A DNA stretch of 64,000 bases, taken from the NCBI GenBank assembly GCA_951406725.2, contig OX597821.1, positions 53,258,001-53,322,000 on the forward strand. The letters are read 5' to 3'. A program made the position numbers and the translations under genes. Below the pieces are notes generated by a model. That model worked only from the letters and a program-made list of their open reading frames with translations, was not told the origin of the DNA and did not search any database. Of this stretch, positions 1 to 64,000 are shown piece after piece; the stretch's first letter is position 1; every line of letters begins with the position of its first letter. The DNA comes from Octopus vulgaris. Its lineage: Eukaryota.

Positions 1-432
1 TTATAAAAATGTGACTTGCCACGAGGTCAGCGGTTAAGTGAGGGTGTAAGCATGGAACGTCTGCCAAATTTCAATCGGAATGTAGAAAACTGAAACGAGT
101 ATATCAAAGTAACAGGGCCCAAAATTTTACATTTAATCACTCAACTGACCTGTATTCATTATTTTTTTTATTGAAGCCGAAAAGATCAAAAGAGTAACTT
201 GACCGTGGGTGGTGTGGTCTCTTACCATTCAGTAATCAAATGATCACTAAGTGTAGAGGGACAGGACAAATAATACGTGATATTCAGTCTTAAGCGTTTA
301 CACAGTAAATAACCAACTTACAATAGTGTATAAATATTTTTTCTGTCTCAATATGCATATGCGTATATATTCTATAGATAGGATTAAAGTCCAAGCTGAT
401 TAAAACTACCAGTGAAGTCATACATTTTCTTT

Positions 433-473
<41 letters not shown>

Positions 474-475
474 TA

Positions 476-506
<31 letters not shown>

Positions 507-2214
507 TATACATTTATGTGTGTGTATAAGTGTGAATGTGTGTGTGTGTTTCAAATAATGAAGCTAATATTTTCTTGGTTCTTAAACACGCTCTACATAA
601 CTGCATTAATATATGTCTCGATCTACTGATGTCTGCATTCTATATTTGATGAAGGTTTCTTTCCTTATCCGTACATTGTTTCCGGCTTTGTATATGAAGT
701 AATAATCACTTTTAAGGATTTGAAATGTAATTATCATATACCCACTTCTAATATTCCATGTATCAATATAATTTTATTATATGACAGACACATAGACAGC
801 TGATAAACAAATACTTGAATGACTATATGTTTTATTTGCAGTTTCTAAAATTAGTGATATTGTCTTAGAAGTTCTCTTCCTGAAGACTATAAAGTATATC
901 GTTCCAATTTAGAGAATGTAATTGATTTCTTGAGAGCTATACTTAATCCGGCGGCCAGTTTAACACAACTATCTGACTGTTGGTTCTTTGATGAAAGCTC
1001 ATTTAGTTGCAAGCATTCAGACCTGATTTCGCAATCTGGGGATGACGTATTTTCTATTTTCTTAATGATCAGAAAAATGGGTAATTCTGGTTAGGAATGT
1101 CACAAAAAGCAACTCCGAAATTTAAATTATTTTTGTTGAAAATGTTTCATACTGCAAACAACATCGCGCCATCCATGGCCATCATGTATAGTTTTAGAAG
1201 AATTTTCCGGGATTGTATGTGAGAAATGTAATTGATTCTTAGAGAGTGGGAGAAGAAAGGACTCAATTGTACTTGATAGACCTCGGAGACATGAAACTCC
1301 CTCGTTCATGGGAATTTAAATCAGACACAAACTACCTAACAATTGCTCTAATATTTAACGATGTTGTCCATCACTTACCAATAACAAATATTTACAAATC
1401 CACTGAATTTCATTGAATTGAAAATGAATGAAGTCTGGCTTGTATGAAGATATCGAACTGCTAAACCGATAAGTTATACATTTCATAAATAAAGTTTCTT
1501 TCATTAAAATATTTTTTCACTTATTTACAATGATTTATTTAAGAAGATTTGGTAACGGATTAATAAAAGCGTTGTAAATGCTTCCAGCTATATTTTTAAT
1601 TATACAAGTCGGAAATTATATTTCCGCGTTTTAATGAAATTTATAGAACGTTTGCTTTAAACATAAATGTTGCTTGCTACGATACACAGAAAATATTCTG
1701 CATTGTGCCAAATCGTAATCCATGTTTAACTGAATATATATTTACATTCAGTGTTAAGTTTTTTCAAAGAAAACATAAAAATTATCTTTTCAAGTTTCTA
1801 TTATTTCAACATGTTTGGTTTCTAATTTTACAAAAATATTGTGAATGAATTCCATAGCACAAGTGTTTTTATATAATCGATATTATTATTTAACATGAAA
1901 GTAGCTGCATACTATTACAGGGAATGAATTAGGCAAAGAAAGTAATAGATTAAAATTCATGAAGTTCTAAATGTCTACACGCCCTCCCGTCATGAACATT
2001 GCATTTTCAATCATAGTGTACCTAGAACTATATTATACTATTTATATATTTTTTTCTTCTCGAGATGATTGGTAAACATTTTTGCGAGATTTGGCTAAAT
2101 GTTCCTGCTGGTCACACCATGCTACCGTCCTCGGATCATAATAATGCTAAATAGGTTAAAAACTTGTCCGAAAGATAAAACCTTCACCACTTTGTTTCAT
2201 ACTTCAGTGTTATA

Positions 2215-2421
2215 GGGGCAGTATGCTGACAGAATAGTTTGTACACTGGACAAAAATTTCAAAGCATTTCCTTTGGTTTTAATTTCTGAGTTTAACTTCC
2301 ACATAGGCGGATTTTACCTTTCATTATTTTGCGGTCGATAAAATAATTGAGCATTGGGATCAACGTAATCGACATTACCATCCTTTAAAATTTCTGTGCT
2401 TGTTCCAAAATTTGAAACCAG
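2215..2421 (+). mobile_element. Degenerate tRNA-derived SINE (same family as 61855-62236)
   Basis: Collinear, diverged match to the better copies: TCTGAGTTTAACTTCCAC...TTTACCTTTCAT...GGTCGATAAAATAA...GTAATCGAC...CCAAAATTTGAAACC. Confidence 0.6.
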
Positions 2422-4680
2422 TCTTAGGAGATCGAGGCCTAAATATTATCTACAGCCACATTACTATTGTCTGGAGATTTTACGAGAGAATCATTTCCGT
2501 AACTCAAGGGATTTTTATATGTTATTCCATGTCTTTACGCAATCGTTTATCTTTGTTCCGATCGCGAATCTATAACGATTTAATTGAGGAACGCTGATTG
2601 TTGATATTTACAATATTGATTAGGAAGAAAAATTAAAAATATTTAAGTAATATTAAATTAATAGAAAATAAATATGGAAAAATATGAAGAAGAGCAGTTA
2701 GAGTAAATAGTATAGGGTGATACCTTGAATGAATACAGTTATATCATTCTACGAATTATTTAAGTACTATTTACCGAAATATATATGATACAATATACAG
2801 AAAATAAAGATATAAATATACCAGCTTTGAAAAATGCTTTTGACAGAAATGTTATATAAAACGCTAAAGAAACTATAAAAATATGGAAGAATAATTTTGT
2901 AATGAAACTAGTGTAATGTATCTATATAGACACAGAGTAACATAGTTATGCATGTGTGTAGGTGAATGTGTATATGCATGTGTATGTGTGCGTGTCTGTA
3001 TTTATGTGTGTGCGTGATTGTTTTTATGTAACTATCTGTAAGTATGCTTACTGATATTCGTAACATGAAATTAAGTCATGTTATTAGTGAGTAATGTTTT
3101 GAAATATTTCCGACTGAACTTTTCTTGGACATATAAAATCTTATGAAAAAAATGAAATATTAAATGCTAAGAAACATAGTGAGTTATTCTATAAGATGTT
3201 CTCCCCTCTTAATGCAATTTTAAATATATACATGTTGTTTTCTGATACAATTAGAGCATCAGAGTTTTTTTTTAAATTGGAAATTAGTTCTGTAAAGGTT
3301 AGTCCTAAATTTTTTCTTAAAATTGTTTTGTCGAAATTTTTTTCAAAAGAAACATGTTGCGGCTGATTATCCCCAGGTGAATCTTGATGAAGCAAACCTA
3401 TGATGAAGCTTATCCCCACCGTGACCATTGATGTCCATTTATACATTTCTAGAAATAAACTAAAGTTGGGTGTATAAGTTGCATATGTGTGCATGTGTGT
3501 GATTATTTGTCACTCTGACAGCAACTGCGTACCTAAATGTAGCAATTAAAGAATATGATATCAGTTAGCAAACAGTATATTATGTACCGCTTTTTCTTCT
3601 CAATATTCTACGTAACATAATTGTTTTTCTTTTCATATTTTTTGCTTGCCACGTTTCATTTGTGTTTGTAATAATACTTAACTATGTCGTATACTTTTGC
3701 ATTTGATATGCATTAACCGTTATATTTAATGTTCAGTACACCTTTATTTCAAAGCTAATTTTGTTTCATAAAATTTCTGAGCTTGGTTATATATATATTT
3801 GTCTAATAAAGCTGTAATACAGTCAAAGCGGCAGGCATTATGAAATCAGTGTTCACAAAGAGAGTGAATGAGAGTAAAATCAAAGAGGTCAGTCATTACA
3901 AGATTTAAAATCCATGATCACAATTTTGGTATATAAAAATGATAAAGCATTATTGTGAAATTTATGTTATTTTGAGAATGCACGATGAGAAGGTTTTCTT
4001 TCTAAAGTTGTATATGAATTTTCCAGCCAAGTCTCTTGTAAATCACGAAGTTGTTAAACACGCCAACCATGTCAGGATTTATTACTTTGTAGAACATTCG
4101 TTTCACTTCTAACGTTCATTTGCATTACATCAAAGAGTCGTTTTTTTCCCTGCATAATCATAGACTACCAGATTGAATGACACAAATTTCGTCATCATAG
4201 CTGAATTATTACCATGTGCTTTTCATGTGAAATCTCTACGTCATTAGCTTGGCTCTTGGCTCTCAGCTAGATTGCACAACGCCTCAGATCGATGCATCTC
4301 CTAAAATGTTGACATATAACCTCGAATGGATAAAAATAAGGTAAAAGTATTTTAATGAATATACAAGAAACACATTAGTGTATACTTCTGAATTGACTTT
4401 ACTACCTAACTAATGCTGGATATATCATGTTTTTTCCTCTGTCCTATCTTTCATAAAGAATACAAAACTTGTACACTTTAGTTCTCTATTTATGTACTTT
4501 TTATATTAAATCTTGTTTCTGACCACCCACAAGTGTTATATATATTAGCATGTCTAAAATGAAAACCATTTAGATTGTAACATGTAATTACGTGCATTTA
4601 TTATATAGACAAATGGCTCTTCTATACACTGTAAATATCTAAGCGTTCCAACGTTTACAAATCAGTTTCTTCATACGGAG

Positions 4681-4715
<35 letters not shown>

Positions 4716-4746
4716 CATATATATATAGAGAGAGAGAGATAGATAG

Positions 4747-4780
<34 letters not shown>

Positions 4781-6649
4781 GGAGATGAATCCATGTATAT
4801 ATATGTGCGGATGGGCGTTAATCAACATTAAACATGATGTAGGATTCTTACTATATTACCCACACAACATTCATATGAACACAGATTATTTTAATATTTG
4901 TACGTGTAATTCTATTTATACACAACACTACTTAGCGCTTTCGTTCGCTACTTCATTTACGGTGAGCCACCGAATGCACAACTAGTCATAGTACGATGAT
5001 GGGATTATAATAAGAGCAACTTCTTTCTCTTTTCAGTTCGTTATGTGTGCCTTTCTTGTTTCTGGAGCTGAAGAGGAAAAAACCCACTCCGAAATGCATG
5101 CATCCATCAGTCTGGTTTTAGGGGTGGGGGCCCTTCGAACTGTCTGAATGTGTTTACAACTTAATTGTCTATAGCGCGAAATTATCTCCATAAATTCCAA
5201 TAGCTTTGGTACGAGGTCAAATAAACCTTAAGTATATTTGAAAAGGTAACAGTTTTGTATTTATGCTGCTCATTACTGGTTAGTGCTTTTGTTCCAATAG
5301 TCATTTGAATGGACTTCTACATTAGAACTTAAATTGACACAGAAGTATTGCCCTATGATTCTATAAGCATATATGATAAGTTTGTTGCTATTATGACTTT
5401 CATGGATGAAAATGACAATTTAAGAAGTTACTGCAATTTAAGAAGTTACACTAATTATATTCAGAAAAATTTTCTTAAGATCTTTATGGGAGACAGATAC
5501 TTTCATCTTTTATTGAATAATCGTTACTTCAATACTAGAAAAAAACCTGCTGTGTACTACAGAAAATGTTCTCAGAATGTTTCAATTCACGACCATGCCA
5601 AAAGACATTAGGTAATAATAATATACGCCTACATATTTTCATGACCAAAATAACTATATTTACATTCTGTCAGGTAAGACGTAATGCTTTCAAATGTTTT
5701 TGTATTTTCCGTTTAGAGGCACTTAATTTGCTGTCAAACATTCTAGAAACTTCTGAAACTTCAGAAAACTAGAAAGAAATATCTCTAGAATGTTCTTCTC
5801 AGATCAATCATGACCGTGACTCGACTTCGCAGCATAAATCTTGTTTTGTGACTAAATAAATACAAGTAAGAATTTTAGGAAAATAAGTCACGAGCACTTA
5901 CTTAATATGATTTCTTTGATTGACTGAACACTGTGTGTGGAAGGTCATTTGGCTGGTATATATATTAGGTTGTATGCATATATAAATTTAAGTATATATA
6001 TTAATATATATATATATATACGCGTATGTGTACAAAGGAAAGAAAAATATGCTTAACTCATGTAGGGAATATATGCCTAGCCGCATACATACACGCTCGT
6101 ATATATATACATATATATGCAGTTGAGTGTTAGTGTGTTTATGTATGCGTGTATGTAAATATATATGCTCGAAATCATAATACATGCATAATACATGTTG
6201 TAAAGTTACTAATAATAAAAGTAATTAAAAGCGTGAATTTTCGTCAGTATCATTCCAGTTGTTTTGTACCCAGGTTTTGAAACATCTAAAGATATTTTAA
6301 AAAACACTCATGCTGTACAACTTCTATGTAAAGTTTGTCGGTTGGCATGGCACATAGTAATTTATGTAGAAGCAAAAATGAACATAATTAGAGTAAGACA
6401 TTTTAGAACAAGACAAAATAAACGGATCGATTGTTAAAGAAGGAAAGAGATAGTGAGAAAGAGAGAGAGGTGGAGGGAAGGGAGAGAAAGCGAGAGAAAG
6501 GTGTGAGAGAGAAAGATAGAGTGTATAAGACTGGAGGAATCACAATTGATAACTGAATGAAGCGAAAGACACTGTATAGTATTCCCATACATTTGATGAT
6601 CTGAACGTCTATACCATGATTCCATACCAATATGGACTAGATGCAATAG

Positions 6650-7500
6650 GTTTCTATATCGAAACTTCCCTAATTAAACCCCAGACATAATTGAACGAAG
6701 ATTCATAATCTGAAGATTAAAATTCATCTTTGAAAACAACACTTGACTTCAATGGCAATATTTACAAGGAAATATCTGGGACTACGATGGTTGCAAAAGT
6801 TGCTCCGACTGATGCCAATTCAGTTATGGTGTTCCGGATTTATGAATAATCTCAATTAAAATTCGGCTTGGACTTCCAGAAATATTTACTAGAAGACTGG
6901 AAACGTTACTTAGCTGACTGACTGAATCTGAAGAAATAAACTTTTGACGGGCTTATTGATTTATAAAAACCTAATGAACAACGTAAATAATAGTTCTTAC
7001 TTCTCTATGTAACACAGTAAATCTAAACTACTGTTTCTGGACATTCTAATCAATAAAAGAGACACAAAGACCAAAATAGGTTTTAAACAATGCCTGCTTT
7101 TTTTTCCCACGCCATCCTAACACACAAAAAGTAATTTTCCTTTTAATTTAGCAGGAGGAATCTTTACAACTGTTGTAAAGTACGAAACTCGTAATAAAAG
7201 ACTGTGGGAATTAAGAAATTATTACTAGAAAAACGATAACAGTGTTAATAGACAACACAAGAGAACGTGCAAATACTACTAAAAACAAAAAGACTTGAGA
7301 TACGTCCAATACTTTACCCTTTATTATAACATACAAACCAAAAGACATAGTTTTACAGCATTACCTATCAGATCATTGCATGCACTATGTAATCTAAATC
7401 AAAAGGCAATCAAAATCCGTAATAAAACTACTCATCAGCGCTAAATTGCCCTCCACATACCCGACACTATGAGTCAAAATGTGTTGCTACGCTTCTTGGT
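6650..7500 (+). mobile_element. Decayed Penelope-like element, reverse transcriptase region
   Basis: Manual translation across frameshifts: KFIFENN / DFNGNIYKEISGTTMVAKVAPTDANSVM (PLE GTAMGTKVAPTYAN motif), EDWKRYLAD* (WxRYLDD), LLFLDILINK, NFPFNLAGGIFTTV; stops and frameshifts present. Confidence 0.8.
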
Positions 7501-7915
7501 GACTTGCATCAATCTCATTAATTGTTTGGGACTGTCACTACACCAAACCAGTTAACCGTGTCAGACTTAGGTTTCGACGGAAGAAAATAGTGTCATATGA
7601 CATCGACGCATAGCAGAAGAGGGGAGCTTACAAAAATTTCTAATTCTAACTACGTGATCACCGCAGAGGAAGTTGCATGACATGCGTGTACTATTCTGCA
7701 ATCGTTCAGGCTCCAAATAAAACACGGGTACTCTTTGAGATTAATCAATAGGAAAAAGGGAACGGGGAAAGAAATGAGAGAAAGAGGTAACATAAATGAA
7801 ACATGGTGGCCCTTTTGAGGAAACTATAAAATTTATCCGACTGTATTTCTATGAAACCATGTGAATTACAGCATCTCACATTTAAATCATATGTTCGTGT
7901 ATATATATGCATATA

Positions 7916-7973
<58 letters not shown>

Positions 7974-8644
7974 TAATCCCACCGAGGAAAAAATCCCCCC
8001 GAACATAAAGTCATTTTAGATTAACATTTATTGCATTGAGAAATAACATCAGAAATCAGCATGGTTTATATCATTCAGTTCTTTTAAAATTATTTTATAT
8101 AATTAATAATTTTTCACTGTATAATGTCTGTCACAAAAAATGGAGACACACGTATAGGCACACCTGCTCACGTGGATGTGTGAGTGTATGCATATAACTT
8201 TTAAGTTCAATCATATTTCCTATTTACACGTAATGCATATAGAAAGACGAAATTGCATGTATAAACGCACAATTTACTACACTATTTGGAAGGTAAATGT
8301 AAAACTTGTTTTTTTATCGACACAATAATATTTATAAAGCAATATCGTTGCACACAATATTGTAAACAATCTGTTCAGGATCACGACGACAACGATGACT
8401 ATGCTGACGACTACGACGACAAAAAATCCGATTGTTGTATTTTATAGTAATCAATGCATCAACTATTTCCCTTTCCAAACAAAAATTTGGCGAGATTTCG
8501 AAATTTCTAAAGTCTTATGTTTACACAGACAGAAGGAGAGGGAAAAGGAAAAGAGTAAAAGAAACAGATGGGGACGGAAACAATGAGAGAGAGAAAAAAA
8601 ACCCAGTAATACAATGAAAGAGGGGAAAGGGAAAATGCAGAAGT

Positions 8645-8647
<3 letters not shown>

Positions 8648-8706
<59 letters not shown>
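8648..8706. repeat. (GA)n microsatellite
   Basis: Perfect GA run. Confidence 0.95.
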
Positions 8707-8712
<6 letters not shown>

Positions 8713-9889
8713 ACAGAGTGAGTGAAACAATGGAAGAGAGACGGAGAGAATCGGGACAGATAAAAAAGATAATAGTTCATAGACAAAAGAACAAGGATGA
8801 AGAATATGATGTCAAAGATTATGATAGTAGTGGTGATGATGATAAAAATAGGAAAACTGAAGAAAAAAATGGTGGTGGCGCTGGTGATGGGTTGTGTTTA
8901 CCGAGCAAACAATTATGCTTCCTCACGTCCAACACGAGATAATATTATCTAGCAGCAGATAATTGTCCTGATCTCCACTTTCATGTTTACATGTTCGATA
9001 TCGGATTATAAACTCCTGTTGCCACCAATCCGACACGATTTCACTACTGAGGCCCATAATGCTGATCTAACCTTTGCTCATACTGAAATGTAAGCAATGA
9101 CATCTACCACGTCTTACCTCCCCATTATGTATGCGTTTGTATGTGTTTGTGTTTATGTTTATGCCCGATTGTGTGTGTTTGCATATAAAGATGTTTGTGT
9201 ATACGGTAGAATCGAGTACGAAACAGTTTAAACCTAAAAAGAGAAAATACTGAGTTTGTTACGTTTCACACAATACTCTTATTTCTTCATTTCTTATCCA
9301 AAGTCATTCCTCAGTCGGCACTGGCTGATGGCATAGATACTCTGAGCATTCGTCTGGTTCAATGATAATAATAATCCTTTCTGTAATAGGCACAAGAGTT
9401 GAAATTTTGAGGTGATAAACGAGAATATCCATTTCATGCCATATTTGAGATTAGATCTAATACTTGTTGTTAATCAGTAACTGTTATAGTTAAAAATGCC
9501 GGGAAAGGAATTAACTTTTAAAGAAAATCGCTAAACTATGACAAATTGTTTTGTTCTGAAGCATCATATTCCCCGTTTCTTTGACAAAGTATCCCCCTCC
9601 AAATGTCAAATGTCACCTCCAGGACAGACAAAAGATATTGTATTATCATTTTATATCGTACAAATCAGTACTATATGACTGTAACATTCTCAAATTTTAG
9701 TTCCTATTTGAAGCTGTGTAACTTCAAATAGACTTAAGCTTTAGATCTACCTTAATTCGATCGAATATATTAATTGTATATTGTTAAATAAAAGCTATCA
9801 ATATATAATTGATATCATTTGCTTCTAGAATTTATTATATAGAAATATATATCTCGTGCATTTGATTATTCCTATACACACACACACTA

Positions 9890-10170
9890 AGTGTATGTAT
9901 ATATATATATCTATATATATATATATATATACATATGTATATATATATATACATACAAATATATATACACATATATATATACATATATATATATGTGTGT
10001 GTGTGTGTGTTTGTGTGTCAGTATGTGTATGTGTGTATGTATATGCATATTTACAAATGTATATTCATATATATATATAGATATATGTGTGTGAATATAT
10101 GCATGTATATATATATATGTGTGTGTGCGTGTGTATATATGTATCTATATATGAATGTATGTATGTATGA
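9890..10170. repeat. Compound (TA)/(TG)/(TATG) microsatellite
   Basis: Directly visible; explains the YI/CV-rich ORFs. Confidence 0.9.
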
Positions 10171-10499
10171 GTATACACACCAGTGAATGGACAAACGAAA
10201 GATGAAAGCACTAAATAGATTAAATAGGAGTTACATACATATTCAAAAGAGATTGATTCTTGTATATATACTCATGTGTTTTAGTGTTCATTTGCGTATG
10301 TATGCTTGCCTGTTAATATAACCGATGTACCTATCGTCTATTGTAAATCTGTATATTTTCATATCCTTTTGCTTACATACATGTGCATATACATATATAT
10401 ATATATACACCTACACACACACACATACATCTATTTACATAACAGCCCACTAACTATTCTACTCTATCTGTGTAAAGTGTGGCTATGGGGGAATGATAT

Positions 10500-11090
10500 C
10501 TACCATGTATATTTCATATTTAGTATTGATGAAATTTCATTTATAAGGACATTTTCCCTATTTGTCTGAGTATTGTGTCCTTTGGGTGCTTGGATAAGAT
10601 GCGGATGTGAAGCTGACCCAGGTTGCCTCCATGTTGGTCCTTAGCATGTTGGTAGAGTTTGGAGGACTGTTTATTATCATCATATTATCTCAAATGTTCA
10701 TTTAGTCGTTCAACAATGCTCCTAGCTTTCTCCCTTATGTATGTCACGTTCATGTCTTTACAAGCACCTTCTATGCTACTTATACTGTAAACTACATTTC
10801 TAGTTCTACAGTTAATGCCAGGGCTAATCCTACATGCCATGTAGTTATCAATGGTGCATATGGTATTCTCAAAGCGGTACGCCCTACATAGTTGTGATCT
10901 GACGGAGTTCCCAGGCATTTTCATCAATCTTAATGTTGAGCTTGGTCTCCTTCAGAGCATTTCTAAATCTACAGGCTAGTTCTCCATGGGCTGAGGCCTC
11001 TATAAACATCCCTCTTTGATATTTGTCAGTTTTATACCACGTTTCGCCCTGTTTGCTTTGTCACAAGTTCTTTGTATCCTATTCCAGTCC
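10500..11090 (-). mobile_element. Penelope-like element, GIY-YIG endonuclease fragment
   Basis: ORF 10685-10927: CRTRNVVYSISS...CKDMNVTYIREKARSIVERLNEHLR matches PLE C-x-x-x-NVVY...YIGET-x-R-x-x-x-ERL-x-EH. Confidence 0.8.
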
Positions 11091-11099
11091 TTGTACAGA

Positions 11100-11260
11100 T
11101 GTCTCCAGGTGTCAGTGTGAGCGCGGAAGATCTCAGTAAAATCGGTAATTGCAACAACTTGAACGACCTCACAGGTTGTGGGTAGTATGGATGTAATTTC
11201 ACTCTACACATCTATAGACATATATTTACAATGGAGAAATGCATTCAGGTAACCTGTGAG
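11100..11260 (+). mobile_element. Penelope-like RT fragment (motif A), inverted relative to the adjacent GIY-YIG piece
   Basis: 11178-11219 encodes VGSMDVISLYTSID (PLE S-x-DV-x-SLYTNI motif). Confidence 0.65.
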
Positions 11261-11717
11261 AGTGAAGTCGAGATCTGTAAGATTAACACGAGGTTCTTAT
11301 TAAAGAGCCACCCAATAATTTTTCTTTACTAATGAAGTACTAAAACCTATGTGAAGACATATTCATCAATAATATTGCAAAAAATTTTCACCATATTTTG
11401 TAGCCGAAATGATATATTATGTTAACATCCTACAAGCAGATAATGATGGATATGCAATAGCTCATTTACTCCTCGTTAGCAAGAACATATTCAAGAAAGT
11501 CGATATTCATATCAAAATTAGATTAAATTAATCGTAATGTTAACTGCGTTTAGCATAGCTTATTCTCGTAAATAACGGAATGGCTCCGTTTAATATTTTG
11601 TTTACTTTTCCATTCAATATAACCACAAAATTTCTAGTAGGCAATCCTTACAAATGCAGTGGTCCGTCTAATGAAGTTTAGGGGAAAAGTTAGTATCGTG
11701 ACACACCAAAGAGGTAC

Positions 11718-11719
<2 letters not shown>

Positions 11720-11770
<51 letters not shown>

Positions 11771-12120
11771 ATATGTATGTATGTATATATATACATATAC
11801 ATTTATATATATATATGCATATATATATATTATATACATATACATAATTATTCATATATCTGTACATATATACATAGATACATATATATATATATTATAC
11901 ACATATATATATACATATATATATATATGTATATATTATATACATACATATATATGCACATATACATTGTATACATATATATATATATTCATATATATAT
12001 TATATGCATATATATTATATACATATATATATTATATGCATATATATTATATACATATTTATATATTAAATGCATATATAAATTATATACATATTGTATA
12101 TATAGATATATATAGATATG

Positions 12121-12167
<47 letters not shown>

Positions 12168-12362
12168 GTGTATGTATATATATGTATGTATATATATGTA
12201 TATATATATATATGTATAGATGTATATGTATATATGTATGTTTATGTATGTATGTATATGTATGTATGTATATATATATATGTATATGTATGTATATGTA
12301 TGTATATATGTATATATATATGTATGTATATATATGTATATATATATGTATGTATATATATA
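11720..12362. repeat. Long compound (TA)n/(TATG)n array
   Basis: Directly visible; the 264-aa ORF over it is an artefact. Confidence 0.95.
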
Positions 12363-12673
12363 TGGGGATTGCACCTAGAAAGTTACCCTCCTAGACACAA
12401 CTCTGGGCAAGGTTGTTTTTTATGGAGGGCCAGCAGTCGCCCATGCATACCAGCCTCCCTTCTCCACGCCACCAGTGTTGTCCAAGGGAAAGACAAAGGT
12501 CGATACAGCTTGGCACCAGTGACGTCGCAACTCATTTTTACAGCTGAGTGAACAGGAGCAACGTGAAATAAAGTGCCTTGCTCGAGAACACAACACGCAG
12601 CCCGGTCCGGGATTCGAGCTCACAACCTCACGATCGTAAGCTCGACGCTGTAACCACTGAGCCATGCGCCTTC
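12363..12673 (-). mobile_element. tRNA-derived SINE inserted in a TA array
   Basis: Minus strand begins GAAGGCGCATGGCTCAGTGG (A box) ... GCTCGAATCCCGG (B-box-like), then GAGCAAGGCACTTTATTTCACGTTGCTCC...CACTCAGCTGTAAAAATG central domain. Confidence 0.85.
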
Positions 12674-12939
12674 ATATATATATGTATATATATATGTATA
12701 TATATATATATGTATGTATATATATATATATATGTATGTATATATATATATATGTATGTATATATATATATATGTATATATATGTATATATATATGTGTA
12801 TATATATATGTATATATATATATGTATATATATATATGTATATGTATATATATATATATGTATATATATATGTATATATATATATATCTATATATATATG
12901 TATATATATATATATGTATATATATGTATATATATATGC

Positions 12940-12973
<34 letters not shown>
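12674..12973. repeat. (TA)n/(TATG)n array
   Basis: Directly visible. Confidence 0.95.
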
Positions 12974-12974
<1 letters not shown>

Positions 12975-13004
12975 ATTCTTTTTGTTTTACCTTTTTGTTT
13001 TATT

Positions 13005-13418
13005 TGTTTCAGTCATTTGAATGTGACCATGCTGGAGCACCGCATTTAGTCGAACAAATTGACCACAGGACTCATTCTTTGTCATCCTAGTACTTATTCT
13101 ATCGGTTTCTTTGGCCGAACCGTTTAGTTACGGGGACGTAAACACACTAGCATCAGATGTCAAGTGATGGTGGGGGGACAAACACAGGCTCACAAACACA
13201 GACACACATACACTAACATACACACACTTATATATATATATATATATATATGTATGACGGGCTTCTTTCAGTTTCCGTCTCCCAAATCTACTCACAAGGC
13301 TTTGGTTGGCCCGAGGCTATAGTAGAAAACACTTGCCCAAGGTGCCACGCAGTGGTACTGATCCCTGAACCATGTGATTGTTAAGCAAGCTACTTACCAC
13401 ACAGCCACTCCTACGCCT
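13005..13418 (-). mobile_element. tRNA-derived SINE (Octopus-type) with internal microsatellite
   Basis: Minus head GGCGTAGGAGTGGCTGTGTGGTAAG...CATGGTTCAGGGATCAGTACCACTGCGTGGCACCTTGGGCAAGTG; the same head recurs at 53930-54055 (+) and in part at 31600-31700 (-). Confidence 0.85.
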
Positions 13419-13444
13419 TTCTGTCTATATGTTTTTTTTTTAAA

Positions 13445-14390
13445 TTGCAGCTCAAAGCAGTGGCCATGTAGTTATTATTGATAACCTCCTCTAATATGTG
13501 GCATTTGGTGAATAAGGGTGTTTGATGTCACAACCCTTATTTGCACCTCTTGCCGCAAGGTAGGTTCATTTTGGACTCTCGACAGGAGAGAGATCCAGTT
13601 TTGATTTGAAAACACCAACACCCACTTTGTGTAGGGCTCATAGGTTCTTTGGGAGAATATTAAAAAGCTGTGGTTCCTGAAACTCAGGCCGTTGCAGTAA
13701 CGTCTCCTGAAGCGCGATGGTATTGCTGTGATCTTTGGCACTGTATAGTGTCGACCCGTTCTGGCATTCGTGTAGCTTTCAATGCCAAAATTTTGCCACT
13801 ATTCCTTCCAGGATATTCCAGATGTATATTACTGCATACCTCTCTCGCCTTCGCTCCAAGGAGTAGAGTCTTAGTTGTTTCAGCGTTTCCCAGTAGCTGA
13901 GCTGTTGCAATGAGACGATCTTCGTTGTGAAGCTCCGCCGGATTGCTTCAAGGACCGCTGTTAATTTTACCCTCTTAGGTAACCATAGCTGAGAGCAGTA
14001 CTCCAGGCGGCTGGGGACGAATGTACTCCAGAGCACCATCATGGTTGCCTTCTCTCTAGTTCTGAACGTTCTCAGGATCCATCGAACCAGTCGTCTGCAC
14101 TTTGTCACCATCCTGGTAATGTGCACGTGGAAAGAGGTACCATCATTCATGTCGATACCCAGGTCTCTCACTGATTTAGGCTTTAGGATTGTAATCTCCT
14201 GTGGACCAGTGTAAGTTTTATATTTAGCTTTGGTCGCTGGTAGCGCAGGGCTTGGAACTTGTTTTCTTCAAGGAATGCAATTAGTTTCTCTCTGACTATC
14301 CGTTTCATGACTTTGCTGATGTATGAAGTCAGATAAATAGGCCTATAGTTTTTGGCATCTGGTCTGCTTCCTCCTTTATGTAAGAGCAAT
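13445..14390 (-). mobile_element. CR1/L2-group LINE relic (ORF2 RT fragments plus 3' end) with internal deletion
   Basis: LHKGGSRPDAKNYRPIYLTSYISKVMKRIV (RT domains 1-2) fused almost directly to RDLGIDM...SRLEYCSQLW...SYWETLKQLRLYSLERRRER (C-terminal region); YxDD core missing. Confidence 0.9.
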
Positions 14391-14614
14391 AACTTTGAAA
14401 CTAGTCTCTGATGGTGGCTTTGCTGAGTGGAAGTACTTATCTCCCTTGTTTGAAAACTTAATGACACAGAACGCTTGTGTCACATGGCCAAGTGGAAACG
14501 AACTTGGGCTAAATAGCACTAGCGTTCCTCCTTTCCCCAGGACTGCCACATTAAGTTGGCAACAAACCCTCACATTATACACATACACTCACACTTACCA
14601 ACAGACACACACAC

Positions 14615-14645
<31 letters not shown>

Positions 14646-15066
14646 TGTGTGTATATATATATATATTCTGTAGTAAGAGAATTATTATTGATATTATTAT
14701 TATTATTATTAATAGTAGTAGTAGCAGCAACATTAGTAGCACCAGCAGTAGTAGTATTAGTAGCAATCGCACCAGCAACTAAGCAACGATGTGAATGAAT
14801 TATTAGATTAGTTCACATAAGTTTGAGACATATTTTAACTTCTAAAGGAAATTTCCCTGCAATTAATCGAGCAGGAAATATTCTTATATGCAAAACCTTG
14901 TAAAAACCCCTCTCTCATTTGTGTTGCCCTCTCTAAGACTCCCATATTAAGTTCTCAATCCTTATCCTCCCTCAGTAAGTGACAACAGTGAGAAATAAAC
15001 CTGATCATACTTCGAAGCTTTCAATTTTGCTTAGCATTTTCTCAGCGTCATCTCCCTTCGGTATAG

Positions 15067-15106
15067 CCTACTGAGGAAGGCAAAGAAGCCAAAACAGCGT
15101 CTTGGG
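15067..15106 (+). ncRNA. Degenerate minimal type-I hammerhead-like motif (C3-G8, G12A)
   Basis: CCTA CTGAGGA A GGC AAAGAA GCC aAAAC AGC GTC TTGGG. Confidence 0.5.
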
Positions 15107-15461
15107 AGTTCGCTTTTGCCATAAGGGAGAGACCTATATCATTTGCCATAAGCGAGATACTTTTTTCAAGTTAAACTGTCGAAAATTGCCTTTAGAGTTT
15201 AAAATACGTCACAAAATATTAGAGCTAATATAAGGATAACTTGTATGTGTGTGTGTGTATGTGTGTTCATACTTCGCTTATGTATTACGATATTAATAAC
15301 TTCAATTTGGAGCTTATTATATGTATGTGCTTCAGATAATGCATTAGTGGTATACAGAGCGCAATGTGGAAGTAAATAAATGACTAACGAGCAGAGAATG
15401 ATGAACTTCATAAGTTTCAAGCAGTTTGCAGAAGTATTCCCCTCTGAGTGCACTACATATT

Positions 15462-15699
15462 TACTTCTTTATTGCCCACAGGGGCCTAAACATAGGGGGG
15501 AGGACGAACAAGGGCAGATAAAGGGAGTAAGTCAATTACAATGACTCCGGTGTGTAACAAGTTACATATTGATTCGACCCCGAAAAGATGAAAGGCAAAG
15601 TCGACCTCGGCGGAATTTGAACTCAGAACGTTACGGCAGATAAAATCCGGTAAGCATTTCGCCCGGTGTGCTAACGATTCTGCAAGCTCGCTACCCTCA
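15462..15699 (-). mobile_element. tRNA-derived SINE with ~13-bp target-site duplication
   Basis: Same family as 58008-58242; flanked by TGCACTACATATT (15449-15461) and TGCACTATGTATT (15700-15712). Confidence 0.85.
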
Positions 15700-15900
15700 T
15701 GCACTATGTATTATACCAGAAACAGCTGTAAAGTTCTTTCCACATAAAACACGCAGACATCTGCGATATCATCAGCGTAGTCTGTAGATTACAAAACACA
15801 ATTTCCAGAAATAGATACAGAACGCTCAACCGAAATCGAGTATGTATGAAGTTCTACAAACTATATTTGGGTGTATTACTTTTGGATATATTTGCTTGTT

Positions 15901-15931
<31 letters not shown>

Positions 15932-16595
15932 TTTTAAAACATTGTTTTCTTTACTCAACAACAAAATATTCCATATTACAGCATTAAAAATGAAGAAATT
16001 TCAAAAGATAAATCAAATATGCCGCCTTAACTATAAAATACACTTCAGTGTCTTTGCAATATAACTTATTCAGTTATCCAGTTAGTTGAGAGTAAAATGT
16101 GCTTGTTTATAAATACACTAATCAAAACTTCAAATGTAATTATAATCGATGTGAATCCATTCACATAATGAATCTAGTTTAATGTATCTTGATACACAAA
16201 TGATCCCTTTTGCATCCATTATTTAATCCCTATGTGGTTCGCAGAATATACTGCTAAGTTACAGCTAGACATGCGCCTCGATAATCGAAATGAATATACT
16301 CAACCGTTTAATTCTTTGAAGCTCGAAGAAATCATTGTTACACGTGTGGCCCTATTGGTTAAGAAAAATTGCTTTTCTTTCATCTGTGATGTCATTAGTA
16401 TAGATTCGAAGAGCGGTTCTAAATGGGATTATCTTACTTCTAAAGGTTTAAAGGAAGTCAGTTATGTATCACATAGAATCCACCGTCAGGGAAATTGAAG
16501 AATCAAATGATTTGGAATGGAATTTTCTACTTCATAGCAAGAAATGCTCATCGATTGCAAAAGCGTTTAACATTCAAAACTGATATTTTGCTAGA

Positions 16596-16631
<36 letters not shown>

Positions 16632-16636
<5 letters not shown>

Positions 16637-16910
16637 TGCAGCGTGGAAGGTGTTTGTAAGCCATATAAGAAACACACAAAAGCCGTTCGATTCACTTCAA
16701 CATTTAAGTTTGATTTGTCAAAATATTTTCGTCGCTAAAATCCGCGACCTGTTCACTGACAAAAATCCTTGCTGCATTTTTGTCAGTGAACAGGTTGCGG
16801 ATTTTAGCAACGAAAATATTTTGACAAATTAAACATAAGTGTTGATGTGAATCGAACGGCTTTTGTGTGTTTCTTAAATGGCTTACAAACACTTTCCACG
16901 CTGCAATTGT
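16632..16910. repeat. Long palindrome with 135-bp arms and a 9-nt loop; inverted PLE-type terminal repeat
   Basis: 16632-16766 is the near-perfect reverse complement of 16776-16910; loop CCTTGCTGC; the right copy extends to ~16966; (TA)n on both flanks. Confidence 0.95.
16779..16828 (+). ncRNA. Hammerhead-like fold with G3-C8 core swap (mirror copy 16714-16763 on minus)
   Basis: TTTGTCA GTGAACA G GTTGC GGATTTTA GCAAC GAAA ATAT TT TGACAAA: 7-bp stem I, 5-bp stem II, palindromic stem III. Confidence 0.55.
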
Positions 16911-16963
16911 TTTCGTTTCAGCACACGATCTCAGATCAAATCACTTGCTATGCGAGTACATCT

Positions 16964-17014
<51 letters not shown>

Positions 17015-17018
<4 letters not shown>

Positions 17019-17253
17019 GTTGTCAGTGTTTATTGAGCGAAATCAGCTAAAGCTCCATGAGGCTCCGGCAGGGGGTGGTGTACTCTGCTGTACTATTTCA
17101 CAACTTTCTCTCACACTTTCTTCCTGTTTCTGTTGTACCTGTATTTCAAAGGCTCAGTCTTGACACATTCTGTGTCACGCCGCATCTCCTTGAGTATTGC
17201 ATTAAAGGTACACGTGTCTGTGGAGTGCTAATTTCGCAACCGATGGAGTGACA

Positions 17254-17255
<2 letters not shown>
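17015..17255. mobile_element. Interspersed repeat fragment (likely retroposon tail) between TA arrays
   Basis: GC-richer island (AAAGCTCCATGAGGCTCCGGCAGGGG...GTACACGTGTCTGTGGAGTGCT) bounded by (TA)n; resembles a common Octopus repeat by recognition only. Confidence 0.5.
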
Positions 17256-17296
<41 letters not shown>

Positions 17297-20200
17297 AGTG
17301 TGTGTGTTTGTGTGTGTGTCTATGTGTGTGTATGTATGTATATACATATATGAATGTATGTGTGTATTTATATATATAACCACAGAATGTATTTATGTAA
17401 TAGATATACACGTATATGCATATGTTTGTATGTATTAACTGTAGCAGACATGCTCACACTCATCCTTCACAAATGGATCTGTTTTATTTGGCGAGAAATT
17501 ATTTCTTGACCACATTATGTACAAAAAAGAAATTGATATGATATATTTTTGAGGTATCGGAAATTCGTCTTCTATTTTACTGAAGATAATTTGTATTCTA
17601 AAATAAGAGCTTGACTAGTAAAATAGGCAATAGTTTTTATTCTATTTACGATACACTTTATTTGCAGACAGATATATGGAACCATGAGAGGAGGAAAAAG
17701 ATATCGAACTATAAGAATGAATATATGGCTTGCGTCTCTGTAACTATGTCATCAACGAAGATAATGCGTCTTTAATTGCTTCCTAAATATACTGACGTAA
17801 AGTATTTCACTACTCCTCTAGATAATACGTACAGCAGTATTGTATTATCACGAAAATGCAAACGAAACAAAAATTCATGATTACATCCTCGAAAGTAACT
17901 AAAGAAACAGTTTCGTCAAATAGTTTAAAGAAAGCGATAATTTCCTATAATTTGCAGTTGAATGAAAATACTTTAAAGAAAAAGCCATTACATTTATATA
18001 TAGCTCAACTTCTCTTTTTTTTTTATTGTATTAATGTTATTAAATACAATCCCAAACGAATGCAATGCTCAAACACAATGTTGAGTGAATATCGATCCGT
18101 TAAGATGGGCTGTGACTTAGATTCACCACATAGCAATACAACCAACCTTGTATTGATTTAGTTGCGGTGTCAGATTGTTCAGCTTCTTACTATGGAATAA
18201 TCCTATGATCCTGATTTACAGAGTTATGGCAAACAGAGTTAAGAACGAAGATTAAATTTTCCTAGTGAATATCAGAAGGCTCTTCATTCAGTTTGCAGCA
18301 ATGGTAGCAACGCTAATTATGGAAAACCGTTAAATGTATGTGTGTATGTATTTATGTATGTAATACTGAAATTGTTACTACTGTTGTTTAACTCTATTTA
18401 ATAGGTCACTGCCCTGTCATTCCTTATATCAGCAGCTACATTAGTCAATATGTCCTTCCTTATTAAAAACATTTGTGAAAAATATGAGGTATACATATGC
18501 TGAGCGACCACATAGCGGATAATTTTTGGTTCAATATGCAGTTATGTTTAATATTTGAGAAATGACGGTAGACAAGCAAGTACACAAGTTCTAGGCCGTT
18601 CTTCCATTGCATAATTTAATAGAAATCCTTATGGATTGCCGTACTTGTGACGCATCCTACAGTTTCTAACAATGGTAGCAAAGCATTAATTTGTGGGGAC
18701 GAGATTGAACTCCCTCTATGTAACTATCCAACAAAAATATATCCCAACTATCCCCTAATTCACTAGCCTGATACACAAGATAGGAAACAGATCATGGATC
18801 AAAATATGAATATAGTATGGGATGGATGTGGGTAGCATGCTCTTGATCCATTTAAATAACTTAAATAACAACAACAATAATCGTAAACATAATGCCAAAA
18901 TTTTCATCAATGCACATTTGTTTAAGAAATTTCTGCATATCTTCATGAAACTTTATTCAAGTAATTTGATGAATGAAAGAAGAGTTTGAAAAGTATATAG
19001 AAATATTGTTGTCTGAACATATACTTAGATGTGCATTCTTCTACTGATTCATTTACTAGTTCTAGTCATTGGACTCTGGTGTTGCAGGGTTACAATAACG
19101 GCCTAACTTATTCATCTGGTATTAATGTTACCACGCTAATTCCATTCGGTTTCCAAACAGAGTATATCTCATCAATAAACAGGTATTTACTCGGCGCTAC
19201 ACACACGCGCGCGCGCACGTGTGTATTCTTGTGTGTGTGTGATTGTGATTGTTTAATCGATTTGCTCAAAGTTTTCGTCTCAATTATTATACCATACCAG
19301 CGCTAATATACGATCTGCTGAAGGCTCTGTTCTATGTCCTACCAGTAATGTGTATATGTTATTGAAAGAAGTTTTAATACGGGTAAATTTGTTATATATA
19401 GTTAGAAACACTATTTCATTTTGCATATGAAAATATGATAATATTTGTATGAAATGCATTGACATCATTATGTGGGAGGCTATGATATATTTAAAACTTC
19501 CTACTTAGCAAACGTTTATTTCCTGCAGGTGGCAGGTCAGACGAAATAATAGGTGATTAGATTCTCCAACTTGTGTCGAATAAATATGCGATATAATTGT
19601 GCAGGTGTTAATATTAGTTACAAAATGTTTGAATTACGAAGAAGAAACCGTCAAATGTATGAGATACCAGTACGATTTACTCATTAATTTTATAATACGT
19701 ACGTAAAGTTTCATACAGTGTTTCAAACTTGTATTCGAATTAAAGATTCATATCAGTTTAATTATAACAGTTTAATTACAACGCTAAAGTGAAATTATAA
19801 ATAGATTAATTTAAGCCATTTTAGTCTCATAGCTACAATTGTAGATCTTGGATATTATTTACCCCTGAACAAGTCATTGTCAACTAACAGGCCCAATTTG
19901 TGTGATACATACCTATATAAGGCTATTAAACTCATTTTCGGCGGGAAATCAAATTATTGTGGTCATTTAACTGTTTTCCTTTGATTACAATCTTGTAAAA
20001 AATCTGTTTCATTTTCTACCATTTCAATTATTTTCATTAGAAAACTGAGAAAAGTTTAAATAATTTGTTCTCTCTTTGTATTATATTAATATTAAAGGAT
20101 ACAATTTTTGAAAATTAACAGATTTTCGGGCGGAATATACGCAATTGTAATTACAGGCCTATAAATGTAGACATTGGGACAATACAGGGTCGAAAGGTCT

Positions 20201-20789
20201 CAAAATTTTGAATAATTTCTTATATTTCTAATAGGATGAAATATAGTAAATTGTATGAGCCATGAGTTTGTTTGTAGTACCAATAGTTCGGAGAAAGTGT
20301 AACTCATTCATTTGTTTAATAAACTGTTTACTAATGTGTTGCAGTTAGGGAAAATGCAAATACAATGATTTCAAAGAATTATCAAGGTAGGTTAGGCTGT
20401 ATTTCATAAAAGCTTAGCAGTTTTCACTTTCGTTTATTTGATTACGAAAATAGATGACCAGAGAAAATAAAAATTGTATTTTACATGTTACCATATTAAC
20501 CAAATTTTATGCACCACAAGCAATTGTTAAATCAATTATTATTAACCTCCTCTAATATGTGGCATTTGGTGAATAAGGGTCAATTCTCCAGATTTCATTT
20601 CTACAAAATAGTGAGAAGCTCTGTCGAAGTCGTAACACGATTATAGGTAAGTTGTCTACAGCTTGTATTAGTCTTAATGTTTTCATCATCGTTGCCAAAA
20701 ACTCAAGATGATATGAAAACTTTTGGGCATCTAGAATCCAGACAACTGTTAAAAGCTTTTGATTAATATATCTTTGAAGAGACAAAATG

Positions 20790-22848
20790 AATGTGAAAAC
20801 ATTTTATGGATCAAAACCAATCCATCATCGATTCTTGAATGATGCACTTGAAGGAGTAAAATCCGACAACCCATGTTGAACTGATATTTTAACAAAAAAT
20901 TCCCCACTGGTGGTGCTGATAGTGATGTAGAAGAAGATGATTACAATTTGATGGTGCATAATGGTCTTCCACTTAAAGTAGCTTGCGAATAAGAAGTCAC
21001 TGAATACGATGCAAATGATTTCGAAACTTCTGAGTGCGACTCCATTGATAAAGAAACAAGCCTATATTTTAGCAAAACCACAGAAAAGGACATAGTAAAA
21101 AAACCTCAAACAAGATTGCAAAAAAACATCAATTCAGCTTCAAGTGCAAAAAGTTACATTGGATTAGCTTGAGTGGCTAATATGTCCGACTGGCTAATTT
21201 GTTTGAGTGGCTAATATGTCTGATTGGTTTAATACGTCTGAGTTGGTAGTTCGTATGATGGTATTTGATGAGCTTAAAGACCATTTGGTCAAGTGGGATT
21301 GCTGTTACTGCCTGACTACAGCTGTCGTACAGATGAGTATGAAAAGTCCCCTAATGAAAATTGCAATCCTTTTTTGCAGAAACAATGAACTGTAAGAGGT
21401 TCCAAGAAATAATGGCAAATGTGAAACATTTATATGATAATTTAAACAAATGATTTCAGATTTTTGGCGTAGTGCATGAGAACTCAAGTGCTGGGGAAAG
21501 TATTTTACCATAACTTGGAAGACACTCGTTTAAGCGGTGGAGGCGCGCAGTTTAGTGGTTAGAGTGGTTTCAATTCCGGGGCGGATGATGCGTAGTGCTC
21601 TTGAGCAAAACTATTTGCTTCGCCTTGCTCCAGTCCACTCAGCTGACAAAAATGAATATTTCTGCGACAGACCGGTGTCCTGCCTATTGTGTGGGGAATA
21701 TATAGGCAACAGAAAACGGAAAATAACCTCATCATTCTATATGAGTCCAGAAGGAAATTTGTTTATTTTTATTCCTGTTAGCAGTTGATTTATAGGAAAG
21801 CCTGTCTCTTTGGACACAAGTCTTCAGTCATAACAAGAAGTACTAGTTTGTTCTATCATGTTTCAATTTATCCGGGTGCTGAGAAAAATGACAGAATGCG
21901 ACTCTTGCTTCTGGTATTGTAAAAGCAACTGGAGCAATATGCATTTAGGTTTTGTTAACTTAGTTCATATGAATTGATGCTTGATGTGAAGAAGCTCGAA
22001 TTTAGAGCTAACGGGATTATTCTTACGACTCGCGTTGCTGGTTGTCCATTGCAAGACGCCATAGGACGAAGAATCCCAGTATCAGTTGACTACTACTGTT
22101 CTACTTCGACTGAAATTATTCAGTGGAATGCCAATTCAGTTGTTACCTATGACAGAACCACAGTAGTTTTTTCCATTGATGGAGGTAAAACGGTGGGTAA
22201 CTAAAACAGTTCGCGTAAATGCGTCACAGCTTGCTGTTATGAAGGTCAAAAACTAGAATATGGGCGGCGTAATCATCGTAGACAAAGCCCTATCTGACTA
22301 TTATACAAGAATACAAGGCAAGAGGTGATACTGGAATCTGCTTACAAATAGAATAAACCTTGGTATTGTGTAACACTGGCGATTTTGCAGCTTAGTTTAT
22401 GGATCAACATCGATTAAAAGAATATTCCTTGCAACTCTGTCAATATCATGGTCAGACGTTCCATCACTTCTATTCCACCAGTTTCTAGACTTGCCCCTAT
22501 ATGCAAAGTCCCTGATGGAATGTGTTGTTTGAAAAAGAGTTGTCGAAACATGGGTATAATTTTCATCTAAATAAATAAATAAACCATGCACGAGCAAATA
22601 TGTATAAGAGTATTTCAGCAGCACCAGGAACCAAAACCACGAAAAACTGTCCATTTGTTGTAAATATATTTTATACGCATGACCCCGCTCAATCCCAAAA
22701 TCCACAAATGTATAACTTTCGAGCAAACAAAGATCCTTTAATTTAATGATGCTGAAATTTCACCAATATTTGAGTTTGATATAAATAAACTTGGGTTCAT
22801 AATTTTATAGGTATTGACAGATTCATTCGGCCCTTATGCTAATAAGGG
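20790..22848 (+). mobile_element. Decayed piggyBac (PGBD3-like) transposon, interrupted by a SINE
   Basis: Fragments in order: acidic ADSDVEEDD..GLPLKVACE, TMNCKRFQEI, VKHLYDNLNK, GKPV/FGHK, ELMLDVKKLEFRANG..RVAGCPL..WNANSVVT, NMGGVIIVDKALSDYYTRIQGKR*YW, Cys-rich tail; ends ...AAGGG|TTAA at 22848. Left terminal repeat not found. Confidence 0.8.
21536..21720 (+). mobile_element. Truncated tRNA-derived SINE (family of 12363-12673)
   Basis: GGAGGCGCGCAGTTTAGTGGTTAGAG...CTTGAGCAAAAC...TTGCTCCAGTCCACTCAGCTG. Confidence 0.7.
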
Positions 22849-24182
22849 TTAATTTTGTTTTCTTTGTTGGTAGCCAATTCAAATCTCATACGTTCCTGAA
22901 TAAGTTACACTTTCACCACCAATATCATTAAAGCACAGCCTGTGCTTTAATAATCTAAAATTCATTCTGAAATTTGAGGCACTACTAATCAAATCAGTAC
23001 GGAAACACATCATTCATATCTGAGACAGCTACCAGAATATATATCATTGATAGTATATATATATATATATATGTGTGTATATATATGTATATGTGTGTGT
23101 ATGTGTGAATGTATGTCCGTACAAATAATAAAAGTCGTTTATTAAACTAACTTCTGAATATACAAGACAATTGTCAAAACCGATAAACTAACATCTGCTT
23201 ATGTTATGAGCATATTGTAGACGTGAATATTAATCTTAACAAATTCATAAATATATCATATTTGTTAAGATTGTGGACGTATCTCTGTCCCTGGGTGTAT
23301 AATAAATCAAGTATAATATTATGTTCACAATATTACGTCATTTAAGAGGAATCAGAATTGTAAGAAAGCGAAATTTCGTCTTGATTAACTTCAATTTCTT
23401 GAAAAGAAACGCTGTAAACAATAACACTAAACTGTTCCACAAGATACTACTAAAATACTAGACAATGGCTCTTCAGAAACGTTTGGTAAATAACAGAGTA
23501 TAAACAACATTAAAGAAAATATCGGTATAGGAATGTGCAAGACTGCGACATGTTCCTCAGTGTTTATTATGAAGGTGAAATCAGCATTAAACAACAGAAA
23601 ACAACAATAGGAAATAGAGTGGATATTATAGTAATTCCAGTCTGTGCAAAATATTTATTTAGCTTTATCTCATCTATTTCTCCACGTATGGAGAAATGGG
23701 AGACCTCATAAATGAGTAGTCCTAACACCGAGATATCAAAGAAACACAATATAAAACTTCAACTGTTGTTTCATTTTCACTATTGTGGTTCACTCTTTTG
23801 TATACACGCAACGTGTGAGCAACGTTTTTTTCTAAATAGCAACAAACTTATACAACGCAATACTGATATTTTTGTAGCATTAGGGTCCCTCTAACAAAGG
23901 AATCAAATATCTACATATTGCTTCGAATGACCACTGAAAACTCGATCGTGTCCACAAATAATACAGAATGCATTAAGTATTTATTCCATCTACAGCCTTA
24001 ATTTTATTTTAAAATGTCTTTTCTTATTTTCTGAACTCACACGCACGCATACACATTTTTCTGCATAGGTTGGTGTATGAGTGTGTTTATTGTGTATATA
24101 TGCACATTTCGAAGTACACACATGTACGTTCATTCTCTTACCTTTCACATTTCTTCTTTATTAAGTACATTATAGATGGTAG

Positions 24183-24216
24183 ACTTACCTGCAATAGAAA
24201 GAAGAAGACGTAAGTA
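24183..24216 (-). other. Candidate recursive (zero-length exon) splice site
   Basis: Minus strand: TACTTAC (branch-like) G TCTTCTTCTTTCT ATTGCAG|GTAAGT. Confidence 0.45.
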
Positions 24217-24655
24217 TTTATTATCGACAGTGGACGTGATTTTTCGAAAACAAAAATTGCTAAAATGCATTAAAATTAGAATATTAGTGAATATTTCAAT
24301 ATATTAACGAGATCATTGAAATAAATTCGTAAGACCGTGAATATTTAACAGAACACAGATTGTAATTAACCTACACTATATCACCATATTCACTTCATTG
24401 GAAATTTGAAGCATCATTATATGTTGGTAATTTCATGCGCAAAGATACATATACTGGAGATGCACATACGCTCAGACATACGCTTCAGATAAAAATAAAA
24501 TTATGAGTATGTAACATAATCACAACTGTGAATTAATTTTAATTCCTTGGCTTTATCACAGGTGTAGCATCTAATGTTTAACGTACACACACACATACAC
24601 ACACACGTATATATATATATATATATATATATATGCATACAAACACAATGCATAC

Positions 24656-24693
<38 letters not shown>

Positions 24694-25449
24694 AATAAAA
24701 CATATGCAAAATAAGTGGAAAAATAATACTTGTATATGAAAAACAGAGTAATTTACTATTCATTATAGTCTGTGACAATCTTCACAAACTGTTACTCCGT
24801 GTTTTACGCCACCGTTTGTCAGACTTGTAATAATACTGAGTACTAACTTATGAGTGTATATATAATATAATATAATATAATATAATATAATATAATACAG
24901 TATTTACATTTCAACGAATAAACATTTCAAAATGATTGGATAAATGATTTTCAAAGTATATAACGAAAAAGAAAAATATCGTTATAGCAATGTGCAAGAC
25001 TAGGACGTGCTTCTTAAAATTATCCCACGTCGACGGCATAACCCATGCTGCAATCCATCAAGCAGTCCCCAGGGAAACGACTGAACATAGAGATGGTGAA
25101 CTCCGGTCCTCCCCTGAAAAAAATTTGTCCTGAAATCGTTCCAAAATCAGCATCGCAGAATGCACACTCATATTCAGAAGTGAGAATTGCAAAAGTTAAA
25201 AGGAATATAAAAATGTGCTAAAGTTGTTTTTAAAATTGAAATTAGATTTGAAAAATAAAACGTCAATGCTTTAGATGGGAAGAAGCTAAGTGAAGAAACA
25301 GAAATAAAGCAAAAGAATGGAGAAAGAACAAGATTTTTTTCTGGTTTTAATAAATACTATATATATGTGTGTGTGTGTGTGTGTGTTTGTGTGTGTATAC
25401 TATTTATTTCTTTAACACCCACAGGAGCGTACACTCACATACACACTTA

Positions 25450-25975
25450 TCTCTTATATAAAATCCGTTCTGTCTGTCTGTGTGTGTGTCTTCTCGGATC
25501 TCGGGCATCCTCCATCCGATTGCGCTGTAGACGGTATCAGGACATGTATAAGTCTTGAAAAATTACAAAAATCGATTCCAGGTGAGAATAAGATCCATAA
25601 AGCTGTTTTTCTCCTGCTTTTCTTCCGTCAACCTGTACATAACTGCACCTTCCATTTTTTATTGTTTTTATACTGCTTATAGGCACATTTCTTTCCTGCC
25701 AAGCTTACTGTTTAAACTATGTTTGTTTTTCTCCCAGTCAACAGCCTTATCATTACTCGTACTTTAGACTCCTCGGTTGCACAGTTGTGTGAATAAAATC
25801 GTTTTTCTTCGGAATAGAAAAAAAAAATCTTCTTTTGCTGGTGTCTCAAATTTAGCTTACATCAATGTTTCTAAAAGGGGAGGCCTATGGGACGGTCGGA
25901 CAAGATGTTTTGAGAAAATTTAGTTTAAACGTTCGACAACTCAGCACCGTCCATTGACGGGGGGCGTTTTGCTCG
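25450..25975 (+). mobile_element. Non-autonomous Helitron
   Basis: A|TCTCTTATATAAAAT 5' end; 3' hairpin CCGTC-CATT-GACGG (25947-25960), then CTCG|T (CTAG variant); inserted between A and T with no TSD. Confidence 0.7.
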
Positions 25976-27653
25976 TAATCAATAATAAAAGACACTTGTA
26001 TTTAATATATTTTGTACTCATACTTATGTGCATGGATATATATTCAATAATATAGAGACATGTGAATATAATATGCATATTAGTATTATTAAAAATATAT
26101 TATAATATTGTTTAATGAATGGGGATCAATATCACATTATCTTTAAAAAATAAACTAATATTTTACATAATGTCGTACGTTACTTCTATATCATTACTTA
26201 TGAAAATCGTAATACAAGATCAGATCTTCCCATCATAATTAGCTTTTCACGTTATAAACCTCTGTTATTTTCACTGATATTTTAATCTGCCTTTCTCGAA
26301 ATGGTATGTAAAGATTTAGAAATCGGTGGCGTTTTTTCAACTATCTGCTACAAATATACCTCCCTTTTCCTGGTGTTTGTCTTCGAAATGGAAATATCGC
26401 TTCTATATTTCAGTGAAATCTTAAATAGTAGTATGAAAAGATTTGCAAAGGTAAATACGATTATGATTGAAAATCTTACCTTGCTTTCATTATGAGTGAA
26501 ATTTGTTATAGTAGCATTAGGTTAGGATGACGGGGGCGTAGAATCTATTACCATAGGAATGACATAGGCTGAATATTAAAAATTTTATGGTGTAGCTTTA
26601 CTTTGGATGCGCTTACTACATATATGGGAGAATTAGCATTTCTGCTTCCATGGCAACAGCAAAGTATCCTGCGCGCAATGTTATTGTTGTGTTAATGCGA
26701 ACTAGAAAAGGTTGGATGACATAAATATACATATAAAAGATGACACAAATTTAATAGCTCACATTTGGCCGTTGGCGTGGGATTATGTTTTAGACTGAAT
26801 ATGTATGTGAGTGTGTATGTGTGTGTAGACACAAGAGTTCGGAAGGAAGCACTATTTTAGTATCAGAACCTTGCTGAATGGGCACCATATGCATGCAATG
26901 TCTACCATTTCTCAGGTGAGAAAATAATAGCAGCAGGTACTTCAGTAAATGACATTGTTAATAGCCTATTGGCACCATCAATTTACCCTCGATCCCAGAA
27001 ATTCTATTGTTACTCAATTCCGTTAGCAGTTTTGCCGAAATACACTCAGATACTCTCAACAGTCTTCAGTAGTATCTACAACGCCTTGTTGATACTGAAA
27101 CTCACAATTTATATACTTTGAATATAACCTAAAATATTTGTTGTCTTTTCGCCACGAGTTGAATAAAATTTTATTGAATAACGTTTTGCTATTTACATAT
27201 TTCATTTTCGCTGTTAGGACGAAAGTAGTGTAGGTATGAACAGGTTTATACCACCGACGTGCAGGACTGACTCACTTTTCACCACGCGGTATACTGACTA
27301 ATGCATTGTTTATTTAAGTGGTCCAACTAGCAGAGTATAAACTATCACTTAATTGCAAGTTATATTAAATAATTATTTAAGGGCTCCTTGATCACTTATA
27401 GGCTGCAGAGAGATAAACTACATTTTGCACCAAGTAATTCGTTTCTGATCATTATTATGAAACTACTATACCTAAACGGACATACATAATGCTTACATAT
27501 CGAATAAGAGGTTACCTAAAGTTGAAGTGATTCTAATTAAAGCACATGAAACGGTTCACTTGCATTGACCTTCGGATATTTCTTATAAACTAACAAATTG
27601 AATTATATTGCAATAAGATGAAACTATACCCATAACGCCTTGTGAACTGTGTG

Positions 27654-27693
<40 letters not shown>

Positions 27694-27835
27694 TGCATGT
27701 CTGTAAAGATATATAAAGGTGTGTATGCATGTGTGTATGTATAGATATGTGCACTCACATATATGTACATATGCACGTATGAGTGCGTAGGTGTGTAGTT
27801 TGTGTACATGCATACATGCGTGGTCCGCTTTGTAT

Positions 27836-28651
27836 TATTGTGTTGAGTCAAAAGTTTTGCAGTATTGTTATAATTCATTTGCTATATTTGTCAACTTACG
27901 ACAAAAGTAGTCTAGCATTCAAAGTAGAAGCCATTGTTTTGCACCGTCTGAAGTCACCTTTCTGCCAGTTCTTTGATCCCACGCTGACTCAAGAAGCGCA
28001 AGAAGTGAGCCATAGATCGGATCAAGTCATAATTCGAGGAGTATATTTTCAGCAATCCTACTAATGTGCATAAACAGTGGTTAGGCAAGTGCCAGCTTCC
28101 AGCCCCTATCGCCAAACACGAGCATCTCGAATAGAAAATACTCTACGCCAGCTGGAGCTATGAGGGTAATAATTCTCTAAAATTTCGTTCCGGACAGTCC
28201 GGACATCGATGCCAGCCTGTACTCCTAACAGCTGAAGCGGATGTACGCCATTGTGCGGTAAATATATCTGGTTTCCGTTTACAAAAAACAAAAAAAAAAC
28301 AAGCTCTTCTGCAGGAAACAATACAAGATCACATACTGCTGCTGCTCGAACGACCCAAAATAAACCCTAGAAATTTGAGGAAATCGAAATGATGCCATAC
28401 ACAGCATTTAGCCCAGACCTAACTCACTTCGATTTTTATTTGTTCCGATCTATTTTATTTCTTCTTACGAACGCGACTTTTCATCAGCCAAGTGGAAGCT
28501 TCAGTGAAGAAGACTAGAACTGGTATGGCAAAAAGGTGGATTTAGACGGTGCAACACCATAGCCACTAATTCAAATTAACAACTTGATTGGTTTTGTTAT
28601 AAGTTGTCGAATGAAGCAAAACGATCGCAAACCATTTGACTCAATTTAATA
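27836..28651 (+). mobile_element. Internally deleted mariner element
   Basis: Imperfect TIRs (TATTGTGTTGAGTCAAAAGTTTTGC vs reverse complement TATTAAATTGAGTCAAATGGTTTGC); AFSPDLTHFDFYLFRS (YSPDLAPSD-like) at ~28403-28450. Confidence 0.75.
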
Positions 28652-29499
28652 TTTCATAGAAAGCACTGCATCTTCATAACCCATGAGATGGATATATGAG
28701 TAGTATAGTAGTATCAGAAATACATTTAGAAAACCGGTCTGTCTTTATTGAAGCTATTCTAAGTCACTATAAAACCTCTAATTAAATTATTAATAAAATT
28801 TTCATTACTATTTTCATCATATATTTCATTCTGTTTTTTAATTAATTTTTGAGAAAAATGTAAAAGAAGCATAAAACAAATAAGGTGTTGAATGTCTATA
28901 GACTACATCGGAAACATAAACGGAAGTAAGTAGGAAATTCTCTTTTAGATTTAATTATGACTCAGACTAAAACAAAATAGGTGTGTAAAAGAATTTAATA
29001 AGCAATTATTAGCGTATGTTTCTTTCAGTATTTAATAATCTTACAATCCTCCACCGATTATCCATCGTGGCTTCTTACATACTTGCAATAATAGCGGTTT
29101 TAAACCAACGAGCAGACAAAATATTCGTGTCATATGCCTTCTATTTATAATTACCTATCTACAGGAAATTACTTAATTTTCCCCTCTCTCGAGTCCATGA
29201 TGTTTAAAATGTCAGCGGCTCGATATTTCGGGTACATCGTTATGAATTATAAATGTTCTTCAGAAGTGACAAACTGAAGTTAAGTTGTGTTTCATCGTTC
29301 AAAACACGTAAGGTATTCAAACCACACTAATCCTGACTTCTTAAGAATAATATACCCCATGCAGCTGTCACAAACCACCATGCTGCGGACCGATCCTGAG
29401 CCATCGATCAATTGGTACGGGCTGCTCAGGAAGAATAGATTCTATTTCTATTTTATTGAGCATAACAATTACTATTGTAGTGGAGAATAATTGAGCTGG

Positions 29500-29960
29500 C
29501 AAGGAGGACTTGAAACCATTTGAAATTTGGATACCTGTATCATGATGATTCGCGCCGGGTATCAAAATGTCGACATCAGGACTGCAGCTTAATGCTTCGT
29601 AAAGAATGCAGACACCGTAGGATGTGGTACTGACATCATGAATCCAACTTCCCTCAAACGATGATAATTGTTTGGTGTTTCCACGGTGGGTGACGTCATG
29701 CCGCCCACAACTTTGAACAATTCAGAAGCTTATGTGAAGGTGACTGTTGTCAGAATCTGGCTGCTGCTGGAAGGATTGTCGGAAAATTTCTACTACTCCA
29801 TCAGTCCCAATTTCTGGCCTCCTAATTCTCCCGATTGTAATCCCAAGGATTTCTATATGTGGGATGCGGTTGAGAAAGACACCAACTTTTCTGCTTGTAA
29901 CATTAAGTAGGAATGGCAACTATCCTTGACCATTTCCCTAGGACTCTGTGATAGGGTAGG
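29500..29960 (+). mobile_element. Tc1/mariner-superfamily (maT/DD37D-like) transposase fragment
   Basis: ORF 29668-29910 contains FWPPNSPDCNPKDFYMW (WPPNSPDLNPLD motif). Confidence 0.75.
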
Positions 29961-30942
29961 AAAGAAGTGCTGGATTACATGTACATATTCAGAGCATGTT
30001 CTTCCAAAAGGCCTCTACATAATTCCTGTCAACCGGATTTCACTCCTGAGTATAAGCTAAAAGCAAGTTGATCAGGATTGTGAGCTTTGGTAACTTACCT
30101 TAGACTATGTAGTTTCGACGAAAACAGTTTTTTGTCGTAAAGCCAGTGTTGCAACGATAGCTTGCAAAGCATAAAGTGTTTATTTTCAGTGTTAAACTAA
30201 CTGTACATAAAATATTCATTCTTATATTATTTCTTCTAACGTATCTTTCTTTTTCTTTTCTAGGCTAAATTTGATAGAATTTTACAGCTACAATTTCTCT
30301 TTCAGTTAATCAAAGAAACAAGAATTTAAATGAACCATATCGTTAACTTTATGTGATCATATTCATTTAACCATGCTTACTGGATAAAAATATATTCTCG
30401 GTTATTTCTATTACGAGGCATTTATGATGCAATTTAAAAGAAATTTAAAATATATTATGGCGAAGATATTTTAGATATTCAAATATATGAGGATATATAT
30501 GTAATTCATTCTATCTATAAACAAGTATGTACTGAACAGATTTGCAAGCACATTATGATTCTACTTGTTAAAAACAATTTTCTTTTACAGCATCGTAGCA
30601 TAAATATAATTAAAGATGTAAGTGCGTGAAAGACAAGTTTTCGAATATAACATACATTAGAAGTATCCTGGATACTCCACGTTTATCTTGAAAACTATGT
30701 AATGGACGCGAAAATTTGAAGACAACTATGAGATAATTTTTGAAAAATTGTATTTTATTTCAAACATCTGATTTTGCGAAAGGAGTAAATGCTCACTGGG
30801 GTAGGAGACAAGGAGAGAACATCGTATCACGCTATAGACATCCTTATACATTTTCGTGTATTATTTTTCGATTTAGGTAAAGAAGTATATAAATAATCTT
30901 AACTAAGGACCGAAATCAAAGACAACTTATCTTCTGCTACTG

Positions 30943-31150
30943 AAAGCGGCGAGTTGGTAGAACAGTTATTATGCCGGACAAAATACTTAGCGGCATTTCG
31001 TTTACTTTACGTTCTGAGGTCAAATACTGGAATGATCGACTTTGATTTTCATCCTTCCTTTCGGGGTTGATTAAATAAATATCAGTTGAAAACTTGGGTG
31101 GGCGTAATTACCCATCCCAGAATTGCTGGCCCTGCACCAAAATTTGAAAC
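30943..31150 (+). mobile_element. Degenerate tRNA-derived SINE
   Basis: GCGGCGAGTTGGTAGAAC...GCCGGACAAAATACTTAGCGGCATTTCG...ACGTTCTGAGGTCAAAT...CCAAAATTTGAAAC. Confidence 0.75.
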
Positions 31151-34094
31151 ACTATTCTGCTACTGTACACCTACATGGGTAAAGATTCAACATATTTTAA
31201 TACGCTGTGTTCCATTATTTCCTTATCAGAGAAAAGTTCATATGGCCGGCTTGAATTCACTGTCCCATTTAACGAAGGCCTGTCATTGCCACAGTGAAAT
31301 GTGTGGTGCCAAAAAAACACACTCTTTTCTTTTGCTCTGTAAGTTATGTAGTTTTGTAAATATTATTTAGGCTGATTCTAATATTTACGAACATTTAATT
31401 TCCCATAACTTGATCTTCTGAAAATATATTTTAAATATAACTGCAGATATGAAACTTATTAAAAAAAAACTCAATTTTCTCTGAGCAGGAATAGGCGTAC
31501 AGACACACGCACACGTGTATGTATATATGTATGCATGCATGCATGTATGTATGTGTGTATATACGCGCTTAAATACATATGTGTGTTTGTATTTATGTAC
31601 AAGATGGGTTTCTCTCAAATCCACTCAGCCGAGGCTCTAATAGAGGACGCTTGCTGAAGTTGCCACGCCGTAGGACTGAACCCGGCACTTGCACCTATAT
31701 AAACGAGGGCAAAGTTACTATTTTGGGGAGGCAGACTGTACCGATAATCTAGTTTCACAACGTCTCTAATACACTGTAATTTTAAATTTTATACTGAAAT
31801 AGAATTAAGCCGAAGGGATCATAGTACGAAAATACACGACAAAACTAAAAAAGAAGTAGTCACAGCTGTATTGTTAACTTTTTTTACGTCTCTAAAATCA
31901 TTTCGATACCTTTGAGCAATGCAATCCACCGACACTCGAACAGGTTGTAGACAACCTAATAATTATAGAAAAAATATGCTTCACTTTTCGAGAGAGATAA
32001 TTCCTAACTCTTTGCCATCCTTTTAATTCAAAATAATTCTACCCTCAATCAAACATTTAATAAATTTGAGTTCTTGAATCATTCAAAATATCCATGCAGA
32101 TATAAATCATGAAAAAAAAAAACAAGACATTTTATGCCTAGTGTTATATCTTTGTATAGCTTTTTATAACTTTAGTGCTATACACAATAAAAAGTAATCT
32201 GTGAAAACCTTAGATAAAAAAAATTAATGTAGTTTATAATTATTTCCTTTCAGGAAATTGCAATTTCCCATCTTTTCGTAACGCATTTTTTGATTCTGAG
32301 ACCTAGAAATATATTTTGTGGCACTTTCAGTTTTACCTTGAATTACATTAGTTGCCCTCGTCACCTGTCAAGTAACGTTTAGTAGTCTTTATTGGCCATA
32401 ATAAAATAACTTGATAAATAATTATATTTCTCATCGTTGGCAATTTCTGATACAGATGCATCCTATTATAAGTAAAAATAAATCATTAGAAATATATTTA
32501 CAACTGAACCCTTCTCTAGAACTCTACACATATCTTCTGTACTGTAACATCTTGAAGTACTGAAGCGATATATTACAAATTAAATATAATAATTGGTAGT
32601 ATAATAAATTAGCAATATTCAAAAGCACGTGAGTAATTTCAGGGCATCCTCATTGATTTTTTCCCGCTCTTGGACCGATTCCGGCAAATACACACACACA
32701 CTACTCACACACACACATACACACACACATACACACTACTGACACACACACACACACACACACAGGCACGCGCGCGCGCGTAATAAGGTAACAGAAAGAA
32801 AACAACATTAGAACGTACAACACAGGCAAGGAAATGCAAACAGCTGGATAGAAATGACCCAGTATTCCTTTGTCTCTCTCATTTAAGCTAGTACGTATGT
32901 GTACGAGCATGCACATACATGTTTCTGTAATTGTGCCTGTATGATATTTATATATGTGTGTGTGTGAGTGTGTGAGTGCGGGTACGCGCGCGTGCGCACC
33001 AGACTATATGTATGCACGTATGGATGCTTGTATATATCTTTCATAATCGCCTATGAAATTGCGTTCAAAGTACGAACCTATCGTAGAGCATACGAACTGA
33101 AAAATCACATCTAGTGGGATCTAACACAGCTACACAAGGTTTCGAAGCAAACTTTGCCATGTAGCCATATCTGCTATAAAAGACATATTCATATATCCGG
33201 ACATTTGCTACAGAAGGAACGCACACACACACTCTCAACTACGCACTGATACATACACATACGCGCACACACACATACACATGAGTGTTTGCGGTATATA
33301 TGATATTCTGATGGGAATAAGTATAATTTTATTATTATCAATAGTCAGGCAGATACGTTGAAATAAAGTATCATCTAAACGAATTTACAATTATATTGGA
33401 AAGTATCTCAATGTTATATTAGTAGAATATACAAATATTTCTGTCCGGTAATATTGAGTTTATATATCCCTTGGTGAAACCATAGAAATTGTAATTTTAC
33501 AAATGGTATTAAATTGTGTGAATTCGTTTATGCACTTAGCAATATTTTTTTCAATTTGTATATCTGAGAACTTTAAAAGAACTTTAACGTGCTACGAATA
33601 ACAGCCAAATGCCGTTTAAATTACATACTACCACCGCGGAAAAGACTATATTAGATAATGCGACAGCTTTGGGTTATATTTGCTAAAACGTTCCAATGGT
33701 AGTGTCAAGAATGCTTTTGACACTACAAATGCTCGATAAGGGTTAAACTCGGTTGAACAAAAACATTAAATTCTGTTTGGACAATTTAGGTAAAGTGTGA
33801 CCTACATTGAAATGTTTAAATAAAAATGCCCCTTGCATTTGGAAAGGAAAAAGGAAAGGAACAACAACCCAGCGGTAAATGTTCGCAACTTTTAAAGACA
33901 CGGACAGATCAGTAAAATAATTTTAGGAGTCCATTTCGTTTATTAACTTAGACACACGTCGAGGAAGCCTTCAATAGTTTGCATCCAAGAGTTATTTTCT
34001 TTAAAACGAATATTAATAAGCTATTAGTTTGGCTGTTTTCTCTTTCACGTTCCATTGTTATTTCGTCTCACGAAGTTTCAATGCTTCTTGTGAT

Positions 34095-34270
34095 ATATGT
34101 ATGTATGTGTGTATGTATGTACGCATGTATGTATGTATGTACGCATGTATGTATGTACACATGTATGTATGTATATATGTATGTATGTATGTATGTAATG
34201 TATGTATGTATGTATGTATGTAATGTATGTATGTATGTATGTATGTATGTATGTATGTATGTATGTATGC
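34095..34270. repeat. (TATG)n tetranucleotide microsatellite
   Basis: Directly visible. Confidence 0.95.
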
Positions 34271-34399
34271 ATCTTATTACTCAGTTTTATTTCAAAATTT
34301 CTTGCCAATAGAGAAAGAGGCTGTTTGGAACCCAGATCCATGACTTCTTGACTGGAATTTCAACAGTGTATTTTTTGTATGTATTTATATATACAGATT

Positions 34400-35480
34400 T
34401 GTATCTTTTATTTGATGTTAGTATTCTCATGCATATAGTTGCATATCTTGACATGCTCAAATGATAATCTGGGAAGTTTTAGAGGTTTTTACTGTTCCAC
34501 TGGCGGATTGTATCTGTAGTCTTCGAATTAGCTTTACCCAGGGCAGCAATAATTACAGGTATGAAGTGAAATCTGGATAGAATAACTGTAGATTTCTCAA
34601 TTGTTCAACGTAGGTATTCTCTTTTCCACTCATCTTCAGATTTATGTTAATATCCGCTGGGTAGCTAATTTCCTCAGCTGTGCACAGTTTCTCTTCTCTA
34701 TTTCAAATCATTATGTTAGATCTGTTGTGCTCAAATTTGATTGAGTCTTCACTGGGACATTCCACCAGTACTGCTTTTTATACTGTGGGTTCTTATTTCT
34801 TCGTCCTCGAGGTTATCCTAGAGACGGATTTCACTATAGATTGTCCTAACTACAACATCGTTGATATTTCCTGTTCCCGGATTGCAAAAGCATATCCTTC
34901 AAAGTGGGAGGTAGTAATCTAGCTATTGGTCCATGATAGACTGCTTTGATGATCAATCTTACTATAATCTCGGAGCTTTCTGCTAGCATATCCATGCATA
35001 CTCTTCTGCTCATATATGCTAATTCTTTCATCCGGTGATACGTTGTGGTAGAGGCGTGCGACTTCTTTGGGCATGTATTGAAGTCTATCAGACAAGGAAT
35101 GTTGTTCAAGGAGCTGCCTTCCAAATCTTATGATGTTAACAGCCTCATGTATGCAAACTTATGTATGCACTTCGACACTTGGTGGTTAAAAAATATTGAC
35201 AAAGGAAAATGATGCGACATTCAAAACAATTTTGGTTTGATGTTAAGCCTCTGCCGCCTTGTTTTCGCTTTAGGTTGTGGCTATCTAGTTCACTGTTTAT
35301 GTGGAAATTATGTGTGCTTGTTAGTATTTTTCGGATTTTCACATCAATGGCTTAGATCTTATCAAGCGTCCAGACAAACAGCCCAAAAGTTGGTATGAGT
35401 TTTGGCACTACAAACATATTGTTTCATTGAATGCAGAGAGTTCAGAAGTCCAAACTTTCTTTATTCAGCTGTAATATTCT
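34400..35480 (-). mobile_element. R4/Dong-clade (restriction-like endonuclease) LINE relic
   Basis: KIRKILTSTHNFHINSELD..LKRKQGGRGL, CPK zinc-knuckle remnant, HNRSNIMI*NREEKLCTAEEISYP (RPD..E-x-S-x-P endonuclease remnant). Confidence 0.75.
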
Positions 35481-35566
35481 TTAGTGACACGCTTTGTATG
35501 TATGTATATATGCATGTATATATATATACATACATGTGTATGTATGTGTATATATATATATATATG

Positions 35567-35605
<39 letters not shown>

Positions 35606-36224
35606 GTATACATTTGTATGCGTGTGTATGGTGTGTAATTTTAAAGAAGGGGCTAGATATTGATAAAGCTTTAAATATTACCATGTAAATACTGGCTTAA
35701 AAAGCTCTTCGATGGCTAAACCAGCTATGATTTATACCTATATTTACTTCGAGATCTTTTAAATATAACCTCTTTAATTTCTCTCGAAATTTCCGATTAA
35801 TTATGAAGTGAGCACTCTATTGATATATGTGTATATATGCATTCACGCATACACATGCATATATATATATGCATACATATACAAATATGTGAATGTGAGT
35901 AATTCATCTCGTCATTGCAACATAAAGCCTCAAGTGGGTATATAATTTTATTTACTAGTCCGGCTATGATGTCCACTAAGAAATTTTAAACATTTATTTA
36001 CTATATAAGATCTAGGTCAGTATTTCGTACACATCCTACATGTTTACTTTGCAACCATATCATTTTGGGGGAGATTAAATGTATCATTATTTATATATGT
36101 TCAAGTCAATATTTGATATTTCTAAACACAGTACATATGACTGTTTTGTTAAGTGTATAATACTTTTCTCTTTCTCTGTCACTCGCGCTTTGATCAGACA
36201 CGCACACATACACACACACATACA

Positions 36225-36274
<50 letters not shown>

Positions 36275-36297
36275 CATATATATATATATGTATATAT

Positions 36298-36328
<31 letters not shown>

Positions 36329-36559
36329 AATTGATTTCATTTAATTAAGTAAATACTATGTTCTTCAGTTATATATAGATGATTTAAAGAGTGTGCTCTA
36401 AACGGGAAACTAGTTTGGTATTAACCACACTGATCTTCTGACATACTTCATTTATCTCGCTCGCCTTATATGATTTTCGTACCAAGGAGTAATGCCCTTG
36501 TCTAATTTAAAAACAAGGCCATTCAACACGCAAAGAGCTTTTTTTAACTGCTCTTCTCC

Positions 36560-36606
36560 CTGTCTGTCTGTCTGTCTCTCCCTCTCTCTCTCTCTCTTTC
36601 TCTCTC

Positions 36607-36695
<89 letters not shown>

Positions 36696-37036
36696 GTATA
36701 TACACACAATTTGCCGCTCTCGGCCAAGCGATGGAGTCGATGCGTGTTCGAATATGACAAAGGAGCATAACCTCTCTCTCTTTTACTCAAATATACATAC
36801 ATACATACATATATATATAGATAGATATATATATGTATATATATATACATATATATGTATCTATGTATCTATATATACATATATATATAGATATATATAT
36901 ACGTATATATACATATATATGTATCTATATATACATATATATAGATATATATATATACGTATATATACATATATAACACTATACATACATATAGATATAT
37001 ATATATATATATATACGTATAAACACATATATATCA

Positions 37037-37085
<49 letters not shown>
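36560..37085. repeat. Compound CT/CA/TA microsatellite region
   Basis: Directly visible. Confidence 0.9.
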
Positions 37086-37087
<2 letters not shown>

Positions 37088-37088
<1 letters not shown>

Positions 37089-37470
37089 ATCTCTTCTTTT
37101 TCTTCTTCTTCGATGCCTGCTTTTTCAACTACTTCTACTGCTTAAACAATCAGGAACAAGAATTCGTACCGAACATTAGAACTACTACTACCTGCTTTTC
37201 ACTACCTAGAACTCACACGAGTTAAAAATAGGCAGAGACACAGAAAAAAACGAAAATGTCCCTTACAGTTGAAAACTATGAAATATTCTAATAAAACCTT
37301 TAACTTAATTTCTCCACCATTTAATTGTTTTTCATGCTTGAAAAAGTCGCGAAGACTGAAACCGGTACTAGAATCTTCTTCATGATGAAATTATTTTAGC
37401 ATTTTCTACCTTATACATATCAACTCGTGTGTTCCTTTCCACCCTTATATGCTGTAATTCATTATTCACG
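37088..37470 (+). mobile_element. PLE-type terminal repeat fragment carrying a U3-A8 hammerhead-like core (37338-37367)
   Basis: TTGAAAA AGTC GCGAA GACT GAAA CCGG TA; island embedded between microsatellites. Confidence 0.55.
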
Positions 37471-37472
37471 AG

Positions 37473-37507
<35 letters not shown>

Positions 37508-37578
37508 TAATAATAATATATAGATATGAATACATATATACATATATATATATGTATATGAATGCATATTAATACATA

Positions 37579-37629
<51 letters not shown>

Positions 37630-37670
37630 ATAAATATGTATACATTTATATGTACATTTATATATATATG

Positions 37671-37722
<52 letters not shown>

Positions 37723-38494
37723 TACATATATGTATATGTATATGTATGTATATATATGTGTGTGTGTGCATTTTCGTATGTGTATATACGTGTGCGCGTA
37801 TATAAATATATATGTTTAAATGCATATATACATATTAAACAAGTATGCATGTCTTTGTTTATATACTATCGTGTGTCTGTTGCTTCCAAAGATACTATAT
37901 TATTTCGTATGTATGCATATTAGTTTAAAATTATTAAAGTAACTACATTATTACTTATATTTACGTGTGTGATATTTGTGTGAGCATGTATGTTTATTTA
38001 CCCACCCATTACTTGGTATTTATACCTATATTTAACTTCAATAATAATGATTATAATCAATGTATTAAGTATATAAGTGTAAACGTAAATGATTAAATTA
38101 TATAATAAAATATATAAGGAAATAGAAATAAGGAATAAAGAATACATAAGAATAGAGGTGAAATAATATGTGTTTATGTGTTTTTGTATGTACTTCTATG
38201 CATGAGAATGTGTATATGTCTTACATTATTTTTGAAATGCAAGATAATATATTTAATTATGTTTTGTAGTGTGAACCGGATGTGAAGTGAAACAATTGAA
38301 GGTGAACATGTTAGTTAATAAATTAATTTTATCTATTGAATGTCTTAGTTTTCAAATTTAAGAATAATATTTGATATTTTATATTCAATGTATGTCTTCA
38401 AAATAGAATATATTAAACCAGTGTATCCTGGATAAAAAAATCTCCCTAGAAAATGTCTATACATATATATACATATATACATACATATATACAT

Positions 38495-38702
38495 AAAATG
38501 TGACCGCGTGTGTACCGTTGGCGATTTTTTCCTCTGTCTTCCCTTCTCTGGATTTTTCCTTCTCCTATGTTTTCGACGAAGAGTCCGCTCGAAACGTTAA
38601 ACCCTCCTTCTTCCCTTACTTCCTGAGTGTCCAATAATGCTATACTTGTTCCACGTCCTCGCGTTGTTGTGTTTTCTCTTTGTGTTTTCATGTTTGGATA
38701 AC

Positions 38703-38703
<1 letters not shown>
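38495..38703 (+). mobile_element. PLE-type terminal repeat fragment with degenerate hammerhead (38569-38602)
   Basis: GTTT TCGACGA A GAG TCCG CTC GAAA CG TT AAAC; (TA)-rich flanks. Confidence 0.55.
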
Positions 38704-38736
<33 letters not shown>

Positions 38737-38737
38737 T

Positions 38738-38801
<64 letters not shown>

Positions 38802-39249
38802 TACAAGAGTAGCTCGCTGGTGTTGGCTGACCTGCTTGTATACTGGAGCAGTTGAAGTGTTCCATATTTTGAGGGGGCGGGAATTGAAATATTCCAATAT
38901 TCTGTAATATCACATTATTTGTACAACGTGATTTTAGTAGAATTTTCTTGCATATGTATATACTAAACCTCCAGGATTTTCAACAAATGTTGCACTCTTT
39001 TCTTGTAGAAGTGAAGCATTAATATACTATATGTATTATGACTAATCAGTAATGGATTAGTTTGATTGCCGAAATGCTCTTTACCATATTAGTAATAGAT
39101 TTTCCTATTGGTGTTTCTCTCTTCTTAATAATCTTATTTACCTGCACTACCAATTTCAAGAATCCCAGTTTTGCTTACATTGCTGATAATGTAGTTGCCT
39201 AAATCTATTTATGTATATAACATTTTGGTTTTTCTTTCCTTACTTACTT

Positions 39250-39850
39250 ACTTCAAGAATCACCTGTTGCTTTCTGCCATGCGTTCATTCTTTATTATGC
39301 GTTTATGACGGGGAATAAATAAGAAATGGTTTTTATCTTCTCACGACAACCAATGTCGTAAAAATTGATTTATTTCGTTTTTCTTTCATATTGCCATTAA
39401 ATGCCTTATAATGAAAACCTCCGTAGAGGAACAACAATTTACTTATGACAATGACTAAACGTTTTCCAGATTCCACTAAGTTGATTTCGTTTTCTATCCA
39501 ATTAATTCTTTTGAAAAGATCAGCCATTATTCTCCTGAATGTACTTATAAATGTTTGCCTGTTAGTAACACAGAGCTAGTTGAGATCTATAGTATTTCTG
39601 CTTTCTTCTAACTGTTGCATTATTATCTGAACTTATATCGTGTCTGATGTTTTTTCTCACTGCCCAGATTCTATGAAATTATCGCAACATATGCTACACG
39701 AGGTAATTATTTGAGGGCATTTGCTTAGAGGTAATCAGAAATGTATGTATCTATACTACTACTTTTTACAGCTCTTTGGCTAGCTTGACATAGCTTATCC
39801 CACATACCGTCCATTGTTTTAAATATTTGCAAAAACATGGATTTAAGAAT
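39250..39850 (-). mobile_element. Possible hAT (Buster/Charlie, ZBED5/SCAND3-like) transposase relic
   Basis: MADLFKRINWIENEINLVESGKRLVIVISKLLFLY resembles the ADLF..N...L..NL......F..KL.LY helix of Buster-type transposases; heavily decayed. Confidence 0.35.
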
Positions 39851-41384
39851 CCTCATCGCTTATATTTCATCGTGAAAATTCCACCTTCAAATTAATATTA
39901 TCCTGCATATATAATGCTCAATTAAAAACATAAAAATAAACAAAACCAAAACTAAACAAATCTACTTATTTCTTTGAATGAAATGCAAAACCAACTACAG
40001 AACATTTATATTCAAAACTGCACACGGAATTTTAAAAAAAATTGCAAAGAATAGGCAACAATTCTATTGAAGGCAGACTTGCTACATTTTATGCAATTCG
40101 CTGTAGTATTTTCAGGCCTAGGTAAACTCTTATCGCACATATTAAATTTACAGTAGCTTCGCGGTCACGCTATCGTACATTTAGGCAATGAAATACTTTA
40201 TCTAATGTGTCCGTTAGTTTGCTCTTTCTGTGTGATTTAGCTGCTATTACTACAAATCAAGATACTCCTTAGAGGATGATTTGTTAGCTCCTGTGCAACG
40301 AATATAGAGCGTTGAAATTAAGAAGATTCCATTACGTCATATGTTATTGCCTTAAGCTGATATGTAACTACTTCGAATATAAAACTTCAAAGCTTTTAGA
40401 AGTTTGCAGTTTTCCGTGAAACATCAAATGCATGAATTTTCCGAGTCATGATTCTCAGTTAATGACTTTTCGTCAAATAATTAGCTAATCAGATTCAAGT
40501 CCATAACAAGATCTGAAACATGAACCAAATTCTAGATTTAACAAGAGAAATTTTAGAATCAAAGAAATATTCTAGTTGCATAGAATTTCAAATTGAAATA
40601 TTTGATCTTTAGTTTTCAAGTTTTTGTTAAATATTCTAAATTAAAATTAGGAGAGCAAATAAAAAAACTCAAAGCTGTATTTAAAATAATGTAAAACGTT
40701 TATAAATGACAATCTTTATTGTATGAATGTGGGGGAAACAGTTATGGAATCGCAGAGTTGCCGTGAATGTATGAAGGGTAAGGGAGAAGAGATTGAAAAC
40801 ATACATCTGTATTCTGTCACTTGCAAATACATATAAAATGAAAACACTTAACATGTATCGGTAGGGTTTATAAAAAGGAAATTCTATAGGGACAAACTCT
40901 CCAAACACAGCAGAGATGGGTATGCCGTAAATATTTAGGGATAGAAAATTCAAGTGGTAACTCGCTTTTACACCTGTTCCGCACGAGCGATTATTCGACT
41001 CAGTAATCTGGAATATAGATAACTTCTTCATGCCACGAATGAATCACGGAAAACACAATATAGTCATGGATACGACCTTGCATTCAGTTGTAGCAAAATT
41101 GAAAAAAGCGTGGTAGGATTACGTAGAGCAGGGTGTAAAGCTCACAGCAATAAACAGTTGACATACAATAATTCCACGAAATAGTTTAAAAGCTTGCAGT
41201 GATATATTTCTCGACCATTATATAAAAGAAATATCTTGCTTCCATATAATTTTCAAAACATAATGAGAGATAGACCAAGTGAAAATATTTGAGATGCGTG
41301 GATATATATTTTTCACTATTAACGTACGATTTCCTTGGTAACATCAAGTATAGAAATGTTAGCTACATGATCAAATTCTTTTCT

Positions 41385-41520
41385 AATCTAGGCACAAGAT
41401 CCGAAATTTTGGGGGAGGGGGCCAGTCGACGAGATCGACCACAGCACCAACACCGAAAGGATGAAAGACAAGGTCGACGTCGGCGGAATTTGAACTCATA
41501 ATGTAAAGACAGACGACATA
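41385..41520 (-). mobile_element. SINE fragment
   Basis: CCGAAAGGATGAAAGACAAGGTCGACGTCGGCGGAATTTGAACTCA matches the 58008-58242 family. Confidence 0.75.
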
Positions 41521-41725
41521 TATAGCTATCTCTCAGTTTTTGTGACAGTTAAATTTTTTTTCTGTGAGACAATTTCTTCAATTGAATTCTGGAAGCCATG
41601 ATTGCCTGTCTAGTTTATGCATTTTGTGCTGTGTGTTAGGCATTTATGGTTCTATTTTATGCTCCAGGAATTCAACAGAAACTTTTGCTTGTCAGATTTA
41701 ATACATTTCTGTGTCACATCTGGGT

Positions 41726-42003
41726 CCAAATTTCGAAAAACAAATTTATGAATCCAAATTTGTGTAACCAAATTTCGAAATACAAATTTCGGAATGCAAA
41801 TTAATGAAACCAAATTTAGGAAACCAAATTTCGGAATCCAAATTTGGGAATACAAATTTATGAAACCAAACTTATGAAACCAAATTTACAAATTCAAATT
41901 CATGAATCGAACGAAACCACATTTATGAATCCAATGAAACCAAATTTACGAATACAAATTTAGGAAATCAAGTTTCTAAAATCAAATTTATGAAACCAAA
42001 TTT
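41726..42003. repeat. 14-bp minisatellite, consensus CCAAATTTATGAAA/T, about 20 units
   Basis: Successive units CCAAATTTGTGTAA, CCAAATTTCGAAAT, ACAAATTTCGGAAT, CCAAATTTAGGAAA, ACAAATTTATGAAA etc. Confidence 0.9.
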
Positions 42004-42285
42004 TTAAACTCTATATATTTTACTTTTGTAAATATTTTAACTGTACATCTAGTGTAGCATTAATTTATTTCTTCCTACACATTTGTTTGTATGTAGGTTG
42101 TTTATGTATGCGGATACTTAATTCATAGTAATATTTTAAAAAGCTTCATGTGTTGTTGTTTTGGGTTTGCCTCATTATGGACACCAGATCGTAACAATAT
42201 ACATATATGCATACATATGTATTTATAAATATACATACATATACATACAATCATCCATCATACTTTCCACATTACTTATACAGTC

Positions 42286-42325
<40 letters not shown>

Positions 42326-43157
42326 GTGTGTGTGTGTGTGTAGATTAAAGTATACCGTCAACACAGAGAGGAAGAGAGAAATCAGTGAGGTGTAAAAGCG
42401 AGGGAAGTCTCTAATGGAGGATATTGTTGTATTCCAACTTGTCAAGACTGAGGGAAGCATCAGAGCAAGATAGAAATGCGTCAGGCAGAGGGAATAAGGA
42501 ATACAGTTATAGGTAATATTTGATTGCAGCTTCAAATGAGAACGTTCGATGGTAATTAATGGTGAGGAGTAGTGGAAATCATCAAAAGCTGGCCAGATTT
42601 ATCAAAACTGGGAGGGAGAGGAGTAGTGATAGTGATAAAGATTTTGTTGAATATAAAGAAAATGTCAAGCTAAAGGGAGTCTGACAAAAGTGGGAGTGAG
42701 GGGGATATTTAGGAATCAGCTGATTGTAGTGGTACTAAAATTAGATTCGTAATGTTAAATATACAATATAAAATACACAAAATAAAATTTTAAAATTTGT
42801 GGTGCTAGAAAAAGATGTATCATTATTGGGAACCGAAGGATGAAAATAAAAATTTAAAACGATAGAGGAAAAATAAATCAAAGTTAAATATAATTAAATA
42901 AAAATAAACAGATTAGTGACATATATTCATTAAGTTTAGTTTTACTGAACTTACAGGGCCCAAGAATGAAGAAAACACATTATTAATGGACATTAGGAAC
43001 TAGATATACGAAATAAATTAGTGAAGAGAGCTAGAAAGATTTATAGCATAAATTTTATTAATGCGTATATAGTTCCAAACCATGAAGGCAGAAGCCTAGT
43101 GGTGTTCTATAAATTATGAGGGAGGATTGGAGGTAATTATCTTTATATTTGTTTTAA

Positions 43158-43892
43158 GGGCTAATGCAGTTTCTCACCTCTCCTTGAAAAATGCATTATT
43201 TCGGAAAAAATTTTCGGGTTCCTACATTTTAATCCTCCTTAAAATTCTGAATTTTTTCGAAACTTTTTTTCTATGTTTTACATGACGGAGATACCGAATA
43301 TGCAAAAAAACACACGTTTTCAAAATTTTAAATTCACTAAGCATATAGATATGTGTATAAAGAGATAGATATGAATGTCGTCCCGGGTCTAAAAACAACA
43401 GTAACGCCGTCTTCTATAGGACTGCCACATTTAGTTGACAAATGTATTTTATGAATAAACGGACAGGGATAAATTGATAGATAAATAAATAAATGGATGA
43501 AAAATTTCAAAATTTAAAATTGGGGTGGGGTGAAATTTGAGCCCCCATATTAAACTTTATAACATTAATTATTAAAAATTAATGTTTGTTTCTCATAAAA
43601 TGGTGCATATTCAATTTACATTAAATTATTATTTACGATTATTTAAGGTAAACACAAGTAAAACGCAAATACTTTTCAATTTAATGTTTTTGTGTGAATT
43701 TAATTTCGATTAGCATATTTTTGTCGATTCGCTACGATCTCTTTAAACAAAATAAAAAATTTTAATTGGGGTTAGGGGGTGAAATACCTTTTTTTTGCCT
43801 ATTCGTAATCACCGACATTTAAAACGGAGGAATCCGAAAAGAATTTGAAAACAATGCATTTTTCAAGGAGAGGTGCGAAACTGCATTAGCCC
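43158..43892. mobile_element. MITE / non-autonomous DNA transposon with ~43-bp terminal inverted repeats
   Basis: Left GGGCTAATGCAGTTTCTCACCTCTCCTTGAAAAATGCATT; right AATGCATTTTTCAAGGAGAGGTGCGAAACTGCATTAGCCC (1 mismatch in 40); no ORF inside. Confidence 0.9.
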
Positions 43893-44680
43893 CGAATTTT
43901 AATCACAATACTCTAGGAAACGTATTTGCTAATGCTTATATAATGCAAAGTTTTGAGAGCTCCTCTAGGTCATAACAATGGACTTCACCAGTGCTGTGTT
44001 GCAAGAAAAATTAAATGAATTTACAGTGCACAACAATTAAATATTATTTTAAATATGTACCTGTATGAAGAACAAAATACTTTGTGTTTGATGAACGCTA
44101 TAGTTGTATAGATTGTAAAAACACTTTGAACGAATATGAATAGTTACTTATGATAGGATGAGGCTTCATGCCTGTCCGGTGCGGTTACAAATTTTGAGTT
44201 GCAATGTATTTCTGATGGAAAATCTAAATTTATGAAACGAAAAATTCAAATCTCATTACGATGGTAGATTAGCTAAATCAGTTGCAAAAATTGTCAATTT
44301 CTTCCTCATTAGACAGGAAATTAGGAAATTTTATCTAGAGATCAGTTCAGATATATTACTTTAAGTGACATAAGTTGAAGGACATCCGATTAAATGACAC
44401 TTGTGTCGCAAACTTGATAAAAAATTAGTCGGAATATAATTAGACTTCCTATAAAAAAAAACACACACTAATGATGGTCATTATTAGCTGAAAATAACTT
44501 ATTCCCATATATTCAGATTTATGATTTATGACTGTAAAGTGAAATTAGAGACGGAAAACTTGGTTTGTATAAATCCATTATTCTATACACAAAATTAGAA
44601 AATGCTTTTTCAAATAATTACGAAATTACTATGTTCATATCCAATGATATAATATTTAACACGTATATCTTAAGCCATCT

Positions 44681-44750
<70 letters not shown>

Positions 44751-44751
<1 letters not shown>

Positions 44752-45440
44752 GTAGTAACAGGAAAGAGGAATTTCAGTTATCCCCACGTGGTGAGTTGTA
44801 ATGTATATAAGAAATTAAAAAAGGAAAATACGCACACTTACATAGTTTAATATAATTTTTAATATATCGACCGGTTTCGCTATCTCTATTCATGATATGT
44901 TTTACTTATTTGAATACATATTTTTTCTTAAGAAAAAAAATTTTGTCCATGCTGTGTGTGATGAAATTCACGAGTGAATATTTTCACAAGTAAATAAAGG
45001 GAGGTAATTGTTTGTCGTTATTATTTTTATTGTTGTGGGTAAAGGAGATAACTGTTGAGCTTTCGGTAATTGTAGGGCAATATATATATGTGTACAGACA
45101 GAGAGAAGTTTCAACAACCTTGTTTAGTGAGGGGGTTTATATACAGTGATGTAATCGTGAATTGAAATATGTAAAAATATAAAAGTTGGTTATGCGTGCA
45201 TATTAAGACGTGTTTTGTATTTTTCAATGAAACAAGTTTTTTATTTAAACGTTCTAGTCGAGGGATTGTGTTTTTGCACTGGTAGAAAGGAAAGACTCTG
45301 AAATTTGGTTTGATCTTATCTGCACATTTTTTGTATATGTTCACTGAGAGGAATTTGTCTGTATTGCGCAATACAGACACATTAAAAATCATATTAAAAC
45401 TATGTGTGTGCAAAACACGAAGACAGGTGGTGTACAAAAC
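44751..45440 (-). mobile_element. 3' end of a Penelope-like element: GIY-YIG C-terminus plus 3' UTR/terminal repeat
   Basis: KCADKIKPNFRVFPFYQCKNTIPRLERLNK then frameshifted ETCFIEKYKTRLN (RxxxE..FI..Y.P.LN ending); hammerhead-like motif downstream on the same strand. Confidence 0.8.
44864..44898 (-). ncRNA. Minimal type-I hammerhead-like fold with A3-U8 core variant
   Basis: Minus: ATATC ATGAATA G AGATAG C GAAA CCGG TC GATAT. Confidence 0.55.
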
Positions 45441-45570
45441 AAACAGATGTATTAGTAGAACGCTCAGGAATAGAAAAAGTCTTTACGTTCCGAGCCTACG
45501 CTCTTCTACAGAAAGGGACACAGATAAAACAAGGAGAGAAAAAAGGAGAGAAAAAAGGAGAGAAAAAATG

Positions 45571-45612
<42 letters not shown>

Positions 45613-46452
45613 GGTAGAGAGAAGTGTAATTAAACACATACATATACTTATGCGGGGCACTTTCAGAAGGTATATGACTTTAATTTTGCGGCCAAAATTA
45701 ATGCTCTGTGGCCAGCATTTTTAGGCATGGCATAAGAATGAGACTGTCTCATAATACATGTATAAATTGATTTAGGCAAACATACTTATGAAATGGAAAG
45801 ATTTTGAAATATACTGATAAAATACTACATATATATATATATATATATATTATATCAATAATGTAGAGTTTGAGATATTTAGCAGCAAAACAGAAGTAAT
45901 AACCAAATAATATTAGACTATAGCGTGCATAAGGGTGGAGCAGCTATTCTTCAAGCTTGCCATGTGCAGGCCCCTGTAATCCACCATTGAACATATAAAT
46001 TCTTTAAAAATATATTTTTTGTCGGGGGCAATATCTGAAATCTTGGTAGGTTACGTGAAAAAAGCGAAAAAAATGCAACCAATCTTTTATTACCACCCTC
46101 TGCACTATCATATGATTGATAGTAACAATTATTTCATACATTACCCATTTCATACATTACACATAATGCAAACAATTTTTGTCGGAGGTGATCATTCAAT
46201 TATATCCATCATGCTACTTGACTACTAATCTAATGTTATCGACCTGAAATTCATAGGACAAGGTGGGCGTTGGAGTGAATTGACCGTAGGACGTAAAGAC
46301 TCGGGAGAATGCCGCTATTTATGTTGTTGAAAGTGCTACCGACTCTAGCAGTTCACCGCGATAACAACAATAACAACATGATCAACACCACTACCAATAC
46401 CACCACCACCAATAATAGTAATGATGAGGATGATGATAATAATAATAATAAT

Positions 46453-46519
<67 letters not shown>

Positions 46520-46522
<3 letters not shown>

Positions 46523-47075
46523 GCCCTGATGCAGTACCAGACAGTGGTTTCCATGGCTTCTGATCTTAACTGATTGGAAGTGTTATCATGTACATTGTTT
46601 TGTCTTGGTATAAAAGATGGGCTATAGCAAATATACTGCTCAATACCAGAGATGTGCTTGTCAGTTGTTTGACCATAACCAGTTGAGCATGTCTCTTAGT
46701 GGCTGACGATACGTGCATCTCTGATCACGAGCAGAAGTAGTGGGGGAGCATCATAGCCATGTGTTGAGAGGAAGTCTTTGGAGTTTGAATAATTCACCTC
46801 TGAAAACATGGCTCTTTCGTTCAACGTCCTTAAACAACCATTATTCAGGGACCTTTTTGAGCCGAATGGGTTACTCGACCAGAAGATAATTCTAACTGGG
46901 CCCCACCTGCAAGTTCATGTGCTGATTATCTCGATATAAGATCATCATGTCGTGCACACATGGTTGTGATGCATGCGCCTAGTGTACCCTTATCAGACGG
47001 GTAGTCATGATGGGTATGCTGGGCTTTGTATATTTTACCCCAATATCACCGTAGTGGCATGCACTGCTCTCTCAC

Positions 47076-47078
<3 letters not shown>
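46520..47078. mobile_element. ~560-bp interspersed repeat, copy 1, within an (AAT)n array
   Basis: Collinear with 47177-47707 (ATGCCCTGATGCAGTACCAG...GGCATGCACTGCTCTCTCACT); flanked by (AAT)n on both sides. Confidence 0.85.
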
Positions 47079-47151
<73 letters not shown>

Positions 47152-47176
47152 GAAGAAGAAGAAGAAGAAGAAGAAG

Positions 47177-47707
47177 GAATGCACTGATGCAGTACCAGGC
47201 AGTGGATTTTATGGCTTCTGATCTTAACTGATTGGAAGCGTTATCATGTATATGGTTTTGCCTTAGTACAAAAGATGTGCAACTGCAAATATTCTACTCA
47301 GTACCACAGATTAATCAGTTGAACATGTCCCTTGGTGGCTGGCGATACGTGCTTCACAGATTACGAGCAGAGGTAGTGGGAGTGCATCATAGCCATGTGT
47401 TGAGAGGAACCCTTTGTGGTTTGGCTAATTCACCTTTGAAATGATGGATGTTTCGTTCAACATCCTTAACATTTTCTCAGGGACCTTATGAGCGGGAAGT
47501 GCTACTCAACCTGAAGAAAATTCTAACTGGACCCCACCTGCAAGTTCATGCTCTGTCTATCTTGAGATATCACTATGTCACGCACATATGGTTGTGGTGC
47601 ATGTGCCTGGTGTACCCTTATTAGACCGGTAGTCATGATGGGTATACTGGGCTTTGTATATTTTACCCCAGTGTCACCGTAGTGGCATGCACTGCTATCT
47701 CACTCAA
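47177..47707. mobile_element. Same repeat, copy 2 (diverged), between (AAT)n(AAG)n and (AGT)n
   Basis: ATGCACTGATGCAGTACCAGGCAGTGG...GGCATGCACTGCTATCTCACTC. Confidence 0.85.
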
Positions 47708-47757
<50 letters not shown>

Positions 47758-47769
47758 ATAAATACATGA

Positions 47770-48660
47770 AGCACAGAAGTGACCAATCATCAGAATGAGA
47801 TAAATTCATAATGTGTGTTGAAGCTAGAGACAAGCAGAAAAATATTTAAGAATGCCTGGAAATGAAAGAGGAATGAAAATGAAAATAGAGTACAACTAGC
47901 AAACAACATTAAGTGACATCGCATGGAGGCACTGCAAAGTTCTCGAGACTTGAAAAGAAACTACTACCTTTGTTCACAGCCAGTTCATTAATGGCAAAAC
48001 CAGCACAAATGCATTCGTAAATAATAAGAACAAGAACAACAGCAGAAACAGGACAAACAACAGCAATATCAATAAGGATAATAATGACTGCGAGCTGGTT
48101 AAAGATAAAATTCACCTTCCTGCATGAAAAGTATGGTCATGCTAACGATATTTTGCTGCGCACCACAAGATGAAAGCTATCTTTCAGCATCTACTAGAAA
48201 CAGATCGAAATTTCAAATGTAAAGTAATTTCAGAAAAGTATGTGTCCTGCGAAGAAGTAATCCATTATATTTTCTCTGGTTGCTCACTGTTAACCGAAAC
48301 AGAAAGTGAAAGTCGCAATATGGATGAGAATCAAATGGACAGTGTATCACTATTAACGAAAACTCATAGAAAATGTGTAATAGAAATACGCATCAAGAAA
48401 TATATATCTGTGAATAACGGATTGGCAACGCTCTGGGAGATGTCAGCGAAGATTAAGGCAATTCATCGAGATATTATTATGAAAGACTAGCGAGAACAAG
48501 AAATGTTCCCTAATCATTGTTTCAATTTACAGGGATGAAAATGTATCATGAAATGAAACATATACGATCCAACTATAAACGTTCTGGAAACAGAGTTGAT
48601 CAGAGTCTATCAAGTGTAAGAGAAACAATTCGTATCCTGGAAATGAGATATCCTGGAAGG
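47770..48660 (+). mobile_element. R4/Dong-type LINE relic (zinc knuckle and endonuclease remnant)
   Basis: ORF 48170-48490: CEEVIHYIFSGCSLL (E-T-I-x-H-I-x-S-G-C remnant) and IHRDIIMKD (RPDI remnant). Confidence 0.5.
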
Positions 48661-48680
48661 AGATAGACAGAAAGATGCAT

Positions 48681-48715
<35 letters not shown>

Positions 48716-49222
48716 TACATACATACACACACGTACATAGAAAGACTGATGATTGAAACATGAGAGTAACAAAGAGTCAAAGGTTTTCATATATACACAA
48801 CGGATCGTCAAAAGACGCACAAATTTACAAAGTACAAGAAAGTTACAATGCTCAATCCCTCCTGCATGAAATCGAACAAAGAGATAAACTCAATTATGAA
48901 GTGAAAGCAGAAATCGATAAAGAAACTAGAGAACGATGACGAGGACAATAACAATAGTCATATTAATAAAAATGTTTCTTGTATTTATGTATGAATATAT
49001 ACATGTGTATATACGATCTTTTAGATTCCGTCAACCACATCTTCCTGCAAGGTTTGCCATGGTGAGGCTAGAGAAGAAAACGTTTTTCTAAGCTGCCACT
49101 TCTTGAAACTGAATCTGAAATCCTCTCGGGAAGCAAACTTCTTATCGCACAGCCACGCTTACGCTTGCATGCCACGGCCACATGTGCGTGTGAGGAGGAT
49201 TTGTACGCATATATGTATGTAA

Positions 49223-49257
<35 letters not shown>

Positions 49258-50529
49258 TGTGCACGTGTATATGTGTGTAAATGCATGGATTATGAAAGCG
49301 AGACAGTGAATGTGGTAAGTAAGGAAATATGAAACATCAAAGACACTTTAAACCTTGTCAGTATATTCTATAATATTTAGATTCGCAATTTATTTTCAAA
49401 TGTTATGGAGCGTGGGTGTATATATGTCTGTAGGTATATATGTCTGCATGTATTTGTTTGGGTATAAATCCAAATGCAGCACACTATTGTTTGAACTATT
49501 GCTGCTTGCATATATTACATAAGAGCAACGGACACGAACGATTGTTGATTATATTTCAATGCATTTGCAGAATAACGAAACATCTAATGAAGGAATGTTT
49601 TTCTTTTTCTTATACTTTTAATGTTTTTTTTTTTTTACGTTTCCTGTTAAATTTTTAAAAATGTAGGCTAATTACACATACGGAACGGCAAATTGACTTT
49701 TTTCTTAGAATTTCATTTAAACGAATTGTAATGTTTATTAAGAGAAAAAAAAAAAACAAAGCAAAAAAAGCAAAAAAAAAAAAAACAGTAAATAGAATTA
49801 TATACATCTGCATATCTAAATAGTGAAATTTTTGCCAAGTAATGATTGCTGCTCCATATTTTACCGTTAATAATTAGTTTCCAAAGCAAATTTTTAATTA
49901 AAACAAAACAATGCACCTTCCTTCACAAGAAACAGATTAATGATTTTAGTACATGATATTGAAATGTAAATCAATGACAGCTTCTATGCATTAAAGGGTA
50001 TTACATATATATATATAATGCTTTTAAGTGTATTATATATGTATATATATATAATATAAATAATCTATCAATATATGCGTATGTACATACATTTGTGTAC
50101 ATACCTACATAAACATGTATATTTACATGCTTATATAGGTACAGGACATAAACAATAACGTTGAACACAATGAGAAACGAAAGCAAAAACAGAAACATAG
50201 AAACAAACTTTTTCGAGCAACGAAAAGAACAGAGAAACGAGACATGAAACATAAAGAATATTCCCCTTCTATAATTGTCCCTGTTTCAACTACACCACGT
50301 TTTTAAGGGAGGGACAAGACGTTGTTTTCGTTGAAACAGTCCTTCCCGCAAAGCAAACTTATATAAAATTTGGGATTTTTTGCGGAGGGTGAAAGTGGTA
50401 ACAGTACAGTTAGAACAAAACAAAAAAAAAAAAAAAGGGTGAGGGATGTTACGTCAAGACGAGAGAAAAATTATTATGAACGTTTAGGAAGACGAGCTTA
50501 TGAAAGGGACAGTATAAGCACGTTTAGTC

Positions 50530-50614
<85 letters not shown>

Positions 50615-51397
50615 ATGAAAAATTGTATAAACAAACTACCTAACTGGACGTAGAAACAAACGGGAGACAAACAGAAGGTCTGTAATTCTTCATCAATTAT
50701 CGACCAATTGGTAATATTCAGTTTAGCATATTTAACGATAAGTCTGAATGCTTCCCAATTGGCGGTGCCCGCAAAAAATGTTTGATTGCGGAGAATTAGG
50801 GTCAAGAGCAAACAAAACAAGCAAGACAATACAGAGTGTGATTTAGTACGGTGGACGAGAACGAACAGGCGAACGAAATACGACCTTGGGGCGTGGGGCA
50901 AGGAGCCGAGAATAGTAGGTGGTCACGTTTTGACCAGTCAGCATGAATAGATCCCGCCGTGTTCTGAACAGAAATAACAATAATAATATAACAACCAGTT
51001 AATGATGGGAATTATAAAATATCTTTAACATATGAATAAAAACAAATTACAGAAGACTCAAAAATGATCGAAACCAACTGAGTTTGCTCACTCATAAAAC
51101 CATAACATGTAAGCCTCAAGCTAATTGGTTAAAATGATTGCGAGATCACTGCCAGTAATATCGATTCACCAGACAAACTATGATGCTTAAGCTGCATACT
51201 GATTAGTCAAAGCCATATTCGAGAAATTCAGCTTATCGGAGCGTTTTGAAATGTATAAATGTAGAGAGTCAGTCATTTTACTACAGTTGTCAACAACTCA
51301 GCTCGACTTTTATTCAATACCCTTTGAAATCTAATGGTCACTACGAAAGTATGAAAGCACTAATTGAAGTTTATGAACATTACTAAATATTTTGGAT

Positions 51398-51431
<34 letters not shown>

Positions 51432-51515
51432 ATAAGATCGTTATTTAAATATCGAACTTATCAAGTGGCCAGCATGGGAATAAAAACCTTCCAAGGTAAT
51501 AATTATTATTAAAAT

Positions 51516-51887
51516 TATAATTTAGGGTATCTAAGAGATACCACCACGCTGAAAGTAGCTGCCAAAACTTGACTCTAGAGAAACATCAAATGTTCATACA
51601 GCACCAGAAGAGAAGACAAATAGACAAAATAAACTACCAATAAAAATTACTTGATAATTCCAGATCCCAGATTTCAGACCCTGCATAAGAAATGCTTTGC
51701 CTCATCAGCGGAATATACGCAGTACATAAATACAAATATATATACATATATATATACAATATACGAATACTTTCATATACGAACGTATACATACATATAT
51801 GCACACGACCAGTTTAATGTGGTTTTAGAGTCGAGGTTTGCCTGCTATTTCCAGCGTGGAGGTATCTCTCAGATACCCTAAATTATA
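51516..51887. mobile_element. Element with ~75-bp diverged inverted repeats enclosing a hammerhead (PLE-type inverted terminal repeat)
   Basis: TATAATTTAGGGTATCTAAGAGATACCACCACGCTG... (51516-51592) vs ...CAGCGTGGAGGTATCTCTCAGATACCCTAAATTATA (51811-51887). Confidence 0.8.
51657..51714 (-). ncRNA. Type-I hammerhead ribozyme candidate with canonical core
   Basis: Minus: AUUCCG CUGAUGA GGC-AAA-GCAU-UUCUU-AUGC-AGG-GUC U GAAA UC-UGG-GA UC^UGGAAU; 6-bp stem I, AUC cleavage triplet. Confidence 0.7.
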
Positions 51888-51900
51888 TTTTTAACATATA

Positions 51901-52297
51901 CTAGCAGTATCGCCCGGCGTTGCTCGGGTTTGTAAGGGAAATAACTATATAAGCATTTTTAGAGAGTTATAGCCAAAAAATAGGGAAAAAATGCATTAAA
52001 AATGGAAAAAAAATTAAAGTAAATTTCTTTTTAAATCGTTGACACATCGTAGATATTTTTAGAGAGTTACTTCCCTCATATAATAGCGAAAAAAATGCAT
52101 TAAAAGGGAAAAATATGATGGTAATTTTTTTAAAATCGTAGACTCATCGTAGAAGCGCGCTAATACCCAGAAGGGCTCGATATGACTCACGACTATAAGA
52201 TACCCGGTTTTGGTTACACTGCACCGCAAAATGTGGGAGTAGTTAGGAATCTAAATCGTAGGAGACAGACACACAACTTCACTCTTATATATAAAGA
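51901..52297 (-). mobile_element. Non-autonomous Helitron
   Basis: Minus 5' A|TCTTTATATATAAGAG; 3' hairpin CCCGAGCAACGCCGGG followed by CGATACTGCTAG|T; ~100-bp internal tandem duplication. Confidence 0.85.
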
Positions 52298-52409
52298 TAT
52301 AAGTCACGTAGTTATATACACTTACTTTGTTATATACACATTCTTAAAAGAAAATGTTATTTTGAATACAACATTTATAAAGAATAAAATATTTTTTGGT
52401 TTTTCTTAA

Positions 52410-53050
52410 CCCTTTCGTTACTATATTTCTGACCAAAATACACCCCTTATGTGTTTCAATTAATTTATAACGTAATCATAAATTTAGTCTGGTTTCATTA
52501 AACAACAATAACTTTTTTATTTATCAATATATTAATGTGATTTTTGGAAGATAATTTAATGAAATGTCCTCAACCAATTCTATACTACAATTTTTGTCAC
52601 AAAGTGACTCTAATTGCAGGTAGATACAGTTAAATTCAACAATATATAAAATTATTAAAATTTTGTTCAAACATCGCTATAGAAAATGGGTTATTAGCTA
52701 ATATTCAATTGGGTATACAACAAAATTTTACGATAGAATTTGTAATACTGGGTAACTTTCTGATACCCATAATAATATTTATGGCAAAATAGGCCTTAAT
52801 TTCATTTAAGGTTGTGGGAAATAACAAACTATCGTTTCTTTCGTTTTGTTTACGTTTAGCGTAACGGTTCGTTTCTGCCGTAATGATTTCAAATAGGCTC
52901 ATTCGAAAAAGTAAATAGAAATAGTCTAAGGCTTTACCCTTCTGGGAAAGTCTGTGGCTTGGTGCAGTTTCTTCAGAAAAATCACCGAAAGAAACAGTTT
53001 TTAAATTTTCACTCCATTCAGGTACCAATTCGTTTTCTTTATCGTTGTCG
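52410..53050 (-). mobile_element. piggyBac fragment (one terminus plus transposase N-terminal piece)
   Basis: TTAA|CCCTTTCGTTAC terminus at 52406-52421; ORF 52705-53028 ALDYFYLLF..LFEIITAETNRYA..PTTLNEIKAYFAINIIMGIRKLP typical of piggyBac transposases. Confidence 0.85.
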
Positions 53051-53169
53051 GATTCACTGTTTTCACTTTAATTGCTGCAAACTTGCAAAGACAAAGGAGG
53101 AGAAGGGTGATAGCGTCAGTGAAACAGTTCGGTCCGTTTGTGTGTGTGTGCGTTTGCGTGTGGTGTAAA

Positions 53170-53380
53170 CCACATTAAGAAAAGCATTTGACATACACAC
53201 CAGAATGTGAGTTTTCTGTAAATTTTGCTTAATTGGAGTTTAAATTTTAAAAACTGGACCTGGCATGACCCGATGCATTCTACTCTTAAAAATGCTAGGT
53301 GAATTGTAATTGAAGAAATCCTATATTGTAGATTTCTATAACTGACAAAGGGAGGCAGATAAAATCTGCCTTTTATAATA

Positions 53381-53383
<3 letters not shown>
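53170..53383 (-). mobile_element. Helitron-like 5' terminal segment
   Basis: Minus A|TCTTATTATAAAAGGCAGATTTTATCTGCC; TC-start style matches the two complete Helitrons; abuts (TA)n. Confidence 0.5.
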
Positions 53384-53430
<47 letters not shown>

Positions 53431-53789
53431 GCATGAATTTAGCATAATAGTAAATAGAACATTTATAATTTGCGATGATGAATTCAACTTCCTACTCACT
53501 ACTTTACAGTGTAAGTAGCTGAAATTTCTATGCGATGTTTACATTTTATGTATTTCTCTAGCTGAATTAATCTGTTGCAAAGGTGACCTCTCACATTGGA
53601 TTTACAAGACGTCGGACGTGTTTCCCCACAATTTCCGTGACTTCAATTTCATTAAAAAACACTTTATCCAATCAGATTACATCTACACTTCTGGTTACGT
53701 AGCCGTCACTTTGCACTCAGAATGTCAAGAACACCGAAGGAAGTTTTTAACCTTGAAGCCATGCGTGCATCATTATGTATATATTTATA

Positions 53790-53856
<67 letters not shown>

Positions 53857-53929
53857 TTTAAATATACGCATAAACACAAATGTATGTAACTATTTTAAAA
53901 TACATTGTCACTCCGGAATATATATCAAC

Positions 53930-54056
53930 ATGTGGCTGTGTGGTAAGAAACATGCTTCCTAAAGACATGGTTCCAGGTTCAGTCTCACTGCGTGACACTT
54001 TTGGCCGGCCAAAGCCTCGTGAGTGAATTTGATAGACAGAAAGTGAAAGAAACTTT
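53930..54056 (+). mobile_element. Deleted SINE (family of 13005-13418)
   Basis: GTGGCTGTGTGGTAAGAAAC..GCTTCC..CATGGTTCCAGGTTCAGTCTCACTGCGTGACACTTT. Confidence 0.75.
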
Positions 54057-54449
54057 CGTATATATATATATATATATATATATTTATACGTATATACATA
54101 CATACATACAGTCATATATATATTTGCACACGCACATAAGTCAGAAGAAATTGGTATCAATAAGGAATTAGCAATCGGGGAATGATACTTCTTAAGCTAT
54201 CTGACAATACAAATACACTAGGCTAAAAACGGTTTCGTGATATGGATTAATCTCCAGATAATCCTGAGTTGAGTTCAATCACCAGTCGACGTTTTAAATA
54301 AACCCATGGTTGTATCACCGAGTTATTATGCTATGCTTTCACATTGTTTTATATATATATGCTGTAAGGATTACTGGGGCTCCAAGGTTATAGCCGAGAC
54401 AGCAGTTATAAAACCATTGCAGTTTTCCGATGCAGCGAATATATAATTG

Positions 54450-55745
54450 TTAAACGGGACAGTAACCATTAAGAAAAGGCAAACATCGCGTATACAATAT
54501 TATTATTGGAAGAAATTCAAAATCTTACACCTTTTTCTGGGACATCCCCGTGCATGGGATATTACGTCATCAGACACAAATAGGGAAAAAATAGGGAAAT
54601 TGAGAATGGTATATACTAATAAGATGACGACAAAGAGGATGGGAGTAAAAGAATAAAGAGATGGAAAGTAAGAAAGGAAAAGAAGCATAGAAGTTCATAT
54701 TTGAACTTTCCGAAATTATAGAAACCAGAGCTTGAGTCCTTAGGTGCAATCGTGCGTATATCCATGAGCGTAAGTACTTAGGTGCAATCCTGTGTATATT
54801 CATGTGGGTTAAAATCTTGAATAGTAGATTTCTCAAGGAAAAGGACACGAGCATTATCAAAGTTCATTAACAGAATGATAGCGGAGGTAGCTCTTAAGTG
54901 GTAAAAGTAAAGAAAATAAATAGAAAGAGAGGTAAAATGAGGTGGGGGTGGGGTTAAGGATTGGCTATAGGGTAAAATAAGGTGCATAGGTGTATGGTGT
55001 TTAAGAATTGTGAACGGGGTAGCGGAGAAGATAAGAGTTAGGATGAGGAGGTAGAGGGAGGAAGGGTTAATAAATAGAGCAAAATGAAAGGAATTTAAAG
55101 AAAGTAGATGTCTAGTAGTCTAACGTCTAAAGTTATAGGGGTGGGAAGTTTAGTAGTAACTGCTTTTGTCCGATCTGGCTAAGGTCAGTGTCTGTAGAGT
55201 TATTTTTAGCAATGGGGTTATGAGTTTGTAGGTAATCCAGACGGGCAGAGCTAGTTGAATGTGTAATTATTTATGAGTGGGTTTATATTAGGAGATTTAT
55301 TGGGTTAGGGTTTAAAAATGAATTAAGAATAAATTAAAGAACTAATATTTATCTCATAGTGTGATGATCTTAGGTAGATAGAAAAGAGGTAAAACATAAG
55401 CATTATAGAGATATAGAAGGGGTATGTGTTAAGATCATAGGGGTTTGTATGTGGGTGCTATTCGTGAAGAGTGAGCTTACGTTTAGATTTATGAAAATAT
55501 TTAAAAGTGTGGAAGAATTTGCGCTTACATGTAGTGAAGGCCTTGTATTTATTAAGCAATTATGGTGAGTTATGGGTTACAATTTTGAGGGCTTCTTTTA
55601 AGCAAAGTCGACAACTGGTTTGGGATACTTGAGTTTATTATAGGCCAGTTAAGTCGGGTATTATTAAACTGATGACGTGATTAGTAAGTACTACTTCTCA
55701 ATACAAGGAGAAGAAATCTTTCATCTGAAGTCTACTAAAGTATTC
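54450..55745 (-). mobile_element. Heavily decayed Penelope-like element with degenerate hammerhead at 54522-54577
   Basis: Minus: HTNPYDLNTYP (RT C-terminal-like), ARVLFLEKSTIQDFNP (GIY-YIG C-terminal-like), then CTGATGA...CCCA GAAAAAGGTGTA AGAT. Confidence 0.45.
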
Positions 55746-55899
55746 AATATGATAAACTTAATAAATACCCTTTTGCTCTAAACTCAGCTGTGGTATATGT
55801 GTGTATAAGTGTGTGTGTTATATAAGTATATTTGTGCGTCCATATATGTGCGAGTGTGTTTGTGCGTGCATGTGCACACAGATGGACGTAAAGCTTACT

Positions 55900-55900
55900 C

Positions 55901-55955
<55 letters not shown>

Positions 55956-56124
55956 TATACATATATATATATATACATGTATATATATATACATATATAT
56001 ATATATGTATACATATACATATATATATACACATATATATACATATATATATACATATATATACATATATGTATGTATGTATGTATATATGTATATATAT
56101 ATATATACATGTATGTGATGTATG

Positions 56125-56187
<63 letters not shown>

Positions 56188-56195
56188 TATTTATA
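55900..56195. repeat. (TA)n compound array
   Basis: Directly visible. Confidence 0.95.
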
Positions 56196-56933
56196 TACTG
56201 TATTCAAGCAATTTCAGACGCATATTAATGTAATAACGGTTGATTTTTGCTGTTGTTGTTGCTGTTCATGGTTACTGCATATGTCTCTGTGATAAATATT
56301 TAGAATCTAGTTTCCAACACTAATTATCTGAAAGATACGTTCTGCAAATGAAATGTAGATCCATTATGAATACAACAAACATTTATTTTTCCCTAGACAC
56401 CGTGTCTATTCCTGTAAACCGAACAGAAATTCAGATGTTTCATTCTAAATGCAGTAAATAATTTTATCAATAAGCAGACATCCATCCAAATTAATGAAAT
56501 AAAACTTTTAACGCGAACTATTTTAAAATGAAGCTAACACAATCTCTTTGACTTACAGTAACAAATTTTATATATCCTTACAATTTCAGGCCAGGGAAAA
56601 CTAAAGTAGCGTACTTTTAAATTCACCTGATGATTTAAATATGAAATCGATGTTTGTAATAGATAATTAGAAATAGGAAATATAATTTAGATAGCTTAGC
56701 GTAAAGTATTATACTCTTAAATATAGAAAGAAAATTTAGGTATATATTCATTTCCATGTTCAGTATCAGAACTTAAAAGTTTTGTAATTAGCTATACTAC
56801 TTGTATTTATACTACCTTAATACATCGATGTCTAATGTTGTCAGACCTTCCGACTTCCCTTCCCCTGCCCTCCTCCTCCACCTCACTGTCGTCGTCGTCG
56901 TCGTCATAGTCGTCGTCATCATCGTCATCATCG

Positions 56934-56979
<46 letters not shown>

Positions 56980-58007
56980 TCACTACCTCTTCCTCCTTAT
57001 CAAAGTTTCTTAACGAAACGGTGTTTGGCGCGTGTTATATCCCGCTGGTATTTGAATTTATGTAAATTAACCCAGTTCCTCATTTCTTCGAGGAAGGTTG
57101 CCAGCACTGAAATATTTTGAACTGAAGATATAAGGATCGCAATGCATCTTTTTATGACGATCACTTCTTTTCTGAATGACCAATATATTTAAACAGTGAT
57201 ATCACCAGAGAAGTTATGGTCTCAGTCTATTAGAATTGGTGACATTATGTGTCGAGTTGAAACCTCGGTAACTTCTTGTCACACCATACCATGGTGGCTA
57301 GTATTGCTCGAACAAGCGCATAGGCCACACATCTCTCTGAACCACGTTATAACCCCTGGTGACGTAGGGTTATTTTGTGTCTTCACACTTGTCCCCTACA
57401 CTAACCACATTCCTAATATTCTTCATTTCCTCCTAACCATTTGAGCTCCAGTCTGCGCAGGAAAAGTTACCTCAAAAATATCTCCTTATGGGTTACAGTT
57501 ATGTTGTAACTTACAAAATGAGATGCAATCTGTGCACATATAAATAAAACACTATATTTCCTCATCCTCATCCATAAGCATCAGAAGTATGCCAGTCTCT
57601 CCTCAGCTTATGGCCCAAAAAATTCTGTCTCCTTTTCCAGCCTCATTTACCACCACTGCAGTTAGGGACTAGCTGGTCTCGTGTCTCCTTTATCCCGCTT
57701 CTGTAAATTCATTTGCCGCTTCTCCGCCTATCTATTAATTTCACTCACTTCATCTAGTAGCAATTTAGTTACTACACCTAGAACTTTGGCGATTTGGAAT
57801 TCCCACAATTTGCATGTAATCTCTGCAACCGTTATTTTGTAACCGCTGAGAAGCCCAAAAGCCCATCATTCTCACCACTATGTACGGTCAATTCTTCAAG
57901 AACAAAACTTCGACAAAATTACACCCGTTTAAATTCTAATTTCAAACGCGACCAAGATTGGTTTTGTCGTTCATCTTGCGACTAGTAGGGATACTAATAG
58001 AATTACC

Positions 58008-58242
58008 TTTTTCTTTACTACCCACAAGGGGCTAAACATAGAGGGGACAAACAAGGACAGACAAACGGATTAATCGATTATATCGATCCCAGTGCGTAAA
58101 TGGTACTTATTTAATCGACCCCGAAAGGATGAAAGGCAAAGTCGACCAAGGCGGAATTTGAACTCAGAACGTAACGGCAGACGAAATACCGCTAAACATT
58201 TCGCCTGGCCATGCTAACGATTCTGCCAGCTCGCCACCTTAA
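58008..58242 (-). mobile_element. tRNA-derived SINE with perfect 13-bp TSD
   Basis: TAATAGAATTACC at 57995-58007 and 58243-58255; minus head AAGGTGGCGAGCTGGCAGAATCGTTAGCA; B-box-like GAGTTCAAATTCC. Confidence 0.9.
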
Positions 58243-58677
58243 TAATAGAATTACCAGCAACATACACTTCACTCCCGTGTTGAGGCTGACATTCAATATT
58301 TCTAGAGAAGACATATCAACACCGCACTTTCTCTTACCGGTATTTAATTTATTGATTCTATTATATTAGAACACCGTAATATTATCAGTGACATTTCATC
58401 AGAGGGTGTTTCTCTGAAGTTTCTTGTCGTTTATATTTCATTCTAGACCTCTTAATAGATTAATTATCCTGTAAATTTTAATTCTATATACAAATGTATC
58501 TGCGAACATGTTTAGGAGGCATGTATGTTTGGAAAAGTATTTAGAATCTTGTATTTGTGTATAAACGTATGAGTATGTCTGTGTTTGTCTCGAAGAGCAT
58601 ATATGCGTGCATGTGTTTTTGTTTGGTATGTGCGTGTGTGTATACATGTATATGCATGATTTTCATATTTATGTCTG

Positions 58678-61497
58678 TGGGCCATTTTCTGCGATAAAGC
58701 AGGTAGAAGAAGAATTGGACAGACTGGAGAATATGGGAATTATTCAAAAGGTAGATTATTCAAAGTGGGCAGCAACAACTGTGTGTACTGAAAAAAAAAA
58801 TAAATATCAGGGTGTGTGCAAATTTCTCTACTGGTTTGGACGACAATAAAAGAAAAATGTGAAACTATCCGCTGCCTACTCCGGAGGATATTTTTGCAAA
58901 ATTAAATGTTGGCAAAATGTTTTCGAAACTGAATCTGTCTGATGCGTGTCTACAATTTAAAGTAGACGAGAATTGCTCGAAGCATCTAACAGTGAATACG
59001 CATAGAATACTATGCAAATATAATAGATTGCCATTTGGTCTGAAGGTCGCATCGGCAATATTTCAGCATGTTATGGATGCGATGTTGGCGGACTATTAAT
59101 TTGCAATTCCATATCTCGATGATGTATTGATTAAAAGTCGAATCTCGTGATCAGCATATCGAGCATTTGCAGTGTGTTTTTTTTTTAAATAGGAGATTAC
59201 GGTTTCACACTCAGGGACGAGAAATGTGAATTATTTTTGCCCAAAATCAAGTATTTAGGACAAATTATAGATAAAAATGGAAGACGACCTGACCCGTCGA
59301 GGGTAGATGTAATTAAAAATATGCCTCCCCGAAATAACATGGAAACATTACTAGCTTTTGATAGTCTGGCAAACTATTATCAAAATTACATACCAAACAT
59401 GTATGAAGTGAGAGCTCCACTTAATAATTTTCGAGATAAAAATAACAAATGGAATTGGTCAAATAATTGTCAAAAGGCGTTTCGCGATATTAAAAGAATA
59501 TTCATTTCTGATTTGTCACTTGCTCATTTCAATTCTGCAGCGTAGATTGTAGTAGCTTCTAACGCTTCTGAATAGGGTTTAGGAGCAGTTTTGCTATACA
59601 AATATAAAGACGGTAATATGGTTCGTGTCTTAGGTGCTCTGATTGCAGCAGAAACAAACTAAAGTCCGATAGAAAAAGAAATTGTAGCGATTATTTTTGC
59701 CTTGAAAAATTTCACAGTTTTCTCCACGGTAGAGGTTTCCGGATTCAGACCGACCATCGACCATTTTTATCAATTTTCTGATCGAAGAAAGGAATTCCTG
59801 CTCATACAGCTATCAGATTACAACGCTGGGGTACAATATTATTAAAATACAACTTTAAGATAGAGTATATTCTTACTATAAAAAATGGCTATGTGGAGTG
59901 TTTATCTAGGCTAATTCCGAAGAATGCGGAAGTGTTGGAAGATACGATGATAGCCGAATTACAATCAGAAAAGGAAATTAAAATCATTATGTGTAATGTC
60001 ATTCGGAGAGTGCCAAGTGACTGTACAAGATATAATAAGTAGATCAGCAGGGGAAAAATACATAAAATGACGGAAACTCTAAAATAAACAAAACAGAAGC
60101 ACGATTGTGAACCATTTTCTACTCTGGGACGATATATTAATGTTCGTAAAACGAGTGGTAGTACCACCTGCACTACAAAAACGGATATAACATAAATTTC
60201 ATAGTGGACACCCAAGGATAGCAAGAATAAGAGCTTTGATGAGTAGTTATGTATATTGGCCAACAATGGACCGGGATATTGAAAATTTGGTAAAATCATG
60301 TAAAGGTTGTGCGTTAGCAGCCAAGGCACTACCGGCGAAATACCAATTGTGGCCTGAGACGGATAGACAGTGGTCCACGGTACGTATACACTACGTTGGG
60401 CCAGTGAATGGCGCGTACTACTTGATCATTGTTGATAACTTTACTAAATGGCCTGAAGTCTGCAGATGGATTTAACCTACCTCGAATGCAGCAATAAAGT
60501 TCCTGCACGAACTTTTTGCTCGATACAGTGTTCCGGACACCATGATATCGAACAATGGAACACAATTTACAGGATGCGAGTGCAGGACATTCTGTAAAAT
60601 GTATGCAGTCAAGCACGTGTTTACCCTGCCCTACCACCCGAGTTTAAATGGGCCAGCAGAACGATTCGTAGATACGTTCAAGCACGTGCATAAAAAGCAA
60701 GGAACGAGTTAGGAAATGGCGAAGCGTTAACTAAATTCATAAGGGTGTACAGAATAATGTCCGACCCAAATACCAGTTCAACGATCTTTGACAAATTGTT
60801 GCTAATTGAAAAAAAAAAACCTATAGAGATAATACAAAAAATTCAACTAAATATTTTGATGTCGGAGACAATGTCCCTTTCAAAGTATACAAAAACGGTA
60901 AAGAGAGTTGGTAGGATGGTGTAGTGACTAAAAGAATTGGAAACATAATGCATTTAGTAAAAAGCCAACGATGGAAGCACAGGTGACACCTAAATCACTT
61001 AAAAATCAGATGTACAGAAGAAAGGAAGAAAACTCCGATGGAAGTGTTTAACATGTTTGATGTGCCAGCACCGAAAGAGAATGAGCCTAAAAGGAGTAGT
61101 AACAGAAAACGTAAACAGACTTAACATTTAGAAATAATCCCTAAGCGGAAAAAGGTACTGAGCTCCCAAGGGAAGTAAAATTTTAAAAAGGGAGAGGTGC
61201 TGGAAAGAAAGAAGAAAAAAGAAATTTCGTTTCGTACTGAAGTCGAAATCTCAAAAGGAGAGATGTTGTGGCGAGAATCACGACATCGCCTGCGTGAATA
61301 GACTTGACCGGACGACTATAAATAGTAGCTGTCTGAGTCAGAGAAAGAAAGACAAGACGTAATGTGTCGGATTATCGTTTGCTGGTTCTTGTACAGTTCG
61401 TGGAGAGTTTTTTGTATTGTTACATTATTGTTACCCTGCTTTGCCATATGTTAATTGATACTACACGATTATAGCGTAAACAAGTATCGTCATAACA
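58678..61497 (+). mobile_element. 5'-truncated, pseudogenised Ty3/Gypsy LTR retrotransposon (RT, RNase H, integrase, PPT, 3' LTR)
   Basis: KQVEEELDRLENMGII; FSKLNLSDA..YNRLPFGLKVASAIFQ; YLDD at 59112-59123; IKYLGQIIDKNGRRPDP; HSGHP..YVYWPTMDRDIENLVKSCKGC (integrase Zn finger); GPVNGAYYLIIVDNFTKWPEV; PYHPSLNGPAERFVDTFK; many stops and frameshifts. Confidence 0.95.
61264..61497 (+). repeat. 3' LTR of the Gypsy element (~234 bp)
   Basis: PPT AAAAGGAGAGA directly before TGTTGTGGCGA; ends TCGTCATAACA (11-bp inverted termini, 2 mismatches); TATAAATA at ~61317. Confidence 0.8.
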
Positions 61498-61854
61498 ACT
61501 GGTAATTCTACAATAATTGGTGTCGAATAGCTACGTTACAATATAATGTGAATATTCACTTCTTTAATAGTCACCTTGCAAGCGTCATATTAACTCGATT
61601 ACGTCATACATCAGATACATTTTATTACCACAATATGGAATTTTGAAATACTAGATCAATTATTTTCTTTTGTACACAGTTAGAATTTCCTTGGTGAAAT
61701 TTTGCTTGTGGGTGAAGACTTAAAGTTATCGACAACAAAAAATGCCGTTATATTCATCGTTTCAAAATAATAAGATTAACATACTATGGTTGGCGTTAAT
61801 AACATTTCGGTTAATTAATACATACCACTTATCAGCAGCAATATATCTGTTGCT

Positions 61855-62236
61855 AAGGCGGCGAGCTGGCAGTAACATTAGCACGCCGGGCGAAATGCGT
61901 AGCCGTATTTCGTCTGCCGTTACGTTCTGAGTTCAAATTCCGCCGAGGTCGACTTTGCCTTTCGTCATTTCGGAGTCGATTAAACAAGTACCAGTTACGC
62001 ACTGGGGTCGATATAATCGATTAATCCGTTTGTCTGTCCTTGTTTGTCCCCTCTGTGTCTAGCCCCTTGTGGGTAGTAAAGAAATAGGTATTTCGTCTGC
62101 CGCTACGTTCAAATTCCGCAAAGGTCGACTTTGCTTTCGGGGTCGATAAATTAAGTACCACTTACGTACTGGGGTCGATCTACACGACTGACCCTCTCCC
62201 ACCAAATTTCGGACCTTGTACCTAGAGTAGTAAAGA
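61855..62236 (+). mobile_element. Composite/dimeric tRNA-derived SINE with 14-bp TSD
   Basis: Head AAGGCGGCGAGCTGGCAG..; the internal block GTATTTCGTCTGCCG..GTCGACTTTGC..GTACCA..CTGGGGTCGAT occurs twice; ATATATCTGTTGCT (61841-61854) and ATAAATCTGTTACT (62237-62250). Confidence 0.9.
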
Positions 62237-63220
62237 ATAAATCTGTTACTGACAAAACCTCTTCCTATTCTTATATAGTTTTAGCTTTTGATTATGCATA
62301 CATAGTATCACCGTAATCGAAGGTTATGAAGCATTTTTAACAAAATAGTGTTTCGTGTCACATGGTATAAATATGCAAGAAAGTTTAGAATAAAGTAACT
62401 ATTGAAATGTATAGTCATGAAGAAATTTTCTTTTTGATGGTTAAATCAGGAAGAATTCTCGGAGAAATAAATACATGTCTCATAGAATTGAGTACCTTAA
62501 ATAATGTTGTAATATTACATAGTGTTTTGATATTTGAACTTTGGCATTCCGTATTTTGTACTAATCTCAAAATTAACGCATTAATTCAGTATTTCCAAAG
62601 TAAATCAGTCATTAAATATATCTGTTTTGAGCAGTTGATGCAGTCAGGTTTCAACACGTGCTAATTATCTATGTCAATATGTACGTAAAGCATGCTAATA
62701 CATTAATTAAGCAACCATAATTAAAATCATAAGAATTTTGACAAATGAATATTAACACAGACACAGACACCATTTTAGTGATACTAAATTACACTGGCCA
62801 CAGAAGTACTTGGATTCCAGAGTAGACATTCGTTGATAATTATCAACATTCACTGCAATTAGAACTATTTAATGCTTGAATGCAAGTCATTATGAGAAAT
62901 TTCAACATATAACATTTGTCAACTTAACCATTCGATAAACATACCATCATATGTAAAGTACCTATATAAGCTTAAGTTTATATCAATGACTATTCGGTCT
63001 GCTTCATATCCTAAAAGAAATTACTGCTGAATGTATTAATTGTTATCGATGCTGGTGTTACTACCTCATTAGTAGTTTAACTTAGCTCTGATCGACTCGC
63101 CAATACCGGCTATTTTTTGTTAAGCATTGTGTACCTAATATTCTACGTGTACAGTGATGGGATTTTATCCTTGTTTTTCCTTCAGTCAAATGACTGAAAC
63201 AAGTAAAAGAGTAAAATAGT

Positions 63221-63282
<62 letters not shown>

Positions 63283-64000
63283 CTATGTGTATGCAGGTGC
63301 CTCGACAAAGAGAGAAAAGAAACAAGAAACGCATCAGAACATCAACCAGCTTTACAATAAAATGCTTCAAATTCATCTGTCTGTGTATAATAACCCGAGG
63401 AAATTAATTAATTAATTAGTAATATATACATGCTCTAAAATCACTTGTCATTTCTGACAAAGAACATAATGACATTTCGATTAAAACATATTTCATATAG
63501 AATCCTTTTATAAAACATCTCCATTTGGTTAGCTAAAATGGGGATAATTGTATTTTAAGAAATAATTATATCTTAAATTGAAGTTATCCATTACCGAAAT
63601 ATTAAGTGGCCCTTTAAAATTCTCATATCAACGGAAATTAATCATACTTTCCCGATCCCTATTTTCTCTCTTCCACACACAAATCTGTTTCATATTCCTG
63701 TCTTATATCCCACTTCTCTATTTTCTTTTGTCTTTATTTAACCCCTTTCCTCCTTCCATCGTTTCTCTCTAACACACGTCTTTCTCTTTATCTGCTACTA
63801 TTTAAGCTTTCTCCAACTCTTTCTGTCTCCTTTCTTTCGTCTTTTCTACCTCTTTGCTGTTGTGATAAATCGAAGTTTATATATAAAATTAAACAATAAA
63901 TTATGTGTTTGAATATTTTCACTTCACTACGAAATGAAATATAAGAAATGATTAGCTTACGAATCAAACACGAAGGAACTGCATTGGTATAGCAACGAAT

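Follow-up and report, generated by a model that had tools for sequence, protein, structure and literature searches.

Hammerhead-like motifs with all four Watson–Crick forms of the 3–8 pair in octopus repeat families

The 3–8 pair of the hammerhead-like motifs described here occurs in four Watson–Crick forms, each fixed in its own repeat family. Positions 3 and 8 pair in the active conformation of the hammerhead; single changes at either position kill its activity, and double changes partly restore it. With good confidence, we read these motifs from their sequences as type I hammerhead folds with a 3–8 identity fixed per family, three of the families being the 3′ ends of Penelope-like elements (PLEs), and as motifs that selection likely maintained as self-cleaving ribozymes that would work as dimers.

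Four hammerhead motifs in one genomic window

The window, meaning the whole stretch of DNA that was analysed, is a contig stretch of 64,000 nt (G000:C8:53258001-53322000) from a genome of 2.8 Gb. An initial annotation of the window had named four cores with a type I layout in four repeat islands, and all four were found in their places. Downstream of each core come GAAA, a stem III segment that is palindromic or nearly so, and UH. Stem I closes in A, C and D and is open in B, as had been described. The residues U4 G5 A6, A9, G12 A13 A14 A15.1, U16.1 and H17 are present in all four motifs and in their families, including the U4, G5, A6, A9 and GAAA that had been called invariant; these core positions were also required by the descriptors used in later searches.

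Island A (16632..16966, no strand assigned) consists of two inverted copies of a PLE 3′ end inserted in (TA)n, giving a foldback of ~280 bp with a one-sided tail of ~55 bp. Motif A+ (16779..16828, plus strand; GUGAACA, G3 at 16786 and C8 at 16791) has a stem I of 7 bp, a stem II of 5 bp and the stem III palindrome AAUAUU, with one extra G (G9.1) between A9 and stem II and with U17 (16821 in A+), so that the predicted cut falls at 16821/16822. Its inverted twin, motif A− (16714..16763, minus strand; G3 at 16756), is likewise G3-C8. Island B (37090..37430, approximate bounds, plus strand) is a 5′-truncated 3′ end of an old Neptune-like PLE. Its motif (37338..37367, plus strand; UUGAAAA, U3-A8) has a stem II of 4 bp, the palindrome ACCGGU and A17; in this copy an 11-nt deletion takes out the 5′ strand of stem I, which is intact in most of 30 aligned copies and weak in the B subfamily.

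Island C (44740..45400, minus strand) is also a 5′-truncated 3′ end of a Neptune-like PLE, in which a remnant of the GIY-YIG domain survives at 45378-45202 (37% identity, E 3e-5). Motif C (44864..44898, minus strand; AUGAAUA, A3 at 44893 and U8 at 44888) has a stem I of 5 bp, the palindrome ACCGGU and C17 at 44869, and one change in the window copy breaks the second pair of stem II, leaving 1 bp compared with 2 bp in the family. Island D (51430..51900, minus strand) is a non-coding unit of ~530 bp with an inverted piece at its 5′ side here. Its motif (51657..51714, minus strand; CUGAUGA, C3 at 51708) is the canonical C3-G8 form, with a stem I of 6 bp, a stem III of 4 bp with a 1-nt loop, C17 and an extra base before GAAA.

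A descriptor that left positions 3 and 8 free (stem I at least 5 bp, stem II at least 2, stem III at least 3) matched the window three times, at A+, A− and D, all with a Watson–Crick 3–8 pair, compared with 0.04 matches per shuffle in 100 local dinucleotide shuffles of the window. An equal match rate in shuffled sequence, which had been named in advance as fatal to the claim, did not occur. Motifs B and C fail this descriptor because of their copy-specific damage. A metagenome pattern scan, whose chance matches were used purely as a null, gave a stem I of at least 4 bp in 4 of 118 matches versus 13 of 30 own-genome G3-C8 copies. An Rfam scan of the window returned no hammerhead family among the best 150 of 296 matches at E≤10, almost all of these 150 being microsatellite-driven microRNA models, and a hammerhead scan of the window at tighter thresholds, which were too tight, gave no match. 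Two loose hammerhead-like matches at 30068 (+) and 30075 (−), overlapping around a TGATCA palindrome, have non-Watson–Crick 3–8 positions and are probably chance or decayed.

Each 3–8 identity is the norm of its family

For each island, DNA searches yielded 1,778-2,517 first-look candidates; scoring was applied to 40 of these, and 30 loci were retained. The retained loci are the copies most like those of the window and lean towards the window state. In clusters built from all loci, the pair is G-C in 56 of 58 copies of family A, U-A in 39 of 41 copies of the B lineage, A-U in 31 of 34 copies of the C lineage and C-G in 24 of 26 copies of family D. An exact 31-mer spanning G3 and C8 of family A occurs in 852 copies (control 0). 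Each 3–8 identity is therefore a family norm and not decay; a canonical C3-G8 norm with the variants as decayed copies, another outcome that the initial annotation had set against itself, did not occur.

The contigs of four runs, which bear the labels of four organisms, show no variant at 5% or above in the family A core while loop II and the flanks vary; as family A is young, this constancy is weak evidence. At L151:6736-6787, seven of nine enriched differences in run X10 (possibly RNA) are A>G, at 5-26% of depth and below 0.2% in the other three runs, which could stem from A-to-I editing of transcripts of the foldback or from a difference between species.

Positions 3 and 8 covary across subfamilies

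Searches of the genome with a pattern ending in GAAACCGGUH and position 8 free gave 10,890 matches with U3 (control 197) and 3,698 with A, C or G at position 3 (control 1,290), and G3 with a wider gap gave 518 (control 335). Among the first 100 U3 matches, counted by eye, position 8 is A in 96 and G in 4. When the descriptor with free positions 3 and 8 was applied to 286 loci, which were enriched by the preceding searches and include 40 (L247-L286) picked with their 3–8 state known, 176 of 190 distinct matches were Watson–Crick. Among the loci sampled, 24 subfamilies have at least two copies; two of them, with fixed C-U and G-G, lack stem I and were dropped. The pair is Watson–Crick in 21 of the remaining 22 (U-A 8, G-C 6, C-G 4, A-U 3), compared with a permutation mean of 6.3, a comparison that, like the Fisher values, overstates the support because the subfamilies are related and the copies not independent. 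The lone exception is a one-to-one tie inside a U-A family. Position 7, by comparison, varies freely among the 22 (A 12, U 6, C 4), and the control pair 3–7 is Watson–Crick in 7 of them. The covariation of positions 3 and 8 claimed from the four window motifs thus extends to the subfamilies. As a variable position 7 does not pair with U4, a DNA mini-hairpin was rejected as the cause of the 3–8 match. Two multi-copy families (L160, L170-L172 and L182; L191, L200 and L206) match the loose core plus GAAACCGGUC, with fixed C-U and G-G mismatches and no stem I in that register.

Motifs with short and with long stem II were placed in two separate alignments, a joint MAFFT alignment having been discarded as misaligned. 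In alignment A2, positions 3 and 8 are paired in 20 of 21 distinct rows, comprising three Watson–Crick types and one U-G, and this pairing beats that of every stem I column and falls to 29-52% when the positions are slid; in alignment A3 they are paired in 17 of 19 rows. Two-sided changes occur at all seven pairs of stem I in both alignments, and compensatory change at the lineage level supports stems I and II alike. Position 17 is never G in the 22 subfamilies, UH being required by the descriptors. Competition between positions 3 and 17 has been reported (PMC3884650), and the absence of C17 from all six G3-C8 subfamilies and of U17 from all three A3-U8 subfamilies fits it; A17, which would compete for U3, is present in four of the eight U3-A8 subfamilies and does not fit it.

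Repeated swaps within lineages

Patterns in which positions 3 and 8 were each free between two states recovered both forms of a pair within single lineages. For the A-U/G-C lineage there were 182 matches (control 0); counted by eye, the first 100 comprise 77 A-U, 21 G-C, 2 A-C and no G-U. The other pattern, for a tandem family whose unit is 358 bp, matched 272 times (control 0), and the first 100 of these, also by eye, comprise 79 U-A, 21 C-G and no mismatch. This family (L267, L268, L273 and L274, the first of these at G000:C1:20.001-20.0065 Mb) is retrozyme-like, with one type I motif in each unit of ~358 bp, in C3-G8 and U3-A8 forms.

An endonuclease tree of 50 rows was built after removal of L166, a probable chimera, and of rows with short coverage; family A could not be aligned to it. 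An A3-U8 row lies in a subclade (97/92) nested inside a G3-C8 clade (100/99), a second A3-U8 group stands apart, though its support is weaker, and the U3-A8 groups lie on other branches. The tree shows seven label changes, some of which are single decayed copies. The proteins of families A and C share 26% identity over 128 aa, and by this measure the G3-C8 of family A arose in a PLE lineage far from the others. From these relationships we infer at least four independent double substitutions at the 3–8 pair, with about 4-6 independent swaps behind the 22 subfamily rows.

Three of the families are 3′ ends of Penelope-like elements

Several sequence features identify A, B and C as 3′ ends of Penelope-like retroelements. 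In B and C, the longer copies have a reverse transcriptase (RT) motif together with a GIY-YIG domain upstream, in same-strand orientation, and six of seven proteins scanned have Pfam RVT_1 and GIY-YIG matches. The GIY-YIG domain ends ~130-810 nt upstream of the motif in clusters 0-3 and ~1.9 kb upstream in cluster 4. Family A copies with a longer 5′ part contain a 530-aa RT/GIY-YIG frame that ends ~1.1 kb upstream of the motif (parent frame at L151:3979-5568), and the best named homologue of this protein is a hypothetical protein of Octopus vulgaris (52%). In addition, the elements show the PLE traits of 5′ truncation, an inverted 5′ copy, a one-sided tail and (TA)n targets, and the stem III palindromes of A, B and C are unstable and suited to dimers. 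By eye, the spacing of linker and GIY-YIG motifs makes B and C look Neptune-like and A Nematis-like when set against the supplement of PMC8557442. At island A, the junction of the inverted 3′ ends differs between insertions and the tail is on one side; a variable inverted junction with a one-sided tail is described as a PLE signature (PMC8557442, PMC11167929). A MITE or DNA foldback was rejected for this island on the grounds of its varying junctions, its one-sided tail and the RT/GIY-YIG present in longer copies.

The initial annotation had assigned all four motifs to PLEs, and this holds for A, B and C, which in longer copies lie downstream of a GIY-YIG/RT gene. For D, no same-strand open reading frame was found in its 30 loci, nor in the four orientable ones of six further loci (one of which repeats L097). 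Family D, which forms partial tandems of the ~530-bp unit, may be non-autonomous.

Other traces of mobile elements were seen during this work. The window holds a broken RT/GIY-YIG remnant at 10559-11042 (−), ~40% identical to the family A protein and with no hammerhead near it in the window scans, and a broken remnant at 6589-7484 (+) with a Neptune-like RT and linker. Elsewhere, L152:427-2865 is an almost intact Neptune-like PLE, with a single stop between its frames, from a young U3-A8 family, although this copy itself has G8, and L153:5240-5956 (−) holds a 239-aa open frame that by eye resembles a Tc1-type transposase.

Function and alternative explanations

The 3–8 pair exists in the active fold alone, and its repeated restoration is therefore best read as the result of selection for self-cleavage, probably in dimers. 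In the mechanism that we propose, two motifs in tandem or in a paired transcript would pair through the palindromic stem III, the 3–8 pair would form in the active conformation, and each core would cut after the UH of its partner, possibly with help from the element's own protein. Cleavage in such a dimer would be in trans, so a copy with a mismatched core could still be cut by an intact partner and the intermediate could persist, letting a lineage cross from one Watson–Crick pair to another. Selection for cleavage in the founders of the families is the simplest reading. PLE motifs with a palindromic stem III are indeed thought to act as dimers (PMC4209133; PMC6765202), and in a PLE hammerhead the C3G/G8C double mutant gave partial rescue while the single mutants were dead (PMC11167929).

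The copies in the window itself are probably inert fossils of such elements, because A is locked in a hairpin and the stems of B and C are damaged. On read-through, island A is predicted to form a hairpin of 279 nt (−214.7 kcal/mol), which would sequester the motif. Free-energy folding of the motifs recovered stems I and II for A alone, with G3 paired to U17, and recovered no hammerhead fold for B, C or D.

An origin of the variant cores by chance matching in AT-rich DNA, or by decay of CUGAnGA in individual copies, has next to no probability left. Loose patterns do match by chance, as the controls for the non-U3 pattern and the wider-gap G3 pattern show (1290 vs 3698; 335 vs 518), but the variants are the norm of their families and sit at a fixed place 3′ of PLE genes, and the window matches exceed those in shuffles; we regard this explanation as refuted by the family alignments and the shuffles. 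A founder effect, in which a few ancestors with complementary positions 3 and 8 were amplified and the pair itself was unselected, is very unlikely. It draws on the small number of independent events, given that the seven label changes of the tree include single decayed copies, and on the fact that two swaps consist of double transitions, for which a G-U wobble could be the intermediate. However, each swap takes a double change that re-establishes the pair, with the rest of the core constant and N7 drifting, swaps arose in no fewer than two PLE clades and in a tandem family, and both multi-copy clusters with fixed mismatches (C-U, G-G) are without stem I.

A stronger but still improbable alternative is that hammerhead-derived motifs keep a compact fold and the 3–8 pair as a binding or assembly site for the element's protein or for RNA dimerisation, without useful cutting. 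PLE minimal hammerheads cut poorly in vitro, even as dimers (PMC4209133), and in an Anolis PLE catalytic mutants insert unimpaired in vitro and no RNA ends were reported at the cut site (PMC11167929). The weak folds seen here point the same way, with a stem II of 2 bp in the C lineage and a stem I of 2-3 bp plus a mismatch in the B lineage. Against this, the 3–8 pair belongs to the active conformation, position 17 is never G, albeit under descriptors that demanded UH, and the missing C17 and U17 combinations match 3–17 competition (PMC3884650). We retain selection for self-cleavage as the preferred reading.

Whether PLE hammerheads need to cut is debated, given their low activity in vitro and the dispensability of cleavage in one reconstituted system, and one paper holds that they may only parasitise the elements. 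On this question, a tertiary pair of the active fold whose pairing returns with each change at the level of lineages provides evidence from sequence. The broader claim that this genome holds hundreds to thousands of catalytically active natural G3-C8 and A3-U8 hammerheads, undescribed before and with full 3–8 covariation and repeated in-lineage swaps, is one that we advance tentatively, with slightly less belief than doubt. If true, it would be evolutionary evidence for selection on self-cleavage in PLEs, and it would mean that a large share of animal hammerheads escapes censuses based on CUGAnGA. Searches that demand C3 and G8 give too low a count in any case, as the excess of U3 cores ending in GAAACCGGUH alone (10,890 vs 197) indicates. 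The swapped lineages also offer matched natural ribozyme pairs on the same stems, A-U or G-C in one and U-A or C-G in the other.

Comparison with known hammerheads

The motifs most resemble the minimal, short-stem-III type I hammerheads of metazoan PLEs (Cervera and De la Pena 2014, PMC4209133), with which they share the terminal-repeat layout, the palindromic stem III, an extra base after A9, G10.1-C11.1 in most motifs, a common U17, and the occurrence of solo motifs and opposite-strand pairs. The minimal PLE motifs are described there without the loop I–loop II tertiary contact of fast hammerheads. U3-A8 families are reported in the same work for Schistosoma, with ~1,300 matches, and in Saccoglossus, and natural U3-A8 is also known outside PLEs (PMC3088659). 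The 56 representatives in Fig. S3 of PMC4209133 are all C3-G8 or U3-A8, whereas here G3-C8 and A3-U8 are also found, fixed in high-copy families, with four states and in-lineage swaps in one genome and with a stem II down to 2 bp. Of the diversified, non-canonical repertoire that the initial annotation had proposed, the family-fixed variants of A, B and C stand, and CUGAnGA searches would indeed miss them; U3-A8, however, was already catalogued, including in PLEs (PMC3088659, PMC4209133). Natural core variants in the survey of Perreault et al. 2011 (PMC3088659) show the same 3/8 covariation, reported in the sections covered for C3-G8 to U3-A8 only, and tolerate a 2-bp stem II and a 10.1–11.1 mismatch, as here.

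The portions of the literature covered describe no natural G3-C8 or A3-U8 family and mention G3-C8 as an engineered form only, and those on octopus or cephalopod PLE ribozymes contain nothing on core variants; natural forms of either kind may be listed in Lunse et al. 2017, Przybilski and Hammann 2007, Seehafer et al. 2011 or Arkhipova et al. 2017, or in the supplements to these papers. The hammerhead cores in File S2 of PMC8557442 are all C3-G8, and a motif search of the Naiad and Chlamys sequences in that supplement, a narrow test, gave no variant hammerhead. By eye, the 4-bp stem III, 1-nt loop and extra base before GAA of motif D resemble the Hydra-clade PLE hammerheads of the same file.

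Family D and the 358-bp family also recall the non-LTR retrozymes (PMC7229834; bioRxiv 10.64898/2026.07.22.740005), which are described as non-coding repeats with type I motifs. The D unit, at ~530 bp, is longer than the 150-450 bp given for them. The 358-bp family has, by its spacing, the retrozyme trait of non-coding tandem units that each carry a type I motif, and differs from the retrozymes described in having both C3-G8 and U3-A8 forms. Finally, the G3-C8 pair of family A is the one engineered as C3G/G8C (Frangione et al. 2024, PMC11167929; Kalweit et al. 2013, PMC3884650), which was partly active in a PLE hammerhead; those were laboratory mutants, whereas the G3-C8 pair found here is natural and fixed in its families.

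Follow-up and report, generated by a model that had tools for sequence, protein, structure and literature searches.

A high-copy repeat family of likely Penelope-like origin carries an A3-U8 variant of the minimal hammerhead motif

The 64-kb stretch of DNA analysed here, referred to as the window, contains a compact hammerhead motif in which A and U occupy core positions 3 and 8. The motif lies in the 3'-terminal part of one decayed member of a high-copy repeat family, and contigs from public sequencing runs revealed that A3-U8 is the state of the great majority of family copies, not decay. We put at about 0.6 the probability that the locus is the decayed 3' end of a high-copy, likely Penelope-like element (PLE) whose family's minimal type I A3-U8 hammerhead is likely a slow self-cleaver that works only as a dimer. 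The motif is a variant of a known ribozyme with predicted activity; it departs from the literal C3/G8 consensus, A3 and U8 being present in both the window copy and the family, but positions 3 and 8 remain complementary.

The element copy and its endonuclease remnant

The window is AT-rich, animal-like DNA (33% G+C) with abundant microsatellites. Two tandem ~650-bp non-coding units, 80% alike and with (ATT)n and (ACT)n microsatellites between them, occupy 46419-47761. A 14-bp unit forms a tandem array at 41708-42025, and a dispersed ~250-bp repeat is present in at least five copies that are 73-90% alike (15462-15695, 30933-31087, 41450-41520, 58000-58249 and 61846-62094). Three frames look by eye like remnants, which we take to be of a LINE reverse transcriptase end (13475-14267, minus strand), a piggyBac-type transposase (52705-53067, minus strand) and a Gypsy-type polymerase (59189-59545, plus strand).

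The repeat family was surveyed with contigs of four public runs (four of 24 listed, with four organism labels and from four studies), placed on 44775-45400 at 80% likeness. The runs contributed 1438, 2053, 1676 and 858 contigs, and in every run all but one of the 30 bins had depth. Contigs placed in this manner represent all copies of the family, not specifically intact ones; copies less than 80% alike, such as those of sister families, fall outside the survey, rare variants are dropped by contigs, and differences between the window copy and the family were read from the 40 rows listed. The parts of the element copy outside the motif are as follows.

45368-45383, no strand assigned: fold-back, an inverted copy of the truncated element's first 16 nt at the 5' junction
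45190-45368, minus strand: GIY-YIG-like endonuclease C-terminal remnant in three pieces and two frames, with its stop at 45192-45190, 5'-truncated at 45368
44899-45189, minus strand: 3' untranslated region of the element, from stop to motif; every bin covered in all four runs, with low depth at 45069-45089
44752-44863, minus strand: 3' tail of the element, ~117 nt from cut site to end, covered from 44775
44683-44751, no strand assigned: (TA)n microsatellite adjoining the element's 3' end, the likely insertion target

Both ends of the copy are defined by family contigs. Loose ends at 45368 (13, 26, 20 and 18 contigs in the four runs) extend the reading frame upstream; thus, the window copy is 5'-truncated there. 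The arms of the fold-back at this junction (45352-45367 and 45368-45383) are 94% complementary with no spacer, and family depth is zero at 45384-45400. At the other end, loose ends at 44778 carry family sequence on to ~44750, where (TA)n starts. Majority differences from the family in at least three of four runs account for 28 of the 40 rows listed, or ~5% of 594 nt, a divergence that marks the window copy as old. Lesions particular to this copy show at 86-99% of depth.

About 58 C-terminal residues of the putative endonuclease are present, and the GIY and YIG boxes would lie upstream of the truncation. Two offsetting frameshifts disrupt the remnant, in A-runs near 45327 and 45239; in the family, the frameshift-offsetting indels were found in 4-16 and 7-13 contigs per run, respectively, with a minority depth of 9-18% and 3-28%. 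Protein P0001 matches all three pieces (E 3.5e-5 among 1.84 billion proteins), at 66% over the middle 32 aa and at 35% and 56% for the outer pieces. Protein searches returned P0001 as the only homolog of near length and none that was longer. The second of the two protein matches, P0002, was dropped as a repetitive protein. The remnant had no Pfam match and no credible PDB match, and its structure model was of low confidence (pLDDT 46.5). In view of these three outcomes, GIY-YIG is a label that we infer. Visual comparison of the remnant, P0001 and the loose ends reveals two His positions, a strand ending in Pro, an E-x-x-F-I helix and a terminal LN, and by the same kind of comparison these features also occur in Fig. 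S2 of PMC8557442, an alignment of PLE endonucleases.

These motifs, together with architecture, indicate that the element is likely a Penelope-like retroelement. 5' truncation, an inverted piece, a microsatellite flank and high copy number are all present, as expected of a PLE. A telomerase-like reverse transcriptase is missing from this truncated copy. Because the frame stops directly behind the putative endonuclease, the element would be a canonical PLE and not Naiad. An endonuclease terminal to the frame and followed by a hammerhead, as well as 5' truncation with an inverted piece and a microsatellite flank, is described for the canonical Neptune, Nematis, Penelope/Poseidon and Hydra elements, unlike Naiad PLEs, whose endonuclease is N-terminal (PMC8557442).

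The initial annotation presented the locus as the clearest link between a variant motif and a PLE. Membership of motif and endonuclease end in a single repeat family is supported by the depth in 29 of 30 bins and by joining contigs, whereas the PLE label itself is one that we infer. The interval between motif and endonuclease end is tiled by overlapping family pieces. Five joints, among the 15 single-contig joints listed, connect 44890-44898 with 45098-45295 as two separately placed parts of one contig.

The motif and its state across the family

The motif reads ATATC / ATGAATA / G-AGATAG-C / GAAA / CCGG / TC / GATAT on the minus strand, from 44898 to 44864, and is made up of the following parts.

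44894-44898, minus strand: stem I 5' strand AUAUC, five Watson-Crick pairs with GATAT at 44868-44864
44887-44893, minus strand: core box A3-U4-G5-A6-A7-U8-A9, a CUGAnGA variant in which an A3-U8 Watson-Crick pair is possible by sequence
44879-44886, minus strand: stem II, in the window copy a single G10.1-C11.1 pair (44886 and 44879)
44870-44878, minus strand: G12-A13-A14 and palindrome A15.1-CCGG-U16.1, a predicted 6-bp intermolecular stem III
44875-44878, minus strand: GAAA (44878-44875), overlapping the palindrome ACCGGT (44875-44870)
44868-44869, minus strand: predicted cut after GUC, between C17 at 44869 and 44868, by analogy with the hammerhead consensus
44864-44868, minus strand: stem I 3' strand GAUAU

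A minus-strand motif with a 5-bp stem I, an A3/U8 core, an ACCGGU palindrome and a GUC site at 44869/44868 is thus borne out as initially annotated. So is its proposed position ~300 nt behind an endonuclease-like end on the same strand, the distance from the stop of the upstream frame (45192-45190) to A3 being 297 nt. A type I three-way junction is provided by the 5-bp stem I, a 2-bp stem II in the family and a predicted 6-bp stem III in the dimer. The remaining type I consensus (U4, G5, A6, A9; G12, A13, A14; A15.1-U16.1; an NUH site) is complete in the window motif, and no majority family change affects these conserved residues among the 40 rows listed. The G10.1-C11.1 pair that typifies PLE minimal hammerheads is also present; the extra base usual in them between positions 9 and 10.1 is absent.

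Four matches in the window, all of them Watson-Crick at 3-8, came from a descriptor that did not constrain positions 3 and 8. The same descriptor yielded 0.015 matches per shuffle on 400 local dinucleotide shuffles, and an A3-U8 match was absent from all 400; the significance of this comparison is overstated because the descriptor was shaped after the matches had been seen. An Rfam search of 44780-45560, run without a canonical minimal PLE hammerhead as control, returned none of the hammerhead families at E values up to 10; on the whole window, Rfam gave microsatellite-driven miRNA matches only, among the 150 of 248 rows listed.

A CTGAnGA core in the family was the observation held in advance to count against the A3-U8 claim, and the contig survey bears on it directly. 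In the per-run counts of change types, C3 at 44893 would appear as T>G and G8 at 44888 as A>C. There were seven T>G places per run, each reaching 8% in every run, and all seven lie away from 44893; thus, C3 makes up less than 8% of depth in four of four runs. A>C places numbered zero in three runs and one, unlocated, in the fourth, which places G8 below 8% in at least three of four runs. The great majority of family copies accordingly lack the canonical core. Depth at 44885-44895, which brackets positions 3 and 8, was 1,500-89,000, and no row at 44893 or 44888 is found among the 40 listed. The A3-U8 core can also be read in the loose ends at 44896-44897 (13, 3 and 2 contigs). Minor G3, U3, A8 or CpG decay may exist at ~8-30% of depth, given the 40 rows listed.

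The sole substitution within 44864-44898, among the 40 rows listed, is at 44885 and restores stem II. On the motif strand, C at this position makes up 99, 98, 89 and 98% of depth in the four runs (57, 76, 53 and 33 contigs), and stem II of the family is therefore GC-GAUA-GC, with two pairs and a 4-nt loop. A stem II reduced to one pair, as initially annotated, is correct for the window copy but not for the family; it is a lesion of this copy alone. Uniformity of the family can stem from one master copy and does not imply selection.

Predicted dimer, published hammerheads and alternative readings

When two copies with the family base at 44885 were cofolded, the minimum was a double hammerhead at -14.9 kcal/mol, in which both stems I and the 6-bp stem III join the two copies. 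With the window base at 44885, another fold wins (-11.5 versus -6.5 kcal/mol for the double hammerhead). The monomer is no more stable than shuffled sequences (z +0.9), as an obligate dimer should be. Its best fold contains the pairs A3-U16.1 and U4-G16.2 and is favoured over the open form by ~1 kcal/mol. By prediction, the motif would act like a dimeric PLE hammerhead. The window copy is probably inactive, because it has lost one stem II pair and is solo, with no second copy of the family in the 64-kb window.

In the mechanism we propose, two terminal repeats, carried either by the same tandem transcript or by separate RNAs, would pair through ACCGGU and stem I to form the double hammerhead, in which an A3-U8 pair would substitute for C3-G8. 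By analogy with known hammerheads, the catalytic base would be G12 and the acid the 2'-OH of residue 8, while the nucleobase at position 8 would serve to pair with position 3. The 2'-OH of residue 8 is the general acid proposed in PMC6155905, and because A3 would pair with U8 in place of C3-G8, we propose that it still has this role. The RNA would be cut after GUC, ~117 nt ahead of the end of the element, trimming tandem transcripts. More speculatively, the modelled A3-U16.1 pairing might be an off state of single copies. Such a state would resemble the C3-G17 trap reported in PMC3884650, where C3-G8 is described as a tertiary Watson-Crick pair.

The motif resembles the PLE pseudo-LTR hammerheads of Cervera and de la Peña 2014 (PMC4209133), minimal hammerheads described as dimeric and slow to cleave. 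Shared traits are type I topology, a short stem I, the G10.1-C11.1 pair, a palindromic stem III implying a dimer, a place near the 3' end and the existence of many 5'-truncated solo copies. It differs in its core from the motifs of Fig. S3 of that work, 53 of which are C3-G8 out of 56, with two U3-A8, one U3-G8 and none having A3 or G3. The two-pair stem II of the window family is also shorter than any in that figure, and the base missing between positions 9 and 10.1 is absent too from a few of its rows. These two features, a stem II of only two pairs and the missing base, count against activity.

A compensated change at 3-8 is likewise seen in hammerheads with a naturally occurring U3-A8 pair (PMC3088659; Perreault et al. 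2011), covarying forms of which were active in vitro. U3-A8 is carried, too, by Schistosoma Cercyon PLEs, with ~1,300 matches (PMC4209133). However, U3-A8 arises by two transitions and retains a pyrimidine at 3 and a purine at 8, whereas the A3-U8 of the window involves two transversions and inverts this geometry. Cleavage as a dimer and a diminished stem III are features of the small PLE-associated variants of Lünse et al. (RNA Biol 14:1499; as cited in PMC6765202), to which the motif is also similar. Published searches for PLE hammerheads rely on CUGAnGA or the U3-A8 form. We found no natural A3-U8 hammerhead in the full-text literature, outside of which lie most subscription papers, including that of Lünse et al.

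The alternative that survives best is a dead relic, in which a master element lost activity and A3-U8 was then copied passively through the family. A single expansion would account for family uniformity. When a type III hammerhead was mutated pairwise (PMC9901934), the G3-C8 swap alone rescued activity while all other double mutants were low; A3-U8 would be among these unrescued forms. Mutating the hammerhead of an active PLE (PMC11167929) had no effect on insertion in vitro, making cleavage dispensable there, and the cut site did not coincide with the end of any RNA read; C3G/G8C was partly tolerated in this hammerhead, which required the element's protein. Naiad PLEs, moreover, thrive without canonical hammerheads (PMC8557442). 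What a relic explains poorly is the pattern of change: it would be unlikely for two transversions to preserve Watson-Crick pairing while the palindrome, both stems and all other core positions stay unchanged, and a 3-8 pair is kept in two further unrelated motifs of the window, each read as a single window copy. We regard a relic as unlikely, though far from negligible.

It is more doubtful still that the hammerhead fold is kept for a role other than cutting, such as RNA dimerisation via the palindrome or binding of the element's reverse transcriptase. The dimer is the predicted best fold; the PAc hammerhead is reported to act only with its protein, uncut RNA being the main template (PMC11167929); and PMC4209133 leaves functions beyond cleavage open. 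Yet G5, A6, A9, G12, A13 and A14, all catalytic, are kept together with the GUC site, and dimerisation alone would need none of them. Finally, that the motif arose by chance or is what decay has left of a canonical CUGAnGA hammerhead, as might be suspected of an AT-rich copy ~5% diverged from its family and not called by Rfam, is very improbable and already largely refuted by the family contig survey, given zero A3-U8 matches in 400 shuffles and C3 below 8% in four of four runs and G8 in at least three of four, when true lesions of the copy show at 86-99%.

Further motifs and significance

The other matches to the descriptor in the window, at two loci, are given below. A canonical C3-G8 core is absent from the four matches, and each has a 6-nt palindrome.

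4929-4993, minus strand: second A3-U8 motif, unrelated in sequence (core AUGACUA), with a 4-bp stem I, a long imperfect stem II and the palindrome AGCGCU
16632-16910, no strand assigned: 279-bp palindromic element beside (TA)n, with one G3-C8 motif per arm (16786, plus strand; 16756, minus strand)

The minimum-energy fold of the motif at 4929-4993 is not a hammerhead, and tblastn with P0001 detected no endonuclease remnant upstream of it. The two G3-C8 motifs have a 7-bp stem I, a bulged G, a 5-bp stem II and the palindrome AAUAUU, and their folds are more stable than those of shuffles (z -3.0 and -3.3). The arms of the 279-bp element differ by a paired stem II change (U-A versus C-G), both sides of which could be CpG decay. 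Its predicted cut triplet is UUU, and a long hairpin would sequester both motifs in read-through RNA. A further hammerhead-like remnant (AGAAGA, a G-CGUAGG-CUC hairpin, GGAA, CG and UA) lies at 45385-45515 on the minus strand, directly upstream of the truncated copy. Its stem I is out of register and its core degenerate; with a ~100-nt tail, and situated behind (TC)n/(TGTC)n repeats, it is possibly the 3' end of another PLE family.

Pattern scans of other collections did not recover the window family. A first scan found no relatives of the window motif in viral contigs, and a metagenome scan produced six matches, five of one canonical motif and one C3-U8, with the window family absent among them. 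The five (L001, L002, L004, L005 and L006) are freshwater-like metagenome contigs of 52% G+C; the canonical hammerhead-like motif is identical in all of them, its stem I having 3 bp and its palindrome being ACCGGU. The sixth, L003, has a PLE-like inverted repeat at 680-820, in which one arm carries a minimal hammerhead-like motif, mismatched at C3-U8 but with the ACCGGU palindrome, and the opposite arm a canonical CUGAUGA box without the remaining motif. A further scan yielded two matches in prokaryote genomes and two A3-U8 matches in viral contigs, with stem I of 0-2 pairs throughout. A control scan with the canonical core gave nine matches with stem I of 0-3 pairs, and because the control likewise yields a short stem I, the comparison with prokaryotes and viruses is uninformative.

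Three independent motifs in the window thus have a Watson-Crick pair at positions that were left free, which argues for selection on the pair, in a small sample of window copies. Going beyond these, we advance tentatively, as a possibility that is itself doubtful, that PLE hammerheads of this animal lineage are largely R3-Y8 (A3-U8 and G3-C8), that this core is shared by a number of independent families whose stem III is in each case a 6-nt palindrome, and that they are active under dimer gating, with monomers locked by A3-U16.1. They would constitute a large class hidden from CUGAnGA descriptors and Rfam, and some 'hammerhead-less' PLEs may carry such cores.

C3-G8 has been treated as near-invariant, and a high-copy A3-U8 family departs from that. 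Przybilski and Hammann are said to have found in 2007 that any Watson-Crick 3-8 pair is tolerated in one ribozyme, and exchange of the 3-8 pair was reportedly shown by in vitro work of that year. Since such exchange in vitro dates to 2007, as cited in PMC3088659, the A3-U8 finding is notable and not startling. All three motif families of the window are non-canonical and one of them is a high-copy A3-U8 family, suggesting that current searches miss whole families. The family motif fits a 35-nt construct. The compensated change of a tertiary pair is sequence evidence that active-site geometry is kept in PLE hammerheads, and so bears on whether slow PLE ribozymes cut in vivo.
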